Source of the DNA: an uncultured candidate division Zixibacteria bacterium
GTDB taxonomy: Bacteria > Zixibacteria > MSB-5A5 > UBA10806
Length of the DNA: 64,000 nucleotides
Assembly (NCBI GenBank): GCA_963817915.1
Contig: CAWFQL010000018.1
Location: forward strand, 32,001-96,000
Direction: 5' to 3'
The notes below the pieces were generated by a model, which was given only the letters and a program-made list of their open reading frames with translations, made no database searches and was not told where the DNA came from. The number at the start of each line of letters is the position of its first letter. Within the stretch, counting starts at the first letter, position 1. This document shows positions 1 to 64,000 of the stretch, piece by piece. The position numbers and the translations under genes are program-made.

Positions 1-400
1 TTTAAATTTTGGAATGGTCGGAAATGACTTCGACAAAGTCAACGATATTCAATTGACTGATTTCCTGATCGTAAACAAGGGAGCCCAGTTTATTCCCGCC
101 GAAGTAAAGGGACAGCTTCCAAAGCGGTTCAGCTTGAATCAGAACTATCCAAACCCATTCAACGCCAGCACCAATATCAGCTTTGATATGCCCCAGGGCG
201 GTGTCGTTGAATTGCTGGTTTTCGATCTTTTAGGTAGACAGGTCGCTACTCTTCATAATGGCTATTTGCCAGCCGGTAACCATATTATTAACTGGAATGG
301 GAATTCTTCTAACGGCGAACAATTAGCGTCAGGCATTTACTTCTATAGCCTGAGGGCTGGTGACTACAGCCAGTCTTTGAAGATGTTGTTAATGAAATAA
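1..400 (+). CDS. 5'-partial secreted protein ending in an FlgD-Ig/T9SS type A-like C-terminal sorting domain
   Basis: The frame is open from the window edge. The C-terminus FSLNQNYPNPFN...VFDLLGRQV...WNG...LASGIYFYSL...KMLLMK is the typical CTD pattern. Confidence 0.85.
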   Translation, partial: LNFGMVGNDFDKVNDIQLTDFLIVNKGAQFIPAEVKGQLPKRFSLNQNYPNPFNASTNISFDMPQGGVVELLVFDLLGRQVATLHNGYLPAGNHIINWNGNSSNGEQLASGIYFYSLRAGDYSQSLKMLLMK

Positions 401-482
401 CTCTGGCTTCACTTTTCCTCGCCGAGGATTTGTTTCAACTCTGAGGGGATTTTATGGAAGTGAGGATTAATAAGGAGCCGCG

Positions 483-3400
483 ATGAAAATAGGATTTATC
501 GTGAAAACGGCAATTTTAGCTATTTTAATTCTATCTGCCGTGTCCTATGCACAAAACCTGCCACCGGTAATTAATCCGATCGGGCCACAGGTTGTTGACG
601 AGGGCGTTCAACTCGATGTCCGGATTGTAGCTACCGATCCCGATATCGGTGATATTATAACATTAACCGCCGACCAACTGCCACTCAATTCCATTTTCAA
701 CGATTCAACCGGCGGTGTCGGAGGCCTTGTTTTTACTCCAGATTATACTCAATCTGGCGTATATCAAGTTCGCGTGTTCGCTGCAGATACTGCCGGTCTG
801 GTAGATACTGCCTTAATTGATATAACAGTTAATAACGTCGATCGCGCTCCGGTGATTTCACCGGTCGCGCCGCAGACAGTCGCCGAGGGTGGCAATCTCA
901 ATGTTCGCGTAACCGCCGCCGATCCCGATGGTGATCCGATTACGCTGGTTGCCCAGCAATTGCCGCTTAATGCGACATTTACGGATTCAACCGGCGGAGT
1001 TGGTCATTTGGTATTTAATCCCAGCTTCACACAGGCCGGGTCATATACAGTTAGAATAATTGCCAATTCGACAACACTGGTTGATACCGAGCTCGTAAAT
1101 ATAACAGTCACCGGCACTGATCGTCCGCCGGTGATTACGCCAGTCGCGCCGCAGACAGTTGCCGAGGGTGGCAATCTCAATGTTCGCGTAACCGCCGCTG
1201 ACCCCGATGGTGATCCGATAACATTGATCGCTCAGCAGCTTCCGCCTAATGCCACATTTACGGATTCAACCGGCGGAGTTGGTCATTTGGTATTCAATCC
1301 CAACTACACCCAGGCGGGATCGTATACAGTAAGAATAATAGCCAATTCGACAACATTGGTTGATACCGAGCTTGTCAGCATAACAGTCACCAATACCGAT
1401 CGTGCGCCGGTGATTACACCGGTCGCGCCGCAGACAGTTGCCGAGGGTGGCAATCTCAATGTTCGCGTAACCGCCGCTGACCCCGATGGTGATCCGATAA
1501 CATTGATCGCTCAGCAGCTTCCGCTTAATGCGACATTTACGGATTCGACCGGCGGAGTTGGTCATTTGGTATTCAATCCCAACTACACTCAGGCCGGGTC
1601 ATATACGGTTAGAATAATAGCCAATTCAACGACTCTCGTTGATACTGAGCTCGTCAGCATAACAGTCACCAATACCGATCGCGCTCCAGCGATCACCCCT
1701 GTCGCACCGCAGACAGTCGCCGAGGGCGGCAATCTCAATGTTCGAGTTTCAGCTATCGATCCCGATGGTGATCCGATAACATTGATCGCTCAGCAGCTTC
1801 CGCCTAATGCGACATTTACCGATTCAACCGGCGGAGTTGGCAGGTTAGTATTCAATCCCGACTTCACTCAGGCCGGGTCATATACGGTTAGAATAATAGC
1901 CAATTCGACAACATTGGTTGATACCGAGCTTGTCAGCATAACAGTCACCAATACCGATCGCGCGCCGGTGATAACGCCAGTCGCTCCGCAGACAGTCGCC
2001 GAGGGTGGCAATCTCAATGTTCGCGTAACCGCCGCTGACCCCGATGGCGATCCGATAACGTTGATCGCTCAGCAGCTTCCGCTTAATGCCACATTTACGG
2101 ATTCGACCGGCGGAGTTGGCAGGTTGGTATTCAATCCCAGCTACACCGAGGCCGGGTCATATACGGTTAGAATAATAGCCAATTCAACAACGTTGGTTGA
2201 TACTGAATTAGTCAGTATAACCGTGACCAATACCGATCGTGCGCCGGTAATTACGCCAGTCGCACCGCAGACAGTTGCTGAGGGTGGTAATCTCAATGTT
2301 CGCATGACTGCTGCCGATCCCGATGGCGATCCGATAACGTTGATCGCTCAGCAGCTTCCGCTTAATGCGACATTTACGGATTCGACCGGCGGAGTTGGTC
2401 ATTTGGTATTCAATCCCAACTACACTCAGGCCGGGTCATATACGGTTAGAATAATAGCCAATTCGACAACATTGGTTGATACCGAGCTAGTAAGTATAAC
2501 AGTCACCGGCACCGATCGTCCACCAGTGATTACACCGGTCGCGCCGCAGACAGTCGCCGAGGGTGGCAATCTCAATGTTCGCGTAACCGCCGCCGATCCC
2601 GATGGCGATCCGATTACGCTGATTGCCCAGCAATTGCCGCCAATGCGACATTTACGGATTCGACCGGCGGAGTTGGCAGGTTGGTATTCAATCCCGACTT
2701 CACTCAGGCCGGTTCATATACAGTTAGAATAATTGCCAATTCGACAACACTGGTTGATACCGAGCTCGTAAGTATAACAGTCACCGGCACCGATCGTCCG
2801 CCGGTGATTACGCCAGTCGCGCCGCAGACAGTTGCCGAGGGTGGCAATCTCAATGTTCGCGTAACCGCCGCTGACCCCGATGGTGATCCGATAACATTGA
2901 TTGCTCAGCAGCTTCCGCCTAATGCCACATTTACGGATTCAACCGGCGGAGTTGGTCATTTGGTATTCAATCCCAACTACACCCAGGCCGGATCATATAC
3001 AGTAAGAATAATAGCCAATTCGACAACATTGGTTGATACCGAGCTTGTCAGCATAACAGTCACCAATACCGATCGTGCGCCGGTGATTACACCAGTCGCG
3101 CCGCAGACAGTCGCCGAGGGTGGCAATCTCAATGTTCGCGTAACCGCCGCCGATCCCGATGGTGATCCGATTACATTGATTGCTCAGCAGCTTCCGCTTA
3201 ATGCCACATTTACGGATTCGACCGGCGGAGTTGGTCATTTGGTATTCAATCCCGACTTCACCCAAGCCGGATCATATACAGTAAGAATAATAGCCAATTC
3301 GACAACATTGGTTGATACCGAGCTTGTCAGCATAACGGTCACCAATACTGATCGCGCGCCGGTGATTACGCCAGTCGCTCCGCAGACAGTCGCCGAGGGT

Positions 3401-6400
3401 GGCAATCTCAATGTTCGGGTAACTGCCGCCGATCCCGATGGTGATCCAATTACGTTGATTGCCCAGCAATTACCGCTTAATGCGACATTTACGGATTCAA
3501 CCGGCGGAGTTGGCAGGTTAGTATTCAATCCCGATTTCACTCAAGCCGGATCATATACAGTAAGAATCATAGCCAATTCGACAACATTGGTTGATACCGA
3601 GCTTGTTAGCATAACAGTCACCAATGTCGATCTCCCGCCTGTCTTTGGATCAATTCTTCCTCAATCCGTCTATGAAAATAGCGTACTTAATTTCAGTGTT
3701 GCCGCTACGGATACTGACGGCAATCTCATTACCCTTACTAGCGGCGCCTTGCCGGCCAATGCCACTTTCACTGATCTCGGCGGCGGCAATGGAAGCTTCC
3801 ATTTCGCGCCTAATCTTACGCAGGAAGGTAATTATTCAATCTCATTTTATGCTAATTCGGGAAGCCCCTCCATCAGCGATACACTCATTGTGCCAGTCAC
3901 CGTATTACATACAAATGCTGCGCCGGTGCTGAATCCAATCGGGCCTCAAAGCGTTAATGAAAACCAGTCTTTGCAGTTTAGAATTATCTCCAGTGATATC
4001 GACGGTACATTCCCAACATTAACAGCTCTAAATTTACCGGCCAATGCGGTTCTCACTGATAGTTTGAATGGACGCGGCCTGTTAGTATTCAATCCTAATT
4101 TCAGCCAGGCCGGTACTTATAATGTAATATTCATTGCCAGCGATGGCTTGCTTGCCGATTCCGAGAATGTTGCCATAACAGTTAATAATGTCAATAGACC
4201 TCCTGTGCTTAATCCCATTGGCAATCGTTCGGTTATCGAATCGGCGACTCTCAGCTTCAGGGTATCATCCAGCGATCCTGATCTGCAGACTCCGTCTTTG
4301 ATCGCTCTTAATCTTCCGATAAATTCTACATTTGTCGATTCCACCAACGGAGCTGGATTGTTCAGGTTTACGCCCGGATATACACAAGCAGGAACCTACA
4401 ATATTCTTTTTATAGCTTCAGATGGCACCTTGTCGGATTCGGAAATGGTCCGGATTACAGTATTCGATGCTGGAAACCAACCTCCTGTAATCGATCCGAT
4501 TTTGCCCCAGTCCATTATCGAGGGCCAGCATCTGCAATTTATAGTTAGAACCAGCGATCCCGATAGCACAATTCCGATTGTTCAAGCATTTAATCTTCCG
4601 CTCCATGCCGTTTATGCAGACTCCGGCAATGGACGCGGGCTTTTTGCATTCGACCCCGATTTTACTCAAAGCGGAAATTATAACGTTCTTTTCAGAGCCT
4701 TTGATGGATCTCTATATGATTCCCTTTGGGTACAAATTACGGTGATTGATTTTGGCCGTCCGCCGGTCTTGAACCCGATCGGACCCAGAACTATGACTGA
4801 GGGGGATACTCTACGAATCGTTGTCACATCCACTGACCCCGATGGCACCTATCCGCGGCTTTTTGCCGCCCCATTGCCGAATCACGCGACCTTTGCTGAT
4901 TCGCTAAACGGTCACGGATTGTTTACGTTTACACCTGACTTTACGCAATCTGGCATCTATACAATATTATTCAGAGCATCCGATGGAGCGTTGGTCGATT
5001 CAGAATATGTCCAGATAACTGTCAATGATTGGGGAAACCATGCCCCTGTCCTGGCGCCTATTGGACCTCGGAGCGTTAATGAGGGCCAGTTGCTTAGCAT
5101 ACATTTTTCAGCTTCAGATATTGACGGCACTATCCCGCAGCTTAATGTTATGAATATGCCCGCCAATGCGGCATTTACGGATAGCCTTAATGGCCGAGGC
5201 GCGTTCACATTCGCGCCCGATTATTCCCAATCGGGGGGCCATAATGTTTTGTTTATAGCATCCGATGGCACCGCCGCCGATTCGGAGCTTGTCGTCATAA
5301 CCGTGATTAATACAGATCGTCCGCCGGTGATTACGCCTGTTCCCGCTCAGACTGTGGCCGAAGGCGGCGCTCTCCGGGTTCGAATTTCATCATCTGATCC
5401 CGATGCCGATCCAATTACCCTCATAGCTCAGCAGCTTCCGCTCAATGCCACTTTTGTTGATTCAACCGGTGGAATCGGTGGATTAGTATTCAATCCCGAT
5501 TATACTCAGGCAGGATCATATCAGGTGAGGATTATAGCCAATTCATTGACTCTCGCCGACACCGAGCTTGTTAATATAGCTGTAACCGGAAGCGATCTGC
5601 CTCCTGTAATCACTCCGGTCCCGCCGCAGACAATAGCCGAGGGCGGGACTCTCGGGGTTCGCGTGACAGCAACCGATCCCAATGGCGACGCGATAACATT
5701 AATAGCGCAGCAATTGCCGCCTAATGCTTCATTTGTTGATTCTACCGGTGGAAGAGGTGGATTGGTATTCAATCCCGACTTCACTCAAGCCGGTTCATAT
5801 ACTGTCAGGATAATTGCCAATTCGACTACATTGGTTGATACCGAGCTTGTCAGTATAACAGTCACCAATACAGACCGCGCGCCGGTGATTACTCCTGTCG
5901 CTCCGCAGACAGTGGTCGAAGGTGGTAATCTTAATGTTCGAATAACCGCAAGCGATCCCGATGGCGATTTAATTACGCTAATCGCTCAGCAATTACCGCT
6001 TAATGCCACCTTTACGGATTCGACCGGCGGGAGTCGGCCATTTGGTTTTCAATCCCGATTACACCCAGGCCGGGTCATATACAGTCAGAATCATAGCCAA
6101 CTCAACTACATCTGGTTGATACCGAGCTTGTCAGTATAACCGTAACAAATTCAGACCGCGCACCGGTGATTACGCCGGTCGCTCCACAGACCGTAGCAGA
6201 GGGCGGCAATCTCAATGTTCGAGTGACCGCTAGCGATCCCGATGGCGATCCGATAACATTAGTTGCCCAGCAGCTTCCGCCGAACGCCACCTTTACAGAT
6301 TCGACAGGTGGAGTTGGCCGGTTGGTATTCAATCCCGATTTCACTCAGGCCGGTTCGTATACGGTTAGGATAATAGCTCACTCGACAACTTTGGTAGATA

Positions 6401-9400
6401 CCGAGCTTGTTAGCATAACCGTAACGAATATAGATCGCCCGCCGGCAATTACCCCAATCACTCCGCAGACCGTGGCGGAGGGAGCCCGACTAAATGTCCG
6501 AGTGACTGCAATCGATCCCGATAATGATTCATTATCCCTGACTGCCGAACAGTTACCTATTAACGCTGTATTTGCAGATTCGGGAAAGGGTATAGGCGGA
6601 TTAGCTTTCAATCCCGATTTTACCCAGGCCGGTTCTTACAGTGTGAGGATAATAGCTAGATCAACAACCCTTGTTGATACTGAATTAGTCAGTATAACTG
6701 TGACCAATACCGATCGTGCCCCTGTGATTACACCTGTCACTCCCCAGACAGTGGCCGAGGGTGGCCATCTCGCGGTTAGGGTGACAGCTTCCGACCCTGA
6801 CGGCGATTTAATAACCTTGATCGCCCAGCAGCTTCCGCTCAATGCTTCTTTCGTTGATTCGACTGGCGGAAGAGGTGGATTGGTATTCAATCCCGATTTC
6901 ACTCAAGCAGGATCATATACGGTTAGGATAATAGCTAATTCAACTACATTAGTAGACACCGAGCTTGTTAGTATCACTGTCACAGGAAGCGATCGTCCGC
7001 CAGTGATTACACCTGTCACTCCACAGACTGTGGCCGAGGGCGGGAATCTAACGGTTCGAATCACAGCTACCGACCCCGATGGCGATCCAATAACTTTCAT
7101 CGCCCAGCAGCTGCCTCTTAATGCCACGTTTACGGATTCTACCGGCGGAGTTGGCAGATTAGTTTTCAATCCCGACTTCACTCAGGCAGGATCATACACT
7201 GTAAGGATAATAGCGAATTCAACTACATTAGCAGATACCGAGCTGGTCAGCATTACAGTGACCAACACCGATCGTCCTCCAGTGATAACACCTATCACTC
7301 CGCGGACAGTGGCCGAAGGCGGTCATCTTGCTGTTCGAGTAACTGCCACCGACCCCGATGGTGATTTGATTACACTCGTGGCGCAGCAGCTTCCGCTAAA
7401 TGCGACATTCGTAGATTCTACCGGCGGAATAGGTGGATTAGTATTCAATCCCGACTTTACGCAGGCCGGATCATACGCTGTGCGAATAATAGCAAACTCC
7501 ACAACTTTGGTTGATACTGAATTTGTCAGCATAACCGTTACTGGCAGCGATCGTCCGCCGGTGATTACACCAGTAGCTCCGCAGACAGTGGCCGAGGGAG
7601 GGAGCCTCTACGTTCAGAGTAACCGCCACCGATCCCGATGGCGATCCGATTCTTCTTTCCGCACAGCAATTGCCGCTCAATGCCACATTTACGGATTCGA
7701 CCGGTGGAGTCGGCCATTTGGTATTTAATCCCGACTTTGCTCAGGCCGGATCTTATACAGTAAGGATATTGGCCAATTCCACAACCTTGGTCGATACCGA
7801 ACTTGTCAGCATAACTGTTACGAACGTTGATAGACCGCCGGTTCTTTCACCGATCGCGCCTCAGGTCGTGGCTGAAGGAGCTAATCTCAATGTCAGAATT
7901 ACGGCTGCTGATCCCGATGGCGAGCCCATTACATTAATTGCCCAGCAGCTTCCTCTCAACTCTACCTTCACCGATTCTACCGGCGGAGTCGGCAGATTAG
8001 TATTCAATCCTGACTTTACGCAGGCCGGCGCCTACACTGTAAGAATTATTGCTAATTCGACAACTCTGGCTGATACCGAGCTTGTCAATATAACAGTGAA
8101 TAATATCGACAGACCTCCTGTCATTACACCTGTAGCGCCGCAAACTGTTGCCGAAGGTGCAAATCTTAATGTCAGAATAACGTCTATTGATCCTGACGGC
8201 GAGCCAATAATATTAACGGCCCTTCAACTGCCGCTAAATTCATCATTTTCAGATTCAACAGGAGGCGTGGGTCATCTGATATTTAATCCTGATTACTCTC
8301 AAGCCGGACCATATCAGGTAATTATTATTGCCTCTTCGACCACTTTGACAGATACAGAATTTGTAAATATTACGGTGACCAATACCGATCGACCGCCTCT
8401 CTTCGTAGCCGTACCACCTCAATCAGTCTACGAGGACAGCGTACTCAATTTCAGTGTCAGCGCATCGGATCCTGATAACGACCTAATTACATTGACTCAT
8501 GACGCGCTGCCTCCCAATGCTACTTTCACTGATCTGGGCGGAGGGAATGGAACACTTCATTTCGCTCCCAACCTAACCCAGGAAGGGAATTATACCCTGG
8601 CATTCTATGCCAATTCGGGAACCCCGGTAATTCGAGATACCTTGCAGGTTTTCGTTGTAGTACTTCATACCAATGCGCCCCCTATTCTAAACCCCATAGG
8701 GCCGCAGAATGTCAATGAGAATCAGCGTCTCCAGATTCATGTCACCTCAAGCGACATCGATGGTACCTTCCCGGTATTATCGGCCCTAAATTTGCCGATC
8801 AATGCGGTCTTTACCGATAGTCTAAATGGACGCGGCCTGTTCGTATTTAATCCCGATTTTGTCCAGGCGGGCACATACAATGTCTTATTCATAGCGAATG
8901 ACGGTCTGATTGCTGATTCTGAAAATGTTGCCATAACCGTAAATAATGTCGACAGACCCCCTGTCCTCACTAATATAGGCAGTCGTTCAATTGTTGAAGG
9001 TGCAGCGCTCAGCTTCCGAGTGACATCTACCGACCCCGACCTGCAGATTCCAGTCTTGACCGCTCTGAATCTGCCCGTTAATGCATCCTTCATAGATTCT
9101 ACGAACGGCAATGGATTATTCAGGTTCAATCCGGGCTACACTCAAGCAGGCATGTACAATGTTCTTTTTATAGCATCTGATGGTGTTCTTGCTGATTCCG
9201 AATTAGTACGAATAACTGTCTTTGAAGCCGGAAATCAGCCACCTGTTATTGAACCTATAGCGCCTCAATCAATAGTAGAAGGACAGCATCTGAGCTTCCC
9301 TGTGAGATCAAGCGATCCCGACAGCACTATCCCAGTTGTTCAGGCGTTCAATTTGCCGCTTCATGCTGTCTATGCCGATTCCGGCAACGGCCGCGGTGTT

Positions 9401-12400
9401 TTCAGCTTTGATCCGGATTTTACACAAAGTGGCGTTTATAATGTACTTTTCAGAGCCTTCGATGGCTCGCTATATGATTCCTTGTGGGTTCAGATTACCG
9501 TCATAGATTATGGCCGCCCGCCGGTTCTCAATCCTATCGGGCCTCATTCTGTGACCGAGGGTAATTTGCTCAGCTTCATCGTTACCTCCACCGACCCCGA
9601 TGGTACGTTCCCGCATTTATTCGCAGGGCCGCTACCGCTTCATGCCGCCTTTGTCGATTCGCTCAATGGCCACGGGCTTTTCTCATTCACCCCTGACTTA
9701 TTCTCAGGCTGGAGTTTATTCAATATTGTTTACAGCCTCCGATGGTGCCATGACAGATTCGGAATATGTCCAGATAACTGTCATTGATTGGGGAAATCAT
9801 CCACCTGTCTTATCCGCAATCGGACCGCAGACCCTTAATGAAGGCCAGTCACTCAGCATTCATGTTATAGGTACGGACTTGGATGGCACGATCCCGTCAT
9901 TATATTCAATGAATTTGCCGGCCAATGCCATATTTACTGATAGCCTTAATGGCAGAGGCGCCTTCATGTTTTCGCCGAATTATTTCCAGGCGGGAGCGTA
10001 TTCAGTGTTATTTATAGCCTCCGATGGCCTTTTGGCCGACTCGGAACTTGTGGCGATAACCGTTAATAACATTAACAGACCGCCGGCCATTACTCCAATA
10101 GCATCTCCGATAAATATCGCCGAGGGGGATACTGCTCGGTTCGTAGTTATCTCATCAGATCCCGACGCGGAAATACCTATTTTAACCGCTCAGAATTTGC
10201 CATTGAGCAATTATATGTTCTTCCCTAACGGCGACGGCACCGCTGATTTCGCGTTCTATCCCGACTATACTCAGTCCGGTACCTACAATATAAGATTTAT
10301 CGCCACTGATCCATTTGCGGCTGCCGATACGGAAATGGTCACTATAAATGTTTCAAATGTCAATCAACCTCCGATCCTGGCTCCAATCGGGCCTCTATCG
10401 GTGATTGAGGGTCATACTCTTAACGTTGTCATCAGAGCCGCCGATCCCGATAGCACATTGCCCACTTTCGCGGCCCGCAATTTGCCCCGCAATTCCGCCT
10501 TTGCCGATTCCCTGAACGGTCGAGGTCTTTTCACATTTTCTCCCGACTTTGTACAAGCGGGGATTATCGATTCAGTTCTCTTTGTCGCCACCGATGGCGT
10601 ATTAAGGGATTCCGAATTCGTCAGAATAACAGTCATCGATGCGGGCAATCAGCCGCCTGTGCTAAATCCGATTGGACCTTATACCGTAAATGAAAATGAA
10701 GTACTTGCATTCCCGGTTAGTGCATACGACCTTGACAATACCACTCCTATTCTATCCGCAAATCATCTGCCTCTTAATGCGACATTCGTCGACAATATGA
10801 ACGGCACAGGGAATTTCGAATTCAGGCCGAATGCTAATCAGGCCGGTTCCGATACAGTCCATTTCTTCGCCAGCGATGGAAGTCTAATTGATTCTGAATA
10901 TGTCGTCATAACCGTGCTCAATGTAAATCAAGCGCCGATATTGAATCCAATTGGAAACAGAGTAATGACCGAGGGCGATTCGCTTGGAATTATAATCACA
11001 GCGTTCGACCCCGATGCCAATCCGATCATAATGACAACAGGGGCTCTTTCACCTAATATGGTATTCAGCCATATTAGCTCCGATTCAGCTTATTTCGGAT
11101 TCAAACCGACTTATATTCAAAGCGGCACCTATAATGTTCTATTTAGAGTCTCGGACAGCCTTCTTGTCGATTCGGAAATGGTTCAAATTATCGTAAATGA
11201 CGCCGGCAACCAACGTCCTCATATGGCGACAATTGATACGGCTTATTACGTGACTGAAGGCGATACGTTGATAATCAATGTCAGTGTCACCGATCCCGAT
11301 GGAAATACCGTTGTGCTTTCCGCTTCGCCGCTCGCGACCAATATGACCTTTGTAGACAATCTTAATAATACCGGTTTGTTTACATTCATGCCCAACTATG
11401 TACAATTCGGGACATATCCATTAACTGTACGAGCGTTCGATGGCAGCCTGTGGGATTCGCTTTCTACCGTCATCCATGTAGCCGAACAAGGCAACCAACC
11501 GCCGATTCTCAGCCCAATAGGACCCAGGACTGTTCCGGAAGGCGATAGCCTGGTAATCAACGTCAGCGCTATCGACCCTGAAGGCGCAACACCATTCCTG
11601 TTTGTGACATCGATTCCGCCCTTCTCGAATTTTACGGATAATCATAACGGAACAGGAAGATTCGCGTTCCACCCCGACTATTATTCAGCAGGAGTAAGAA
11701 CTGTCAGATTTAATGCCATGGATAATGGTGGATTGATTGATTTTGAAGACGTGCAGATAACCATTACCGATGTCAACAGGCCGCCAATTATAGTGTTCGT
11801 CGGCGATACACTTGTATATGAAGGTGATTCGCTTAGAGTGAATGTGATTGTCACGGATTCTACCGATGCCGTCCCTGGTCAACTAAATCTTTCAAATGGC
11901 TATATGCCTCGCAACTCGACATTCACAATTACCGGAAATGGCACCGGAGTTTATATGATCAGGCCCGATTATAATCAGGCCGGTGTTGACTCCGCGTTAT
12001 TCTATGCCAGTGATAATGATTCTCCTCCGTTGGGAGATCAGAAATGGTTTAGGATACACATCAGGGAAGCTAACCGCCGACCAATTTTCCTGCAGCCGCC
12101 CCCTGGAATAGTTAATCAAGGTGAAACTTTGATAATGAATCTTTCTGCCACGGACCCCGATAATGATTCGCTCAGATTCTTTATTAACTGCTCGTCCTGT
12201 AATCCTCTTATCCCTGCCCGTTCGAGCTTTGTTGATAATGGAAACGGTACCGCTCAATTCATTTTCAATCCTGATTTCACTCAAACCGGAATATTCCTGA
12301 TATATTTCGCAGTTACGGATGGACGGGCAACAGTCACGAGACCGACAATGATTCAGGTAATAGATATGGGTAATCAGATTCCCGTATTAAATCCGATAGG

Positions 12401-14060
12401 CCCTCTGTCGGTGATCGAGGGTGAAAGTCTTTCCGTTCATATTACATCATCCGACCCTGACTCCACACCGCCTGCCATCACCCTGCGGGGAGCCCCTGTT
12501 AACGCTGTTTTGCATGATTCCACCAATGGTAGAGCATCGTTTTTCTATGTGCCGTTGTATAATCAATCCGGCTCTTATGGGTTAACATTCAGAGCCACTG
12601 ATCCGCAGGGCGCTATAGATTCTGAAATTGTGAGCCTTAACGTCATTGAAGCCGGTAATCAACGGCCCCAATTGAGCTTCATGACTAATAGGACAATCAC
12701 CGAAGGCCAGACTCTCATGTTCAATGTCTTTGCATCCGATCCTGATTCTACATACCCCCGTCTGGCTGCTCTTAATTTGCCTCTAAATGCCACATTCGTT
12801 GATTCTTTACACGGAGTTGGATATTTTACATTTACACCGGATTTCACTCAATCGGGAGATTATCAGATTACATTTATGGCAATCGATTCTATGGATTCGA
12901 CTCTAACCGATAATCAGATAGTAGTGATCCACGTTCTGAATTACAATCGAAGACCTGTCTTTTTGCCGGCTGGACCGTTCACTGTCAACGAAGGCGAAAT
13001 TCTTGATTTCAACATAGTCGCCGCCGATCCTGATGGCCAGACTCCTCGGCTGGTTTCAATCCGATTGCCGCGAAACACAATTTTCACCGACAATCATAAC
13101 GGCACCGGCAGCATTAACTTTGCCCCTGATTTCAATCAGGCTGGTCTGGATTCAATCATGATATCGGCTATCGATAGTCTCGATCCCACTATGAATTCGA
13201 TGCTCAACGTCAGACTGAACATTCTCGATGTCAATCGCCCGCCTGTTCTTGCGCAAATACCGGATACCACAATTGGTGACGGATTCCTGCTGAATTTGCC
13301 GATTGTCGCAACCGATCCCGATTCAACCGTGCCTCTTTTATTCCATCGGGCGTTGCCGGATTCCTCACAATTTATTAACAACAATAATGGCACTGCCACC
13401 TTTAGATGGCGTCCGAGATTCCAGGATATTGGGATTTATCAGATCACCTTCGGGTGTATAGATCGAAATAATTCATCGCTGGTTGATTCTCAAGTTGTCA
13501 CTATCCAGGTTCTTACCGCGGGAAATCACCCGCCTGTGTTTAATCCAATCGCTAATCAGCAATTGCGAGTGCCGGATACCCTAAGTCTCCGAATTATGGC
13601 CAGTGATCTGGAAAATGATCCTCTGACAATCTCATATGAAGGAGTTTTGCCGATTGGCATGGTCTTCTTCGATTCGGGTTCGGGCGCCGCTTCGCTTACA
13701 TGGATTCCTACTATGGACCAGGGCGGCAACTATGAAATCACTCTGGTGGCTTCTGATCCCGCAGGTCTAACCGACACGGCAAGGGCAAATATTCAAGTCA
13801 TCGCCTATATCAGGGGAGATGCCAATGGCAGCGGAACCCTCAATGGTCTCGATGTCGTCTATCTGGTCAATTATTTTAAGGGAACAGGCGATCCGCCGGT
13901 TCCATTCGAGGCCGGCGATGCCAATGGAGATTCGCATGTCAATGGACTTGACGTTGTATATTTGGTTAACTACTTTAAAGGCGGTCCTCCTCCTCCACCG
14001 ATTATGCGCGTGGGGCCGGGATTGAAACCGGGGATGACCACTTTAGGTTCGAGAAATTAG
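483..14060 (+). CDS. Giant (~4,520 aa) secreted protein: signal peptide, ~47 tandem Ig/cadherin-like domains and a C-terminal dockerin; split into 5 ORFs by apparent 1-bp frameshifts
   Basis: AAGGAG RBS and signal peptide at 483. The ~93-aa NxPP...EG...DPDG...FxPDxxQAGxY repeats continue across ORFs 483-2732, 2681-6139, 6166-7728, 7670-9787 and 9600-14060. Comparison with sibling repeats places indels near 2641 (-1), 6030, 6111, 7615 and 9697 (+1 each). A duplicated GDANG...NGLDVVYLVNYFKG lies at ~13815-13985. Confidence 0.9.
840..3627 (+). repeat. Tandem array 1: 10 near-identical 279-bp (93-aa) Ig-like units
   Basis: The unit DR(A/P)PVITPVAPQTVAEGGNLNVRV...LVSITVT(N/G)T occurs 10 times with a 279-bp period. 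Confidence 0.95.
5314..8386 (+). repeat. Tandem array 2: 11 units of the same 279-bp repeat, more diverged
   Basis: Same unit as array 1, counted 11 times between the two six-domain blocks. Confidence 0.9.
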
Positions 14061-14070
14061 GAATGTTTTT

Positions 14071-15534
14071 ATGAAGATGGCTCGAACGATTCTTATCATT
14101 GCGATGACCTGCTATTCGATGCTCCATTCCGGAGTTGCGAATGCTGATCAGGCCACCGACGTATATGAGATATCGTTCGGGCCATCGACTATTGAAGCGG
14201 ATCCCGGTAATCCCGCTCTATTAGTTCCGATAGCTATAAGTACCACTCAACCCGTGGTCAGGATCAATCTGCTTCTGATTTACGATCCAATTCTAGTCAC
14301 TCCTACAACTATTGCGCCCAGTATGTTCTTTCAGAGTTTCATTTACGACATAAGTATTCCTGGCCGCATCAAGATTAGTATCATTACGGACATGCCCGCC
14401 CCACCGGAAGTTCCGCCCATATCCGGAGATACAACATTTGCCTGGATATCGTTTCGAATAGCTAATGAAGATATAGGTTATGACTATATGACTCATATCT
14501 TCTACTACGAAGATCCCTTTACGCCATTACCTGATAACTATATCATCCTCCAAAATAGCAATTTTATCGCTATTCCGGATTTGTCTCTGCTGCCCGCCGA
14601 TATTATCATAATCCATCCTATCTACGGGGATATCAATGCAAATGGATATGCTTATGAAATTGGAGACGCCGTTACTTTCTTCAATTATTTCATCGGCGAT
14701 ATCCATTTTACTCGCCGGCAATATGCCAATTCCGACTGCAATCGCGACGGCCTGCAGGCGACTATTTCAGACCTGGTCTATCTCTTGAGAATGATCAATG
14801 GCGATATAATTTCATCGATTTCGGATTCAGCCCGATACGGGGCCAATACAAATAGTTCAACCAATCGCATTTCCTCTGATTTCTTGGATTTAGACGAGCT
14901 TAATAAATCTGAAATATATATCGAGAGCGATAAAATGCTCGGAGGCGCTCATATTCAATGCTCGTACGATAATAGCGCTATTACCCCAATGGCAATTGTA
15001 TTAGGCGATGAATCAAATGATCTGGAATTAAACTATGCTATTTCTCCACAGGGAAAGATTGACGTTGTCCTTCTAAATAAGAACTCTTCCGATTTGCCAG
15101 GCTCTCTAAAATCGATAACGATATTCTACAAGGGCCAATTTAGCCAAAATGCGATCAGTATTTCTAATACCGATTACTCCGATTTTAATGGCCGACGAAT
15201 CGACGCTTCCATCAGAATCGATAACTTAAAGGGCTCTAGCCCTAATGCGACTATACCATCTGCGATATCGCTTTCCGGCTATCCCAACCCCTTTAATGCT
15301 GACGTCATGATTGATTATAATCTGCCGAATCCGGGCAACTATCAAATCTGCATTTACGATGTGCTCGGCAGGAAGGTGGCCACCCTCTTCGATGGTTATA
15401 AGGAAGCTGGCCGTAATTCTGTTCACTGGAACGCGCATAATGCCAATTCGGGCAGTCTCTCGAGCGGAATCTACTTTGTGCGCTTATCAGGAGAAAATTC
15501 ATCGAAAAACCTAAAGTTGTTTTATCTTAAATAA
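14071..15534 (+). CDS. Secreted protein with cohesin-like, dockerin, second cohesin-like and FlgD/T9SS-like CTD domains (scaffoldin/adaptor-like)
   Basis: Signal peptide, then ADPG...VPIAIST...INLLLIYDP (cohesin-like pattern). EF-hand-like pair GDINANG...IGDAV / SDCNRDG...ISDLVYL at ~14626-14802. C-terminal YPNPFN...YDVLGRKV...SGIYFVRL. Confidence 0.7.
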   Translation: MKMARTILIIAMTCYSMLHSGVANADQATDVYEISFGPSTIEADPGNPALLVPIAISTTQPVVRINLLLIYDPILVTPTTIAPSMFFQSFIYDISIPGRIKISIITDMPAPPEVPPISGDTTFAWISFRIANEDIGYDYMTHIFYYEDPFTPLPDNYIILQNSNFIAIPDLSLLPADIIIIHPIYGDINANGYAYEIGDAVTFFNYFIGDIHFTRRQYANSDCNRDGLQATISDLVYLLRMINGDIISSISDSARYGANTNSSTNRISSDFLDLDELNKSEIYIESDKMLGGAHIQCSYDNSAITPMAIVLGDESNDLELNYAISPQGKIDVVLLNKNSSDLPGSLKSITIFYKGQFSQNAISISNTDYSDFNGRRIDASIRIDNLKGSSPNATIPSAISLSGYPNPFNADVMIDYNLPNPGNYQICIYDVLGRKVATLFDGYKEAGRNSVHWNAHNANSGSLSSGIYFVRLSGENSSKNLKLFYLK

Positions 15535-15573
15535 CGATTAGCCGCATTTGTCTTTGTGGGGAGGAGAGAATCA

Positions 15574-18348
15574 TTGAAATATTCTAAAGAGGGGGTTGTC
15601 GCCGGATTATTTCTGGCATTGATTTGTATTTCAACCGCAAACGCCAATTATCTTCAGCCAGGCGTTCAATACGCCCAAAATAAAATTATTATTGCTATTC
15701 AGCCCCCGTTGGCTCCGATAACGCCAAATTTAATCAATGGTGTTATCTCTACCGGCTTGAATGATATTGATCAGTTAAATCGCCAATATGCGGTCTCTGT
15801 AATGTGGCCGCTTTTCCCAAAGGCAGAAAAGCACGGCGAACCGGCCATGGCAGGTTATTACTCCATAACATTCAATAATACCGCAGACCTTGAATCAGTC
15901 CTCGCTGAATATGCCAAACTCACATCAATTGAGCATGTGGAACCTGTGGGCATTCATCGAACTAATTTTAATCCTAATGACCCGCTGATCAGCAATCAAT
16001 GGGCAATAAATAAAATTGCAGCAAGACAAGCTTGGGATATTACACAAGGCAGCGCCGATATAGCACTTGGAATTGCTGATACCGGCGTCGATTGGGATCA
16101 TCCTGACCTGAACGACAATATCTGGGTCAATTCAGGAGATCCCTCCAATGGCGTCGATGACGACGGCAACGGCTATGTCGACGATTTTCACGGCTGGGAT
16201 TGGGTAAATGGTGTCGATGGGGCGCCGGGCGAAGATGACCAGACTCCTGATAATAACCCTATGGATTTTAATGGCCACGGCACTCATGTTTCCGGAATAG
16301 CCTCGGCGGAAACAAATAACGCGTTGGGCGTAGCAGGAATTGGTTTTAATTGTAAAATAATGGCTCTTAGAATCGGCTGGGAGGCAACCGACGGTCTGGG
16401 ATATGTCCAGATGGATTTTGCAGCCGCGGCCCTCTATTATGCCGCCAATGAAGGTGCCAGGGCGGTAAATTGCTCCTGGAGTTCCTCAAACTCCGGCGGT
16501 ATTGCTACCGCGGCCAATTATGCTACTAGTCATAATGTTGTTCTTGTCTCGGCCGCAGGCAACGATGGCAACACTGTTGCGTCCTACTTATGCGGAAGAA
16601 GCGATGTTATCGCGGTTGCCGCGACCGATCAATACGATCACAAGGCAACATTCTCCAACTATGGTAGCTGGGTTGATGTTTCTGCTCCCGGTGTGACTAT
16701 TTATTCTACTATTTTTAATAATACGTATGATTACATGGATGGCACCTCGATGGCCGCCCCTTATGTTACCGGGCTCGTGGGGCTCATAGCTTCGGTTAGC
16801 CCCGGAATGTCTCGCTCTGCGATTCAGACTAGAATAATTAATACAACTGTCGATATAGACGCGCTTAATCCAGGCTATGCAAATCTTTTGGGTAGCGGCA
16901 GGATAAACGCTTATAACGCAGTCAATGGACTGATACCTGCCCCGCCGGTTCCGACACCTTATTCACCAATAGGCAGTGTTTTTGTCAGCCAGCGCTTTCC
17001 CGTTTTTTATTGGAGCAGTGTCTCGGGAGCAATCGGATACAATATTCAGATTGATCAGGATTCTCAATTCAATTCTCCCGACGTTGACAATTCATCGATT
17101 ACCGATACGACATTCACATCCAATGTCAGCCTGGCAGATGGTAATTGGTATTGGAGAATACGTTCAGGAAATGGTGCCTGGTCTAATTTTTCAAGCACTC
17201 AAAGCTTCCGGGTTGACGCCAGTCCCCCTCAGACAACGACCCTTTTAACTCCGCCCCATGGACATTGGATGACAACCAGAGTGCCTTATTTCAGTTGGCA
17301 AACAGTGTCTGACCCGGGCGGCTCAGGTCTGGCAAAATATTATTTTCAAATTGATACAGATTCAATTTTCGCCAACCCGATTTACCTTTCCGATTCGACC
17401 ACATTTGCAAATTATGCCCCGCAAACTGAGCTTGATGACAATCAGCGTTACTATTGGAGAGTTAGGGCGCGTGACAATGCCGGTAATTACTCGAACTATG
17501 CTTCGAGCGTTTTCGGGATTGATAATTCGGCTCCGCTTTCGCCAATTGGTTTTTCGGTTTCACCATCCGGCTGGAGCAATAATTCCAATTTCAACCTTCA
17601 GTGGACCAATCCGGTTGAATTATCTGGAGTCGCTAAAGGATTGTACAAAATCGGCAATTTACCAATTTCTAACATGGACACGACCGGAAGTGTCGATCGA
17701 AATCCGCCCCAAACGATTTCTATTGCCAATAACGGGCCGAATCGCGTGAGTTTCTGGTTGCAGGATTCTGTTGGTAATGTGGATTATAGCACATATCGGC
17801 AGGATACAATATACTTCGATAATATCCCGCCGTCCGGTTGCATGGCAAGCTCGCCCGGAACATCAGGGAATCTGCTTTTCACTGTCGCCTGGTCTGCGGG
17901 ATCGGATGATCTCTCGGGCCCGGCTATTCTATTTGATGTCAATTATAAAGATGGGGCAGGCGCCTGGACCCCCTGGCTTGACCATTTCCCGGGCTCTTCC
18001 AGCCAGTTTACAGGCGTTCACAACCACACATATTATTTTGAGGCAAGGGTTTATGATAATGCCGGTAACGCCGAACCATTTACCGGTATCGCTGAATCCC
18101 AAACCCTGATTGATACCTTTTTTGTCGGACCGTCTTTCATACCAGGCGATGCCAACAATGACGGTGCCCTTAATGGTATCGATGTGATTTACCTCGTGAA
18201 TTATTTCAAAGGGCTTGTCCCGCCGCCCGACCCATATTTGGCGGCAGATGCCAACGGTTCCTGTGCCGTCAATGGTCTTGACGTTACCTATCTTGTCAAT
18301 TATTTCAGGGGGGCAGGCCCGGCACCTTTCGCCGGAAATTGCCGGTAA
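15574..18348 (+). CDS. S8 family subtilisin-like serine protease with Fn3/Ig-like domains and C-terminal dockerin
   Basis: Triad motifs DTGVD, HGTHVSG and GTSMAAP plus oxyanion AAGN. YWRVRA Fn3-like segments. Dockerin GDANNDG...NGIDV / DANGS...NGLDV. A TTG start at 15574 follows GGGAGGAG (the ORF track starts at 15556). Confidence 0.93.
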   Translation: MKYSKEGVVAGLFLALICISTANANYLQPGVQYAQNKIIIAIQPPLAPITPNLINGVISTGLNDIDQLNRQYAVSVMWPLFPKAEKHGEPAMAGYYSITFNNTADLESVLAEYAKLTSIEHVEPVGIHRTNFNPNDPLISNQWAINKIAARQAWDITQGSADIALGIADTGVDWDHPDLNDNIWVNSGDPSNGVDDDGNGYVDDFHGWDWVNGVDGAPGEDDQTPDNNPMDFNGHGTHVSGIASAETNNALGVAGIGFNCKIMALRIGWEATDGLGYVQMDFAAAALYYAANEGARAVNCSWSSSNSGGIATAANYATSHNVVLVSAAGNDGNTVASYLCGRSDVIAVAATDQYDHKATFSNYGSWVDVSAPGVTIYSTIFNNTYDYMDGTSMAAPYVTGLVGLIASVSPGMSRSAIQTRIINTTVDIDALNPGYANLLGSGRINAYNAVNGLIPAPPVPTPYSPIGSVFVSQRFPVFYWSSVSGAIGYNIQIDQDSQFNSPDVDNSSITDTTFTSNVSLADGNWYWRIRSGNGAWSNFSSTQSFRVDASPPQTTTLLTPPHGHWMTTRVPYFSWQTVSDPGGSGLAKYYFQIDTDSIFANPIYLSDSTTFANYAPQTELDDNQRYYWRVRARDNAGNYSNYASSVFGIDNSAPLSPIGFSVSPSGWSNNSNFNLQWTNPVELSGVAKGLYKIGNLPISNMDTTGSVDRNPPQTISIANNGPNRVSFWLQDSVGNVDYSTYRQDTIYFDNIPPSGCMASSPGTSGNLLFTVAWSAGSDDLSGPAILFDVNYKDGAGAWTPWLDHFPGSSSQFTGVHNHTYYFEARVYDNAGNAEPFTGIAESQTLIDTFFVGPSFIPGDANNDGALNGIDVIYLVNYFKGLVPPPDPYLAADANGSCAVNGLDVTYLVNYFRGAGPAPFAGNCR

Positions 18349-18419
18349 TTGGCAAAATGAAGGCGACTTTCGTTGGATTTTGGACCCCGGAAAATCAAGT
18401 TTTCCCCATGATTATTATC

Positions 18420-18448
18420 TTGACACTTGGGGCCCTGATATTTATATT
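18420..18448 (+). promoter_or_regulatory. Sigma70-type promoter TTGACA-17-TATATT
   Basis: TTGACA at 18420-18425, 17-bp spacer, TATATT at 18443-18448, ~300 nt upstream of the ATG at 18757. Confidence 0.7.
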
Positions 18449-18756
18449 TGGGTTAGCATTTATGGCAGGGATCGAAGCTAAAAAAATATACGAGATCCCC
18501 GTCAAATGTATCAACATCGTGCTTTTCTAAAATGCTTCGCTTGAGGAGTAAAACGCTCCGTTAAGTCATGTTAAATTAAAAAATTGAATGATGCGTACAG
18601 CGTTCTTTGTAAAATTCAAACATCAGATAAGGAGGTGCTTCAGGGCAATTGTTTTGTAATTTGCCTTTTTAACTTCAAACCATAGAAACAAGGAAATCAG
18701 GAAATCTTCGTTTTGAAAGTTTGATATTCCTAAATATCATTTAGGAGAAAGGCGAT

Positions 18757-21700
18757 ATGAAAAAAATCTTAGTTTTAAGCTTGTCATTAATGTTGCTTTG
18801 TTGTTGGATTGCTGCATACGCGGCGCCGACTAAAAACAACCAAAATCCATTAGTTACGAACAATCCGATTGTAACTAAATCGATTGAAAAACAAGCCGTA
18901 CAGCCGGTGCTTTCACAAGCTCCAAAGAGCAACGTGGAAAGAGTAGCTGCCGACAAAGCAGTAAAGGATGAGAACTCAAACGCACCAGTTCCTCCTCCAG
19001 ATCCCAATGTAATTCTTCAGGGCGGAGATGACTTCGCAAGTGCGACCGTCATCGGCGCGCTGCCATATATGGATAATGGAACTACTACCGGCATGACCCC
19101 CAATTATACGGTTTGCGGATATACAGTAGCTCCTGACGTCGTGTACTCTTATACTCCGGCCTCAAATATTTCCATAAAGGTTACCTTGTGCACCGGCACA
19201 ACTTGGGATACGGCTATCGGCGTAAATACTGATCCTACAACTCAAATCGCCTGCAATGACGATTTCTGCGGATTAGTATCTGAGTTAAGCTCCGTTAGTC
19301 TCACTGGCGGAGTCACCTACTACATCATCATTAAGGGTTATAGTACTTATAATGGTCCTTACCAGATCAACGTGACCGAAGTGGTCGCACTCACTCCCGA
19401 TGTTAGCGTGACTTTACCTGCGGAATTGCCATATTCCAACACCAATACCAATTGCGGTCTTGGCAATAGACAGAGCACTACCTGCCTTGGTAGCTATGAT
19501 GGTGGTGAAGACATCACTTATCAAGTCACTTTAACCGCTCCATTGTCTCTGAATATCGTACTGGATCCTGGAGCATCCGATTATACCGGTATGGCTATCA
19601 GCGACGCATTCCCGCTCGGCGCAACTTGTATCGCGACTTCCACCAATTCCGGCGTCGGTGCCCATGGTTTCTACGGCCTAAGCTTGGCCGCAGGTACCTA
19701 TTACATCATGATCGATACTTGGCCAACCCCCAATTGCATCCCATCATTTACATTGTCTATTCAAGAGAATACTACAATTCCTCCGCCTAATGATGCATGC
19801 GCTGATGTCACTCCGGTCGGAATAACTGTCAATGTTCCAACAACAGTGACAGGCACAACCGATGGAGCAACTTCCAACGATTGCGCTACATTCCCTGGCT
19901 ACCCGCTGGTATGGGAAGCCTTCACTACTACTGAAGCCATGGATATTACCATTGATATGTGCGGCTCCGGTTCCCAGTATGGATTGATGTACTTCTACCT
20001 GACAACTGATTGCGCTTGCACAGCCATCATTCCAAATAATGGTTATAATTGGACTACTTGCGCAGATCTTAACCCCACATGGGTATTCTACAACGTTCCT
20101 GCTGGCACATATTATGTGCCGATCATTTATGATCCGGCCAACGGCAATCAGGGACCCTACCAGATGACCTTCCTCGGCACTCCCCCCCCTGGGCCGCCAG
20201 CTAATGACGCTTGCGCTACCGCGGAAGCTATTGGCGATGTGACCGGCTTAGCTTGGAGCACGCTAGCCGCTACAGCCGATGGTATCGGTACTTGCATTAC
20301 AACCCCTGACATTTGGTACGTTTACACCGCGTCAACTACCGGACTCATTCGTGCCAGCTTATGCGGTTCAGCATTCGATACCAAATTGGCGGTATACGAT
20401 GGTAATAGCTGCAGCCCATTGCCGACCGAATTAGGTTGCAATGACGATTTCTGCGGTTTACAATCTCAGCTCGATTTCCAGGGTGTTCTTGGAGAAGAGT
20501 ATTTGATTCAAGTCGGTGGCTATTCTGGTTCTGGAACCGGCGTATTGACAGTCGGTCCTCCTCCTCCTCCTCCGCCAAACGATCTCTGCACAGACGTTAC
20601 CCCCGTTCCGCTGCCGCTCGGCTCAACTCTTACATTCAACGGTACAACAGTAAATTCCAACAATGATTGCGCTTTGTTAGGTACATATAACCAGGTTTGG
20701 GAAGCTTTTACAATTTCCTCACCTGCGAATGTTACCGTCGATTTCTGCACAACAGTTGGCTTTACAAATTATTATTGGGTACTGGTTCAGGGTTGTCCTT
20801 GCGGAAGTTATATCCTTCGCACCAACTACGATTACACAACTTGCGGCGATGGTCAAATAACTTTCTGGTTTGATAACCTACCTTCCGGAACCTACTATCT
20901 GCCCGTACTGGGTCTAGCCGGATCAGCCGATGGCCCATATACGGTTCATATTTCCGCGGCCGCGTCTCCGCAGCCGGTTTTTGGAGTAGATCCTACTTCG
21001 ATTACTGCGACTGTGGATCCCGGATGATATTGCCACCCAGGCATTATCAGTTACAAATAGCGGCACATCCCCATTGACATTCACAGCCGGCATTTCGATT
21101 GATGCTCCTCCAGTTCCAGGTTCAGTACCTCGCAACGATTATTCTAATCCATCTTCTGCTATTCGCTCAATCGATAAGAACTTTATTACCACCCCAACCG
21201 GTCCGAGTGGATGGTTACCATCATCTGCGACTGATTATTTCACAGAAACATTCTCTGATGGCGATTACACCACCAATCCGGCTTGGACAGCAAACAATGC
21301 CAGCACAAACCCGGCGTCTTATTGGACAGTCGTAACCGATCCATGGACATACATGACTCCTCCGATGACAAATCATGGAACCGGTTTCTTCGCGGCATCT
21401 AACGCTGATGCCGGCGGTTCCGGCTCAATTACCGATGAAAGACTTTCTGCTTCATTCACCGGTAACGGCGCGGGATACCTCGGATTGTCATTCTGGCTCG
21501 GCTACAGAGCTTTAGGCGATTATTTTGAGGTCTTGATTGACGGTGCCCAGGTTGCGATATACACCACAACTACAACGGGACCGCAGCTCATTGATGTTTC
21601 CGCCTATAATGACGGAGCTCCTCACACATTAACTATGCATTTCTATTCTGAGTGGGGCTGGTGGGCCGCGTTTGACGACGTAGTTATCACCGATGTCGCA

Positions 21701-22855
21701 CCCATGGGAAAATGCTGTTATGGCGATCCAGGTGCGCCTTCTTGTGCTGATAATTCACAGGCAGAGTGCAATGCTCTACAGGGTCTCTGGACAATGGGCG
21801 AAACCTGCGCAGGCAATCCGTGCCCGTCGGTTCAAGGTTGCGCTCCCGGTACCAACGTATTCGGTCAGCCTCCAATGCCGTCTGATGGCGCTTGGACATT
21901 CGTGACAACTGATATCGAATCTCCTGGTCCATACCTCGCATACGATAATTTTGCCGGCGCATACGGCGAAGTTACCGCGGTCAAATTCTGGATTGCGGAT
22001 CTATTCTACAGCGGCGGATGGGGAGAATGCGATAAGCCAGATCCAGCTGCATTCCAAATTAAGTTCTATGAAGATGCAGCCGGAATGCCCGGTACTGAAG
22101 TCGCTTCGTATGATGTCTCAGTTTCCCCAGTTCTCGGAGAAATGTATTCTGGCGTTTACCAGCAGAAAGAGTACACAGCTACTCTTCCGACACCAGTCTC
22201 CTTGTCTAATGGTTGGATTTCCATTCAGGGTGCCGATATTGGCGCCAGCTGCTGGATGTTGTGGCTTAATTCCTCTGAAGCCGGTACTGCGGTACAATGG
22301 GATGGCACAGCCTTCGTCCAGCTCGCTTACAATCTGGCGTTCTGCTTGATCGGTACACCGGTCCAGCCATGGCTTGCTATTGATGTCAACTCTGGCACAA
22401 TCAACCCTGGCGATCCAGCCGTAGTAGTTACTGCCACCATGAATTCCACTGGCTTGGCTAATGGAACCTATCATGGTAGAGTTAACTTTAACACCAACGA
22501 AGTTGGCCTGTTAATTCACGAAGTTCCTGTTACCTTCACAGTCGGTGGCGGCGGATGCGAGTATATCATTGGCGATGCTAATGGTAGCAATAGCTTCAAC
22601 GGCCTCGACGTTACTTACAGCGTTAACTACTTCAAGGGTGGCGCTGCTCCGCCGTTCTCTTGCGAGTGCACTCCAGGCAACATCTGGTTTGTTACTGGCG
22701 ACGTTAACGGCAGCTGTTCGTTCAATGGTCTCGATGTGACCTACATGGTCAACTACTTCAAGGGCGGCGCGAATCCTATTCCTTGCGCTTCCTGCCCGCC
22801 TGCAGGTGTAGCCGCATCCACACCGCATACCAATACGAGCAACAGCGGTCAATAA
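18757..22855 (+). CDS. Large (~1,365 aa) secreted Cys-rich multidomain protein with C-terminal dockerin; one +1 frameshift near 21024
   Basis: AGGAG RBS and signal peptide. About five PPC-like beta-sandwich repeats (PPNDxC..., CNDDFCG). Removing one base at GGATGAT gives continuous ...VDPG-DIATQALSVTNSGTSPLTF.... CC...C...C Cys-rich motif, then a dockerin at ~22571-22765 followed by CASCPP. Confidence 0.85.
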
Positions 22856-22896
22856 GACTTAAATAGCAAGACTGTAAAGTCTTGGTATTAAGCAAT

Positions 22897-22931
22897 AATC
22901 GGGTCTTCCAAACGGAAGGCCCGATTTTTTT
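22897..22931 (+). terminator. Rho-independent terminator
   Basis: AATCGGGTCTTCC-AAAC-GGAAGGCCCGATT followed by a T-tract. Confidence 0.9.
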
Positions 22932-23025
22932 GATGCCTATCGCCATATGCCATTTTGGCAGTGGTCTGTCAATCGTCAATAGCGCCCCGTAACCATTTAA
23001 TATACAAGCAGATACCTTTTTTTAT

Positions 23026-23054
23026 TTGACATTGCAGGTCAATTAAGGTATTAT
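23026..23054 (+). promoter_or_regulatory. Sigma70-type promoter TTGACA-17-TATTAT
   Basis: TTGACA at 23026-23031 and TATTAT at 23049-23054, upstream of the GH35-like gene. Confidence 0.75.
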
Positions 23055-23108
23055 AGACGGTCGATTTATGGGATATTCAAACCATTAAAGAAGGTTTTAA
23101 GGTAGATA

Positions 23109-25283
23109 ATGCTTGGAGTCATTGAGAACAAATTTGTGATTGGAAGAGATGAGTTTTTCCCGTTTTCTGCGGAGATTCACTACTTCAGGGTGGAAAAACG
23201 TTACTGGTCAATCTGTTTCGAAAGAATTAGGCGCGCCGGATTTCGTATTATTTCAACTTATGTGCCGTGGAATCTTCATGAAGAGCGGCCGGGCAATTTC
23301 GATTTTCGCGGAGTCACCGGTAGCCAGAAGGACCTTATAGTATTTCTCGAGCTCGCTCGCGAATTCGGTTTTAAGGTTATTCTTAAGCCGGGCCCATGGA
23401 TCAAGGCTGAATGGTCAAATGGTGGACTGCCTAAATACTTATTTCAGGATGAGGCCATTGTCGCGCGCGATTTTAAATCCGAATTGGTAATGGCCAAAAA
23501 TGGTCCCGGAATCGTCGAAAACTATCAACCGAGTTATCTCCACCCGAAATATATCGGACACGTCAAAAGATATCTGGGGGGACTGGTTGAGGTTATTCAA
23601 AATTATATCTTCCCCAAAGGTCCGGTCTTCATTATACAATTGGATGAAGAGCTTAGCTTCGGCGGCAACCTGGGCGCGTTTGATGCCGATTACAATAATT
23701 TCATCATTACCGAATATTACTTCCAATTTCTGGAAGAAAAATATAAGGACCCGTCCAAGCTTCCCGCGTGCTATGGCAAGAAGCTCAAGAGCTTCAATGT
23801 TGTCGAGCCGCCGATTGCCATCGACGCCAAAAGCCCCGTTGACATGGTCAGGTATTTCGATTGGATCGAGTTCAAGGGCACCATTCTTTCAAAATATATC
23901 ATCACTATCAGGGAAAGATTGGAAGCCCTTGGTGTTGGATGTCTGTTCTCGCTGAATTTGCCCTGGACCGATGACTTCAGCCTTCCGGCCAATTTAGATA
24001 GTTTCGGACACGATAAAATGGTAATCGGAATGCAAGTTCCCGATTCGGTCGATTATTGCCGCCTCGGAAGAAATCTCCGCTATCTTACCGGCAAGACAGG
24101 TTTCTGCTGGTCGTCCCAATTATATGGCGGAAGACCCACCGAAACATCAGTACCGGTAGCCCACGCTGAAAAACAATCCTGGCAGGTAGGCGCACGTTAT
24201 CACAAGTATCATATGATCTGCTCTCTCGCCGCCGGCTTGAAGGGTATGAATCACTACATGTTTGTTGGACGGGATCACTGGCAGGGCTCACCGCTGGGGC
24301 ATGATGGTACGGTCAATGAAAATTACGAAATAATCCGAAAAAGCAACGCCGCCCTTGAAGCCATAGATATCAATACGGCAAAATCGGTGTCGAAAATCGG
24401 TATCGCCTATTATAGAAATTACCTCGTTCAGCATCATCTCATGCTTCAACAGCAATTTCCCTATGTTGTAGATCTGGTCTCGCAGACACTAAATCCACTT
24501 GGCCAGGACCTCATGAATCTTAAATATGATTACTCTGTGGTCGATATCGAATCGCAGGATTCACTCGCAGAAAAAGACCTCTATTTTATACCTGTCGCCG
24601 AATATATGTCTCAGACCGCGCAAAAGCAGATTCTTGAAGCTGTCAAAAAGGGGAAAAATGTCGTTCTATTCGGATTGATGCCGAAATTCGATGAAAAATT
24701 CGAAAACTGCAAAATCCTTTCCAAAGGCTTGGGGCTGAGCACCAATTACGATTGGGCGCCTGCCAATATTGTATGGGAAAAAGCAAATATCAAATCCATT
24801 CGTTATGGATTCATAGCCTCCACCGGCTCTTCCAAAGTACTGGCCAAATCAGGGACAAAACCCGTAGGCGTCTGCAAAAAGGTTGGTTCGGGTAATGTTT
24901 ATTTATTCACATTCGATGTCTCTCCGAAATTCGACCCCTCAAAATTCGAGCTTCTACGTTCCGTCTTCGAAGCTCTCAAGATCGATTCGCCTGTGTCAAC
25001 CTCCGATCCCCAGGTCGATCTGATTGCCCAGGTTAATGAAAAGGGCATCATTCTCTATCTCATCAATACTGATACGACCTTTGCCACTCCGGATAGCACA
25101 TTCGCCAAGAAGGTGGTACTATCGATTGATATCGCCGAATTGGGAGTTAAGATGGCCAAAGTAAAGATGATCGATATTCTCGACGAGCAGACTTTCACCT
25201 TTACTGCCAAAGAACTCAAAGAAGGAATCGTATTCCCTGTTCGTTTCCACGAAGCCAGGATATTCTTTATTCCGAAAAAATAG
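23109..25283 (+). CDS. GH35-family beta-galactosidase/exo-glucosaminidase-like protein, cytoplasmic, with catalytic motifs that look altered
   Basis: EIHYFRV, TYVPWNLHE, KPGPWIKAEW..GGLP, KGPVFIIQLDEE and NHYMFVG match GH35 motifs. No signal peptide. Confidence 0.85.
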   Translation: MLGVIENKFVIGRDEFFPFSAEIHYFRVEKRYWSICFERIRRAGFRIISTYVPWNLHEERPGNFDFRGVTGSQKDLIVFLELAREFGFKVILKPGPWIKAEWSNGGLPKYLFQDEAIVARDFKSELVMAKNGPGIVENYQPSYLHPKYIGHVKRYLGGLVEVIQNYIFPKGPVFIIQLDEELSFGGNLGAFDADYNNFIITEYYFQFLEEKYKDPSKLPACYGKKLKSFNVVEPPIAIDAKSPVDMVRYFDWIEFKGTILSKYIITIRERLEALGVGCLFSLNLPWTDDFSLPANLDSFGHDKMVIGMQVPDSVDYCRLGRNLRYLTGKTGFCWSSQLYGGRPTETSVPVAHAEKQSWQVGARYHKYHMICSLAAGLKGMNHYMFVGRDHWQGSPLGHDGTVNENYEIIRKSNAALEAIDINTAKSVSKIGIAYYRNYLVQHHLMLQQQFPYVVDLVSQTLNPLGQDLMNLKYDYSVVDIESQDSLAEKDLYFIPVAEYMSQTAQKQILEAVKKGKNVVLFGLMPKFDEKFENCKILSKGLGLSTNYDWAPANIVWEKANIKSIRYGFIASTGSSKVLAKSGTKPVGVCKKVGSGNVYLFTFDVSPKFDPSKFELLRSVFEALKIDSPVSTSDPQVDLIAQVNEKGIILYLINTDTTFATPDSTFAKKVVLSIDIAELGVKMAKVKMIDILDEQTFTFTAKELKEGIVFPVRFHEARIFFIPKK

Positions 25284-25303
25284 TTTCCAAAGATATTGAA
25301 AAT

Positions 25304-25336
25304 AAAAAAAGGCGGCCATCTATTAGCCGCCTTTTT
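25304..25336. terminator. Bidirectional terminator between the convergent GH35-like and nrdJ genes
   Basis: A7-GGCGGC...GCCGCC-T5. Confidence 0.85.
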
Positions 25337-25355
25337 GATATATATTAAATCTATC

Positions 25356-27626
25356 TTAGCATTTCGAGTATCCGCAGTCGGGGCAGTAAATACATCCTGA
25401 TTCGGTATTCAGCTTATTTCCGCAATCGGGGCAGATCAACGCTGATAGATCTGTTTGCGCCTTGAGCGTCTTGCCGTTGCCGAAATGCTTATGCAACGTC
25501 TTCGCGATAGCATCGGGCACCGAACGAACCAAGCCACCTGATCCGAAGACCGGCGTATCGCCGCCGATTCCTCGCAATTGCTCTATAATCTCCTCGACTG
25601 ATACTCCTGTTCTCAACGCCAGCGAAATCAGCCTGCAAACAGCCTCGGTATCGGCCATTGTGTCATGGCCCGATTTACCAATCTGGGCGAATACCTCGAA
25701 TGGTTTGCCGTTGAGCGTATTTATAGTGACATAAAGATTGCCGAATCCGGTCTTGATCTTGTTGGTGATTCCCTGCAATGTCTCCGGGCGATCCCTTACC
25801 TCGCCTTTCCCGTCCTCTAATTCCTTCTTATCGCTTTTCTTGGTGGAAAGAACCTGATAAGCCCTTGAGCCGTCGCGATAAATAGTCACGCCTTTGCAAC
25901 CCGAATTATAGGCAAGCTCGTATGCGGTCTTGACATCATCGGCGGTCGCGGAGTTGGGTAGATTTATTGTTTTTGATACAGCGTTTTCGGTATGCTTCTG
26001 GAATGCAGCCTGCATCCTGACATGCCATTCAGGTGAGATATCGTGAGCAGTCACGAACACTTGCTTGATTGCTTCAGGGATTTCTTCGAATTCGGAGATC
26101 GAATTCTTTTCAGCAATCCGCTCCATAAGACGATCCGAATATATCCCCATCTCCTTGGCGCGAGATTCAAACAACGGGTTTACTTCGACAAGTCGTGTAT
26201 TATCCATGACATTGCGAATATAGCTGATCGCGAAGATCGGTTCTATTCCCGACGAACATCCAGCTATAATCGAAATAGTTCCGGTTGGCGCGATTGTCGT
26301 TACTGTCGAATTTCTCCGCGAATGACCCGATCCAAGCTTTTCATTATAGAATGACGATTTTTTCCAGTTTGGAAATTCTCCGCGCTTTTTGGCGAGCTCA
26401 TTACTGGCGGCATCCGCGGCGCCCTGAATAAAGCTCATCACTTGCTCCGATAACTTCAGCGCCTCTTCAGAATTGTATGGCACATCGAGCATGATAAGCA
26501 AATCCGCCCAGCCCATAACTCCGAGTCCGATTCGGCGATTATTCTTGGTGGATTTGTCTATTTCCGGAAGTGGATAGCGATTTTCCTCTATGACATTATC
26601 GAGGAAATGAATTGCCTGCTCTACAAGCTCTTTCAATTTATCCCAGTCGATTTCGTTGCGAAACATTTTGGAGGTATCCGATGAATCGACAACTGCCTTC
26701 ACGACCTTGGATAAATTAATCGATCCTAAATTGCAGCTTTCATAGGGGAGAAGCGGCTGTTCGCCGCAGGGATTAGTAGCTTCGACCAACCCGACTGCAT
26801 TGGTTTTTTCTTTGGAATTGATTCTGTCGATAAATATTACACCCGGCTCGCCGGTTCTGTGAGCGTGATCTATAATTGCCTGGAACACTTCGTTGGCATC
26901 GAGACTCAACGGCTTATTGTCTCTGATAAAATGCTGGCCGTCTTTCGGATTCAGCAGGGGATAGGTCGTATGATTTTTTACTGCCCGCATGAATTCATCT
27001 GTGATCGCCACGGAAATATTGAAATTCGTCAGTTCATTCAAATCATCTTTGCATTTGATAAAATCCAATATATCAGGATGATCCACCCGTAGTATGCCCA
27101 TGTTGGCGCCGCGCCGCGTGCCGCCCTGCTTAACAGCCTCGGTTGCCGCGTTAATTACCTTCATGAAACTCACAGGCCCCGATGCTACTCCCGAGGTCGA
27201 GGCTACCATCGAATTCTTGGGCCTTAGACGAGAAAACGAAAATCCGGTGCCACCGCCCGATTTATGAATCAATGCGGTATGTTTAACAGTATCGAAAATT
27301 GAATCCATGGAATCTTCGATTGGCAATACGAAGCACGCCGAAAGCTGTCCCAATTTTCTGCCGGCATTCATGAGAGTAGGAGAATTAGGCAAAAATTCCA
27401 GGCGGGCCATCATACGATAAAAATCCGAAGTCGCCTTTTCGACATCCTCAGCGGTGGCTCCGAATTTTAAATCGGCATCCGCGATTGTCCGTGCTACTCG
27501 TAAGAATAGCTCGCCTGGAGTTTCAACTACTTGCCCGAGATCGTTCTTGATCAGGTAACGCCTTTTTAAGACGGCAAGTGAATTTGCTGTCAATTGTGGC
27601 GTCATCTCTGTCTGTTGTTTTTGCAC
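25356..27626 (-). CDS. nrdJ: Class II (adenosylcobalamin-dependent) ribonucleotide reductase with fused TSCPD and Zn-ribbon C-terminus
   Basis: [53 protein letters not shown], then SVPDA and CPDC...CPDCGYSKC. No N-terminal ATP-cone is visible. Confidence 0.93.
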
Positions 27627-27662
27627 CTGGCCGCCCTCCTGCTAATGGAAACTACATAGCCT

Positions 27663-28424
27663 CTATGTATAAAATTCATAAGTTGCCGATTTTGTTTCTT
27701 CATCTATCTTGAAGTCTCCGAATACGATAGGAGCTTCCTTCTTCATCGTTTTCAGCATTTCCAACGCTATTGATCTTATCTCCCAATGAGCCCTCGGGTG
27801 AGTGCGAAGGCAGAAAAAATGCCTCAATTCGCGGAAGTTCGCCGTGATTACTATTTCCGATACGGTCGCGTTTGGCAGTAAGTATCTGGCATCCTCGGGC
27901 GGCACTCCGGCATCAAGCAGTTTTTCATATAGCTCGTAACTCACCAAAATCGCCTTTTCGTATAGCTTTACAAAATCCTCTTTTTTGTCTGGATATGAAG
28001 CGTTAACTATTGTCTCAGGAATTACGACCTGAAAATCAGTGGTTTTCTTTCTGTCTTTTTTATCCGCATAGCAGACATAGCGCTGGCTTTCCTGCGATGG
28101 CGAGATAAGCCTATGGCGCACAAGCTCATGCGTGAATACCCTCGATGCCCCTTTTATCCTGAAGGTAGCCGAGGCATGTTCCATCACCGAATGATGCCCT
28201 TTATTTAATATCTTTTCGATAAGTTCTTTGGTCGATGTTGGTGGATCATAACGATGGAATGAAAGATAGCAGGTTCTGCACGCCTTCTCAATAATATCTT
28301 CTCCATTGGGAGTGATTGACATAAGCTCAATACTGCTTTGGGCAAAATATGGACTCAGTCGGTCTCCGCGGAAAGTCTTGTTCGAACTATTTAACAACAA
28401 ATCAATAACCTCTCCCCCCGGCAT
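27663..28424 (-). CDS. thyX: FAD-dependent thymidylate synthase
   Basis: GHHSVMEH, RHRLISPSQESQRY (RHRx7S motif), EDARYLLP, NFRELRHF, HWEIR. The exact start is uncertain. Confidence 0.95.
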   Translation of the reverse strand: MPGGEVIDLLLNSSNKTFRGDRLSPYFAQSSIELMSITPNGEDIIEKACRTCYLSFHRYDPPTSTKELIEKILNKGHHSVMEHASATFRIKGASRVFTHELVRHRLISPSQESQRYVCYADKKDRKKTTDFQVVIPETIVNASYPDKKEDFVKLYEKAILVSYELYEKLLDAGVPPEDARYLLPNATVSEIVITANFRELRHFFCLRTHPRAHWEIRSIALEMLKTMKKEAPIVFGDFKIDEETKSATYEFYT

Positions 28425-28496
28425 TGCTTTTTTATGTAAAAACTACCACAAAATACTTCTAACTTCTCAACCATTTATCTTCAAATGGCGAGGAGC

Positions 28497-28525
28497 ATTG
28501 TAGCGACCAGCCAAAATACTGTCAA
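28497..28525 (-). promoter_or_regulatory. Promoter of thyX-nrdJ (TTGACA-17-TACAAT)
   Basis: Minus-strand TTGACA at 28525-28520 and TACAAT at 28502-28497. Confidence 0.8.
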
Positions 28526-28553
28526 GAAAAAATTGTTATTTTTTTTCGATTTA

Positions 28554-28601
28554 ACACAACATGTTGTGTATCAACATACTTCAAAATACCATATATCGTG
28601 T
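28554..28601. promoter_or_regulatory. Tandem NrdR boxes (copy 1)
   Basis: The perfect palindrome ACACAACATGTTGTGT (28554-28569) and ATACCATATATCGTGT (28586-28601) match the acaCwAtATaTwGtgt consensus. They are offset by 32 bp and lie upstream of an RNR operon. Confidence 0.85.
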
Positions 28602-28687
28602 CTGGCCTATTTTTTTGTGTCATATTCAGGCTTGACTTTTTGCCGATTTTTGTTAAATTATTGTTAATTAACAAGAAAGGAGCTTTA

Positions 28688-31151
28688 ATGTTTAGAAAGC
28701 TTTTAATAGTAATAATAATGATAGCAAGCTTCACCACGATCGCTATCGCTTCTGATAACTATATTATCGTTGTAGAAAACCCCCAAAGCGGAGCTCCGGC
28801 TGATTTAAATAGCTATCCGGGAGGGGTATGGGGAAAGACAATTGACAAAATTTATCTGGCCGGCGATGACAACGATATAGCTTGGCTCGATGATCATTAC
28901 ATTCAGTATAAAAAAATTCCATTCGATGGGGAATGCTCCAATCTTTATCTGATTCAATCAGACGGTCGGGGGTCTTTGATGAATTCCAATATTCTTGATT
29001 CCGGCCCCGGATACATTTTAAGCCTTGATAAGCCCATCGGAAATCATGAATATCAAATTCTCACTCAGCGAAGACTGCCATTAGGAAATCGCGATTTTCA
29101 GCCCGAAATGATCCTGACATACAATAATGCCGTGGCAAACATGATCGGCCAGGTCAATCAGGACACTATCATTAATGGTCTTTCGAGATTGTCGGGCGCT
29201 TCTCCGATCATGTTTAATGGCCATCAGGATACGATCAAAACCAGATTCTCAGGCACCGATGATAATTCCATGGCCGCGGAATATATTTCCCAGATTTTAA
29301 ATTCGTATGGATACGATGTCGAATACGATGGTTTCTTCTCGGGAAATTTACGGCACGTCGCCGCATATAATAATAATTTCGCCTGGGCCGTCGCGGAAAA
29401 TTCTACGGCATACAGAACTACCAATGGCGGCAATACCTGGAATATCATGGCCGATAATTCGGCTTATTCTCTATGGGGTGTTTCCAATATTGGCCCGGAT
29501 TCGATATGGATTACCGGCGATATCGGGACGATCAGATTTTCATCCGATGGCGGATTAAATTTCGCGACACAAAATGCTAATACGCAGGAATTTCCTATTC
29601 GGATCGAGTTTCATAAATTCATCCGAAGGCTGGGTGGCCTGCGATAACGGCCATGTTCTGTATACTACTAATTCCGGACTAAACTGGACTCAGCAAACTA
29701 CTCCGGTCGGCTCCCGATTTTACGATATCAAATTTGTCGATTCCCAATATGGTTGGGCTGTCGGTAGGGACGGTTCGATAGTCAGTACCACAAATGGAGG
29801 CGCTAATTGGGTTCGGCAGACATCCAACACTATTGAACGATTATATGGCGTCGATTTCACTGATCGCAATAACGGCTGGGTGGTTGGATGGAATGGTGTC
29901 GTGTTGCATACCACCAATGGCGGCGCCAACTGGCAAAATGTATCTCTTGGAACTGCGGTCGAAAAATACCAGGTCAATTTCAGCGATGCTTCACACGGCT
30001 GCATAGTCGGCTGGAACGGCGAAGTATTTATAACATCGAATGCGGGCGGCAACTGGACACAAATCCAGGCGGGAACTCTCAAGAATTTCTACGGCGTTGA
30101 TTTTGCCAGTACCCAAATCGGGTACGCTGTTGGCGATGGCGCAATATATAAGACCGCCGATGGTGGCACAACCTGGATCAGCCAGAATGCAGGCGTAGAG
30201 GGGGCGTGGCGCAATGTCATCGCGACAAAACCGGGGACGGTCAATCCTAATCATCAGGTTATTGTCTGTGGTCACTTCGATAACACATCCCAGCAGCCGC
30301 AAATTACCGCTACTGGTGCCGATGATAACGGCTCGGGGACAATAGGCGTAATTGAAGCGGCCAGAATTTTCGCGAATAGGCATTTTGAAAAGACTATCAA
30401 ATTCTGCCTTTGGACAGGCGAGGAGCAGGGGTTGCTTGGTTCGGCTTCATACGCAGAAGCGGCCAGTTTCAGGGGCGATAGCATAGACGGTGTTTTTAAC
30501 TACGATATGATTTCATATGATGGTAACGCCGACAATCATGGCGAGCTGCATTGCGGCACGCAGGCGGCGTCTATTGCTCTCGGTAATCTTACACAAACCG
30601 TCATCGAGGATTATACCATTGATTTGAATACCACTATCCTTACCTGGAATGCCACAAATCGTTCTGACCATGCGTCCTTCTGGAATTACAATTATCCCGC
30701 AATGCTCAGCATTGAGGATTTCTCCAGCGATTTCAATCCATTCTATCATACTACCGGTGATAACATGAGTATCATTGTGCCGACATACTTTACGAGTTAT
30801 GTCAAAACATTGGTTGGCGGCTCAGCGTCGCTCGCTATTCCCGATACAATTAATACCGGTATCGATAATAACGAAATATTGCCTGAAAATATCGCGCTAA
30901 TCCAGAGCTATCCCAACCCATTCAATCCATCTGCCACTATATCTTTCACACTTAAGGCGCCATCAGATATGGATCTTTCAATATTTGATATTCTCGGACG
31001 TAAGGTTGCGACAGTGTATAGTGGCCGTGCCGAAGCGGGCACTCATAATATCACCTGGAATGCCGGAGATAATTCATCCGGCATCTATTTGTATCGTCTG
31101 TCGTCGAAAGACGGCCTTAATGCCTCCGGCCGAATGACATTGTTGAAATGA
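28688..31151 (+). CDS. M28 family Zn peptidase with an inserted YCF48/BNR-like propeller and FlgD/T9SS-like CTD; one +1 frameshift near 29588
   Basis: AAGGAG RBS, ATG at 28688 and signal peptide. Repeated GW.VG..G....TxNGGxxW blades. M28 motifs GHFD, GADDNGSG, GEEQGLLGS, NYDMI, SDHASF and YHTTGD. CTD YPNPFN. Confidence 0.88.
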
Positions 31152-31172
31152 TCATGAATATTAAAATGCTCT

Positions 31173-31195
31173 GTAGGGGCGAGGTTACCTCGCCC
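31173..31195 (+). repeat. GTAG-type REP-like palindrome
   Basis: GTAG-GGGCGAGG-TTA-CCTCGCCC just downstream of a stop codon. Confidence 0.65.
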
Positions 31196-31368
31196 TGATC
31201 GCGCCTTCAGAAACCCTTCCTGACGGCATTTTTTTTGGCGCTGGCTTTTATCATATTATCGGGTCGCCTGATCCGACACAAAAAGAATCGCCAAATGAGG
31301 GCACTCTGTTTCATTTTTAATAGTTTTTCTAAGCATAAAAGAAATGCTGATTGATTAAAAGGAGCAAT

Positions 31369-32145
31369 ATGAAAACCAAAACTATCGTAATCACAGGGGC
31401 CAGCGGCGGTATCGGAGCCGAATTGGCCAGACAACTTGGAGCTCAAGGTCATAACATTATCCTGGCCGCCCGCAGGGAAATTGAACTAACCAATGTTGCC
31501 AATCAGATCGGCAAGAACGCCATTACAGTCATCGCCGATGTCAGACAGCGCTCAAATGTCGATAATATTAAATCCAAAGCCCTACAAAAATTCCCGGCGA
31601 TCGATGTCTGGGTAAATAATGCGGGCAGGGGCATTCGCAAAAATGTCCTCGATCTCACCGATGATGATATCGACGAAATCATCGCAGTCAATATCAAATC
31701 TGCCATCTACGGCATGCAAGCCATTATTCCATATTTCATGCAAAGGGGAGAAGGCCATCTTCTCAATATCTCGTCCTTTCTCGGCAAAGTCCCCATTGTA
31801 CCATTCCGCTCGATCTATAGCGCCGCCAAAGCAGCCCTAAATTCATTAACATCGAACCTCCGGATGGACCTGGGTGATCGATATCCGAATATCCATGTAA
31901 CTACAGTCATGCCGGGCGGAGTCGCTACCGATTTTTCGAAAAATGCTCTGGGTGGCCCGCCGCCAACTCCACCTCCAGCCGGCGCTATGAGGGCCCAAAC
32001 CGCCGCTGAGGCCGCCGCCGCTATCGTATCGGTGATCGAAAATCCACGCCCAGAAATATTCACCATTCCCGCCTTAGCCGATATCGCCAAACGATACCAC
32101 AACGACATCGCCGCCTTCGAAGAAGGATTGCGAAAAATGGGATAG
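31369..32145 (+). CDS. Short-chain dehydrogenase/reductase (SDR)
   Basis: TGASGGIG, NNAG and YSAAK (YxxxK). AAGGAG RBS before the ATG at 31369. Confidence 0.93.
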   Translation: MKTKTIVITGASGGIGAELARQLGAQGHNIILAARREIELTNVANQIGKNAITVIADVRQRSNVDNIKSKALQKFPAIDVWVNNAGRGIRKNVLDLTDDDIDEIIAVNIKSAIYGMQAIIPYFMQRGEGHLLNISSFLGKVPIVPFRSIYSAAKAALNSLTSNLRMDLGDRYPNIHVTTVMPGGVATDFSKNALGGPPPTPPPAGAMRAQTAAEAAAAIVSVIENPRPEIFTIPALADIAKRYHNDIAAFEEGLRKMG

Positions 32146-32155
32146 GATTTTTTGA

Positions 32156-32244
32156 GGTTTGATAAATCAAACCCCTACCCTTGCCTATTGAAGATGGTTG
32201 AAAAATTAACAAAATTACGGTAGGGGTTCAAAATTTTGAACCCC
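32156..32244. repeat. Pair of oppositely oriented GTAG-type REP-like palindromes
   Basis: Minus strand GTAG-GGGTTTGA-TTTA-TCAAACC (32178-32156) and plus strand GTAG-GGGTTCAAAATTTTGAACCC (32220-32243). Confidence 0.7.
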
Positions 32245-32353
32245 TCTTATCATGCGCTAAATCGATCCATATTACTGGCCGACCTGCGAAATCTCCTTTC
32301 TTATTGAATCTCAACAACTTAATCCTGTTTACCCAAAATCTTGCCTAAATAGT

Positions 32354-32477
32354 ACACAAAAAAATGGGCCAGACACAATCTATGGTATTTTGAAATATGT
32401 TGATACACAACATGTTGTGTTAAATTGAAAAAAAATATCAATTTTTTCTTGACAGTTTTTTGCTTGCTCGCTAACAT
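32354..32477 (+). promoter_or_regulatory. Duplicated promoter/NrdR-box block (copy 2): boxes at 32373-32388 and 32405-32420, TTGACA-17-TAACAT at 32449-32477
   Basis: ~90% identical inverted copy of 28497-28620. The palindromic box, the -35 element, the 32-bp box offset and the 17-bp spacer are all retained. Confidence 0.85.
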
Positions 32478-32732
32478 GGGCGCGATTTCGGGATGCTTTT
32501 GAGCATCTACCGCCTTGGTTGGCCAGTAATGCCTTAAGTTTCAAGATGTTAAGGCGGCGAGTACAAAACAATTAAATCGGAGGGGGATAATGAAAAAAAA
32601 TTAAGCGAGCAATGTTGTTTGAGCAACATTACTCGCTCGGAATCAAAGTAATAGAAATCTATCCTATTACCTCAGATATCTTAGGATAAGATTTCTATAA
32701 AGAAAAAACAATATAATTTTGAAAGGTGAAAA

Positions 32733-33011
32733 ATGAACCTTGATCATCAAACGTTAAAACAAATCTGGAATAAAGCCACTCCAATTTCCGGTTACACTCC
32801 TGAAGTGTGGCGGCGAGATTATTTCGGGTCCGCGATAAATTGGGGCGATTACGGAAACAGAAATTCCGAATATGGTTGGGAAGTAGACCATTATATTCCC
32901 ACTCATAAGGGTGGCAGTGACGCCTTAGAAAATCTTCGCCCACTAAATTGGAAGAACAATGCAAAAAAGCAAGATAACTTGCTTTCGCAACTTTTGAACC
33001 TTAAACATTAA
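32733..33011 (+). CDS. Small stand-alone HNH endonuclease
   Basis: GWEVDHYIP..KGGSD..ENLRPLNWKNN HNH motif. GAAAGGTG RBS. Confidence 0.88.
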   Translation: MNLDHQTLKQIWNKATPISGYTPEVWRRDYFGSAINWGDYGNRNSEYGWEVDHYIPTHKGGSDALENLRPLNWKNNAKKQDNLLSQLLNLKH

Positions 33012-33026
33012 TTTTACTATTTCACC

Positions 33027-33052
33027 GGCGGCCATAACTCATTATGGTCGCC
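33027..33052. terminator. Hairpin between the convergent HNH and methyltransferase genes
   Basis: GGCGGCCATAA-CTCA-TTATGGTCGCC. Confidence 0.6.
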
Positions 33053-33088
33053 ATTATTTATTCATTTAATAAAGATAAAAACAATATA

Positions 33089-33739
33089 CTACTTCTTCAC
33101 AAACACAATATAATCTCTGGCCACTTTATGAATATCATATTTGTCGCAGCCAGCATCCTTCATCAGCCGCTTGACTCGCCCCAATGAATAGAATCGCACA
33201 GGGCAATTGTTCAACGACAGTCGAACCTTTCTAATAGGTGTCATTGGATGGCAGAGCTTGGGGAATGACATAAATAAATTGCCATTGTTGATCTCGAGCA
33301 TCTTCTTAATATGCGGTAATGGCTCTAAAATATAATCGAAATATCCCACCGCCAAAATTATATCGTATTTTTTCTCAGCCTTGAAATCCATGAAATCGTT
33401 CATCTGGAATTTCATCTTATCCGCTAAGCCCGCTTCCTTGGCAAGCGTCCGAGCCGATACCAGCGCGCCCTCGGCGGCATCGATCCCCAATATATCGGTC
33501 GCGCCATGCTTCGCGGCCTCGAACATATATCGTCCGGTGCCGCATCCGATATCGAGCACCGATTTGCCCGACATGTCCTTCATCAGATCGAATGCCAGAT
33601 TAAATCTCATCCTTACCGATGCTCTTACAGTTCGGTCGAGCCAGCCGGAGAATCCTTTTCTCTCCTGGTAAATTTTATCGAATACTTCTATACGTCTGTC
33701 AAAATAGTCAATTGCTCCGGGATTTCGTCTGTCGGTCAT
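33089..33739 (-). CDS. Class I SAM-dependent methyltransferase
   Basis: VLDIGCGTG motif I, GID, YDII. GGAGG RBS. Confidence 0.9.
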   Translation of the reverse strand: MTDRRNPGAIDYFDRRIEVFDKIYQERKGFSGWLDRTVRASVRMRFNLAFDLMKDMSGKSVLDIGCGTGRYMFEAAKHGATDILGIDAAEGALVSARTLAKEAGLADKMKFQMNDFMDFKAEKKYDIILAVGYFDYILEPLPHIKKMLEINNGNLFMSFPKLCHPMTPIRKVRLSLNNCPVRFYSLGRVKRLMKDAGCDKYDIHKVARDYIVFVKK

Positions 33740-33981
33740 TTTTCCTCCATAATTGCCTCATTATAACCATATTCCGATTTTGAGGCAAAGATATTATGCG
33801 CGCTTAGGCTTAAAATAGGCTTTGAAAGATAAAATAAATCTGCCAACGGTTCAAAATCGCTCCCCAAAAATCTCCTTTGATTTACACTGGAATCTTTCTA
33901 TCTTTAATTCAATAGGATGATCTTCGAAATGGCTGTCAAAATTCTTGAGGCCACATTACCGGGATCAAGCGTATAAATAGT

Positions 33982-34662
33982 ATGTTGAAAAAGCTTCTTT
34001 TGGTACCAGTAATTCTAATGTCCCTGATTGCCATAACCGATGGCCAGGAAAAGAGTTCGCAGGACCCTTCGGCGGTGACTATCGCCCGCCTTCATTATTC
34101 TGGCGGGGGCAATTGGTACTGGGGTCAGTCCGCGCTACCCAATCTGCTAAAATTCATGAAAGAAAATACCACGATTGAAACCGCCGATCAGGAAGTCAAT
34201 GTCATTCCTACCGATCCGAATCTGTTCAAATACCCGTTTCTCTATCTTACCGGACATGGCGATTTACGTTTCTCCGACGATGACGCCGCGGCCCTGCGTG
34301 CCTATCTCGAAAATGGCGGTTTTCTTTTCGCCAATGATAGCTATGGCCTGAATGCCGATTTCAGAAAAGCGATGAAGCAGGTTTTCCCCGATAGAGAGCT
34401 GGTCGAATTGCCATTCGCTCACCCCGTATATCATTCGAGATATGATTTTCCCAACGGCGTTCCGAAAATTCATAAGCATGATGGAAAACCGCCGCAGGGA
34501 TTTGGAATTATTATCGATGGCAGGCTTGTGGTCTTTTTCGACTTTGAATCGGATATCGGCGATGGCCTGGAAGATTCTGAAGTATATAACGATCCGCCGG
34601 AAAAACATATCGCCGCCCTACAAATGGCAACAAACCTTGTCACTTACGCGTTGACACATTAG
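33982..34662 (+). CDS. DUF4159 domain protein (secreted)
   Basis: Signal peptide. YPFLYLTGHG, LRAYLENGGFLFA, HPVYH, PKIHKHD, DIGDG. Confidence 0.85.
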   Translation: MLKKLLLVPVILMSLIAITDGQEKSSQDPSAVTIARLHYSGGGNWYWGQSALPNLLKFMKENTTIETADQEVNVIPTDPNLFKYPFLYLTGHGDLRFSDDDAAALRAYLENGGFLFANDSYGLNADFRKAMKQVFPDRELVELPFAHPVYHSRYDFPNGVPKIHKHDGKPPQGFGIIIDGRLVVFFDFESDIGDGLEDSEVYNDPPEKHIAALQMATNLVTYALTH

Positions 34663-34680
34663 GAGTGATGGGCCGATTTC

Positions 34681-37600
34681 ATGGATAATCAAAGCAATTA
34701 CACTGGGATAGTAGCCAGACTAAAGAACCTTCAGGCGAAATTAGCTTACCTCAGGGCATTTCAAGGCCTGCTAACCAGTATTGGTATCGCTGTTCTGCTT
34801 TTTGGGATATTAATCGGAATTACATCTATAACCTGGCTTGATATTCCAATTAGGATCATTGTCGATATCGTGCTGGCTATCGGCTTGGTAGCCATAATCT
34901 ATTTTCTTTGCATCCGGCCGCTGATCAATCGAATTGGACTCCTGCCGATCGCCCGAACATTAGAAAAAAAATATGGGCAATTTCAATCACGCCTTATCGC
35001 CGCCTTGGAGCTGTACGACAAGGCGAAGGAAAATCGCGAAAATTATTCAATCGAACTAATCGAAAAAACTATCGAGGAAGCCGGCGGTGTAGTAGGTGAA
35101 ATCGATACCGATGCGGCGATCAATTATAAGCCGTTAAAAGGGACATCGATCAAAATCGGAATTCTTGTCATGGCCGCGGTTGCGGGAATAATAATTAACC
35201 CGCCTCTGGTCGGAAGGACATGGCAATTATATTCAAATCCGGCATCTGATTTCTCCAAGCCTCCAGCCTTTTCATTAAAAATTACTCCTTCAGGCGGCGA
35301 ATATTATCGAAACAAAGATTTGGCGGTTTTGGCTATTCCCGAGGGAATCCCGCCGCGAAATATCGATATCAATTTCAAATTCGAAGATGGCGAATGGGCC
35401 AGCGAGCCAATGAATAAACCTCAAAATGACACCGCCCAATCATTCGCATATACATTCAAGAACATTAAGCGCTCAGTCGACGTCTATGCCCGTTCGGGAA
35501 ATATCGAATCGCAGAAAATGCATTATGAAATAGTTGATCCGCCACGTTTAATCGACCTCAAGCTCTTGATGGATTATCCATCTTATTCGCGGCTGCCATC
35601 GTCCAATGGCGCTCCCAATGACGGCAACGTAGCGGCCCTGAAGGGAACGGCTGTATCAATAGCGGCTAAAGCAAATAAACCGTTGTCTGGTAGCTATCTT
35701 TTGTTCAGCGATTCAACAAAAATTAATCTCAAGACCGACGGTGACCTGATAAGTGGAAAATTCTCCGTGAAAAATTCCATGCGATATACAATCGCAATGC
35801 GCGACCAGGCTAACCGCGAAAATCCCGAGCCGATCTGGTATGATATTCAGCCGCTCGATGATTATCCGCCTTCTATTGAAGTAGTCTTTCCAGGTGTCGA
35901 TGTCGATCTCAATGATCAAATGGCAGTGCCGCTCAATATCGCGATCAGCGACGATTATGGTTTTGATAAACTTAATCTCGTATGGTGGCTGATGTCGCAA
36001 GGCCAACAAGGCCAACCGTCGAAAATCAACATTAGATTAGATGATCTAAAGACACTCCAGCAGCTTATCAGTCATAAATGGGATGTCAGTAATCTCGGTA
36101 TGGAGCCGGGCGATCTGCTCTATTACTATTGCGAGGTCAGCGACAACGATGCGATTTCCGGCCCCAAATGGTCCAAAAGCAAAACCTATGCCGCCAGGCT
36201 CCCAAGCCTTGACGAGATTTTGGCCGATGTTGGAGATGCCGGCGAACATCAAGTGGAAAAACTTGAAGAAGTATTGAAGAACCAAAAGGAATTGCAGGAG
36301 CAGATTAACGATATCGCCCGCGAGATGATGAAAGCCAATGATGTTTCCTGGGAACAACAGCAAAAGGCCTCGAAAGCTCTCGAAAAACAGAAAGAGCTTG
36401 CCAAAGAATTAAGCAATCTTGCGGACCAGATGCAGGATAATCTGAATAAGCTCGAAGAGAATAATCTTGTGGGTGAGCAGATCGCCGAAAAGATGCAGGA
36501 AATTCAGAAGCTCATGGACGAAGTCGCGCCGCCGGAACTCAAAGACGCCATGAAAAAACTCGAGGAAGCGTTGAAAAATATGAATCCCGAGGATATGAAA
36601 AAAGCCCTTGATCAAATGAATATGAGCACCGAGCAGCTTCTGGAAAATCTCGATCGCACTCTTGCACTTCTCCAAAAACTCGCGGTCGAACAAAAATTGG
36701 ATATGCTCGCGCAGATGGCCGATCAGTTAGTTCAAGATCAAAATAAAATAAATGAAAATGTCGATAAGGCGTCGGATTCATTATCGCTCTGCAAACAAAG
36801 CGGGCCGCAAAAAAATAATTCCGACAATTTCGATCTTTTGAAAAAGCAATTCAATGACCTAAAACAGATGGACGATACCACCAGAATGATTCCGCCGCAG
36901 GAAAAGGAAGAAGCCAACCAGCAGGTAAATAATCCCGAAATTCCCCAGGATTTTAAGCAGAATCAGGAATCGATGTGCAAGAATAGCCAGGGAGCATGCC
37001 AGAATAAGGGAAAGAAACTCGCGGGCAATCTCTCCAAAATGGCGGAATCATTGAAAAAAGCCCAGAAGGCGATGCAGGAACAGCAAAAAGCCGATATCAC
37101 CAAAAAATTGGATAGAGCCGCCGAAGATTTGCTTTACGTTTCCGGCCGTCAGGAGATTCTCCTCGATACGACAAGAGCCTATGCTCAAACCGGCGATCAG
37201 CTTCGTAAAATAGCTGGCGATCAAATCCAACTCACCGCGGCTTCATCGCGGGTCGCCGATGCCATCTCCGAAATATCCAAAGAAACCATATTCATTAATA
37301 TTTCCCTTATGAAAATGCTCGGTCAGGTATTGGCGGGAATGAATGACGCGTCAAATAAGCTCGATGGCCGTATGTCACAGGCCGCGATTCAAAGCGAACA
37401 GGGTGCCATGGCCAGCCTGAATCTTGCCGTGATGATGATACTGCAGGCCCGTAATAATGCCTCAAATTCCAGCTCAGGCTCCGGAATGCAGGAGATGATG
37501 AAACAGTTGCAGCAGATGTCGCAATCGCAATCGAGCCTGAATCAGGAGACCATGAATATAATGCCTAAACCCGGCATGAGGCTATCCTATAGCCAGCAGC

Positions 37601-38040
37601 AATCCATGCAACGATTAGCGGGCCAGCAGGAGATGCTCAGAAGGCAATTGGAGCAGATGAACGATCAGTTTGGTAAACGAGGCGAGATGCTCGGCAGGCT
37701 CGATCAGCTCGGCGAAGAAATGAAAAAAGTAGCTGAAGACCTCGCTAAATCAAATGTTGATCAAAAGACTATCGAACGGCAACAACAGATTCTCAATAAA
37801 CTGCTCGATACCCAGAAATCGGTGAATCAGAGGGACTATTCGCAAAAACGAAAAGCCGAGGAAGGTTTTGATGTCGCCAGAAAATCGCCGAATTTGCCCG
37901 ATGAAAATACTATCGGAAAAAGCTGGCTTTCCAACGCCGCCAAGAAGGCCCTTGAGGAACGATATCCCCGGCAATATGAGAAACTGATTAAGGCATATTT
38001 CAAATCCTTCCAGGGACAGGAAAATACCAGTGAAAAATAG
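34681..38040 (+). CDS. Large membrane-anchored coiled-coil protein (DUF4175-like)
   Basis: Three N-terminal hydrophobic segments, Ig-like middle (DDYG, YYCEVSDND), long Q/E/M-rich coiled coil and a YP..Y..LI..YF end. Follows DUF4159. Confidence 0.75.
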   Translation: MDNQSNYTGIVARLKNLQAKLAYLRAFQGLLTSIGIAVLLFGILIGITSITWLDIPIRIIVDIVLAIGLVAIIYFLCIRPLINRIGLLPIARTLEKKYGQFQSRLIAALELYDKAKENRENYSIELIEKTIEEAGGVVGEIDTDAAINYKPLKGTSIKIGILVMAAVAGIIINPPLVGRTWQLYSNPASDFSKPPAFSLKITPSGGEYYRNKDLAVLAIPEGIPPRNIDINFKFEDGEWASEPMNKPQNDTAQSFAYTFKNIKRSVDVYARSGNIESQKMHYEIVDPPRLIDLKLLMDYPSYSRLPSSNGAPNDGNVAALKGTAVSIAAKANKPLSGSYLLFSDSTKINLKTDGDLISGKFSVKNSMRYTIAMRDQANRENPEPIWYDIQPLDDYPPSIEVVFPGVDVDLNDQMAVPLNIAISDDYGFDKLNLVWWLMSQGQQGQPSKINIRLDDLKTLQQLISHKWDVSNLGMEPGDLLYYYCEVSDNDAISGPKWSKSKTYAARLPSLDEILADVGDAGEHQVEKLEEVLKNQKELQEQINDIAREMMKANDVSWEQQQKASKALEKQKELAKELSNLADQMQDNLNKLEENNLVGEQIAEKMQEIQKLMDEVAPPELKDAMKKLEEALKNMNPEDMKKALDQMNMSTEQLLENLDRTLALLQKLAVEQKLDMLAQMADQLVQDQNKINENVDKASDSLSLCKQSGPQKNNSDNFDLLKKQFNDLKQMDDTTRMIPPQEKEEANQQVNNPEIPQDFKQNQESMCKNSQGACQNKGKKLAGNLSKMAESLKKAQKAMQEQQKADITKKLDRAAEDLLYVSGRQEILLDTTRAYAQTGDQLRKIAGDQIQLTAASSRVADAISEISKETIFINISLMKMLGQVLAGMNDASNKLDGRMSQAAIQSEQGAMASLNLAVMMILQARNNASNSSSGSGMQEMMKQLQQMSQSQSSLNQETMNIMPKPGMRLSYSQQQSMQRLAGQQEMLRRQLEQMNDQFGKRGEMLGRLDQLGEEMKKVAEDLAKSNVDQKTIERQQQILNKLLDTQKSVNQRDYSQKRKAEEGFDVARKSPNLPDENTIGKSWLSNAAKKALEERYPRQYEKLIKAYFKSFQGQENTSEK

Positions 38041-39857
38041 TATCCGGAAATTTACATTTTCTACTCTATCGCTGCTACTGATCTTGACCGCCTTAGCATA
38101 TAGCCAGTCGGCCGATCAAAATTCCAAAGACTAATGATAAATTATCATCAGATTTGAGGACTGTCGGAAATCTTATCCAGCTTGGTGATATTGAAAAAGC
38201 CTCTGGTTATCTCGACTTTATGAAGAAAATGTATGGCGATAACCCGGCTATCAATTCGATGTATAAGCAAATTTACCGCGCAGGAAAGCAATATGATTTA
38301 CTGGAAAATGCCATAAAAAATCAACTCGCGGCCGACCCCAACAACCCATCGCTAATGATTGAGCTTGGCGAAGCACGATACCTTCAAAATGATACGACGA
38401 GCGCCGATTCGCTTTGGAATCATGTACTCGCAAATTACAGTCAGGATGAATTTATATATCGCTTATTGGCTACTTGCAAGCTTCGCTATGGGCTATATGA
38501 TGATGCCATCGATTTATTTGCAAAAGGACGAAAGACATTGGCCAAACCGGATCTGTTTTCCGAAGATCTATCTGCCATTTACGAAGCCCAGCGAAATTAT
38601 CCCGCCGCGGTCGGCGAATATCTTTCCCAGCTAAAAGCAAATCCGGGATTATTCGGCATTATAACGATAAAGATTCGCGGCCTGGCCGCCGATTCCGATC
38701 AGCCGGATGCCATAGTGGATGTTTTGAAAAGACAAATTAAGGAAAATCCCAAACAGCAATTTCTCCGTGAAATCCTCGGTGATATTTATATCAAGCTTGG
38801 AAAGATGCCCGATGCGCTGGAATGCTATCGTGCGATGGGAGCCGACAATGACGATGACGGGCAGTCTCTGGTAAGTTTCGCCAGCAGATGCTACGATTCA
38901 AAGGCATTTGGCACCGCTATAAGCGCGATCGATGAGTATTTTAAGATATCGAAAAAAGTTAATTTCAGGGAAAGGGCGATATTCGTCAAGGCAATGGCCC
39001 AACAGAACCTTGGGCAGGCCGATTCAGCGTTACAGAATTTTCTGGTTTTATCCCGAGACGCCTTAGATTATAGAATTAAGGATCAATCGGGATTTCTTGC
39101 GGGCGAGATTTACTTCCAATCGATGAAAAATTGCGACTCGGCGCTTTTCGTATGGAATAGCACGTTAAAATCCGCCAGAGATCAGGAATCATCCAATAAA
39201 ATTAAAACCGAAATAGCTCTATGCTACCTCTCTCAGAATAATATCAAATCCGCTAAAGGCGCCCTTGATCCATTCAATGACGGCAGCGCCGTAAATTCCA
39301 TCAATGAAAAGGCAAGATTTTTGATCGGGGAGATCGCGCTGATCACCGGCGATTATGGTCTTGCCGTAAATACATTCAAGAGTATGGCATTTCAAAATCC
39401 TGGCGGCGATTATTGCAATGAAGCGGTTCAGCAATTCAATTTCCTGAGCTTGCTTATGGATGATTCCAGCAATTTCGGCTATATCAAAATCTACGCGGAG
39501 GCCATGAAAGCCCAGCTTTTAAATAATTATCAAAGTGCCGGCGATCTGCTTTCAGATGAATCACTGCAAAAATCACCGGTCGCCGAGCAGGCGCTATTTT
39601 ACTCGGCTTATTATTATTTCCTGGGGGGCGAAAGCCAGAAGGCATTGGATGGATTTAATAAATATATAGTCAAATATGCTGATGGACTATTCGCGGATAG
39701 AGCTTATCTCGGGTTGGGTGATATTTATTCTGCAAGCAAGGAAAATATTCCTCAGGCCAAAGACTCGTATAATAAAATCCTGGAGTCTTTTCCAAGCGGA
39801 CCAGTAACGGAGCAGGCCAGAGAACGGCTATTGAGGCTCGAACCGCCGGAAAGATAG
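38030..39857 (+). CDS. Secreted tetratricopeptide repeat protein; +1 frameshift near 38131
   Basis: GTG at 38030 reads MKNSIRKFTFSTLSLLLILTALAYSQ (signal peptide) and joins ORF 38154-39857 if one base is removed. TPR-like helical repeats, with a CpoB/BamD-like end. Confidence 0.8.
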
Positions 39858-39881
39858 GCTGATTTCTACCTTCTATTTCGC

Positions 39882-40127
39882 TCATATTCCCTTTGCGACT
39901 GGGATTTTGTCATCATCGTTATCTTGTTTTCCAAGTCTTCGACCCGGCTCAAAAGATTCTCGATCCTTTTCAATTCTCATCTTCATGCTGGTTCTTATTA
40001 AAAGCCCAAGCGAAATGAGCATAAATATAACCGAATTTACTTTGCGAAAAATATCACCGTAATTGAATATCGTGTCCGAAAATGCCAATAAGCCGAGCAT
40101 AAATAAGATTGTACACCATGCCAACAT
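39882..40127 (-). CDS. Small two-TM membrane protein of unknown function
   Basis: AGGAGG RBS, two hydrophobic segments and a charged tail. Confidence 0.7.
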   Translation of the reverse strand: MLAWCTILFMLGLLAFSDTIFNYGDIFRKVNSVIFMLISLGLLIRTSMKMRIEKDRESFEPGRRLGKQDNDDDKIPVAKGI

Positions 40128-40200
40128 TTTGCCTCCTTTTCAAAATGCTTTATATGTCAAATATCGACATCTCGTTGAGAAGCTTTATCTTAATATGAAA

Positions 40201-40229
40201 TTGACAAACGTGGCCGATATTACTATTTT
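40201..40229 (+). promoter_or_regulatory. Putative sigma70 promoter TTGACA-17-TATTTT
   Basis: Located directly upstream of AAGGAGG and the ATG at 40254. Confidence 0.55.
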
Positions 40230-40253
40230 GCCGGTCTGTAATAAAGGAGGCAA

Positions 40254-42984
40254 ATGATTACGGAAATGGAAAATAACCAAAAAAGACTAAAGACTGATAA
40301 GCATCCTTCTCGGAATTCTTAGCGGCATAATACCTTTCATAGTGTATTTCAAGACGATGGCTCCTACATTGTCCTTCTGGGACTGCGGAGAGTTCATCGC
40401 CTGTGCCTATACATTGGGTATTCCCCATCCTCCGGGCACTCCCTTCTTTGTAGTCATTGCCAGGTTTTTTACTATCTTTGCCCCCTTTGGCAATATAGCC
40501 GCCCGCACCAATATAATCTCCGTTATCTCCTCAGCCATAACCTGCTGGTTGGTATATATCGTTATCATCCGTGTAGCGCGCCGATTGCCATTTAGTAGCG
40601 AAAAATCACCATCGTTTCTAACTCAAATCGGAATTCGAATTGCCGGGCTGGCTGGCGCGTTGATTCTGGCCTTCTCCGATACTTTCTGGTTCAACGGTGT
40701 CGAAACCGAGGTCTTTGCGATTGCCATGCTTTTGATGATGCTGATCATATACCTGGCAATCCGTTGGGCCGACGAAAAGGAAAATGGTGGTTCAGACAGA
40801 TTGATTATTTTAATCGGTTATCTTCTACTGCTTTCAGTTGGCGTTCACTTGACAGTATTGCTTTTAATTCCGGCCTTATTTATTTTCTTTGTCTTAGTCG
40901 ATAATACAAAATTAAAAGATATTCTTTTCTGGTTCACGTGGGGTGTGTTGTTCGCGGTTGTGGTGCCTTTCTACTTCTTCTTGGGAATGATTATTCCTTG
41001 GTTCGACAGTAACGGCTATCTCGTCTGGATGACATTAATGGTTTTAGGGTTAATATTTACCGGAGTTATGGCCTTCCAGAAGAAAATTGGGAACGCCGTA
41101 AAATCGCATCTAAACTATGAACTGGCCTTTGCCCTCTTTGCGGTAGGAATATTGGGATATTCAACACATGTTTATATCCCTATCAGAGCCAGCCAGAACC
41201 CCGATATCAACGAAAACGATCCCTCCAATTATGAACGATTCGTATCGTATCTCGAACGAAAGCAATACGGCCAGGAATCGATGATTACCAGAATGTTCTA
41301 TCGCCGCGGCGCGCTGTCGCATCAATTCGGGCGATATGAAAATATGGGATTCGGCGGCTATTTTGTCGATCAATATACTCCCGATTCATGGGGCGATGGC
41401 GCCGGAATAGTCGTTATTTTTATCGGCGTCTTCGGGTTGATTATCGGCTGTTATTACGCCTATCGCAAATTCAAACCGCATCCTATGCTATTGATTGCCA
41501 TAGTATTCTTATTAAGTTCACTCGGACTTTTGTTGTATCTGAATTTTTCAGACGGCACTCGTCCTGATCCGGACAATCCGGGCAGCCTGATTCAGCTTGA
41601 GGTCAGGGATAGAGATTATTTCTATACGCCCGCGTTTACGATTTACGCGGTGATTATCGGACTTGGAATGGCCTGGTTATTGGCATTATTCGGTGAAGGA
41701 AAGAAATTTACCGGTACCGAAAAAGATAAATCGATTAATCTCGGCGCATTTTCGGTGCTGGGGCTCGCTTTCCTTGTCTTGCCGATTTACACTGTATCGG
41801 CCCACTACGGATGGCATGATCGATCCCGGGATTACGTGCCCGAGGATTACGCGCATAATATATTGCAATCTTGCAGGCCCAATTCAATCCTGTTCACCAA
41901 CGGCGACAATGATACTTTCCCGCTCTGGTATCTTCAGGAAGTCGACAAGGTTCGAAAAGATATCCGCATAGTTAATCTCAGTCTATTAAACACTGATTGG
42001 TATATCCTGCAGCTCAAACATCAGATGAATATCAATATGTACCTGGAGGATGACCAGATTCAATGGATTCCGGCGGATCATCGCGGTTCGATCATCTATT
42101 ATCGCCCGGCCAAAAAGTTTTATGATCGTGTCAGAAGTGTTCAGCGGTTCCTGACTCCTGAACAGGATCCCCGCAGTGGCCAGGTCATGCGTGTGCAAGA
42201 CCAGATGATTGAGCAAATCGTTATTGCCAATATGGAAACCCCTATTTATTTCGCCGGATCGGTACCAAATTCCAATCGATGGACACTGCAAAACTACTTG
42301 ATTCGCGAAGGTATTGTCATGAGGGTCGATCCCGATTCCACCAAACCCCGATATGACCTTCCGCTTTCAGATTCTCTAATTACCAAGGTCTATCGCTACA
42401 GAGGTCTTGACGATATCAAGGCCTACAAAGACAAAAATAATGTAGGTCTCACCAGCACATATCCCGAACGATTCTCTGAACTGGCTGATACTTACATGTC
42501 TCAAAAAGATACTACCAGAGCAATCTCAATCCTACGAGACGGTATCAAAATATTCCCTTATTATCATCAAATTTACGCTGATCTTCAGCAAGTCTACAAA
42601 ATGAGAGGCGATTCAGCCGCTGTCGATTCCATGAAAATACTGGGATTGAAAAATCTAACGGAGGTTGCCGAAAGATGGCGCCAAATTGTTCTTTATAAGC
42701 AATTCCTGGGAGTATTCCTTTATCAGAATTCAATGTTTGATTCGGCGCTCGTCTGGTATCAAAAAGCGTTTGATCAGGCGCCGGATGATAATATTGCTTT
42801 CAGGCTTCTCAGAGATCTCTATCTCCAGCAGGCTCAGGTCAAACAATCTCAGTCATTAGCCGAGGAATCCAAAAAATACATCAGGGCGGCTCGCCAGGTG
42901 ATGGAAGATTGGAATAACCGTCATCCAGAAGATAAAGAATCAAGAGATTACTATAATCGCATAAGATCACTCTTGCAGGGTTGA
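40254..42984 (+). CDS. DUF2723 (TMEM260-like) GT-C membrane glycosyltransferase with C-terminal TPR; +1 frameshift near 40291
   Basis: WDCGEFI...LGIPHPPG.P, FW...ETEV, R.QY, EVRDRDYFY and FTNGDNDTFPLWY are family motifs. The AAGGAGG-ATG at 40254 joins ORF 40342 after removing one A and restores TM1. Confidence 0.88.
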
Positions 42985-43008
42985 TTTTTAAGCTAGAAAT
43001 CTAAATTT

Positions 43009-43046
43009 GACGGCCGTGGAGAATTTTCCTCGGCCGTTTTTATTTT
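43009..43046 (+). terminator. Rho-independent terminator
   Basis: ACGGCCG...CGGCCGT followed by TTTTATTTT. Confidence 0.75.
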
Positions 43047-43124
43047 AGTCGCGAATCCTACTAGAATGATTTCTGACTTTAGAAAGCGTTTGACAACAAT
43101 CCTGATGCAGTATATGAATCCAAT

Positions 43125-43553
43125 ATGCAGGAAATCGATGTAAATCAAACGGTGCTGATAATTGTCGGGCTTGATATAAAGCCGGAAGAAGTTGACCGCC
43201 CAATTGCCTACAGGCTCAAATCAGCCATTGAAGCATCCCCGCGATTCGGCAATCATCCTTTCAGAAAATGCCTCGTATTGTCTGATGCTCTTTACAAACA
43301 CGACAAAATAATTCAAATCTGTCCCACAATCGCGATTGGCGGGCCAGCAGTTAATTCCGTAGTGGCCGATTTTGTCGAAAGGCTTCCTGTCTATTTATCA
43401 AAGGATAATACTTACTTCATTCAGCTCGAAAAGAATTTTGCCGGCTCAAAAATTGCGATATGGGGCATGGATCGGAATTCCACCAATGAGGCCGTGGATA
43501 TGTTTATTGCCAATGGCATCATGGATGATTTTTTGGGTACAATCTGGAAATAG
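43125..43553 (+). CDS. Hypothetical protein with an IAIGGPxxN motif
   Basis: A 142-aa ORF with globular composition that fills the gap between a terminator and a convergent gene. Confidence 0.7.
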   Translation: MQEIDVNQTVLIIVGLDIKPEEVDRPIAYRLKSAIEASPRFGNHPFRKCLVLSDALYKHDKIIQICPTIAIGGPAVNSVVADFVERLPVYLSKDNTYFIQLEKNFAGSKIAIWGMDRNSTNEAVDMFIANGIMDDFLGTIWK

Positions 43554-43583
43554 CAGTTCTCTCGATATATAAAAAAATAACAA

Positions 43584-46218
43584 TCACCAATCATAACCTG
43601 CTTGCAGATAAAAAGCGTCGATTCCGTCACTTGATCTGCCATACATGGTCTCAATTGGGCCTAATGGTGTTCTTAGGCTGATTCCTACTCCAACGCCTTG
43701 CTTCAAATCCTTGAGACGAATACTTCCTAATTTATTCCAGACATTGCCGGATACGAGTCTTCCCTGTATATACAAGTCCTTGATAATTTCATATCGCAAA
43801 TTAATATCAGCCATAAATAATTTGTCCCCCAATAATTCGTCTTCATACCGGCCAGGGAAGCTATGAATCCCGCCAAATGAAAATTCGTCAAAATATGGCA
43901 TAAAATCGCTCGATACGCCAATCGCAAAACCGGGCCTGAAATTCAATCCCGGCAATAGATTGTAATATGATTCAATCGACGTATAAAATCTCGTATAACC
44001 GGATTTTTCATCCTTGACATTACCCGCGAATTCGAGATTTAGATAATGATATTTGCCGACTTCAGGGAAATCGCGTTGATTCCTCGTATCGACAATGGAC
44101 CGAAATCCGATACTAAGCTTTTCGAATTTTTGCCTCTCAAGTTTCATGGGCTCATTCCAGCTATAATGATATAAGCTTCCAAAGATTGATATTATTCCGA
44201 GCTTCGCGATCTGTCGGCCCAATGATAATTCTCCGCCATATGAAAATTGCCTGAAATATCCCTTGTATTCATGATCGACATAATAATTCCGCTTGAATTC
44301 ATTGTAGTTGGTGGTGAGAAGATAGCTGAAAAGAGTCTTGAAAATTCTGTCGGATTGAAAATTCAATGCCACCGCCCGTTTCTTTTCGCCCGCGGTTGTG
44401 GAAATATAAAACTGCTGACCGGCGCCGAAAATATTGTCCTCGACCAAATCTATAAACGCTTTAGATCCATACTCTAAATTAAAACTTCCGCCTGCTCGAA
44501 TAAATGTGTACGGCTTTTCGGTTACTTTGACCACCAATGATATTCCAGACGAATCCGGGACAGCCAGAAGTTTGGCCGATTCGAATAAATCGGTACTGAA
44601 TATATCCTCTATCGCTTTCTCTCCAAGTCTTTGTTTGAATACGTCGCCTTTTCTAAAGGGCAAATGTCGGGTAATAGCCCAGTTTTTTGTCCTCTTATTG
44701 CCTTCAACTATGACCTTGTTTAAATGTCCCTCATCGATACTGATATTAATATAACATTCTGTCGTATCGAATTGGCAGTTTACCCTGGCAAGACTATATC
44801 CTGAATCGATATAATGCTTTTCAATCCTCCGGCAATCACTGGCCGCGGTAACGCTATTATATACCATCCCGGGACGGCCGTTCAATATCTCTATCAAGCT
44901 GCTATCTGCAAATAATGTATTTCCCTTAAATGTAATTTCTCTTATTCTCGGATTATCGATGAGCTTATAATCAATAAAATATCCGTCGCCACCCCTTATC
45001 AATTCCGCCCAGGCGCTCGATAGATACCCTGAATTCATTGCCATATCCAAATTGGATTCATATCGTTGCCGCAGACATCTCCGAAGAGTCGGCGAAGGTT
45101 GATATAAAGAAAGTCCGCGGCATGTTCTTCAGTCCCTTAACATCCCGCCCTTTGATAATATATCCCGGAATTTCATTTGATGACTTGATATTTTCTTTTA
45201 GCAAATTCCTTATTTTCGGAATTGCCGCCTTGGCCGCTTCCTCGCCAGCCGCGATGACTGCCGCAATATTTGAAAAATCAGTGGAAATTCGTCCGTTAAG
45301 CTCCGGTTTTATTACCAAATCAGCATTTGCCAACGCCGCATGCTTCTTATCCATCGACATTATAGTCGTTGTCTGATCGGCGATATCTATAACATCTGTC
45401 ATTTTGGAGACTGGGAGGAGATTCGATGACACATCAACTACCACAACCGGATAACCTATTCTCTCTCTTACCAAGTCAACCGGTATCGGATCTACCAGGC
45501 CGCCATCAACCAGCAAACGACCGCCGATTTCTACAGGAGTCAATGCCACCGGCACCGAGACAGTAGCTCTCAACGCCTCGCTGAGATTGCCCGATGAAAG
45601 TACCACTTTCTCGCCGCTGGTCAGATCGGTACAAACCGTCCTGAATGGCGGATCGAGATAATCAAAGCTAAAGCTCGACCTAATTCCGCCTCGCGATGTT
45701 AGCCTCTCAAGAAAAATACTCAGGTTCTGAGCCGACGTGATCGCCATCGGAAGCACGGGCTTCCAGCCGTCGAAACGAACCTTGAGGAAGCTTTTCTCGG
45801 ATTGTCCTTTTTGCGTAATCAATAATGTACTTCTCTGAGGGCTCGGCGAAAAAAGCTCATGCCAATCTACGGTCAATGCGATTTGCTCGATCTCCTCTGG
45901 TGAATAGCCGCACGAGTACAAACCCCCGATTATTCCACCCATCGAGACACCGGCAATAAAATCAATATTGATATTTTCTCTTTCAAGTATCTTGAGTACT
46001 CCAATCAAGGCCAAACCCCTTGAGCCGCCTCCCGAGAATGCCAATCCAATACCGCGTCCGAAATTCGCCTCGTCCCTTATCATCAGATCAGATTCCATTG
46101 GACTCCGCTTCGATCTTATCGTAATTTTTGCGGGAGAAGCGTTTTGGGCAATAGATAAAGATTGCGCAAAAAACATGAAAACAAACCAAAACATTAGACA
46201 CAACCGATTTTTCAACAT
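43584..46218 (-). CDS. Patatin-like phospholipase fused to POTRA and Omp85/BamA barrel (PlpD-like, type Vd); +1 frameshift near 45058
   Basis: Signal peptide, GGGSRG, GVSMG and DGG patatin motifs. POTRA patterns (ITFKGNT, IVEGNKRTK). The barrel ends GVGISLRTPLGPI...YLQAGYDW. Removing one T at ATATGAATCC fuses the two ORFs. Confidence 0.88.
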
Positions 46219-46257
46219 GGCGTAATTTTACGATTCAATTCTCCCCAAAGCAAGAAT

Positions 46258-47007
46258 ATGAATGAAAATCTCCTAAAAAAACTGACTTCGCTCGCATTCC
46301 CGAAATATCGCCAAAAATATGGCTGCTTTATCGCCGAGGGCCCCCATGTGGTCCAGGAATTTCTGGCTTTCCAATGGCCAATTGAATTGCTCGCGGCAAC
46401 CAAAGACGCCATTGATGATCTCCAGATCAAAATCCCCGCTCAGATTCCTCTTGAAATAGTCACGAAAAAAATATTCACCAAAATTTCGGATACCCAATCG
46501 CCACAGGGTATTTTGGCAATGATAAAGATGCCGGAGAATAATATTGATAAGGTTTTGACATTTGATAGAATCATTATAGCCGACGGTGTCTCCGATCCCG
46601 GCAACATGGGTACGATTATCAGGACAGCGGCGGCCTTTGGTTTTAAAGGCTTAATCACCACTCCCGGCTCGGCTGATGTATATAATCCCAAAGTGGTGAG
46701 GGCTTCGCAGGGTCTGATGGCCCAGATATCCACAATCTCACACTTGGATCATGCAAGCATTATTGCTCGGCTGAAGTATTCTCATCAGATTTATGCCCTT
46801 TCCCTTAACTGCAAAAATGACCTTGATTCCGTTAAAATTACCGAAAAATTGGCGCTCACTATAGGTGCAGAAATTAAGGGAGTGAGCAAAGAATTTATTG
46901 ACGCCGCAAATTACCTGGTCAGAATCCCGATGACTAAAAGCACCGAATCCCTCAACGCCGCTATGGCAGCAGGAATCGCCATGTACAGATTTAGTCGAAT
47001 TAGATAG
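46258..47007 (+). CDS. TrmH/SpoU family RNA 2'-O-methyltransferase
   Basis: FIAEG, PQGI, DPGNMGTIIRTA, KVVRAS, GAE..GV, IPM...ESLN. Confidence 0.92.
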   Translation: MNENLLKKLTSLAFPKYRQKYGCFIAEGPHVVQEFLAFQWPIELLAATKDAIDDLQIKIPAQIPLEIVTKKIFTKISDTQSPQGILAMIKMPENNIDKVLTFDRIIIADGVSDPGNMGTIIRTAAAFGFKGLITTPGSADVYNPKVVRASQGLMAQISTISHLDHASIIARLKYSHQIYALSLNCKNDLDSVKITEKLALTIGAEIKGVSKEFIDAANYLVRIPMTKSTESLNAAMAAGIAMYRFSRIR

Positions 47008-47166
47008 ATATTTTTTAGGCTTTAATAGACAGCCCGGTCGATATCAATTTCATAATAATATAACAACGGGAAACCACTTCTATTCCTATCGTGTTTAATT
47101 AACTCACGGGGATATCATTCGATCCCTTGAGTCGATTTTTTCAAACATGATAAATTACCAGGAGGC

Positions 47167-48282
47167 ATGATGAAGCTAACGCGATTGATGCTGTCAGCGG
47201 TTATGGTCGCAGTATTCCCGATAATCGCATTGTCGTCCGTTCATAATGTTTCAATTCAAGGATTCGATTTTATTCCCGTCGGAATAGTTATCAACCAGGG
47301 CGATTCGGTTAGATGGACTAATAACGACGCATTTTTGCATACTTCCACCAATGATCAGGGAGTATGGAATTCCGGGGATCTGGCCACCGGCCAATCATTT
47401 TTATGGGCATTCGATTCAATCGGTGTATTTGCCTATCATTGCATTCATCATCCCACAATGAAGGACACAATAAGCGTAATCCCGGCCAACGGCTTTGATA
47501 CGCAAGTTAATATTCACGATAATTTTTATGATCCTGCCGTAATACAAATCAATATCGGACAGTCTGTTCGATGGGTAAACATGGGGATTCGAAGCCATAC
47601 CGCGACATCAAATACCGGTGTCTGGAACTCGGATACGCTCGCGCACGGAGAATTTTATGTATTCACCTTCGCGAATGAGGGAGTATTCCATTATCACTGC
47701 CTTGTTCACGGTCTTCTCATGGCGGGTACCATAATTGTCGGCAAGCCCGATTCGGTCCAATTTGATATTAGAACTGTCGATTTTTCATTTACTCCTGCTG
47801 ATTCTACCATCAGAATGGGCCAGAATGTGCGCTGGATCAATTTTGGTACCATGCCTCACACATCAACTGAAATTAACGCCCATCTATGGGATTCGGGTAC
47901 TCTAAATCCCGGCGATGTTTTTACGCTCCATGCCGATACTGCAGGGGATTTTCATTACATTTGCACCTTCCATCCCGGATTGATGACCGGGACACTTCAT
48001 GTTTTGGACACGACGACAACCGGCGGATGCCATTACGTGATTGGAGATGCTAACGGCAGCGGCAGCGCCAACGGGCTCGATGTGACTTACATGGTAAATT
48101 ATTTCAAGGGCGGCGCCGCGCCTCCCTTAACTTGCGATTGCCCCAACCATGGCATCATATATGCGGGAGCGGATGCCAATGGAAGCTGTACTGTAAATGG
48201 GCTTGATGTCACCTATATGGTCAATTTCTATCGGGGTGGAGCGCCATTGCAATACTGCGTAGATTGCCCTCCCGCGCCTTGA
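47167..48282 (+). CDS. Secreted protein with three cupredoxin (type-1 blue copper) domains and a C-terminal dockerin
   Basis: GGAGG RBS and signal peptide. Three V.W.N....H...Y.C..H...M sets (YHCIHHPTM, YHCLVHGLLM, YICTFHPGLM). GDANGS...NGLDVTYMVNYFKG dockerin. Confidence 0.9.
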   Translation: MMKLTRLMLSAVMVAVFPIIALSSVHNVSIQGFDFIPVGIVINQGDSVRWTNNDAFLHTSTNDQGVWNSGDLATGQSFLWAFDSIGVFAYHCIHHPTMKDTISVIPANGFDTQVNIHDNFYDPAVIQINIGQSVRWVNMGIRSHTATSNTGVWNSDTLAHGEFYVFTFANEGVFHYHCLVHGLLMAGTIIVGKPDSVQFDIRTVDFSFTPADSTIRMGQNVRWINFGTMPHTSTEINAHLWDSGTLNPGDVFTLHADTAGDFHYICTFHPGLMTGTLHVLDTTTTGGCHYVIGDANGSGSANGLDVTYMVNYFKGGAAPPLTCDCPNHGIIYAGADANGSCTVNGLDVTYMVNFYRGGAPLQYCVDCPPAP

Positions 48283-48423
48283 AATTTGACTCGGTTAGTA
48301 GTTTTAGAATAAAATATTTACGCCCCTTGCCGATTGCGTCTCAAGATGCTTGAGAGTATATTATTGCCTATGTTATTTTCGATTAAATTTGATTCCAGCG
48401 ATATTGAAAACAAGGAGCGATAA

Positions 48424-49617
48424 ATGATACCATTTGATTTCCATTTGCCCACAAAAATATATTTCGGGCCCGGTAAGTTCAATCTAATCGGAAAATTCCT
48501 CAAGCCGGTCGGCAAAAAAGCGTTGATTGTCACAGGTAAGTCGTCGATGCGCAAAATGGGTGTGCTCGATAAGGCAGTTGAGCTCTTAAAAAAAGCAGGC
48601 ATCGATTCGATCGTATTTGAAGGTATAGAACCCAACCCTCATCATTCCACTTGCGATAATGCCGCCGCGATAGCCAGGGATGCTAATTGCGATTTTATAC
48701 TCGGCCTGGGCGGTGGATCATCAATGGATGCCGCCAAGGCGATCGCCATTTCGGCCAAGTCAGGCCACTCGGTCTGGGATTATGTCTATGCTGGACCCGA
48801 TAAAGTATATCGCCGTATTACCGAAGCTCTGCCAATTGTCTGCATTCCAACAGTTGCGGCCACGGGGAGCGAAGCTGATTCCGGTGGTGTCATCACAAAT
48901 TGGGAGACTCATGAAAAATCCGGTATTTGGGGCGCGGCGCTGTTTCCTACCGTCTCAATCGTCGATCCTGAGTTAACAATCTCCTGCCCAAAAGAATATA
49001 CGATTGACGGCGGTGTCGATATCATTTCTCATGTCATCGAAAGCTATTTCACCGGCACATCGGAATCGTATCTACAGGATCGATTTTCGGAATCAATTAT
49101 TATGACCGTGATGAAATATCTGCCGCGTGCCATGCGCGATGGCGCTGATATCGAGGCTCGGACCCATTTGTCTTGGTGTTCCACTCTCGCGCTTTCGGGG
49201 CTGATAAATTCCGGCCGCGGAGGCTCGTTCCCATTGCATGTATTAGAGCATGCTGTCAGCGGCCATTACGATATCAGCCACGGCAAAGGATTAGCCCTGC
49301 TGCTGCCGGCGCTTATGGATTTCACTCGTCCCGCAAGGCCTGAAAAATATATCGAAATGGGAGAGAATATCTTCAAAATGCGTTTCGATGGCGACGATAT
49401 CAACCACGCCTCACAAATAAGTATCGATGCCATGAAAGGCTGGCTGGCCTCTATAGGCAGGCTTCAGACATTCGGCGACCTTGGTATTGACGATTCAAAA
49501 TTCGAGGCTATGGCCGATGATGCCGTTCGCCTCTATATGAAAGACGACGGCTATCTTGCCAACCCCAAACGGATCGACCGCGCCGCTGTTATCGAAATCT
49601 ATCGCATGACTTTATAG
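48424..49617 (+). CDS. Iron-containing alcohol dehydrogenase (butanol dehydrogenase-like)
   Basis: EPNP, GGGSSMDAAK, PTVAATGSE, D..SH..ESY, H.LEH...HGKGL. Confidence 0.93.
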   Translation: MIPFDFHLPTKIYFGPGKFNLIGKFLKPVGKKALIVTGKSSMRKMGVLDKAVELLKKAGIDSIVFEGIEPNPHHSTCDNAAAIARDANCDFILGLGGGSSMDAAKAIAISAKSGHSVWDYVYAGPDKVYRRITEALPIVCIPTVAATGSEADSGGVITNWETHEKSGIWGAALFPTVSIVDPELTISCPKEYTIDGGVDIISHVIESYFTGTSESYLQDRFSESIIMTVMKYLPRAMRDGADIEARTHLSWCSTLALSGLINSGRGGSFPLHVLEHAVSGHYDISHGKGLALLLPALMDFTRPARPEKYIEMGENIFKMRFDGDDINHASQISIDAMKGWLASIGRLQTFGDLGIDDSKFEAMADDAVRLYMKDDGYLANPKRIDRAAVIEIYRMTL

Positions 49618-49693
49618 ATCGGTCGGAAGTACTCAACGAAACTACGCCTTCAACAGTTCACTTGATGATTTATTATACATCAGGGAAATTACT

Positions 49694-49717
49694 GTAGGGG
49701 TTCAAAATTTTGAACCC
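49694..49717 (+). repeat. GTAG-type REP-like palindrome identical to 32220-32243
   Basis: GTAGGGGTTCAAAATTTTGAACCC, a 24/24 match. Confidence 0.75.
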
Positions 49718-49747
49718 ATCCTCGCTCGACTCGACGGGAAAACAGGC

Positions 49748-49781
49748 AAAAAGAAGAGCCCGCCGATACTCAGGCGGGCTC
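49748..49781 (-). terminator. Terminator downstream of bcp
   Basis: GAGCCCGCC...GGCGGGCTC with an A-rich left flank (a T-tract on the minus strand). Confidence 0.7.
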
Positions 49782-49818
49782 AAAGCCGGGACGTAAAATA
49801 TTAGTCACGCAACAGATG

Positions 49819-50277
49819 TCATCCCGACAGTTTTTCCAACACTTCCTCAGCATGATTTTCAGGCTTAACAGTGTCGAAAACATATTTGATATTGCCATCT
49901 TTATCGATTAAAAATGTCTTTCGAATTGTGCCCATATATTTTTTGCCATACATATTTTTTTCGCCCCAGACTCCATATTGCTCGACCACCTTTTTCTCGG
50001 TATCCGAAAGCAATGTGAATGGCAATTTGTATTTCTCGCGAAATTTGACATGTGATTTTGGATCATCGGTTGATACGCCCAAAACCTCAATCCCTGATTT
50101 TCTATAGTCCGCGAATTCATCTCGAAACGAGCAGGCTTCCTTCGTACAGCCTGGCGTATCATCCTTGGGATAGAAATATAGCACTACCGGCTTCCCTTTA
50201 TATTCGGATAATCTATGTACCTTGCCGTCTTGATCAGGCAATGAAAAATCCGGCGCTTTTTTCCCTATTTCAATCAT
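49819..50277 (-). CDS. bcp: Thioredoxin-dependent peroxiredoxin (BCP/PrxQ)
   Basis: YFYPKDDTPGCTKEACSFRD. Confidence 0.95.
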   Translation of the reverse strand: MIEIGKKAPDFSLPDQDGKVHRLSEYKGKPVVLYFYPKDDTPGCTKEACSFRDEFADYRKSGIEVLGVSTDDPKSHVKFREKYKLPFTLLSDTEKKVVEQYGVWGEKNMYGKKYMGTIRKTFLIDKDGNIKYVFDTVKPENHAEEVLEKLSG

Positions 50278-50353
50278 ATTATTCCTCCAGTAAATCCATC
50301 ATTTCTCAAAGCCTTAAACACCTTCGCTGGGAATTAAGTTTCTAATATTGATT

Positions 50354-51247
50354 TTATTTGAGATAATTCGATAATGTTTTCTTGAATCCGGCAGGCTCGG
50401 TTGCAAATGACCTCAAAAATGAATCTATGCCTGTATAATTTTCGTTAAGCAGCATGGTTATCTGGTCATTGGTAATTGGAAACTGCCTTATCCCGCCGAA
50501 TATGCTGGCCGCGATCCTCATGGCAAACACAGGAACGTGGATTTTGCGAACTCTTCGTTTTCCCAACACCTCGCCGATTGTGTCAAGCATCTGATCAAAT
50601 GAAAATATTTCCGGGCCGCCAACTTCAATTGTTTTGCCCTTCATGCTTTGATTGGATAAGGCCAGGGAAAATGCTTTGCAGACATCTCCGATAAATATCG
50701 GCTGAACTCGATACTTTCCATCGCCAATCACGGGAACTACGGGAAGATTCTTTACCATTGAGGCGAACATGTTTATCGAAAGATCTTTTTCACCGAAAAT
50801 CATCGATGGCCTGAAGATTGTCCAATCTAGCTCAGATTCCCTCAAATCCTCTTCGGCTAGATATTTGGTTTTCAAATAGCCTGTATTGGCATTCTGAACA
50901 ACACCAAGCGCCGACATCTGCAGAAAACGCTTTATATTATTCCTCGCGGCAAAATCGATTAGATTGTGGGTTACATCACAATGGGCCTTTTTAAATGTAA
51001 TCCCGCTCAATGGAAACTCTCTGATTATCCCGACCAAATTAATAATCGCATCTGCCTCGACCCAACAATTGGCAATGGGCATCGAGGGGTCGATATTTAT
51101 TGTTTTGATATTATCTCGGTTATTCCCAATGCTTTTCGAGCCCGGCCTGACCATCAGGATAACTTCATAGCCATTCCCCGTCAAATCCTTGACCAGTTCC
51201 GATCCTACAAATCCGGTACCACCGGCGATTATTATTCTCATCAGCAA
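50354..51247 (-). CDS. NAD(P)-binding epimerase-like protein, NDUFA9 family
   Basis: GGTGFVG, INLVGIIRE, MSALG, Y.KTK, TIFRPS.IFG, QPI. The likely ATG is at 51241. Confidence 0.88.
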   Translation of the reverse strand: MLMRIIIAGGTGFVGSELVKDLTGNGYEVILMVRPGSKSIGNNRDNIKTINIDPSMPIANCWVEADAIINLVGIIREFPLSGITFKKAHCDVTHNLIDFAARNNIKRFLQMSALGVVQNANTGYLKTKYLAEEDLRESELDWTIFRPSMIFGEKDLSINMFASMVKNLPVVPVIGDGKYRVQPIFIGDVCKAFSLALSNQSMKGKTIEVGGPEIFSFDQMLDTIGEVLGKRRVRKIHVPVFAMRIAASIFGGIRQFPITNDQITMLLNENYTGIDSFLRSFATEPAGFKKTLSNYLK

Positions 51248-51346
51248 CTTTCCTCTCCTGTCGATAATATATTATGTTGACAATGATTGTTGAAACTGAA
51301 TAAATAAGATACGGGTTAATATTTTGGCTTTATGAGGCAATATTAG

Positions 51347-52357
51347 ATGAAAACAAAAGTGACATTGATACCCGGCGATGGTATCGGGCCGGAAATCACC
51401 GATGCGGCAGTCAAAATAATCGAGGCCGCCGGTGCGGAAATCGAATGGGAAGTCGTGCCTGCTGGCATTAATGCCATGAGCGATTATGGTGTTCCTGTCC
51501 CGGATGAATTGCTGAATTCAATTCGCAAAAATAAGGTAGGATTCAAAGGTCCCATCACGACCATGATAGGGAAGGGATTTTCATCCGCCAATGTCACCCT
51601 GCGAAAAGAACTTGAGCTCTACGCTAATCTGAGACCCGTAAAGTCATTGAAGGGCGTTAAAACTCATTTTGATAATATCGATTTGATAATTGTCCGCGAA
51701 AATACCGAGGACCTATACTCCGGCATAGAACATCTTATCGCGCCGGGCGTGACCGAATCAATCAAGGTAATTACCCATTTTGCGTCGACCAGGATAGCAA
51801 AATTCGCGTTCGAATATGCCCGGAAAAATGGCAAAAAGAAGATCGCCGCAGTGCATAAAGCCAATATCATGAAATTGACAGACGGCATGTTTCTAACAGC
51901 GGCAAAAGAGGTTGCTAAGGAATATCCTGAAATAGAATATCGCGAAATAATAGTTGATAATTGCTGCATGCAGCTGGTGATGAATCCCTGGCAATTTGAA
52001 ATTCTGGTTTTGACAAATTTATATGGTGATATTGTTTCGGATCTATGCGCCGGATTGGTAGGTGGGCTTGGTGTAGTCCCCGGAGCCAATATCGGAGAAG
52101 ACTGTGCGGTTTTCGAAGCTGTTCATGGTTCCGCGCCGGACATAGCGGGTAAAAATATCGCCAACCCGACTGCTATAATAACTTCGGGCATCATGATGAT
52201 GCGTCATCTGGGATTAATAGACATTGCAAATAAAATAGAAACGGCGCTTTTCAGCGTTTTGGGCGAAGGCAAGATCAGAACCCGCGATCTTGGCGGAAAT
52301 TCATCTACAACCGAATTTGCCGACGCTATTATTAAATCTATGGCGCGGCAGTCTTAG
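51347..52357 (+). CDS. Isocitrate/isopropylmalate dehydrogenase family, NAD-dependent IDH-like
   Basis: IPGDGIGPEI, S.NV.LRK, RENTE, VHKANIMK, NLYGDIVSD, FEAVHGSAPDIAG. Confidence 0.92.
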   Translation: MKTKVTLIPGDGIGPEITDAAVKIIEAAGAEIEWEVVPAGINAMSDYGVPVPDELLNSIRKNKVGFKGPITTMIGKGFSSANVTLRKELELYANLRPVKSLKGVKTHFDNIDLIIVRENTEDLYSGIEHLIAPGVTESIKVITHFASTRIAKFAFEYARKNGKKKIAAVHKANIMKLTDGMFLTAAKEVAKEYPEIEYREIIVDNCCMQLVMNPWQFEILVLTNLYGDIVSDLCAGLVGGLGVVPGANIGEDCAVFEAVHGSAPDIAGKNIANPTAIITSGIMMMRHLGLIDIANKIETALFSVLGEGKIRTRDLGGNSSTTEFADAIIKSMARQS

Positions 52358-53973
52358 GGCTTGGCATGCTGTCGAGCAATGGAGAATTAAATCCCTTTCT
52401 CACCCATAAATCCCCGACATTGGGGATAACCCTGTAATTAAATTCCTGCGATATCCGTTTATATATATCAGAATTTTTATATCTGGCATTTCTTCTTTGA
52501 GGATATTCGAATGCGAAAATGCCGGGCCGGATTTCGCATGTAATGGAATCCTTGCTGGTTGAAATCAGAAGTATATCAGGTTCTTTATCGAGCACATATT
52601 GCATATCGGCTCGTTCATGTCCTGCCATTCCCGCGAGCCGGACTCCATCCTTAGCTATGTGTCTGTCCGTAATCCCGCACATATCGATTATATAGGCATC
52701 GGAATAATACCCAACTGCGCCAATCGCGAAAGAAGCAACCTTGAGGTCGGGATGATCATCCTTTATGGTTTTTAGAAATTTACCCATCTTTGCCCAACGG
52801 GTATCTTCAGAGCCTTTGAATTCAAATAGATCAGAAGCCGGCAACATCTTGAAAAGAAAATTATTTTCAATGGCGCTGAATATCATCAAGGTAATAACTA
52901 TAGCCGATGCGAGTCTTTTGAATTTCAGCATTGTCAGAATGGTCAGTATCCCGATAGATTCCGCGATCATGATAAGCGGCACAATCGGCACCATGAATCT
53001 CGAATACGGCATCCAATCACCTGACGCGTATATCTCGAATAGGATATATAAACCGATTATCAATGATAACGCCCGCGCCGATCTATTCTTAAAATAATAA
53101 AATGCGAAAAAGATTGCCGGCGCGTAATAGAATAGGCCGCCGTTAAATGATATGAATTTAATTAGATGATAAATACCCCTTGTGATATGCCAAAAAAGAT
53201 CAAAATCGGGCCGCTTGGCGTAATAAGTATTGGATAGCCATTCCCCGTAATATGAAAAACGCCAGAGCTCATGTCCTCCTACAATAACAACCACAGGTAT
53301 TATAAACGTGAGCAAATTCTTTAAATGTGCTTTGAAATCAGATCTGATTCCCTCTATCAATTCATTGATGACAATTGCCACAGCAAACAGATATCCCGGC
53401 AGGGTGAATCAACGGTAGAAGACCGGCAATAATGCCAGCCCCGATCATGTTTTTATCCTGCTGACGTTGATATAAATAGAATCCAAGTGTAAGCATGAAG
53501 AGATGCAATGCTGTTTCCATTCCCGAATGAAAATGAACTATAAAATCCATACGGAATGTCAAAAGCGCAATTGCTACCAGCGCTACCGAACCAACCTTTT
53601 GGGTAAAATTTCGGCTTATGAGAATCATTACAGGGATAGCAGCGAACGCGAAAATATAGCATAATATGCGGCCAATCACCAAAATATCGAAACCCAGCTT
53701 CGCAAAGAGGCCGATAATCAATACCCATAGAAAATTGGAGTAGCCCTCTACGTATTCGCCCTGATTGAAAACCAATCCGATGTTATTCGCGAAATTCTTC
53801 GAGAATCTGTATGAAATATACGAATCATCCCACGTGATATTTAAAATTATGGCCACAGAAGATAGAATGACATAGCTTATAAGCGCCGCAATGATGACTG
53901 TTTTAAGAGTCGCCTGGAATAAATTATTTGCATTATCCAAAATCTGGATATCTTTATTGTCATTCTTATTCAT
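52338..53973 (-). CDS. Polytopic GT-C fold glycosyltransferase-like membrane protein; +1 frameshift near 53397
   Basis: DDSYISYRFS.N...GLVFN.GE.VEGYSNFLW, GMET, YYG....NTYYAK, GDWM...RF..P, G...Y...IDM.G.TD. Removing one G fuses ORFs 53362-53973 and 52338-53381. Confidence 0.82.
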
Positions 53974-54225
53974 TTATTTCCTCGTCTTAAATTTCGATGT
54001 CATTAAGATTGATTAGCATTCCGTATCATTATTTGTTCCAGTCTTTCAAGGGCAGGAATATACTCATGTCACTACCGATTGTCAAGTCCGGCAAACACAT
54101 AGCCCCCCTCAATAATCTCATCAAAGCATGCCATTTGACTTGCTTTAAAGAATATATTTTATTAATTAACATGTCTGGTTTTGTAATGGTAAAGGTAAGC
54201 GGGACAGAATAAAAGAGGTTTTTTT

Positions 54226-55356
54226 ATGGGTCATGCATATACTCCGGGGCTGAAGGTCACCGATCTGATGAAAATCACTAAGAAACGGATACTGCCGTTG
54301 AAGGGACAAGTTATAGTCAAAAAGGGCGATAAGGTGACATCAGATTCAGTCGTGGCGCGAACCGAACTGCCCGGCATAGTAGAGCCGGTAAATGTGGCTA
54401 ATATTTTGGGTGTTCCTCCTCAGGACGTTGCCGAGCATATGATTAAAAAAGTCGGCGACCATGCCCAGCAGGATGAAATAATCGCCAAATCAAAATCGTT
54501 CTTCGGCATGTTTACCGCGGTGGCCAAGGCCAAAATAGCGGGTACGGTTGAAAATATCTCATCGGTAACCGGGCAGGTGCTTTTGCGCGGCGCGCCGATA
54601 CCGATCGAAGTTAAGGCATATCTAAATGGAGTAGTTACTGATATTTTCGAAAGAGAAGGCGTTGAAGTAACGACCTGGGGCGGTTTTGTGCAGGGTATCT
54701 TCGGCATTGGCCCGGAGACGCACGGACCCCTGAAAATGCTTTCCAAAAACAATAAGGAAATCCTCACCGAAAAAGAAATCGATGCCTCCTGCAAGGGCTT
54801 CATCATCGTCGGCGGCTCGCTTGTTACCGCCGCTGGATTGAGAAAGGCCATTGAAGTCGGCGCGGTTGGCATCGTGGTCGGTGGTTTCAATGACAAAGAC
54901 CTACGCGATTTCCTCGGATACGATCTTGGTGTAGCTATTACCGGCAATGAAGACAAAGGTATTACTCTCGTAGTTACCGAGGGCTTCGGCGAAATCATGA
55001 TGGCCCAACGGACATTCGAACTACTAAAGAGTAATGAAGGTAAGGAAGCCTGTATCAACGGTGCCACGCAGATCAGAGCCGGCGTTATCCGTCCCGAAGT
55101 GGTTATTCCCAAAATCAATGAACTTGGCGAAAAAGAGTTAAGCAAAGTCGTGGAAATGGATAATATCGGCCTGATAGTTGGATCACCGGTAAGAGTTATC
55201 AGAGAGCCATATTTCGGAAAATTGGGAATGGTATCCGATTTGCCCTCGAAACTTCAGGCTCTCGAATCCGAATCGCACGCCCGCGTGCTCGAAGTGCAAT
55301 TCGAGGACGGCAAAAAGGCGATCATCCCCCGCGCCAATGTCGAGATGTTAGAATAA
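54226..55356 (+). CDS. Hypothetical protein with barrel-sandwich-hybrid-like motifs and a KOW-like C-terminus
   Basis: VKKGDKV / KKVGD hybrid-type motifs and a C-terminal VGSPVRVIREPYFG. RBS and terminator present. The function cannot be assigned from sequence. Confidence 0.8.
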   Translation: MGHAYTPGLKVTDLMKITKKRILPLKGQVIVKKGDKVTSDSVVARTELPGIVEPVNVANILGVPPQDVAEHMIKKVGDHAQQDEIIAKSKSFFGMFTAVAKAKIAGTVENISSVTGQVLLRGAPIPIEVKAYLNGVVTDIFEREGVEVTTWGGFVQGIFGIGPETHGPLKMLSKNNKEILTEKEIDASCKGFIIVGGSLVTAAGLRKAIEVGAVGIVVGGFNDKDLRDFLGYDLGVAITGNEDKGITLVVTEGFGEIMMAQRTFELLKSNEGKEACINGATQIRAGVIRPEVVIPKINELGEKELSKVVEMDNIGLIVGSPVRVIREPYFGKLGMVSDLPSKLQALESESHARVLEVQFEDGKKAIIPRANVEMLE

Positions 55357-55376
55357 AATTCGAGATAACTAATATT

Positions 55377-55409
55377 AAAGAGACCGCCGGACCTCCAGCG
55401 GTCTCTTTT
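55377..55409 (+). terminator. Rho-independent terminator
   Basis: AAAGAGACCGC...GCGGTCTCTTTT. Confidence 0.85.
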
Positions 55410-55840
55410 GATTTTATTCCATTTAGAATTATTAAATGAAACATGAGCCCAATCGAGAATTCGGCGCCAGGTTGCTCCTCTATTAATATAATGGGACCGC
55501 CTAAATCAAGCCAGTATGGTTTTTTTTGAGACATTCTCTAATATAATTTCATTCGAGATTTCTTAGTCGAAAAGATAATCAGAGTACTTTTGCTTAACTA
55601 TGGCTTCGATTATCAGGGAATTCGTCTTCAATCAGCCAAGTATATCCTGTTATCAAGTTTCATAAATATTGTATTTTAAAATAAATCCCCTTGCCTTCCC
55701 CAAAAAATAAAAGAAAGCGGAGCTGCAATTATAGTTATTGAGCCGATTGAATTAACTATAACACTGGTAGCAATTGTTTACTTGCAGTCCTTATTCCAGT
55801 CGCTTTAAAATGTATATTGTCAAAATTATCCATAAAATCC

Positions 55841-55869
55841 TTGACATTTGAATTTCGATAGTCAATAAT
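55841..55869 (+). promoter_or_regulatory. Putative promoter TTGACA-17-AATAAT
   Basis: ~85 nt upstream of the ATG at 55953, which has a GGAGG RBS. Confidence 0.55.
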
Positions 55870-55952
55870 ATAACAGGTTGTGGAAGAAAATTCCGTTGCT
55901 TTAGTTTGATCAATTTAAATTTGTATTACCCACTAATTGGATCGGAGGATGT

Positions 55953-58900
55953 ATGTGGCGTCAAATGCTATTATTCGTATCTGTCCTTTCTTTAGTTGCG
56001 GTTGTAACGCCATCAATAGCTGTTCAGCCTCAGGTTTGCTTCACGGAAAATCAAGGCCAATACGGAGTGAATACGGTCTTTAAGGCTCATTCCGGGCCGG
56101 CGAATCTTTATTTTTGTCGCGATGAAGTTGTATATCTCTTAGGAAGGTATAAAAATGAGCCGGATAAATCGCAATCGTTTGCAAATATGCCTTTCAAGCA
56201 TGCAATGCCAAAATCGGAGATTGAGACGATTTATTTCAGGACAAAATTCATCGATGCTAATCCCAACGTAGAAATTGTGGGCTTCGATAGACTATCCTAC
56301 AAAAGCAATTTTTTCAAGGGAAACGATCAATCGTTGTGGCATACTGATGTACCAAGCTACGGTTCAATTGTTTATCGAAATATATATCAGGGTATTGACC
56401 TTAAATATACAGGCCGAGGATCTTCCGCGAAATACCAATTTGAATTAATGCCTGGAGCGGATCCTGGCCTAATAAAGATTGCCTATGACGGTATTGATCT
56501 ATTAAGCCTTAATTCGAATGGCGATCTCCAGATTCAAACATCCTTCGGGACTGTGATGGAGAAGGCTCCTGTTATTTATCAGGAAATTAATGGTACGAGA
56601 AACTCAATAGCGGGAAGATTCGATCTCATCGCTCCCGGCATTTTAGGTTTCAAAATTGATGGTATATATGATAGCTCGTTTCCACTGGTAATAGACCCGG
56701 AACTAATCTACAGCACCTATTTCGGAGGCTCGGGTACAGATTTAATTGCAGATATTTACGTGGATCCCCAGGGATATATTTATATTGTCGGCTGTACTGA
56801 TTCGCCTAATTTCCCTACCGAAAATCCATATGATCCTTCCAATAATGGTTCTTACGATGCCATATTATCTAAATTCTGGCCTGGCGGAGATTCACTCGTA
56901 TTTAGCACATATCTTGGGAGTTCCAGTCTGGATTACGCTACAGGCGTAGAAGTTGATCCTTCTGGCAATTGCTATGTCGCGGGCAGAACCGACGCGGATG
57001 ATTTCCCCACTATTAATGCTTTTGATCCCACATTCAACGGAAATTATGACACCTTTGTCACTAAACTAAGCCCCGAAGGGAATTCGCTTATCTACAGTAC
57101 ATTTATAGGCGGAGGTTCGGGAGATGGCGGCGATTTATGTTTTGGATTAGATATTGATAATTCGGGGCAGGCATATATCACCGGAATAACCGCGTCCGGC
57201 GACTTCCCTACCCTAAACGCCTATCAGTCGATTTTGCGTGGCGGAGATGATGTCTTTGTTACCGTATTATCGGCAAGCGGAACCTCGCTAATTTTCAGCA
57301 CATTTCTCGGTGGGACAATGTGGGGTGATTATGGGTCTGACATAGTCGTAGATTCTGAAGGAAATTCATATATCACGGGACAAACTGAATCGCAAGATTT
57401 CCCCACTTTAAATGCGTTTGATTCTACAGCCGGGGATTGTAAAGCAATTGTCGCGAAATTTTCGCCTTCTGGAAACCTGGAATTCTGCACTTTTCTTGGA
57501 GGTGAAATTGCCCGCCAATCAGGCGAAGCAATCGCCTTGGATAATGAGGGCAATATTTATGTTACGGGCAGCACGACGTCCAGGGATTTTCCTACAGTAA
57601 ATGCCTATAGCGGACATCTCAGAGCCGGTGATATTTTCGTAAGCAAATTTTCTCCATCCGGCCAAACACTTCTTTACAGCACATTATTGGGCGGTTGGTT
57701 CAATGAGGAAGCCCTTGGCATAGCAGTTGACGCCGATCAGAATGCTTATGTTGTGGGAATTACAAATTCAAATGATTTTCCCATGGTCAACGCAATTGAC
57801 GATCAATGTGAAGGCGAGGAAGCCGTGATTGTTAAATTGCCTACTACCAGAGGATGCGTCACCTTCAGCACATATCTTGGCGGATCGGGAGCAGATGGTG
57901 CCTCGACCGTGGCCCTTGACGCGCAGGGCAATGTTTGGCTGGCTGGAAATACCAATTCTCATAATTTCCCCATGATTAATCCTTTCGATCCTTCCTATAA
58001 TGACAGTTATGGGGAGAGTGACATATTTATTTCAGCATATCAAATAGGCGATGTCATCGCCAATCCCACAGGTTCGGTAGGTGGAATAGTTACCGATATT
58101 CAATCAAATCCATTAGAGGGAATTAGAATATTAGCCTCTGGTACCGGAAGGGAGGATACTACTGATGCGCAAGGAGCTTATAAGATAGAAAATTTATGTT
58201 CCGGCTATGCTGATATCCTGACAGCTGATTCACTTTATAATGATACTTTGATACTGGGAATTCCCGTTAATTCTAACGATGTCACCGTTCTCGATATTAC
58301 CTTACTATCCAGCGGCACTGTATCTGGATTTGTAACCGATACTCTGATGCATCCACTTGAAAATGCCGTAGTAACGCTGTGGGGTAATCCGCCGATATTT
58401 GATACCACTGATGTCTCGGGGGCATTTTCATTTAACGACCTTAGACCGGGGACATATGATAGCTTAAATTGCCGACGAGATCATTATTTTAGTACTCTCA
58501 TTGAAAATATTTCAGTACAACCGGGCGACCAAACGCTTATTCCCATAACGATGATCGGCAAACCTGAAAATGTCAGGATTTGGTTTGGAAACCCCTACGG
58601 CAGACCAATCAATGTTATGCCGGGCGATCAAGTTCCTATAGATGTTTATATTCAAACAGCAGACACGATTTATATCGGATATTACCTCGCAATTCAATTG
58701 GGCGCTATGACCAATTATATAACCGGATTTACAAGCGGAACGTATGGAGCTGTATATTATCCATTCTCAGGATGGGAGGATGCCATTTTTCGCGAACCAT
58801 TATATCCTCCCGATATACCTGATGGTTGGATCAGCCAGACGGTAGGCGGTTTTCAGTCTTACAATGGACCTCTTGGGCCGCCAATGCATTTTCCAGAACC

Positions 58901-59429
58901 CACAAAAATTGCGACATTTGTAGCAACAACTATTAATGATATGTCCCTTATTGGCGATACTGTCGAATGCCTGGGATCAGGTTTTTATCCTGGCGTTGGC
59001 TGGGGTACGATTGCATTTGATTCTTTGGGCATAAATGAATGTTTTGTTTATGATTATTATAGCCCGATCTGTTTTACTACTACGCATGATTATCGCCCCG
59101 GCGACGCCAATGGCAATGGAGTATTTAACGGGTTGGATGTGGTGTATGCCGTGAATTTCCTTAAAGGTACTGGTTCGCCGCCTCCATCGGGTATGGATTG
59201 CCCACCCCATAGCTTCCTGTATGCGGCTGCAGATGCTAATGGCAGTTGCAGTTTTAACGGTCTCGATGTGACATTTATGGTGCGATATTTTAAAGGAGAA
59301 ATTCCAAGTGCGCTTTATTGCTCCGATTGCCCGCCCTCAGGGCTGAATCCGCCGGGCTCGGCTCTACTACCCCCTCAAGGGTCATCTTCAAAAACGACTA
59401 TAAATGATAACGTTGGATCCGAAAAATAG
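55953..59429 (+). CDS. Secreted SBBP beta-propeller protein with two carboxypeptidase-regulatory-like domains, a possible cohesin-like domain and a C-terminal dockerin
   Basis: FTENQGQ N-terminal domain ending LVIDP. Seven STYLGG...D..GN.YV.G.T.S.DFPT blades. G.V.G.VTD....PLE repeats. Dockerin at ~59100-59300 followed by CSDCPP. Confidence 0.9.
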   Translation: MWRQMLLFVSVLSLVAVVTPSIAVQPQVCFTENQGQYGVNTVFKAHSGPANLYFCRDEVVYLLGRYKNEPDKSQSFANMPFKHAMPKSEIETIYFRTKFIDANPNVEIVGFDRLSYKSNFFKGNDQSLWHTDVPSYGSIVYRNIYQGIDLKYTGRGSSAKYQFELMPGADPGLIKIAYDGIDLLSLNSNGDLQIQTSFGTVMEKAPVIYQEINGTRNSIAGRFDLIAPGILGFKIDGIYDSSFPLVIDPELIYSTYFGGSGTDLIADIYVDPQGYIYIVGCTDSPNFPTENPYDPSNNGSYDAILSKFWPGGDSLVFSTYLGSSSLDYATGVEVDPSGNCYVAGRTDADDFPTINAFDPTFNGNYDTFVTKLSPEGNSLIYSTFIGGGSGDGGDLCFGLDIDNSGQAYITGITASGDFPTLNAYQSILRGGDDVFVTVLSASGTSLIFSTFLGGTMWGDYGSDIVVDSEGNSYITGQTESQDFPTLNAFDSTAGDCKAIVAKFSPSGNLEFCTFLGGEIARQSGEAIALDNEGNIYVTGSTTSRDFPTVNAYSGHLRAGDIFVSKFSPSGQTLLYSTLLGGWFNEEALGIAVDADQNAYVVGITNSNDFPMVNAIDDQCEGEEAVIVKLPTTRGCVTFSTYLGGSGADGASTVALDAQGNVWLAGNTNSHNFPMINPFDPSYNDSYGESDIFISAYQIGDVIANPTGSVGGIVTDIQSNPLEGIRILASGTGREDTTDAQGAYKIENLCSGYADILTADSLYNDTLILGIPVNSNDVTVLDITLLSSGTVSGFVTDTLMHPLENAVVTLWGNPPIFDTTDVSGAFSFNDLRPGTYDSLNCRRDHYFSTLIENISVQPGDQTLIPITMIGKPENVRIWFGNPYGRPINVMPGDQVPIDVYIQTADTIYIGYYLAIQLGAMTNYITGFTSGTYGAVYYPFSGWEDAIFREPLYPPDIPDGWISQTVGGFQSYNGPLGPPMHFPEPTKIATFVATTINDMSLIGDTVECLGSGFYPGVGWGTIAFDSLGINECFVYDYYSPICFTTTHDYRPGDANGNGVFNGLDVVYAVNFLKGTGSPPPSGMDCPPHSFLYAAADANGSCSFNGLDVTFMVRYFKGEIPSALYCSDCPPSGLNPPGSALLPPQGSSSKTTINDNVGSEK

Positions 59430-59443
59430 AGAAATACACAGAT

Positions 59444-59476
59444 AAAAAACCTGGCGGTATCTTAGTGCCGCCAGGT
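59444..59476. terminator. Terminator hairpin between convergent genes
   Basis: ACCTGGCGGTA...TGCCGCCAGGT stem with an A-run on its left side. Confidence 0.75.
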
Positions 59477-59582
59477 CTCCTGACCCAAAAGATCTAGAAA
59501 TGCCTTGTCATTCCGCTTTTGATGCGGAATTCATCTTTCCTATGAGTTACAGTTTGCCTAACCGCATCAAGCATTCGTTCAG

Positions 59583-60182
59583 CTATCTTGGCAAGAAAAA
59601 CGAAAATCCCATCGAGAAATTGATAATGGTGCCGTTTGCGGAGCTTGAACCTGGCCCGAGATACTGTCTCGAATCATCTGAATCAAAGCTTTGAGCATTG
59701 TAGTTCAATTCAACAAATGTACAAATCTCCTCCGAAAGCATGATGGCAGCTCCTCCACCAAGAGTTATCGTTGTCATCGATCCATACTCCAGGCTATTGT
59801 ATGTCAATGCCATGCGCATATAAGGATATAGTGTGCCTTTTCTGATTGAACTATAGGGATGCAAGTCGAAATAGTAACGCAATTCAGGTCCTACCCCCCA
59901 TGTATTGGAAACGTATCCCTCCTCAGAATATCTGCTGATTTCGAGTCGCCCGCCAATTGCCAGTCCCTTGGCTACAAATATTGCCATCATGGGGTCAATT
60001 GTCAAAATTGAGTACGGGTGCCCATTGGTAGGCACGTAAAGATCTCCACTATATCTGGAATAAGATAGCCCGCCTTCGAGCAGCGTATTTTTCCTATCAA
60101 TTGGGGAAGACTGGGCAAGTAACGGAATCACGGCGGCAAGAATTATTATTACTGTTAACGCCAAGAAGGATGATTTTTTCAT
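59583..60182 (-). CDS. Small outer-membrane beta-barrel protein
   Basis: Signal peptide, alternating amphipathic strands (GVGPELRYYF, LYPY, GGGAA) and an aromatic C-terminal strand FSMGFSFF. Confidence 0.8.
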   Translation of the reverse strand: MKKSSFLALTVIIILAAVIPLLAQSSPIDRKNTLLEGGLSYSRYSGDLYVPTNGHPYSILTIDPMMAIFVAKGLAIGGRLEISRYSEEGYVSNTWGVGPELRYYFDLHPYSSIRKGTLYPYMRMALTYNSLEYGSMTTITLGGGAAIMLSEEICTFVELNYNAQSFDSDDSRQYLGPGSSSANGTIINFSMGFSFFLPR

Positions 60183-60421
60183 TTTTTGCTCCAGGAATTT
60201 GGGTTAGGTTTTATCCATCAATTTTGCCGAATTAAATTGTTAATCTGAATCCATTTTAGCATTATGAGATAACAGCCGTCAATCCGAAAATGAATTCCCC
60301 CGCGGGAATAGGAACTACACTTTGATCTCATGTGTTGTTATGCCGCAGGGAAAAGTTATCTTCTCGCGGCATCTTGAATCTAATCCTGACGCTCGCTGCG
60401 ATACTCGTTCCTTATTATCCC

Positions 60422-60451
60422 TTGACGAAGTAGCGTCAATTGGATTATTTT
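60422..60451 (+). promoter_or_regulatory. Putative promoter of the tRNA-Leu locus (TTGACG-18-TATTTT)
   Basis: Immediately upstream of the tRNA 5' end at 60465. Confidence 0.5.
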
Positions 60452-60464
60452 GATAAGCTGTTGA

Positions 60465-60504
60465 GCGAAAGTGGCGGAACTGGCAGACGCGCTGGACTTA
60501 GGAT
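60465..60504 (+). tRNA. 5' half only of tRNA-Leu(TAG), truncated just after the anticodon loop
   Basis: GCGAAAG-TG-GCGGAACTGGCAGACGC-G-CTGGA-CTTAGGA-T gives the acceptor 5' strand, a Leu-type D arm, the anticodon stem 5' strand and the loop. The expected CCAG, variable arm, GGTTCGA T-loop and acceptor 3' strand are absent. Confidence 0.88.
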
Positions 60505-60580
60505 GCGACCGGGGGCTTTTTCTAACCCACCAAAACACATCGTATTATATTGTGATACATGGAATTATACGAATTTTCGT

Positions 60581-60641
60581 CTTGGCTCATTTTGGCCTAT
60601 TTTGGGTCATTTTGGCTCAGCTATAGACACTTTTTGGACAC
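60581..60641 (+). repeat. 4 x 10-bp tandem repeat (consensus TTTGGCTCAT) plus 2 x TRGACAC direct repeat
   Basis: CTTGGCTCAT TTTGGCCTAT TTTGGGTCAT TTTGGCTCAG (60581-60620). TAGACAC at 60624-60630 and TGGACAC at 60635-60641. Confidence 0.8.
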
Positions 60642-61157
60642 CAAAAGCAAATCAAACCTGCCAAATTGGCATAGCGTTTTCAATAGGATTTACATCGTGA
60701 TCTTATTCATATCATTTTTTAAAAAAATGGTAAGAATCAAACCAGTGCAGCAATTCTATCCTCAACTAGGACTTTGCTTAAGAAGTCTAGTTTTAGAAAG
60801 ACACGAGGCAAGATTAAGACTTGGATCTTGCTTGAATACAGGTGCATGCCATAAAAAGCTGCGAAGAATTAATAGGGCCGGCTTTCGGGTCATGAGCCGG
60901 ATGTCACTCCCTAATACGGGACAATACTAAATAATAAAAAATAACAAGGGCCAAGACTTACTCCTTGTCGTCTTTTCCGCTATTGTCCTGTTTTATCCCG
61001 TATGACAGAGTATTATTTTAGAAAACAAAAACCTGAACTTCCTTTTTGCATTGGCCAAAATGTAAAAAATATCTTCTCTACCAGAATGGATAGCCCGAAG
61101 CTGGCATCGATGTTTCCTGTTGATTTGAATGCAAAAGTGTGATTAATTCAATCTTAA

Positions 61158-63779
61158 TTGTCATTTCTTGGTAATCTGCTTAAGCGCGGAGATTATTTGA
61201 AAGATCATAATGGAAATTCCAGTTCGGAGCTGACCGAAGGCACAAAGGTCGGTAAATATCTGCTTGTTAATAAAATAGGCTCTGGCGGCATGGGTGATGT
61301 ATACCTTGCCGAGGATACTGATCTAAATCGCAAGGTTGCCCTCAAATTCCTTTCGTCATCTATTGCTTCTGATATTGATTGCAAGGCACGTTTTATACGG
61401 GAGGCCCAGGCGGCTGCCAAGCTCAATCATCCCAATATAGTTACTATATATGAAGTCAGTGAATTTAAGGGACGACCGTTCTTCGCTATGGAATATGTCG
61501 AGGGAGACTCTCTTAGGGATATTAGCGAGAAGCAAGACCTAACCCAGGCTCAAGTCATTGATATTGCTATTCAAATATGTGACGGTCTTCAAGAGGCCCA
61601 CGCTGCCGGGATTATTCACCGCGATATTAAGCCTTCCAATATTCTCGTTGATCAAAATAACCGCTGCAAATTGCTTGACTTCGGCCTGGCGGTTGTCCGA
61701 GGATGCGATCCTTTGACTAAGGATAAATCGACTTTGGGGACCGTTAGCTATATGTCACCTGAACAGATTTTGGGCAAGGAAATCGATAGCAGGGCAGACA
61801 TTTTTTCATTTGGTATCGTTTTGTATGAATTACTTAGCGGAGACCTTCCGTTCAACGGTGAGCATGACGCCGGCATGATGTATTCGATCGTAAATAGCGA
61901 CCCTATTCCCTTACAGAATATTATGCAAGATGCTTCACCGGAACTTGATAGTCTAATCAACCGTTTGCTGCAGAAATCCCCAGATGATCGTTTTCAATCA
62001 ATGGCAGACGTTGCTATCGAATTGAGAAGAATCAAAGGCGATACGTCGGCTCCCAGCCGGCTGTCAGCATCATCATCGACCAGCTCGCGAAGAAGTGTTA
62101 TCCGAAAGAAAATTTTGGGAATAATTATTCCGCTAATTGTAATTGGTATAGCTGCGCTATCCTATTTTATCTTTGCTTTCAACCCATCTAAATCCTCATT
62201 AAAACGAGTAGTTGTGGTACCATTCCAGAATCAGACAGGAGACGCTTCGCTTGATCCATTTGGACGTATGATCGCAGACTGGATATCGCAAGGACTTATT
62301 CAAACTAGATTGACCGAAGTCGTTTCTCCCGAAATAACACTCGGACCTGATGTTAATGAAGACATCCGTTCGATTGCCGGGAAATCAGGATCAAACGCTG
62401 TCGTAGCGGGTTCTTTTTATAGGATCGCAGACAAGATTCTGGTTCAGGCAAAAATTATGGATTCCAATAATAAGCTGCTTCAGGCAATTGAACCTATCGC
62501 GACTCCAGCCGAGAAAATGATGGATGCGGTTGAAGCAATCCGCAAAAGCGTGACTGGTGCATTTACCTTTGAGTTCAGCGAAAGATCTAAAGATATCAAA
62601 GCGATCGAAATAAAACCTCCATCTTACGAAGCCTATCAACAGTACTTTAGCGGAATTGACATATTTATTAAGAGCGCTGGCACCGAGGGGCTTGAGTTTT
62701 TCGACAGAGCCTATACCTTAGATACATTATTTGTTTCAGCCCTTTTGTACTCCTTTTCTGTCTATCAAAACCTTGGACTGAGGACTAAAGCTGATTCTGT
62801 GATACAGTTTTTAAACGCACGCCGCAGCCATCTTAACTCATTTCAGCAATTGTTGCTGGACGAAGGAATTAATGTGTTGTCCGGGGATCACGTCAAGGCT
62901 CTTATTATCGCCCGAGAATTGGCCGAAATTTCTCCAACGGATCTTTTTATTTATGGGTGGGGGCGTCAAGCGTATTTCGCAAATCACCCTCGGGAAGCGA
63001 TAAAGGCGTTTAAGAGAATTGATTTAGAATCATATTCTATGCACTGCTGGATTCCTTACTGGAATTTCCTTACCGCATCGTATCACACTCTGGGTGACTA
63101 TGAGAATGAAATTCAAGCTTCACAAATGTCCCGCAAACTGTATCCAAATGACATTTCCACATTGAGTGATGAGATGCGGGCTTTTGCCGCCATGGGGAAA
63201 TTCGATGGCGTAAGAGAATGTTTGACGATTTATGCAACTCTATTGAAACAGGATAATGCCGATTTGGTGGAATTTATGCGAACCGCCGCTGAGGAATTAC
63301 GAGCTCATGGATATGAGGATAGTTCAATGGCGATCTTTAATCAGGCAATCCTGTGTTTCGAGAGCTTGCCATCTGAGAATATGAAAACCCGGCGTCTAAG
63401 TTATGGAACTCTGCTTTATGAAGCTCGCCGATGGAAGGAAGCGAGAGGCGTTTTCGAAGAGCTCGAAAGTCGGCTTATGGATAGCCTGGACCTCCGCGGA
63501 GCCTGGCTTGGGACTTCAGCGGCCAGGCTTGGGGATGGCGAAAAGGCGCGCAAAGTCTCAAGGTGGCTCGACAATATCAAACGACCATTTCTTTATGGAG
63601 CCCCAACCTATAATCAGGCATGCATTGCAGCCATACTGGGTGAAAGAGAAAAGGCTGTTGAGCTTCTCAATGAAAGCTTATTACAGGGGTATAGCTATTT
63701 TGATGTACACATTGATATGGATTTTGAATCCTTGAGAGATTACCCGCCATTCAAGAATCTGATGTCACCAAAGGACTAA
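61158..63779 (+). CDS. Hanks-type Ser/Thr protein kinase with TM helix and TolB-N-like/TPR C-terminal region
   Basis: GSGGMGDVY, VALK, HRDIKPSN, DFGLA, GT..YMSPEQ, D.FSFG. TM segment ILGIIIPLIVIGIAALSYFIF, then VVVVPFQN.TGD and helical repeats. The start is uncertain. Confidence 0.93.
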   Translation: MSFLGNLLKRGDYLKDHNGNSSSELTEGTKVGKYLLVNKIGSGGMGDVYLAEDTDLNRKVALKFLSSSIASDIDCKARFIREAQAAAKLNHPNIVTIYEVSEFKGRPFFAMEYVEGDSLRDISEKQDLTQAQVIDIAIQICDGLQEAHAAGIIHRDIKPSNILVDQNNRCKLLDFGLAVVRGCDPLTKDKSTLGTVSYMSPEQILGKEIDSRADIFSFGIVLYELLSGDLPFNGEHDAGMMYSIVNSDPIPLQNIMQDASPELDSLINRLLQKSPDDRFQSMADVAIELRRIKGDTSAPSRLSASSSTSSRRSVIRKKILGIIIPLIVIGIAALSYFIFAFNPSKSSLKRVVVVPFQNQTGDASLDPFGRMIADWISQGLIQTRLTEVVSPEITLGPDVNEDIRSIAGKSGSNAVVAGSFYRIADKILVQAKIMDSNNKLLQAIEPIATPAEKMMDAVEAIRKSVTGAFTFEFSERSKDIKAIEIKPPSYEAYQQYFSGIDIFIKSAGTEGLEFFDRAYTLDTLFVSALLYSFSVYQNLGLRTKADSVIQFLNARRSHLNSFQQLLLDEGINVLSGDHVKALIIARELAEISPTDLFIYGWGRQAYFANHPREAIKAFKRIDLESYSMHCWIPYWNFLTASYHTLGDYENEIQASQMSRKLYPNDISTLSDEMRAFAAMGKFDGVRECLTIYATLLKQDNADLVEFMRTAAEELRAHGYEDSSMAIFNQAILCFESLPSENMKTRRLSYGTLLYEARRWKEARGVFEELESRLMDSLDLRGAWLGTSAARLGDGEKARKVSRWLDNIKRPFLYGAPTYNQACIAAILGEREKAVELLNESLLQGYSYFDVHIDMDFESLRDYPPFKNLMSPKD

Positions 63780-63802
63780 ATACTCCCGATACCCGATATG
63801 AC

Positions 63803-64000
63803 CTAGTCAGACACAATAATCTTGCGATCCACAACGATCTTATACCTTTTTACTTTGTTTGCCAGACCTTTGGGTGTTAGGCCCAATACTCGCGATGTTC
63901 GAAAGACGTTTCCCTTATTTTCTGTCAGCGCTTTTTTAATTATGGCTTTTTCAACATTCGCGACGGCGTCTTTTATCGTACCGTTAAATTCACTCATGCC
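63803..64000 (-). CDS. Fis-type HTH protein, possibly the C-terminus of a sigma54 activator extending beyond the window
   Basis: VEKAII.KAL....GNV..TSR.LGL....L..K..RY. The frame stays open to the window edge. Confidence 0.75.
   Translation of the reverse strand, partial: GMSEFNGTIKDAVANVEKAIIKKALTENKGNVFRTSRVLGLTPKGLANKVKRYKIVVDRKIIVSD

Follow-up and report, generated by a model that had tools for sequence, protein, structure and literature searches.

The near-identical repeats that end five secreted proteins in a 64,000-nucleotide stretch of an uncultured Zixibacteria genome (the window; genome G000) probably mark the cargo of a genome-wide, non-cellulolytic cohesin-dockerin surface display coupled to a type IX-like translocon. 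On this reading of the sequences, SprA would export cohesin proteins ending in a type IX tail (CTD) across the outer membrane, and PorU would fix them at the surface. Their cohesins would hold the tagged cargo (proteases, propellers, adhesins, a copper protein) via Ca2+-dependent dockerins. Most anchors would carry one cargo, and cohesin-dockerin adaptors, the SBBP protein included, would add branches. The best reading is a general surface-display kit rather than one five-part machine. It draws on the following window features:

14..400, + strand: type IX CTD tail of a cohesin-Ig-cohesin-internal dockerin-cohesin-CTD gene, G000:C18:30268 (TIGR04183 39 bits, cut-off 23)
483..14060, + strand: giant Ig/cadherin-repeat gene in five ORFs, ~4,500 codons and ~45 repeats, with a C-terminal GL dockerin
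13800..14024, + strand: GL dockerin of the giant Ig protein, short-linker sub-type, spacing 33 (Dockerin_1 31.7 bits)
14071..15534, + strand: cohesin - internal dockerin - degenerate cohesin - type IX CTD gene (AlphaFold2 and structure comparison)
15556..18348, + strand: S8 subtilase with fibronectin/Ig-like domains and a C-terminal GL dockerin (Peptidase_S8 156 bits, Dockerin_1 29.9)
18130-18345, + strand: GL dockerin of the S8 protein, spacing 33, first repeat G-I (Dockerin_1 29.9 bits)
18757..22855, + strand: secreted Cys-rich protein split between two ORFs (18757-21027 and 21074-22855), with a C-terminal GL dockerin
22556-22807, + strand: GL dockerin of the Cys-rich protein, long-linker sub-type by repeat spacing
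47167..48282, + strand: three cupredoxin domains and a C-terminal GL dockerin (Copper-bind 60.5 bits, 3 stretches)
48028-48279, + strand: GL dockerin of the tri-cupredoxin protein, spacing 42-43 sub-type
55953..59429, + strand: DUF7948, SBBP propeller, carboxypeptidase-regulatory-like domains, CohB and GL dockerin (Pfam, repeat spacing)
58563..59081, + strand: CohB cohesin-class domain of the SBBP protein, just before the dockerin (iterative HMM, BLAST)
59085-59339, + strand: GL dockerin of the SBBP protein, spacing 42-43 sub-type

Six-frame translation of the window yields ten motif matches, at 13815/13914, 18145/18244, 22571/22697, 48043/48169 and 59100/59229, against 0 in 200 shuffled translations. 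These are the repeats that a first-pass annotation had reported, each in its place, and loop positions 10/11 read G-L in nine and G-I in one (18145), as it had stated. The duplicated Ca2+-loop-helix motif of type I-like dockerins (D1, N3, D/N/S5, N9, D12) is present; over 123 repeats N3 is kept in 122, S/D/N5 in 120 and N9 in 119, D1 and D12 having been set by the parsing pattern. A profile built from 58 GL-class domains matched 17 PDB sequences at E<=0.01, the best being the C. thermocellum dockerin 4fl4_A (E 9.8e-7). Judged by sequence, the terminal repeats of all five proteins are type I-like dockerins. The Pfam Dockerin_1 cut-off of 22.9 bits is passed alone by two of the five (giant Ig 31.7, S8 29.9, Cys-rich 18.4, cupredoxin 20.4, SBBP 18.0); genome-wide, 30 of 33 matches exceed it, and low scores fall in the long-linker sub-type. 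The proposal of a single dockerin class stands insofar as the code is common to all five, but spacing and cysteines divide the class into two sub-types, with a repeat spacing of 33 in giant Ig and S8 and of 42-43, plus extra cysteines, in the Cys-rich, cupredoxin and SBBP proteins. The cargo labels (Ig/cadherin repeats, S8, three cupredoxins, DUF7948 and SBBP) are borne out by Pfam. Asp, His and Ser motifs can be read in the S8 translation and His...Cys-x2-His-x3/4-Met ligands in each cupredoxin domain, and the giant Ig protein has a signal-like peptide at its N-terminus.

A cohesin fold had been expected in the genome, and structure models provide two. In the AlphaFold2 model of the 14071-15534 protein (pLDDT 80), residues 30-183 match 6kgc_A (Z 16.8, rmsd 2.2, 133 aligned), the internal dockerin (residues 184-246) matches dockerin 2ccl_B (Z 10.3, rmsd 1.8, 62 aligned) and the CTD region matches PorU 6za2_B (Z 10.8). 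A degenerate second cohesin at residues 270-390 aligns to the cohesin profile (hhalign probability 90.9, E 1.1e-6), and the protein has one intact cohesin. The internal dockerin belongs to a second class, conserved and probably structural. For a second cohesin class, CohB, a non-SBBP member was folded (Z 15.0, rmsd 2.4, 138 aligned), and its top 19 matches are cohesins only. Modelling covered 2 of the 25 cohesin domains of G000, and the predicted structure of both is the nine-stranded cohesin jelly-roll. These domains lie in 21 ORFs, 15 of which end in a type IX CTD; at most three were detected per ORF, most anchors having one to three, and at least six complete and two incomplete cohesin-CTD ORFs are without a dockerin of their own. 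Five cohesin genes precede the giant Ig gene, the last being G000:C18:30268 (Pfam Cohesin 44.9 bits), which starts upstream of the window. The CohB domain of the SBBP protein, a seed of the iterative HMM that groups the CohB family, matches the C18:8205 copy (BLAST E 1.5e-9), and by its domains this protein appears to be both cargo and a possible adaptor. A complex prediction for one pair, CohB C18:25934 and the dockerin at 22556-22807 with two Ca2+, scored 0.26 and 0.28, short of the 0.32 mark, with controls not folded, and is evidence neither way.

A C-terminal dockerin of the GL class ends 63 ORFs of G000, and 14 peptidases are dockerin-tagged, counting three inferred where a frame break intervenes. 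A crude rule finds signal peptides on 37 of 65 dockerin ORFs, many of the misses being frame fragments or non-ATG starts, and the dockerin profile matches in 116 of the 121 sampled genomes of the phylum. The five window proteins are therefore a window-sized sample of the 63 tagged ORFs and no special set. The first-pass annotation had instead joined them in one defined complex on the 14071-15534 cohesin, combining adhesion, proteolysis and electron transfer. Three of the five genes are syntenic with the 14071 gene, whose N-terminal domain is predicted to have the cohesin fold, and the dockerin code is common to all five; however, with 63 tags, anchors of mostly one to three cohesins, a single intact cohesin in the 14071 protein whose strand 3 does not follow dockerin class across relatives, and distances of 32 and 40 kb to the cupredoxin and SBBP genes, we regard this particular assembly as very improbable.

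The link to secretion comes from the cargo itself. A CTD-tagged paralogue exists for 40 of 61 dockerin cargos, including the tri-cupredoxin protein, and in 18 of the 61 the alignment stops no more than 25 aa short of either end of the cargo (for example, 61% over 658 aa). A terminal dockerin and a CTD share a frame in none of the 65 dockerin ORFs, with 183 CTD ORFs in the genome; among fusions that frameshifts might mask, the sole candidate, C6:235062, has an N-terminal dockerin, and the other three neighbors have their own signal peptides. By these comparisons, paralogous cargo proteins end in either a dockerin or a CTD. G000 encodes the SprA translocon (745 bits), the PorV shuttle (11 places over cut-off), the PorU sortase (688 bits) and CTD substrates, all four. 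Because the tag replaces the type IX tail and cohesin proteins carry that tail, surface clipping of the tagged proteins is probable. GldM reached 17 bits at best against a cut-off of 180 and GldK gave no match in this 93.9% complete genome, and none of the 14 control genomes served as a positive control; we count this gap in the energising of the translocon against the display kit. Two secretin loci are present, with PilQ, PilM and PilT over cut-off, and type IV pilus-like machines are able to export proteins. Tagged cargo could cross the outer membrane either via a cohesin-CTD partner or via such a machine.

Also counted against the kit are two stand-alone cohesins with a signal peptide and no CTD, which look periplasmic; in G000 as in three relatives, one lies directly 3' of a tagged gene. 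It is conceivable that these cohesins, or unexported partners, hold the tagged proteins in the periplasm and that only CTD proteins reach the surface, which would fit the absence of CTDs from terminally tagged ORFs and the scores of GspD, GspE and GspF, all below family cut-offs in G000. Yet CTDs are found on most cohesin ORFs, and an Ig-repeat protein of 4,500-7,600 aa and the paralogues of CTD-exported peptidases would be better suited to the outside, and we consider periplasmic retention distinctly improbable.

Relatives of G000 bear on which cohesin the tag would meet. The giant Ig gene directly precedes the 14071 gene in all 17 orthologous loci for which upstream DNA is available; the S8 gene follows it in 15 of 20, and the cohesin cluster upstream of the giant Ig gene recurs in distant families. 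Dockerin positions 10/11 are [IV][AS] in 14 of 17 sampled G122 domains, and E-[LI]-x-D is found in 15 of 17 sampled G080 domains; the code is genome-specific, and giant Ig, adaptor and long-linker dockerins change together between genomes. This concerted drift argues for a shared partner, as the idea of one cohesin type for all five had implied, although domain copying could be part of its cause. The cohesin originally named does not track dockerin class, strand 3 of the 14071 domain being the same in GL and other-code genomes and varying among GL genomes.

From these comparisons CohB appears the likelier partner of the GL dockerin. In G080 and G122, whose dockerins lack Gly10, a new CohB sub-type has expanded in which strand 3 starts with Gly/Ala in 12 of 13 copies; this position is aromatic in 9 of 11 in G000. 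We take it tentatively to correspond to Asn37 of a C. thermocellum cohesin. That residue is described as a specificity hot spot (PMC12484212). G080 and G122 are sisters, so the co-change counts as one evolutionary event, and this weighs against the kit together with exceptions to the aromatic rule: Ser in four of the five tandem CohB repeats of a G085 protein that ends in a GL dockerin, an aromatic in only 2 of 7 CohB of G119, and ordinary CohB still aromatic in 5 of 7 cases in the switched genomes. CohB profile matches occur in 10 of 10 genomes inside the order of G000 and 3 of 111 outside; as that order also supplied the profile, we do not count this as proof.

Scanning cohesin alignments for columns in step with dockerin class returned 1, 2, 5 and 9 of them across four families that carry CTDs, none decisive; in CohA families 30268 and 29397 no class-tracking face was found, and 28402 and 25934 give weak hints at most. 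These results would suit a terminal dockerin that acts as a cohesin-independent, Ca2+-/disulphide-stabilised tag for another receptor, such as a PorV-like barrel, or for a surface polymer, the cohesins serving the internal class only. So would the position of the dockerin in the exact CTD slot, the 11 PorV-family paralogues as candidate receptors, and an excess of 63 tags over 25 cohesin domains. We think it unlikely, given the cohesin-CTD ORFs without their own dockerin, the tandem-cohesin proteins of relatives and the helical dockerin fold, which differs from the CTD fold held in a shaped pocket in the solved SprA-PorV complexes (PMC10994853). Moreover, tags and cohesins are jointly missing where SprA persists: G066, G090 and G115, hand-picked from two families, have 1, 0 and 2 Pfam dockerin matches and no cohesin match found, compared with 32 and 67 dockerin matches and 8 cohesin matches each in G004 and G026.

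Within the display kit, it is tempting to speculate, though we hold it as doubtful, that the dockerin serves as a second, indirect type IX address: CTD-less cargo would bind a cohesin-CTD carrier in the periplasm, be drawn with it through SprA and stay clipped on the surface, and the plug-and-socket code would be rewritten in step per lineage to give a private, self-specific kit across the phylum. Since cargo would stay clipped after export, a swap from CTD to dockerin would turn covalent display into exchangeable display. Literature on such piggy-back type IX export was absent among the matches listed; if true, this would be a new mode of type IX secretion.

Consistent with the earlier view that the cargos carry no CAZyme domain, the five have no catalytic CAZyme Pfam family, and no GH, PL or CE family was found with Pfam in 64 of the 65 tagged ORFs or in 12 upstream fragments; two tagged ORFs have a beta-helix with no activity assigned by Pfam. 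CBMs are absent from nine scanned cohesin ORFs and from the 14071 protein. As far as these scans reach, G000 has neither the dockerin CAZymes nor the many-cohesin CBM scaffoldin of a cellulosome; it has CTD-bearing cohesins (15 ORFs) with 14 tagged secreted peptidases, the combination seen in Ca. Stygibacter (Cloacimonadota), for which a cellulosome-like complex was proposed in silico. This is likewise a diderm candidate phylum, with C-terminal dockerins on S8 and C25 peptidases and a cohesin-CTD surface anchor, but with one 3,755-aa scaffoldin of tandem cohesins and CBMs and with GH18/GH57 cargo (PMC8542988). G000 instead has numerous small anchors of the cohesin-CTD type and 63 tagged ORFs; neither a CBM nor a GH family was found, a second class of dockerin lies internally, and paralogues swap dockerin for CTD. 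Clostridial type I pairs and scaffoldins (C. thermocellum CipA/OlpA/OlpC, C. acetobutylicum CohA2, A. cellulolyticus ScaB/ScaC) share the folds, the duplicated Ca2+ loops, the near-symmetric repeats and a lineage-specific recognition code (PMC12484212); unlike them, the present system has a Gram-negative envelope, a CTD in place of an SLH or sortase anchor, no cellulases, and disulphide-rich dockerins in which position 18 is Asn, not Lys/Arg.

Non-cellulolytic, peptidase-rich cargo including M14 and a cohesin-plus-dockerin adaptor also recur in the hypothetical 'Planctosome' of freshwater Planctomycetes (PMC6461901) and in Limihaloglobus with its cohesin-dockerin-cohesin protein (PMC11557425); these models differ in a lamin-tail anchor, no type IX link and fewer tagged proteins than here (13 in Limihaloglobus). 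ANME archaea have many non-CAZyme dockerin fusions and scaffoldin-like proteins that combine a dockerin with as many as five cohesins, which resembles G085, but in an S-layer setting with mostly solute-binding cargo (PMC9012536). Bacteroidota type IX secretion shares SprA, the PorV family, PorU and CTD substrates, 183 ORFs here (PMC10994853); in G000 GldM/GldK were not found, and in a third of T9SS-like cargo families a dockerin can take the place of the CTD. The view that this lineage has no characterised example agrees with our literature search, which found no Zixibacteria work on dockerin or cohesin (most subscription journals lay outside it) and no mention of Zixibacteria among the SprA/PorV/T9SS matches listed, but other phyla offer precedents proposed in silico.

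In-silico work has already proposed similar systems in Ca. Stygibacter and Planctomycetes; our analysis adds a link between cohesin-dockerin modules and type IX secretion in an uncultured phylum, and a concrete, testable role for these modules beyond the cellulosome, where their function has long been in question. Natural switches of the code provide pairs that are cognate and pairs that are not, and possibly new orthogonal pairs for designer scaffolds, with GL dockerins and cohesins small enough for E. coli production.

Missing from the first-pass annotation were the type IX link, the cohesin-class domain of the SBBP protein and the frame splits of the giant Ig (five ORFs) and Cys-rich (two ORFs) genes. 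Giant Ig orthologues of 5,754 and 7,588 aa are single frames, as are syntenic orthologues of the Cys-rich protein (1,085-2,141 aa), and the first frame break of the giant Ig gene is one base lost in a short C run near 2641.

We found that the five window proteins with a C-terminal dockerin (the S8 protease, the Cys-rich protein, the tri-cupredoxin and two of the proteins listed here) are only a sample of a larger set.

483-14060, giant Ig protein with a C-terminal dockerin
14071-15534, protein with an N-terminal cohesin and an internal dockerin
55953-59429, SBBP protein with a C-terminal dockerin

The window occupies 32001-96000 of contig C18 in a 3.33 Mb genome (G000), 93.9% complete, and the organisms named for its homologues indicate Zixibacteria. 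A profile built from the genome's own sequences detected dockerins in 65 ORFs, with the domain C-terminal in 63. The special status that the first-pass annotation gave to the five was thus not borne out, and a strict five-part complex of them is highly improbable. The duplicated motif it described was found where reported, with ten matches (nine G-L and one G-I at loop positions 10/11) and none in 200 shuffles. Taken singly, two of the five window domains reach the Pfam Dockerin_1 cut-off; a profile from 58 two-repeat domains matched 17 PDB sequences, with clostridial dockerins at the top, and the Ca2+-loop residues are conserved among the 123 repeats compared. Repeat spacing defines two sub-types in the genome, 32-37 (n=17; two in the window) and 41-45 with extra cysteines (n=41; three domains of this spacing in the window). 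Many dockerins are followed by a Pro/Lys-rich disordered tail of 10-55 aa, as at window 59340-59426.

A Pfam scan of 64 of the 65 dockerin ORFs and 12 upstream fragments detected no catalytic CAZyme family, in agreement with the earlier statement that none of the five carries a recognisable CAZyme domain. Tagged peptidases number 14 (five M14, three S8, three C25, and one each of M6, M1 and C1), three of them inferred across a frame break; the remaining cargo includes LVIVD, FG-GAP and SBBP propellers, phosphoesterases, two beta-helices and Ig stalks. The copper ligands of the window cupredoxin protein are intact. Electron transfer and adhesion as functions of the system are guessed from the domains present. 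At locus L024, three secreted proteins of ~194 aa (3896-4477, 7786-8367 and 12504-13088) join a dockerin to a short Trp/Gly-rich N-terminal domain that matched no Pfam family. Frame breaks are numerous in this assembly, most likely through sequencing error: the giant Ig gene, ~4,500 codons, is spread over five ORFs, its first break is the loss of one base within a C run, and its orthologues are uninterrupted frames of 5,754 and 7,588 aa. Two further window genes on the reverse strand, encoding a patatin-like protein with an outer-membrane part (43584-46218) and a membrane protein (52338-53973), are apparently split as well, in line with an error-prone assembly.

Pfam located cohesins at four places in the genome, and iterative profiles detected 25 cohesin-class domains across 21 ORFs, 15 of which end in a type IX secretion C-terminal tail (CTD). 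The predicted structure of the 14071-15534 protein, previously called cohesin-like, contains a cohesin (Z 16.8, rmsd 2.2, 133 aligned), a dockerin (Z 10.3) and a CTD, and its second sandwich matched a cohesin profile with probability 90.9. Its internal dockerin, almost invariant in 20 orthologues, is of a class distinct from the terminal G-L (GL) class. The model of a second cohesin class, CohB (pLDDT 96), matched cohesins at Z 15.0, rmsd 2.4 and 138 aligned; a Pfam search of the modelled member did not detect a cohesin. The SBBP protein carries one CohB copy immediately before its dockerin.

Five cohesin genes lie upstream of the window on the same strand, and 483-22855 is therefore the latter half of a larger cluster. 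Among 21 orthologous loci (three without upstream DNA, one paralogous), the giant Ig gene directly precedes the 14071 gene in all 17 with upstream DNA, and the S8 gene follows it in 15 of 20. The upstream cluster recurs in other regions, chosen through their cohesin matches, including four genomes from distant families. Downstream, in 10 of 20 orthologous loci (identity 46-73%), lies the gene for a GH35-like protein (window 23109-25283; Pfam 122.7 bits at the N-terminus), which has neither signal peptide nor dockerin. Two stand-alone Lys-rich cohesins (L014:3801-4352, at G000:C11:106800 in this genome, and L040:3032-3637) have a signal peptide, lack a CTD, and are possibly periplasmic chaperones. 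In four genomes the former is directly preceded by a dockerin-tagged gene, whose dockerin is still GL-like even in the two genomes with a switched dockerin code, G080 and G122.

The genome encodes SprA (745 bits), PorU (688 bits), PorV-family proteins at 11 places above cut-off and 183 CTD ORFs; searches of this 93.9% complete genome did not find GldM or GldK. No ORF combines a GL dockerin with a CTD. When the best five targets per query are considered, CTD-tagged paralogues exist for at least 40 of 61 cargos; at least 18 of the 61 align with such a paralogue to 25 aa or less from either cargo end, and the junctions are sharp. Dockerin and CTD are therefore alternative endings, the sole exception being an N-terminal dockerin followed by a CTD beyond a frame break. 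Solved SprA-PorV complexes, as described in PMC10994853, hold a CTD fold. The dockerin is not such a fold, and cargo would therefore be carried by a cohesin-CTD partner or by another machine; the two secretin loci resemble type IV pili more than type II secretion. The analysis shows the modules and their folds, the order of the genes, the exchange of tags, their joint absence with cohesins and the concerted code. We consider it probable that cohesin-CTD proteins cross through SprA and are anchored by PorU, that tagged cargo would then be clipped to them by Ca2+-dependent dockerins, usually a single cargo on each anchor, and that adaptors would create additional branches. That the cohesin-CTD carrier brings its dockerin cargo out with itself is doubtful, and retention of tagged proteins in the periplasm is improbable.

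Window 28598-31151 encodes, in two ORFs, a BNR-propeller, an M28 peptidase and a CTD, a CTD-tagged counterpart of the dockerin-tagged peptidases. On contig C17, the genes for PorU and a T9SS-dependent M6-like protein stand in one run (L105:2610-12583) together with a PorV-family gene that carries an insertion of ~530 aa. Window 33982-39857 contains a DUF4159 gene together with genes for a coiled-coil protein of 1,119 aa, which matched neither Pfam nor NCBIfam, and for a TPR protein that weakly matches PorW/SprE (E 5e-11, well below cut-off). A TMEM260-like protein O-mannosyltransferase with TPRs (40342-42984; 187 bits) could glycosylate secreted proteins.

Although its mode of working would resemble cellulosome anchoring and adaptor pairs, the Zixibacteria system does not qualify as a cellulosome, as neither CAZymes nor a CBM scaffoldin were found in the ORFs scanned. 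Its closest parallel is in Ca. Stygibacter, for which a scaffoldin anchored by a CTD has been proposed in silico (PMC8542988); other in-silico cases are the planctosome, Limihaloglobus and ANME. No paper linking Zixibacteria to dockerins or cohesins turned up in the literature searched, consistent with the earlier remark that the lineage has no characterised example.

Among the matches listed, the dockerin profile matched 116 of 121 phylum genomes. Two of the other five have 32 and 67 divergent dockerins, with 8 cohesin matches each; the remaining three, from two families, have 0-2 dockerins and no cohesin matches, and keep SprA. The dockerin code varies between genomes. Of the 17 domains sampled from the best 15 loci of each switched genome, 14 in G122 read [IV][AS] at positions 10/11 and 15 in G080 read E-[LI]-x-D. 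The giant Ig, adaptor and long-linker dockerins change jointly, as expected if tagged proteins have a common partner, the internal class is unchanged, and the switched genomes retain a few GL-like domains. That the terminal dockerin is a tag working independently of cohesin is unlikely. In a 12-row tree (G079 excluded as incomplete), G080 and G122 are sisters within the GL clade (96/91), and the code therefore switched once.

As to the partner of the GL dockerin, the 14071 cohesin does not track the code: its strand 3 varies among GL genomes and is common to some GL and switched ones. CohB does so in part. Switched genomes have expanded a new CohB sub-type in which Gly/Ala opens strand 3 in 12 of 13 distinct sequences; this position is aromatic in 9 of 11 CohB examined in G000 and in 6 of 6 retrieved from G085. 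If a small residue 10 of the dockerin faces a bulky one of the cohesin, and a bulky one faces a small one after the switch, the change at strand 3 would amount to a steric swap. In C. thermocellum, specificity is set by Asn37 of that strand, according to PMC12484212. We tentatively match the start of CohB strand 3 to Asn37, from profile alignments and residue numbering. Against such a swap, the residue is aromatic in 5 of 7 in G028, 2 of 7 in G119 and still 5 of 7 ordinary CohB of switched genomes; a further counter-example is Ser in four of the five CohB repeats of a scaffoldin-like G085 protein. CohB as the partner is a lead, not a result. In the G085 protein (L211:397-5067; 1,556 aa), an FG-GAP-like propeller is combined with five CohB in tandem and with a terminal GL dockerin; in relatives, the tandem consists of two to three CohB. 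In G080, about twelve tandem ~300-aa genes of the new sub-type (C16:43001-57703) each end in a CTD or a dockerin, as if tags had been exchanged within a single array.

Follow-up and report, generated by a model that had tools for sequence, protein, structure and literature searches.

The NrdR operators of ribonucleotide reductase (RNR) promoters consist of two 16-bp boxes separated by a linker of 15-16 bp; examples come from E. coli nrdHIEF, nrdDG and nrdAB, S. coelicolor nrdRJ, L. monocytogenes and S. pneumoniae. According to the site rules in PMC13584703, which were established by experiment, each of the two 16-bp boxes carries C4, A6, T11 and G13 and has an A/T-rich centre, and a change of the A8-to-C type is tolerated. 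The boxes of S. pneumoniae nrdHEF, as described in PMC12051234, lie wholly upstream of the -35 hexamer. An NrdR box ahead of a non-RNR gene is known from Pseudomonas aeruginosa, where it precedes the DNA-handling gene topA (PMC4409342). At the locus described here, an RNR control region with its NrdR boxes has been duplicated, in inverted orientation, ahead of a gene for a stand-alone HNH nuclease.

The locus belongs to an uncultured sediment bacterium of the candidate division Zixibacteria, whose metagenome-type assembly (3.33 Mb, 22 contigs, completeness 93.86%) holds both copies of the repeat on one 115-kb contig; the window analysed is a stretch of 64,000 nt. Copy 1 (28496..28686, both strands), delimited by repeat search and motif scan, is a divergent control region. 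The motif scan places NrdR box 1 at 28586-28601 and box 2 at 28554-28569, both on the minus strand, followed by the predicted thyX-nrdJ promoter (-35 TTGACA 28520-28525, 17-bp spacer, -10 TACAAT 28497-28502). The first gene after it is thyX (27663..28424, minus), which encodes a flavin-dependent thymidylate synthase (Pfam PF02511, E 1.2e-63). It is 69-78% identical in 13/13 family genomes with alignments that begin at query residues 4-48, and its real start is probably slightly downstream of 28424. The second gene of the operon is nrdJ (25356..27626, minus), a class II RNR with a C-terminal TSCPD domain (PF02867 E 1.7e-143, PF00317, PF12637). On the plus strand, copy 1 has a promoter-like TTGACT 28632-28637 / TAAATT 28654-28659 and a Shine-Dalgarno (SD) sequence AAGGAG (28677-28682) for an M28 peptidase with BNR repeats and a T9SS sorting tail (28688..31151, plus; PF04389, PF14870, PF18962). 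The peptidase gene is a single open reading frame of 772-823 aa in the relatives and is frame-split here (28688-29647 and 29574-31151). A short-chain dehydrogenase/reductase gene (SDR; 31369..32145, plus; PF00106 E 3.9e-49), with its ATG at 31369 preceded by AAAGGAG, is the second gene between the copies.

Thirteen family genomes served as relatives for comparison. The region is present in 12 of the relatives' loci, and every one of these shows the succession of box 1, 16 bp, box 2, T tract and TTGACA ahead of thyX. A strict box-pair pattern, run on the 14 genomes that include the present one, finds exactly one pair in 11 of the 13 relatives, two in the present genome and two in none of the 13; the reversed pattern, used as control, finds none in the 14 genomes. 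Since the relatives have one box pair, upstream of thyX, and only the present genome has two, copy 1 is, by this comparison, the ancestral copy. Within the order, the box pairs in these genome sequences track NrdR itself: in family f1 all 13 genomes have NrdR and 11 of the 13 have boxes; in family f2 none of the 10 genomes has either. Neither nrdR nor an ATP-cone of any kind was found in the present assembly at its completeness of 93.86%, so that the operator may lack its own repressor in this genome; the initial annotation had not noticed this absence.

Positions 28497-28620 align with the reverse complement of 32354-32477 over 124 positions, without a gap and with 12 mismatches, exactly as the initial annotation had counted. 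This core stands, but the real homology is wider than had been claimed. In the repeat search the pair grows to 28496-28639 / 32335-32478 (144 nt, 88%), and a weaker block follows in register at 28653-28686 / 32289-32322 (34 nt, 76%). With this inward extension the homology comes to ~190 bp, bounded at one end by the -10 of the thyX-nrdJ promoter and at the other by the SD AAGGAG of the divergent peptidase gene. The similarity was said to stop at the -10 (TACAAT vs TAACAT), and it does end abruptly there, in-register matches falling to 11/56 beyond it. A chance origin of the inverted repeat is excluded (the binomial tail, multiplied by every possible placement in the window, is 2.6e-35). A search of the whole 3.33-Mb assembly finds the two copies only, the second with E 2e-45 and all other matches with E of at least 0.376.

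Copy 2 (32289..32478, both strands) emerges from the repeat search, the motif scan and the 14-genome box comparison as an inverted, lineage-specific duplicate. Its plus strand carries box 1 (ACACAATCTATGGTAT, 32373-32388), a 16-bp linker and box 2 (ACACAACATGTTGTGT, 32405-32420), a perfect palindrome, followed by a predicted promoter with -35 TTGACA at 32449-32454, a 17-bp spacer and -10 TAACAT at 32472-32477. Both boxes have C4, A6, T11 and G13, with A/T at six of the eight positions (75%) between C4 and G13. Judged by sequence, copy 2, including its A8-to-C change, follows the published rules for an NrdR site throughout (PMC13584703). In box 1, two positions have changed at which the other 13 sequences never vary. 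The 16 critical positions of the boxes have all been kept, and so have the -35 hexamer and a -10 of the form TAnnAT. The minus-strand, inward half retains the SD AAGGAG, and its peptidase -35, TTGACT, is destroyed. The palindromic box, box spacing, TTGACA and 17-bp spacer that the initial annotation regarded as retained are thus all located. The orientation of the motifs bears out its view that both predicted promoters face outward, that of copy 1 into thyX and nrdJ, as identified by Pfam, and copy 2 is indeed followed by a leader of ~250 nt and a 92-aa HNH gene with a 3' hairpin.

The two halves of the repeat are conserved unevenly. From box 1 to the -10 the copies are identical at 94/105 positions (90%), and in the inward, peptidase-promoter half, which no longer serves a purpose in the copy, at 31/51 (61%; Fisher p 6.6e-5). 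Copy 2 deviates at 3/46 family-conserved positions outward vs 7/25 inward (p 0.027; p 0.010 and 0.097 with stricter thresholds). Inside the outward module itself, no significant difference separates conserved from variable positions (p 0.32-0.34). The asymmetry could reflect either selection on the outward promoter or a tract of local gene conversion.

The HNH gene (32733..33011, plus; PF01844, 26.9 bits, cut-off 21.4) has the SD AAGGTG. Its product is free of cysteine and shows the putative catalytic pattern D52-H53...N67...N76, drawn from the invariants of the family alignment. In the AF2 model (pLDDT 88.5) the fold is confidently predicted, and the catalytic pattern is intact; the top Foldseek rows are HNH nucleases only, all of them weak. 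The initial annotation proposed roles such as abortive defence or nucleotide salvage; PADLOC gave no match. The G+C content of the gene, ~0.37, is below that of its surroundings, and the gene may have arrived after the duplication. No other gene lies between copy 2 and the following terminator, a hairpin with ATTATTTATT (33027..33052, plus) that likely ends the HNH unit. The terminator lies between the HNH gene and a convergent class I SAM methyltransferase gene (33089..33739, minus; PF13847, PF13649), for which NCBIfam offers nothing beyond generic matches to small-molecule methyltransferases.

Homologues of the nuclease were collected from 80 loci (451,395 b), and regulators of stress or immunity are frequent neighbours. 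A LexA-type gene adjoins the homologue in 4/80 loci, overlapping it on the same strand in three and divergent in the fourth; an XRE HTH gene adjoins it in 6/80, and on an Aeromonas plasmid a WYL regulator is divergent from it. By analogy, these neighbours suggest that the nuclease is normally tightly repressed and released by stress. The check proposed at the outset, a scan for NrdR boxes near HNH homologues, returned no box pair in the 80 loci, and such boxes are no trait of the HNH family. The arrangement of copy 2 and HNH gene is also absent from the 13 family genomes, and no close relative of the present genome was found in which its conservation could be compared. The gene is an acquired member of a sporadic accessory family. 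A full-text literature search found no NrdR-controlled HNH nuclease, just as the initial annotation had known of no such module.

The copy 2 promoter is separated from the HNH gene by a structured region of ~250 nt (32479..32732, plus; fold z -4.45) with hairpins near 32490-32508, near 32520-32560, at 32603-32638 (hairpin C) and at ~32651-32698 (hairpin D). It contains a four-codon mini-ORF on the plus strand (ATG 32590 to TAA 32604) behind a strong SD, GGAGGGGG. The leader has no match in Rfam at E <= 1, and neither the rest of the genome nor the relatives' loci contain anything similar in sequence. No plus-strand terminator-like site was found between 32478 and 32733. Apart from the copy 2 promoter, no sigma-70-like site upstream of the HNH gene scores 9/12 or more. 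A perfect TATAAT at 32712-32717, just upstream of the gene, has no acceptable -35 and is absent from the promoter-like sites of the scan; it could be a weak promoter of the gene's own. A terminator-like hairpin of 15 pairs followed by T8 (32593..32638) is valid on the minus strand only and implies, as read from the sequence, a transcript that runs antisense to the leader, the HNH gene or both; the initial annotation had overlooked this hairpin. Because this minus-strand terminator is strong and the best fold is also on the minus strand (32745-32590, z -7.72), antisense transcription, which could oppose HNH expression, is suggested.

The explanation favoured here, with about an even chance of being right, is a lineage-specific capture of an NrdR operator and promoter by an acquired nuclease gene. 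An inverted duplication placed a second example of the ~190-bp control region between thyX-nrdJ and the M28 peptidase gene 3.7 kb away, in a variable region downstream of the peptidase gene. There the outward half (NrdR box pair, A/T-rich tract, TTGACA, 17-bp spacer, TAACAT) is preserved and the inward half, the peptidase promoter, is decayed. No other good promoter than the preserved half stands ahead of the acquired stand-alone HNH gene, which would therefore most likely be transcribed along with the dNTP-synthesis operon, by way of the structured leader of 250 nt. The HNH unit would be repressed by NrdR loaded with dATP plus ATP and released at low dNTPs. We infer the activity of the copy 2 promoter, NrdR binding, transcripts that reach the HNH gene and any physiological role. 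If the explanation is true, an acquired DNA-cutting enzyme may be tied to the nucleotide supply of the cell.

It is quite possible, though less probable than capture, that copy 2 is instead a neutral and slowly decaying by-product of a local rearrangement, with no NrdR wiring, the HNH gene being adjacent by chance and either silent or served by proximal signals of its own. The spot downstream of the peptidase gene is variable: in relative G009 it is occupied by an islet with an IS3 transposase, an ORF without known function, an AHJR-like nuclease and an HNH homologue, and this islet is missing from a 97%-identical contig. The present HNH protein and that of G009 are only 35-37% identical, each with 50-60% relatives in other phyla. 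The frame-split peptidase gene, the two altered family-invariant positions in box 1, the missing nrdR, the 0/80 homologue loci with boxes and the close TATAAT all suit a relic as well. The orphaned promoter that the initial annotation named as a refuting case likewise keeps some probability. Neutral decay is harder to reconcile with an outward module at 90% and an inward one at 61% identity, and with the survival of every critical box position, the -35 and the -10; the proximal TATAAT, for its part, lacks a usable -35. In a 22-contig metagenome-type assembly one might suspect that thyX promoters from two strains were joined into a chimera during assembly or binning, but such an artefact is most improbable. 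The initial annotation argued against it from the divergence between the copies, which is 12%; they are also inverted, with unique flanks on all four sides, on a single 115-kb contig, and no assembler error would yield an inward part far more diverged than the outward one. The repeat is a genuine, diverged duplication of the thyX-nrdJ control region.

Two further readings shift the weight from the promoter to an RNA or to the segment between the copies. That an RNA is the main product or the controller is unlikely; it could be the structured leader RNA from copy 2, or a minus-strand RNA that ends at 32593 and silences the HNH gene, either as an antisense of the leader plus the ribosome-binding region of HNH or as read-through, for which the methyltransferase gene is a possible source. 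Such silencing would resemble that in the SymR/SymE pair, in which the cis-antisense RNA SymR is the antitoxin of the SOS-type toxin SymE. The minus-strand-only terminator and the stronger minus-strand fold (z -7.72 vs -4.45) speak for an RNA, as do minus-strand terminator-like sites within 250 nt upstream of HNH in 11/63 homologue loci (plus-strand, 5/63) and a conserved non-coding block upstream of HNH common to four Bacteroidota loci. Some of the 11 sites, however, may be bidirectional terminators of upstream genes (e.g. beside a tRNA, locus L103), the only minus-strand sigma-70-like site near by (32917-32890) is deep within the HNH gene, and the leader has neither an Rfam family nor a relative in the genome or the relatives' loci. 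Very unlikely is an origin of the inverted copies as footprint or substrate of an inversion, although a discrete segment of 3.7 kb lies between them. PMC4671568 cites H. pylori as a known case of duplication associated with inversion, and a switch could flip the peptidase-SDR segment. Yet the segment has the relatives' orientation, the peptidase gene being divergent from thyX and adjoining copy 1 in all relatives examined; flipping would exchange no functional element, both repeat ends being inside the repeat itself; the longest perfect match between the copies is only ~30 bp; and no recombinase gene is adjacent.

Operator capture, the favoured reading, leaves the locus close to known RNR-promoter NrdR operators in several respects. 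It shares the pair of 16-bp boxes, both partially palindromic, a 16-bp linker, C4/A6/T11/G13, the A/T-rich centre, a copy ahead of an RNR operon as usual, and boxes upstream of the -35 as in S. pneumoniae nrdHEF. It differs in that copy 2, the product of an operator duplication in one lineage whose assembly yielded no nrdR, fronts a nuclease gene and not an RNR. With P. aeruginosa topA it shares a putative NrdR box ahead of a non-RNR gene, but topA (PMC4409342) has a single box, is activated rather than repressed, and is a conserved housekeeping gene with no promoter duplication, whereas the gene here is an acquired accessory nuclease. The top Foldseek row for the HNH protein, the Gme HNH nicking endonuclease of Geobacter metallireducens (4h9d), is a weak match (prob 0.97 over 38 columns, E 0.2, 26% identity). 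The two proteins have in common a size of ~100 aa and the beta-beta-alpha-metal core; the one described here belongs to its own YGNRNSEYGWEIDH...NLRPLNWKNN family and, having no cysteines, is without a site of the zinc-ribbon type. LexA-controlled nuclease or toxin genes are exemplified by SymE, which is SOS-induced and has the antisense RNA SymR. The present locus resembles them in putting a potentially harmful nucleic-acid enzyme under a (putative) genome-integrity repressor, in a possible antisense RNA over the 5' region and, through its homologues, in the lexA-type genes that overlap HNH in three loci and are divergent in a fourth. The protein fold of SymE differs from that of the HNH protein, the antisense RNA here is only putative, and the sensor would be NrdR, which responds to dNTP status, rather than LexA.

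The control region between thyX-nrdJ and the divergent M28 peptidase gene (copy 1, 28496-28686) recurs as an inverted duplicate (copy 2, 32289-32478) in front of an HNH nuclease gene. The 124-bp ungapped inverted repeat described in the initial annotation was recovered with exactly 12 mismatches, and a repeat search of the window enlarged its extent slightly, to 144 nt at 88% identity (28496-28639 and 32335-32478). Because a weaker block lies in register with it (28653-28686 and 32289-32322; 34 nt, 76%), the duplicated unit comprises about 190 bp, from the thyX promoter -10 to the AAGGAG preceding the peptidase ATG at 28688. The claim that the similarity stops at the -10 also held: right past it, only 11 of 56 in-register positions are identical, and the stretch following copy 2 was therefore rejected as a remnant of a thyX leader. 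Chance is excluded as the origin of the repeat (2.6e-35). The window belongs to a 115-kb contig of an assembly of 3.33 Mb in 22 contigs, in which these are the only two copies of the repeat and hold the only NrdR box pairs.

Copy 1 is flanked on the minus strand by thyX (27663-28424) and nrdJ (25356-27626), and on the plus strand by the peptidase gene (28688-31151), which encodes BNR repeats and a T9SS tail. An SDR gene (31369-32145, plus strand) follows, then hairpins, copy 2, a non-coding stretch of 254 nt, the HNH gene (32733-33011, plus strand), the hairpin that ends its unit (33027-33052) and a convergent SAM methyltransferase gene (33089-33739, minus strand). The peptidase gene reads in two overlapping frames (28688-29647 and 29574-31151) where the relatives carry a single ORF of 772-823 aa, so that either a frameshift or a misassembly near 29574-29647 has split it. 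In the thyX ORF a G-rich, Shine-Dalgarno (SD)-like run, GGGGGGAGAGG, and TTG codons come after the first ATG (28380-28424 region). The true thyX start probably lies downstream of 28424, because the relatives' ThyX proteins align only from residue 4-48 onward. One DNA run compared with 27000-34000 yielded a pair of identical contigs of 151 nt in the peptidase gene and some unlike pieces in nrdJ, with no coverage of copy 2 or the HNH gene.

ThyX is encoded in all 13 relatives of the family, and a relaxed scan found the same upstream layout in 12 of the 12 loci that hold the region: box 1, 15-16 bp, box 2, a T-run, about 21 bp, TTGACA, 17-18 bp and TAnnAT. On the opposite side of these loci the promoter and leader of the peptidase gene are likewise conserved, as TTGAC[T/C]...TTAAATTATTGTTAG..AAGAAAGGAG. 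With a strict pattern of the critical box positions, exactly one pair was found in 11 of the 13 relatives and two pairs in this genome; the remaining two relatives have near-variant boxes in the relaxed scan, and the reversed pattern, used as a control, gave 0 pairs in 14 genomes. Copy 1 occupies the RNR-operon promoter (thyX-nrdJ), the location of an NrdR site, and by this comparison is the original control region. A metagenome scan with the double-box pattern yielded one contig, a near-twin of G009 (the family relative with an HNH homologue), lacking a copy-2-like site. The box pair of copy 1 and of the relatives' loci (L019-L030) lies halfway between the two divergent promoters, with each -35 about 28-30 bp away, and the whole intergenic region is kept across the family, including the peptidase leader TTGTTAAATTATTGTTAG..AAGAAAGGAG. 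For these two reasons the secreted peptidase may share NrdR control with thyX-nrdJ.

An NrdR site, according to excerpts of two publications (PMC13584703; PMC12051234), consists of a pair of 16-bp boxes, each partially palindromic, with a linker of 15-16 bp between them. The boxes of copy 2 (32373-32388 and 32405-32420) start 32 bp apart, which gives a 16-bp linker. The mutational study of 2026, as excerpted, finds C4 and G13 critical, A6 and T11 seemingly critical, and A8 and T9 dispensable as long as the A/T share between C4 and G13 is 63% or more (PMC13584703). Both copy 2 boxes, ACACAATCTATGGTAT and ACACAACATGTTGTGT, retain C4, A6, T11 and G13 and have A/T at six of the eight positions 5-12; box 1 has C in place of A8, a change of the kind tolerated under the excerpted rules of PMC13584703. 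About 28 bp downstream of the boxes is the -35 of a promoter, TTGACA-17-TAACAT, with 10 of 12 consensus positions and a spacing within the sigma-70 range of 16-18 bp, a match that by itself is no evidence of promoter activity. The thyX promoters of the family read TTGACA-17/18-TAnnAT, with TAAAAT, TACAAT, TAGTAT or similar as -10. In location copy 2 departs from the rule, as it precedes a leader and the HNH gene and not an RNR operon. Copy 2 is thus by pattern a rule-conforming predicted NrdR operator pair copied from the RNR promoter.

The repressor itself was sought in the assembly (93.86% complete). Neither TIGR00244 nor PF03477 (ATP-cone) found a match there, and the NrdR of a relative gave none in a genome search (best E 0.0115) or by tblastn. 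Within this genome's family NrdR is found in 13 of 13 relatives and the boxes in 11 of 13; in the sister family of the same order both are found in 0 of 10. On these counts the boxes track NrdR across the order, and because of this co-occurrence the simplest reading would place nrdR in the unassembled part of the genome. Recent loss of nrdR is the alternative, and if true would leave both operators idle. The genes that neighbour nrdR in the relative G006 were also sought in the assembly; five of six had no match and the sixth matched a 31%-identical gene elsewhere, a search that cannot tell an assembly gap from nrdR loss. A class III RNR (PF13597) was not found in the assembly. The NrdR proteins of the family (256-279 aa, G001-G013; for example L035 4013-4780) are predicted two-cone NrdRs, since their frame contains another ATP-cone-like match (model positions 49-147).

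The HNH protein matches the PF01844 profile with 26.9 bits against a cut-off of 21.4. It is devoid of cysteine and carries the DH...N...N pattern, in which a catalytic His follows an Asp and the Asn residues are structural and metal-binding, as D52-H53...N67...N76. H53, N67 and N76 show no variation across 16 sequences, 14 of which also keep D52. The AF2 model (pLDDT 88.5) has strands at 49-53 and 68-72 followed by a helix, which may represent the beta-beta-alpha-metal fold of HNH endonucleases. The top Foldseek rows are nearly all HNH nucleases, among them Gme HNH 4h9d, pyocin and colicin DNases, Cas9 and Cas8-HNH, McrA and Cap5, all of them weak, with none at E <= 0.001 and a best E of 0.2. 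A known anti-phage defence system was rejected as its identity: PADLOC returned 0 families at E <= 0.01 for the HNH protein, the G009 homologue and the latter's two neighbours, NCBIfam gave only a weak match to an IscB HNH domain (E 0.0025, 17 bits against a cut-off of 175), and the PDB sequence search only weak Cas8f-HNH matches (E 0.04). The G+C content of the gene is about 0.37, against 0.44-0.50 in the neighbouring genes.

The distribution of the HNH family is sparse and patchy. A set of 5.8 billion proteins contains 15 homologues (best identity 60%), and 185,579 species genomes contain 356 loci spread over many bacterial and archaeal phyla; 14 plasmid records and one phage record carry homologues as well. 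Among the 13 family relatives only G009 has one; it is 35-37% identical and occupies the same variable site downstream of the peptidase gene, with an IS3 transposase and an AHJR-like nuclease as neighbours, an islet that is missing from a 97%-identical metagenome contig. On these sequence comparisons the HNH gene is an accessory gene of the mobile type. The G009 slot between the Fe-ADH and peptidase genes (L032 1938-4086) contains the IS3 transposase, a 131-aa unknown, the HNH and the AHJR-like nuclease; in the metagenome contig (L042 434-1787) the slot has different content, and the G009 peptidase is broken into three ORFs. One archaeal chromosome (Cenarchaeum MAG contig; L059, L091, L112) has three copies of the family within about 50 kb.

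The initial annotation had proposed that NrdR boxes be looked for at HNH homologues, and the best 80 of the 356 loci (451,395 b) yielded 0 box pairs. Nor was a constant partner gene found among the 152 neighbour ORFs of these 80 loci. The gene surroundings are those of typical defence and mobile islands: parts of type I and II restriction-modification systems, Abi (AbiE), toxin-antitoxin genes (ParE), a DncV-like protein and a resolvase. LexA-type genes adjoin the HNH gene at four of the 80 loci, three of them overlapping its start on the same strand; the probability of at least four such neighbours is 2e-5 by a rough binomial estimate that assumes three such genes per 3000. XRE HTH genes adjoin it at six loci, and a divergent WYL regulator stands beside it on an Aeromonas plasmid. 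The LexA cases suggest that lexA-HNH operons exist. In three genomes of different phyla the HNH homologue and a LexA-type gene (S24 peptidase with a LexA or wHTH DNA-binding domain) overlap at the 3' end of the latter, and at the fourth locus the two are divergent (L084 379-1324; L098 2351-3297; L106 2355-3297; L109 2334-3282). At four Bacteroidota loci the homologue lies between hsdS and hsdM (L072, L075, L100) or next to a 61-aa ORF and a DncV-like gene (L087). Ahead of it, all four share a conserved block of non-coding DNA of about 170 nt with GGTGACAAGCC and CGATACCTTA (L072 2745-2965; L100 2790-2985; L087 2740-2975; L075 2765-2985), which ends in a hairpin and U-run on the opposite strand. 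Rfam had no match to the block, and on seven homologue loci matched only a tRNA.

Because no plus-strand terminator-like site was found between 32478 and 32733, transcripts from about 32484 should reach the HNH gene, the unit ending at 33027-33052. The leader folds better than shuffled sequences (z -4.45). Rfam gave no match at E <= 1 in 27500-34000, and in a blastn search (word size 7) with 32479-32740 as the query, neither the whole genome nor 19 loci of relatives contained a match below E 0.18 other than the leader itself and its own hairpin. Within 32578-32604 a strong SD, GGAGGGGG, is followed by a four-codon ORF (32590-32604; ATG AAA AAA AAT TAA), whose stop abuts a 15-pair hairpin at 32603-32638. 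The ORF may encode a leader peptide, may be what is left of an older gene, or may simply result from the T8 terminator tail of the opposite strand. With A8 on the plus strand, the hairpin is terminator-like for the minus strand only. At 32712-32721, 12-21 nt ahead of the HNH start, a perfect TATAAT overlaps TAATTTTG, which matches the Bacteroidota-type -7 motif TAnnTTTG; the two may represent a promoter that the cassette brought with it from an earlier host.

The leading reading, itself about evenly poised, is that a duplicated NrdR operator and promoter was captured in this lineage and kept before an acquired HNH nuclease gene, a reading drawn from the sequence of a single genome. As the duplicated operator and promoter is kept there, the nuclease would probably be co-expressed with thyX-nrdJ at low dNTPs. 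It is doubtful, though a serious rival, that copy 2 is a decaying relic without function. How the copies diverged was followed by aligning them with 12 relatives. The identity between copies is 94/105 from box 1 to the -10, 26/30 in the middle and 31/51 on the peptidase-promoter side, falling to 6/20 beyond the -10 and 8/20 beyond the SD. The outward module, which holds the boxes and the promoter toward the HNH gene, differs in identity from the inward one with a Fisher p of 6.6e-5, and the peptidase -35, TTGACT, is lost in copy 2. Where 10 or more of the 12 relatives agree, copy 2 departs at 3 of 46 positions on the thyX side versus 7 of 25 on the peptidase side (p 0.027; 0.010 and 0.097 at stricter thresholds). 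This asymmetry is as expected from selection on the outward-facing module, and also as expected from a gene-conversion tract confined to the core. Within the outward module, conserved and variable positions do not differ significantly (p 0.32-0.34), and two copy 2 changes fall at positions invariant in the other 13 sequences; these results therefore weigh against a strong claim of selection.

An arrangement centred on an RNA or on antisense is improbable. In its favour, the minus strand folds strongly over 32745-32590 (z -7.72), and because of this fold and the minus-strand terminator some minus-strand transcript probably terminates near 32593, perhaps an antisense RNA that covers the 5' region of the HNH gene, or else a read-through product of the methyltransferase gene. 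Judged as a cis-antisense or type I toxin-antitoxin-like element, the leader has the terminator and the fold, and a convincing promoter for the minus-strand transcript was not found. It is likewise a long shot that the Cys-free mini-HNH family consists of stress-released nucleases placed under whichever repressor senses genome trouble in the host, LexA or WYL/XRE elsewhere and, through operator duplication, NrdR here; NrdR would then trigger the nuclease at dNTP collapse, with a cis-antisense RNA in the leader as safety catch, and the triggers might be replication arrest or nucleotide-draining phage. A free-standing homing endonuclease aimed at thyX/nrdJ had been prompted by an HNH homologue 4-5 kb from thyX in two genera, and the presence of the G009 islet in only some strains would fit it. 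It was set aside: the two proteins are distant (35-37% identical), and at the 80 homologue loci the family keeps company with restriction-modification, Abi, toxin-antitoxin and regulator genes, not with RNR genes. A duplication associated with inversion was also rejected, as the peptidase gene still adjoins copy 1 and is divergent from thyX, the order seen in the relatives, and an invertible switch does not fit the gene order.

If the operator pair is indeed kept before an accessory nuclease, a narrow regulon would have grown by promoter duplication, and a DNA-cutting enzyme would be linked to dNTP status. If copy 2 is only a relic, it is still a clean case of differential decay in the halves of a duplicated divergent promoter. 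In either case the two natural operators, which differ by 11 substitutions in 105 bp, are suited to binding and reporter work. No paper was found with both NrdR and HNH in its title or abstract. Recent literature, as excerpted from PMC13584703, treats NrdR as an essentially RNR-specific repressor. Non-RNR targets of NrdR are known but rare, a well-studied exception being topA in P. aeruginosa (PMC4409342).
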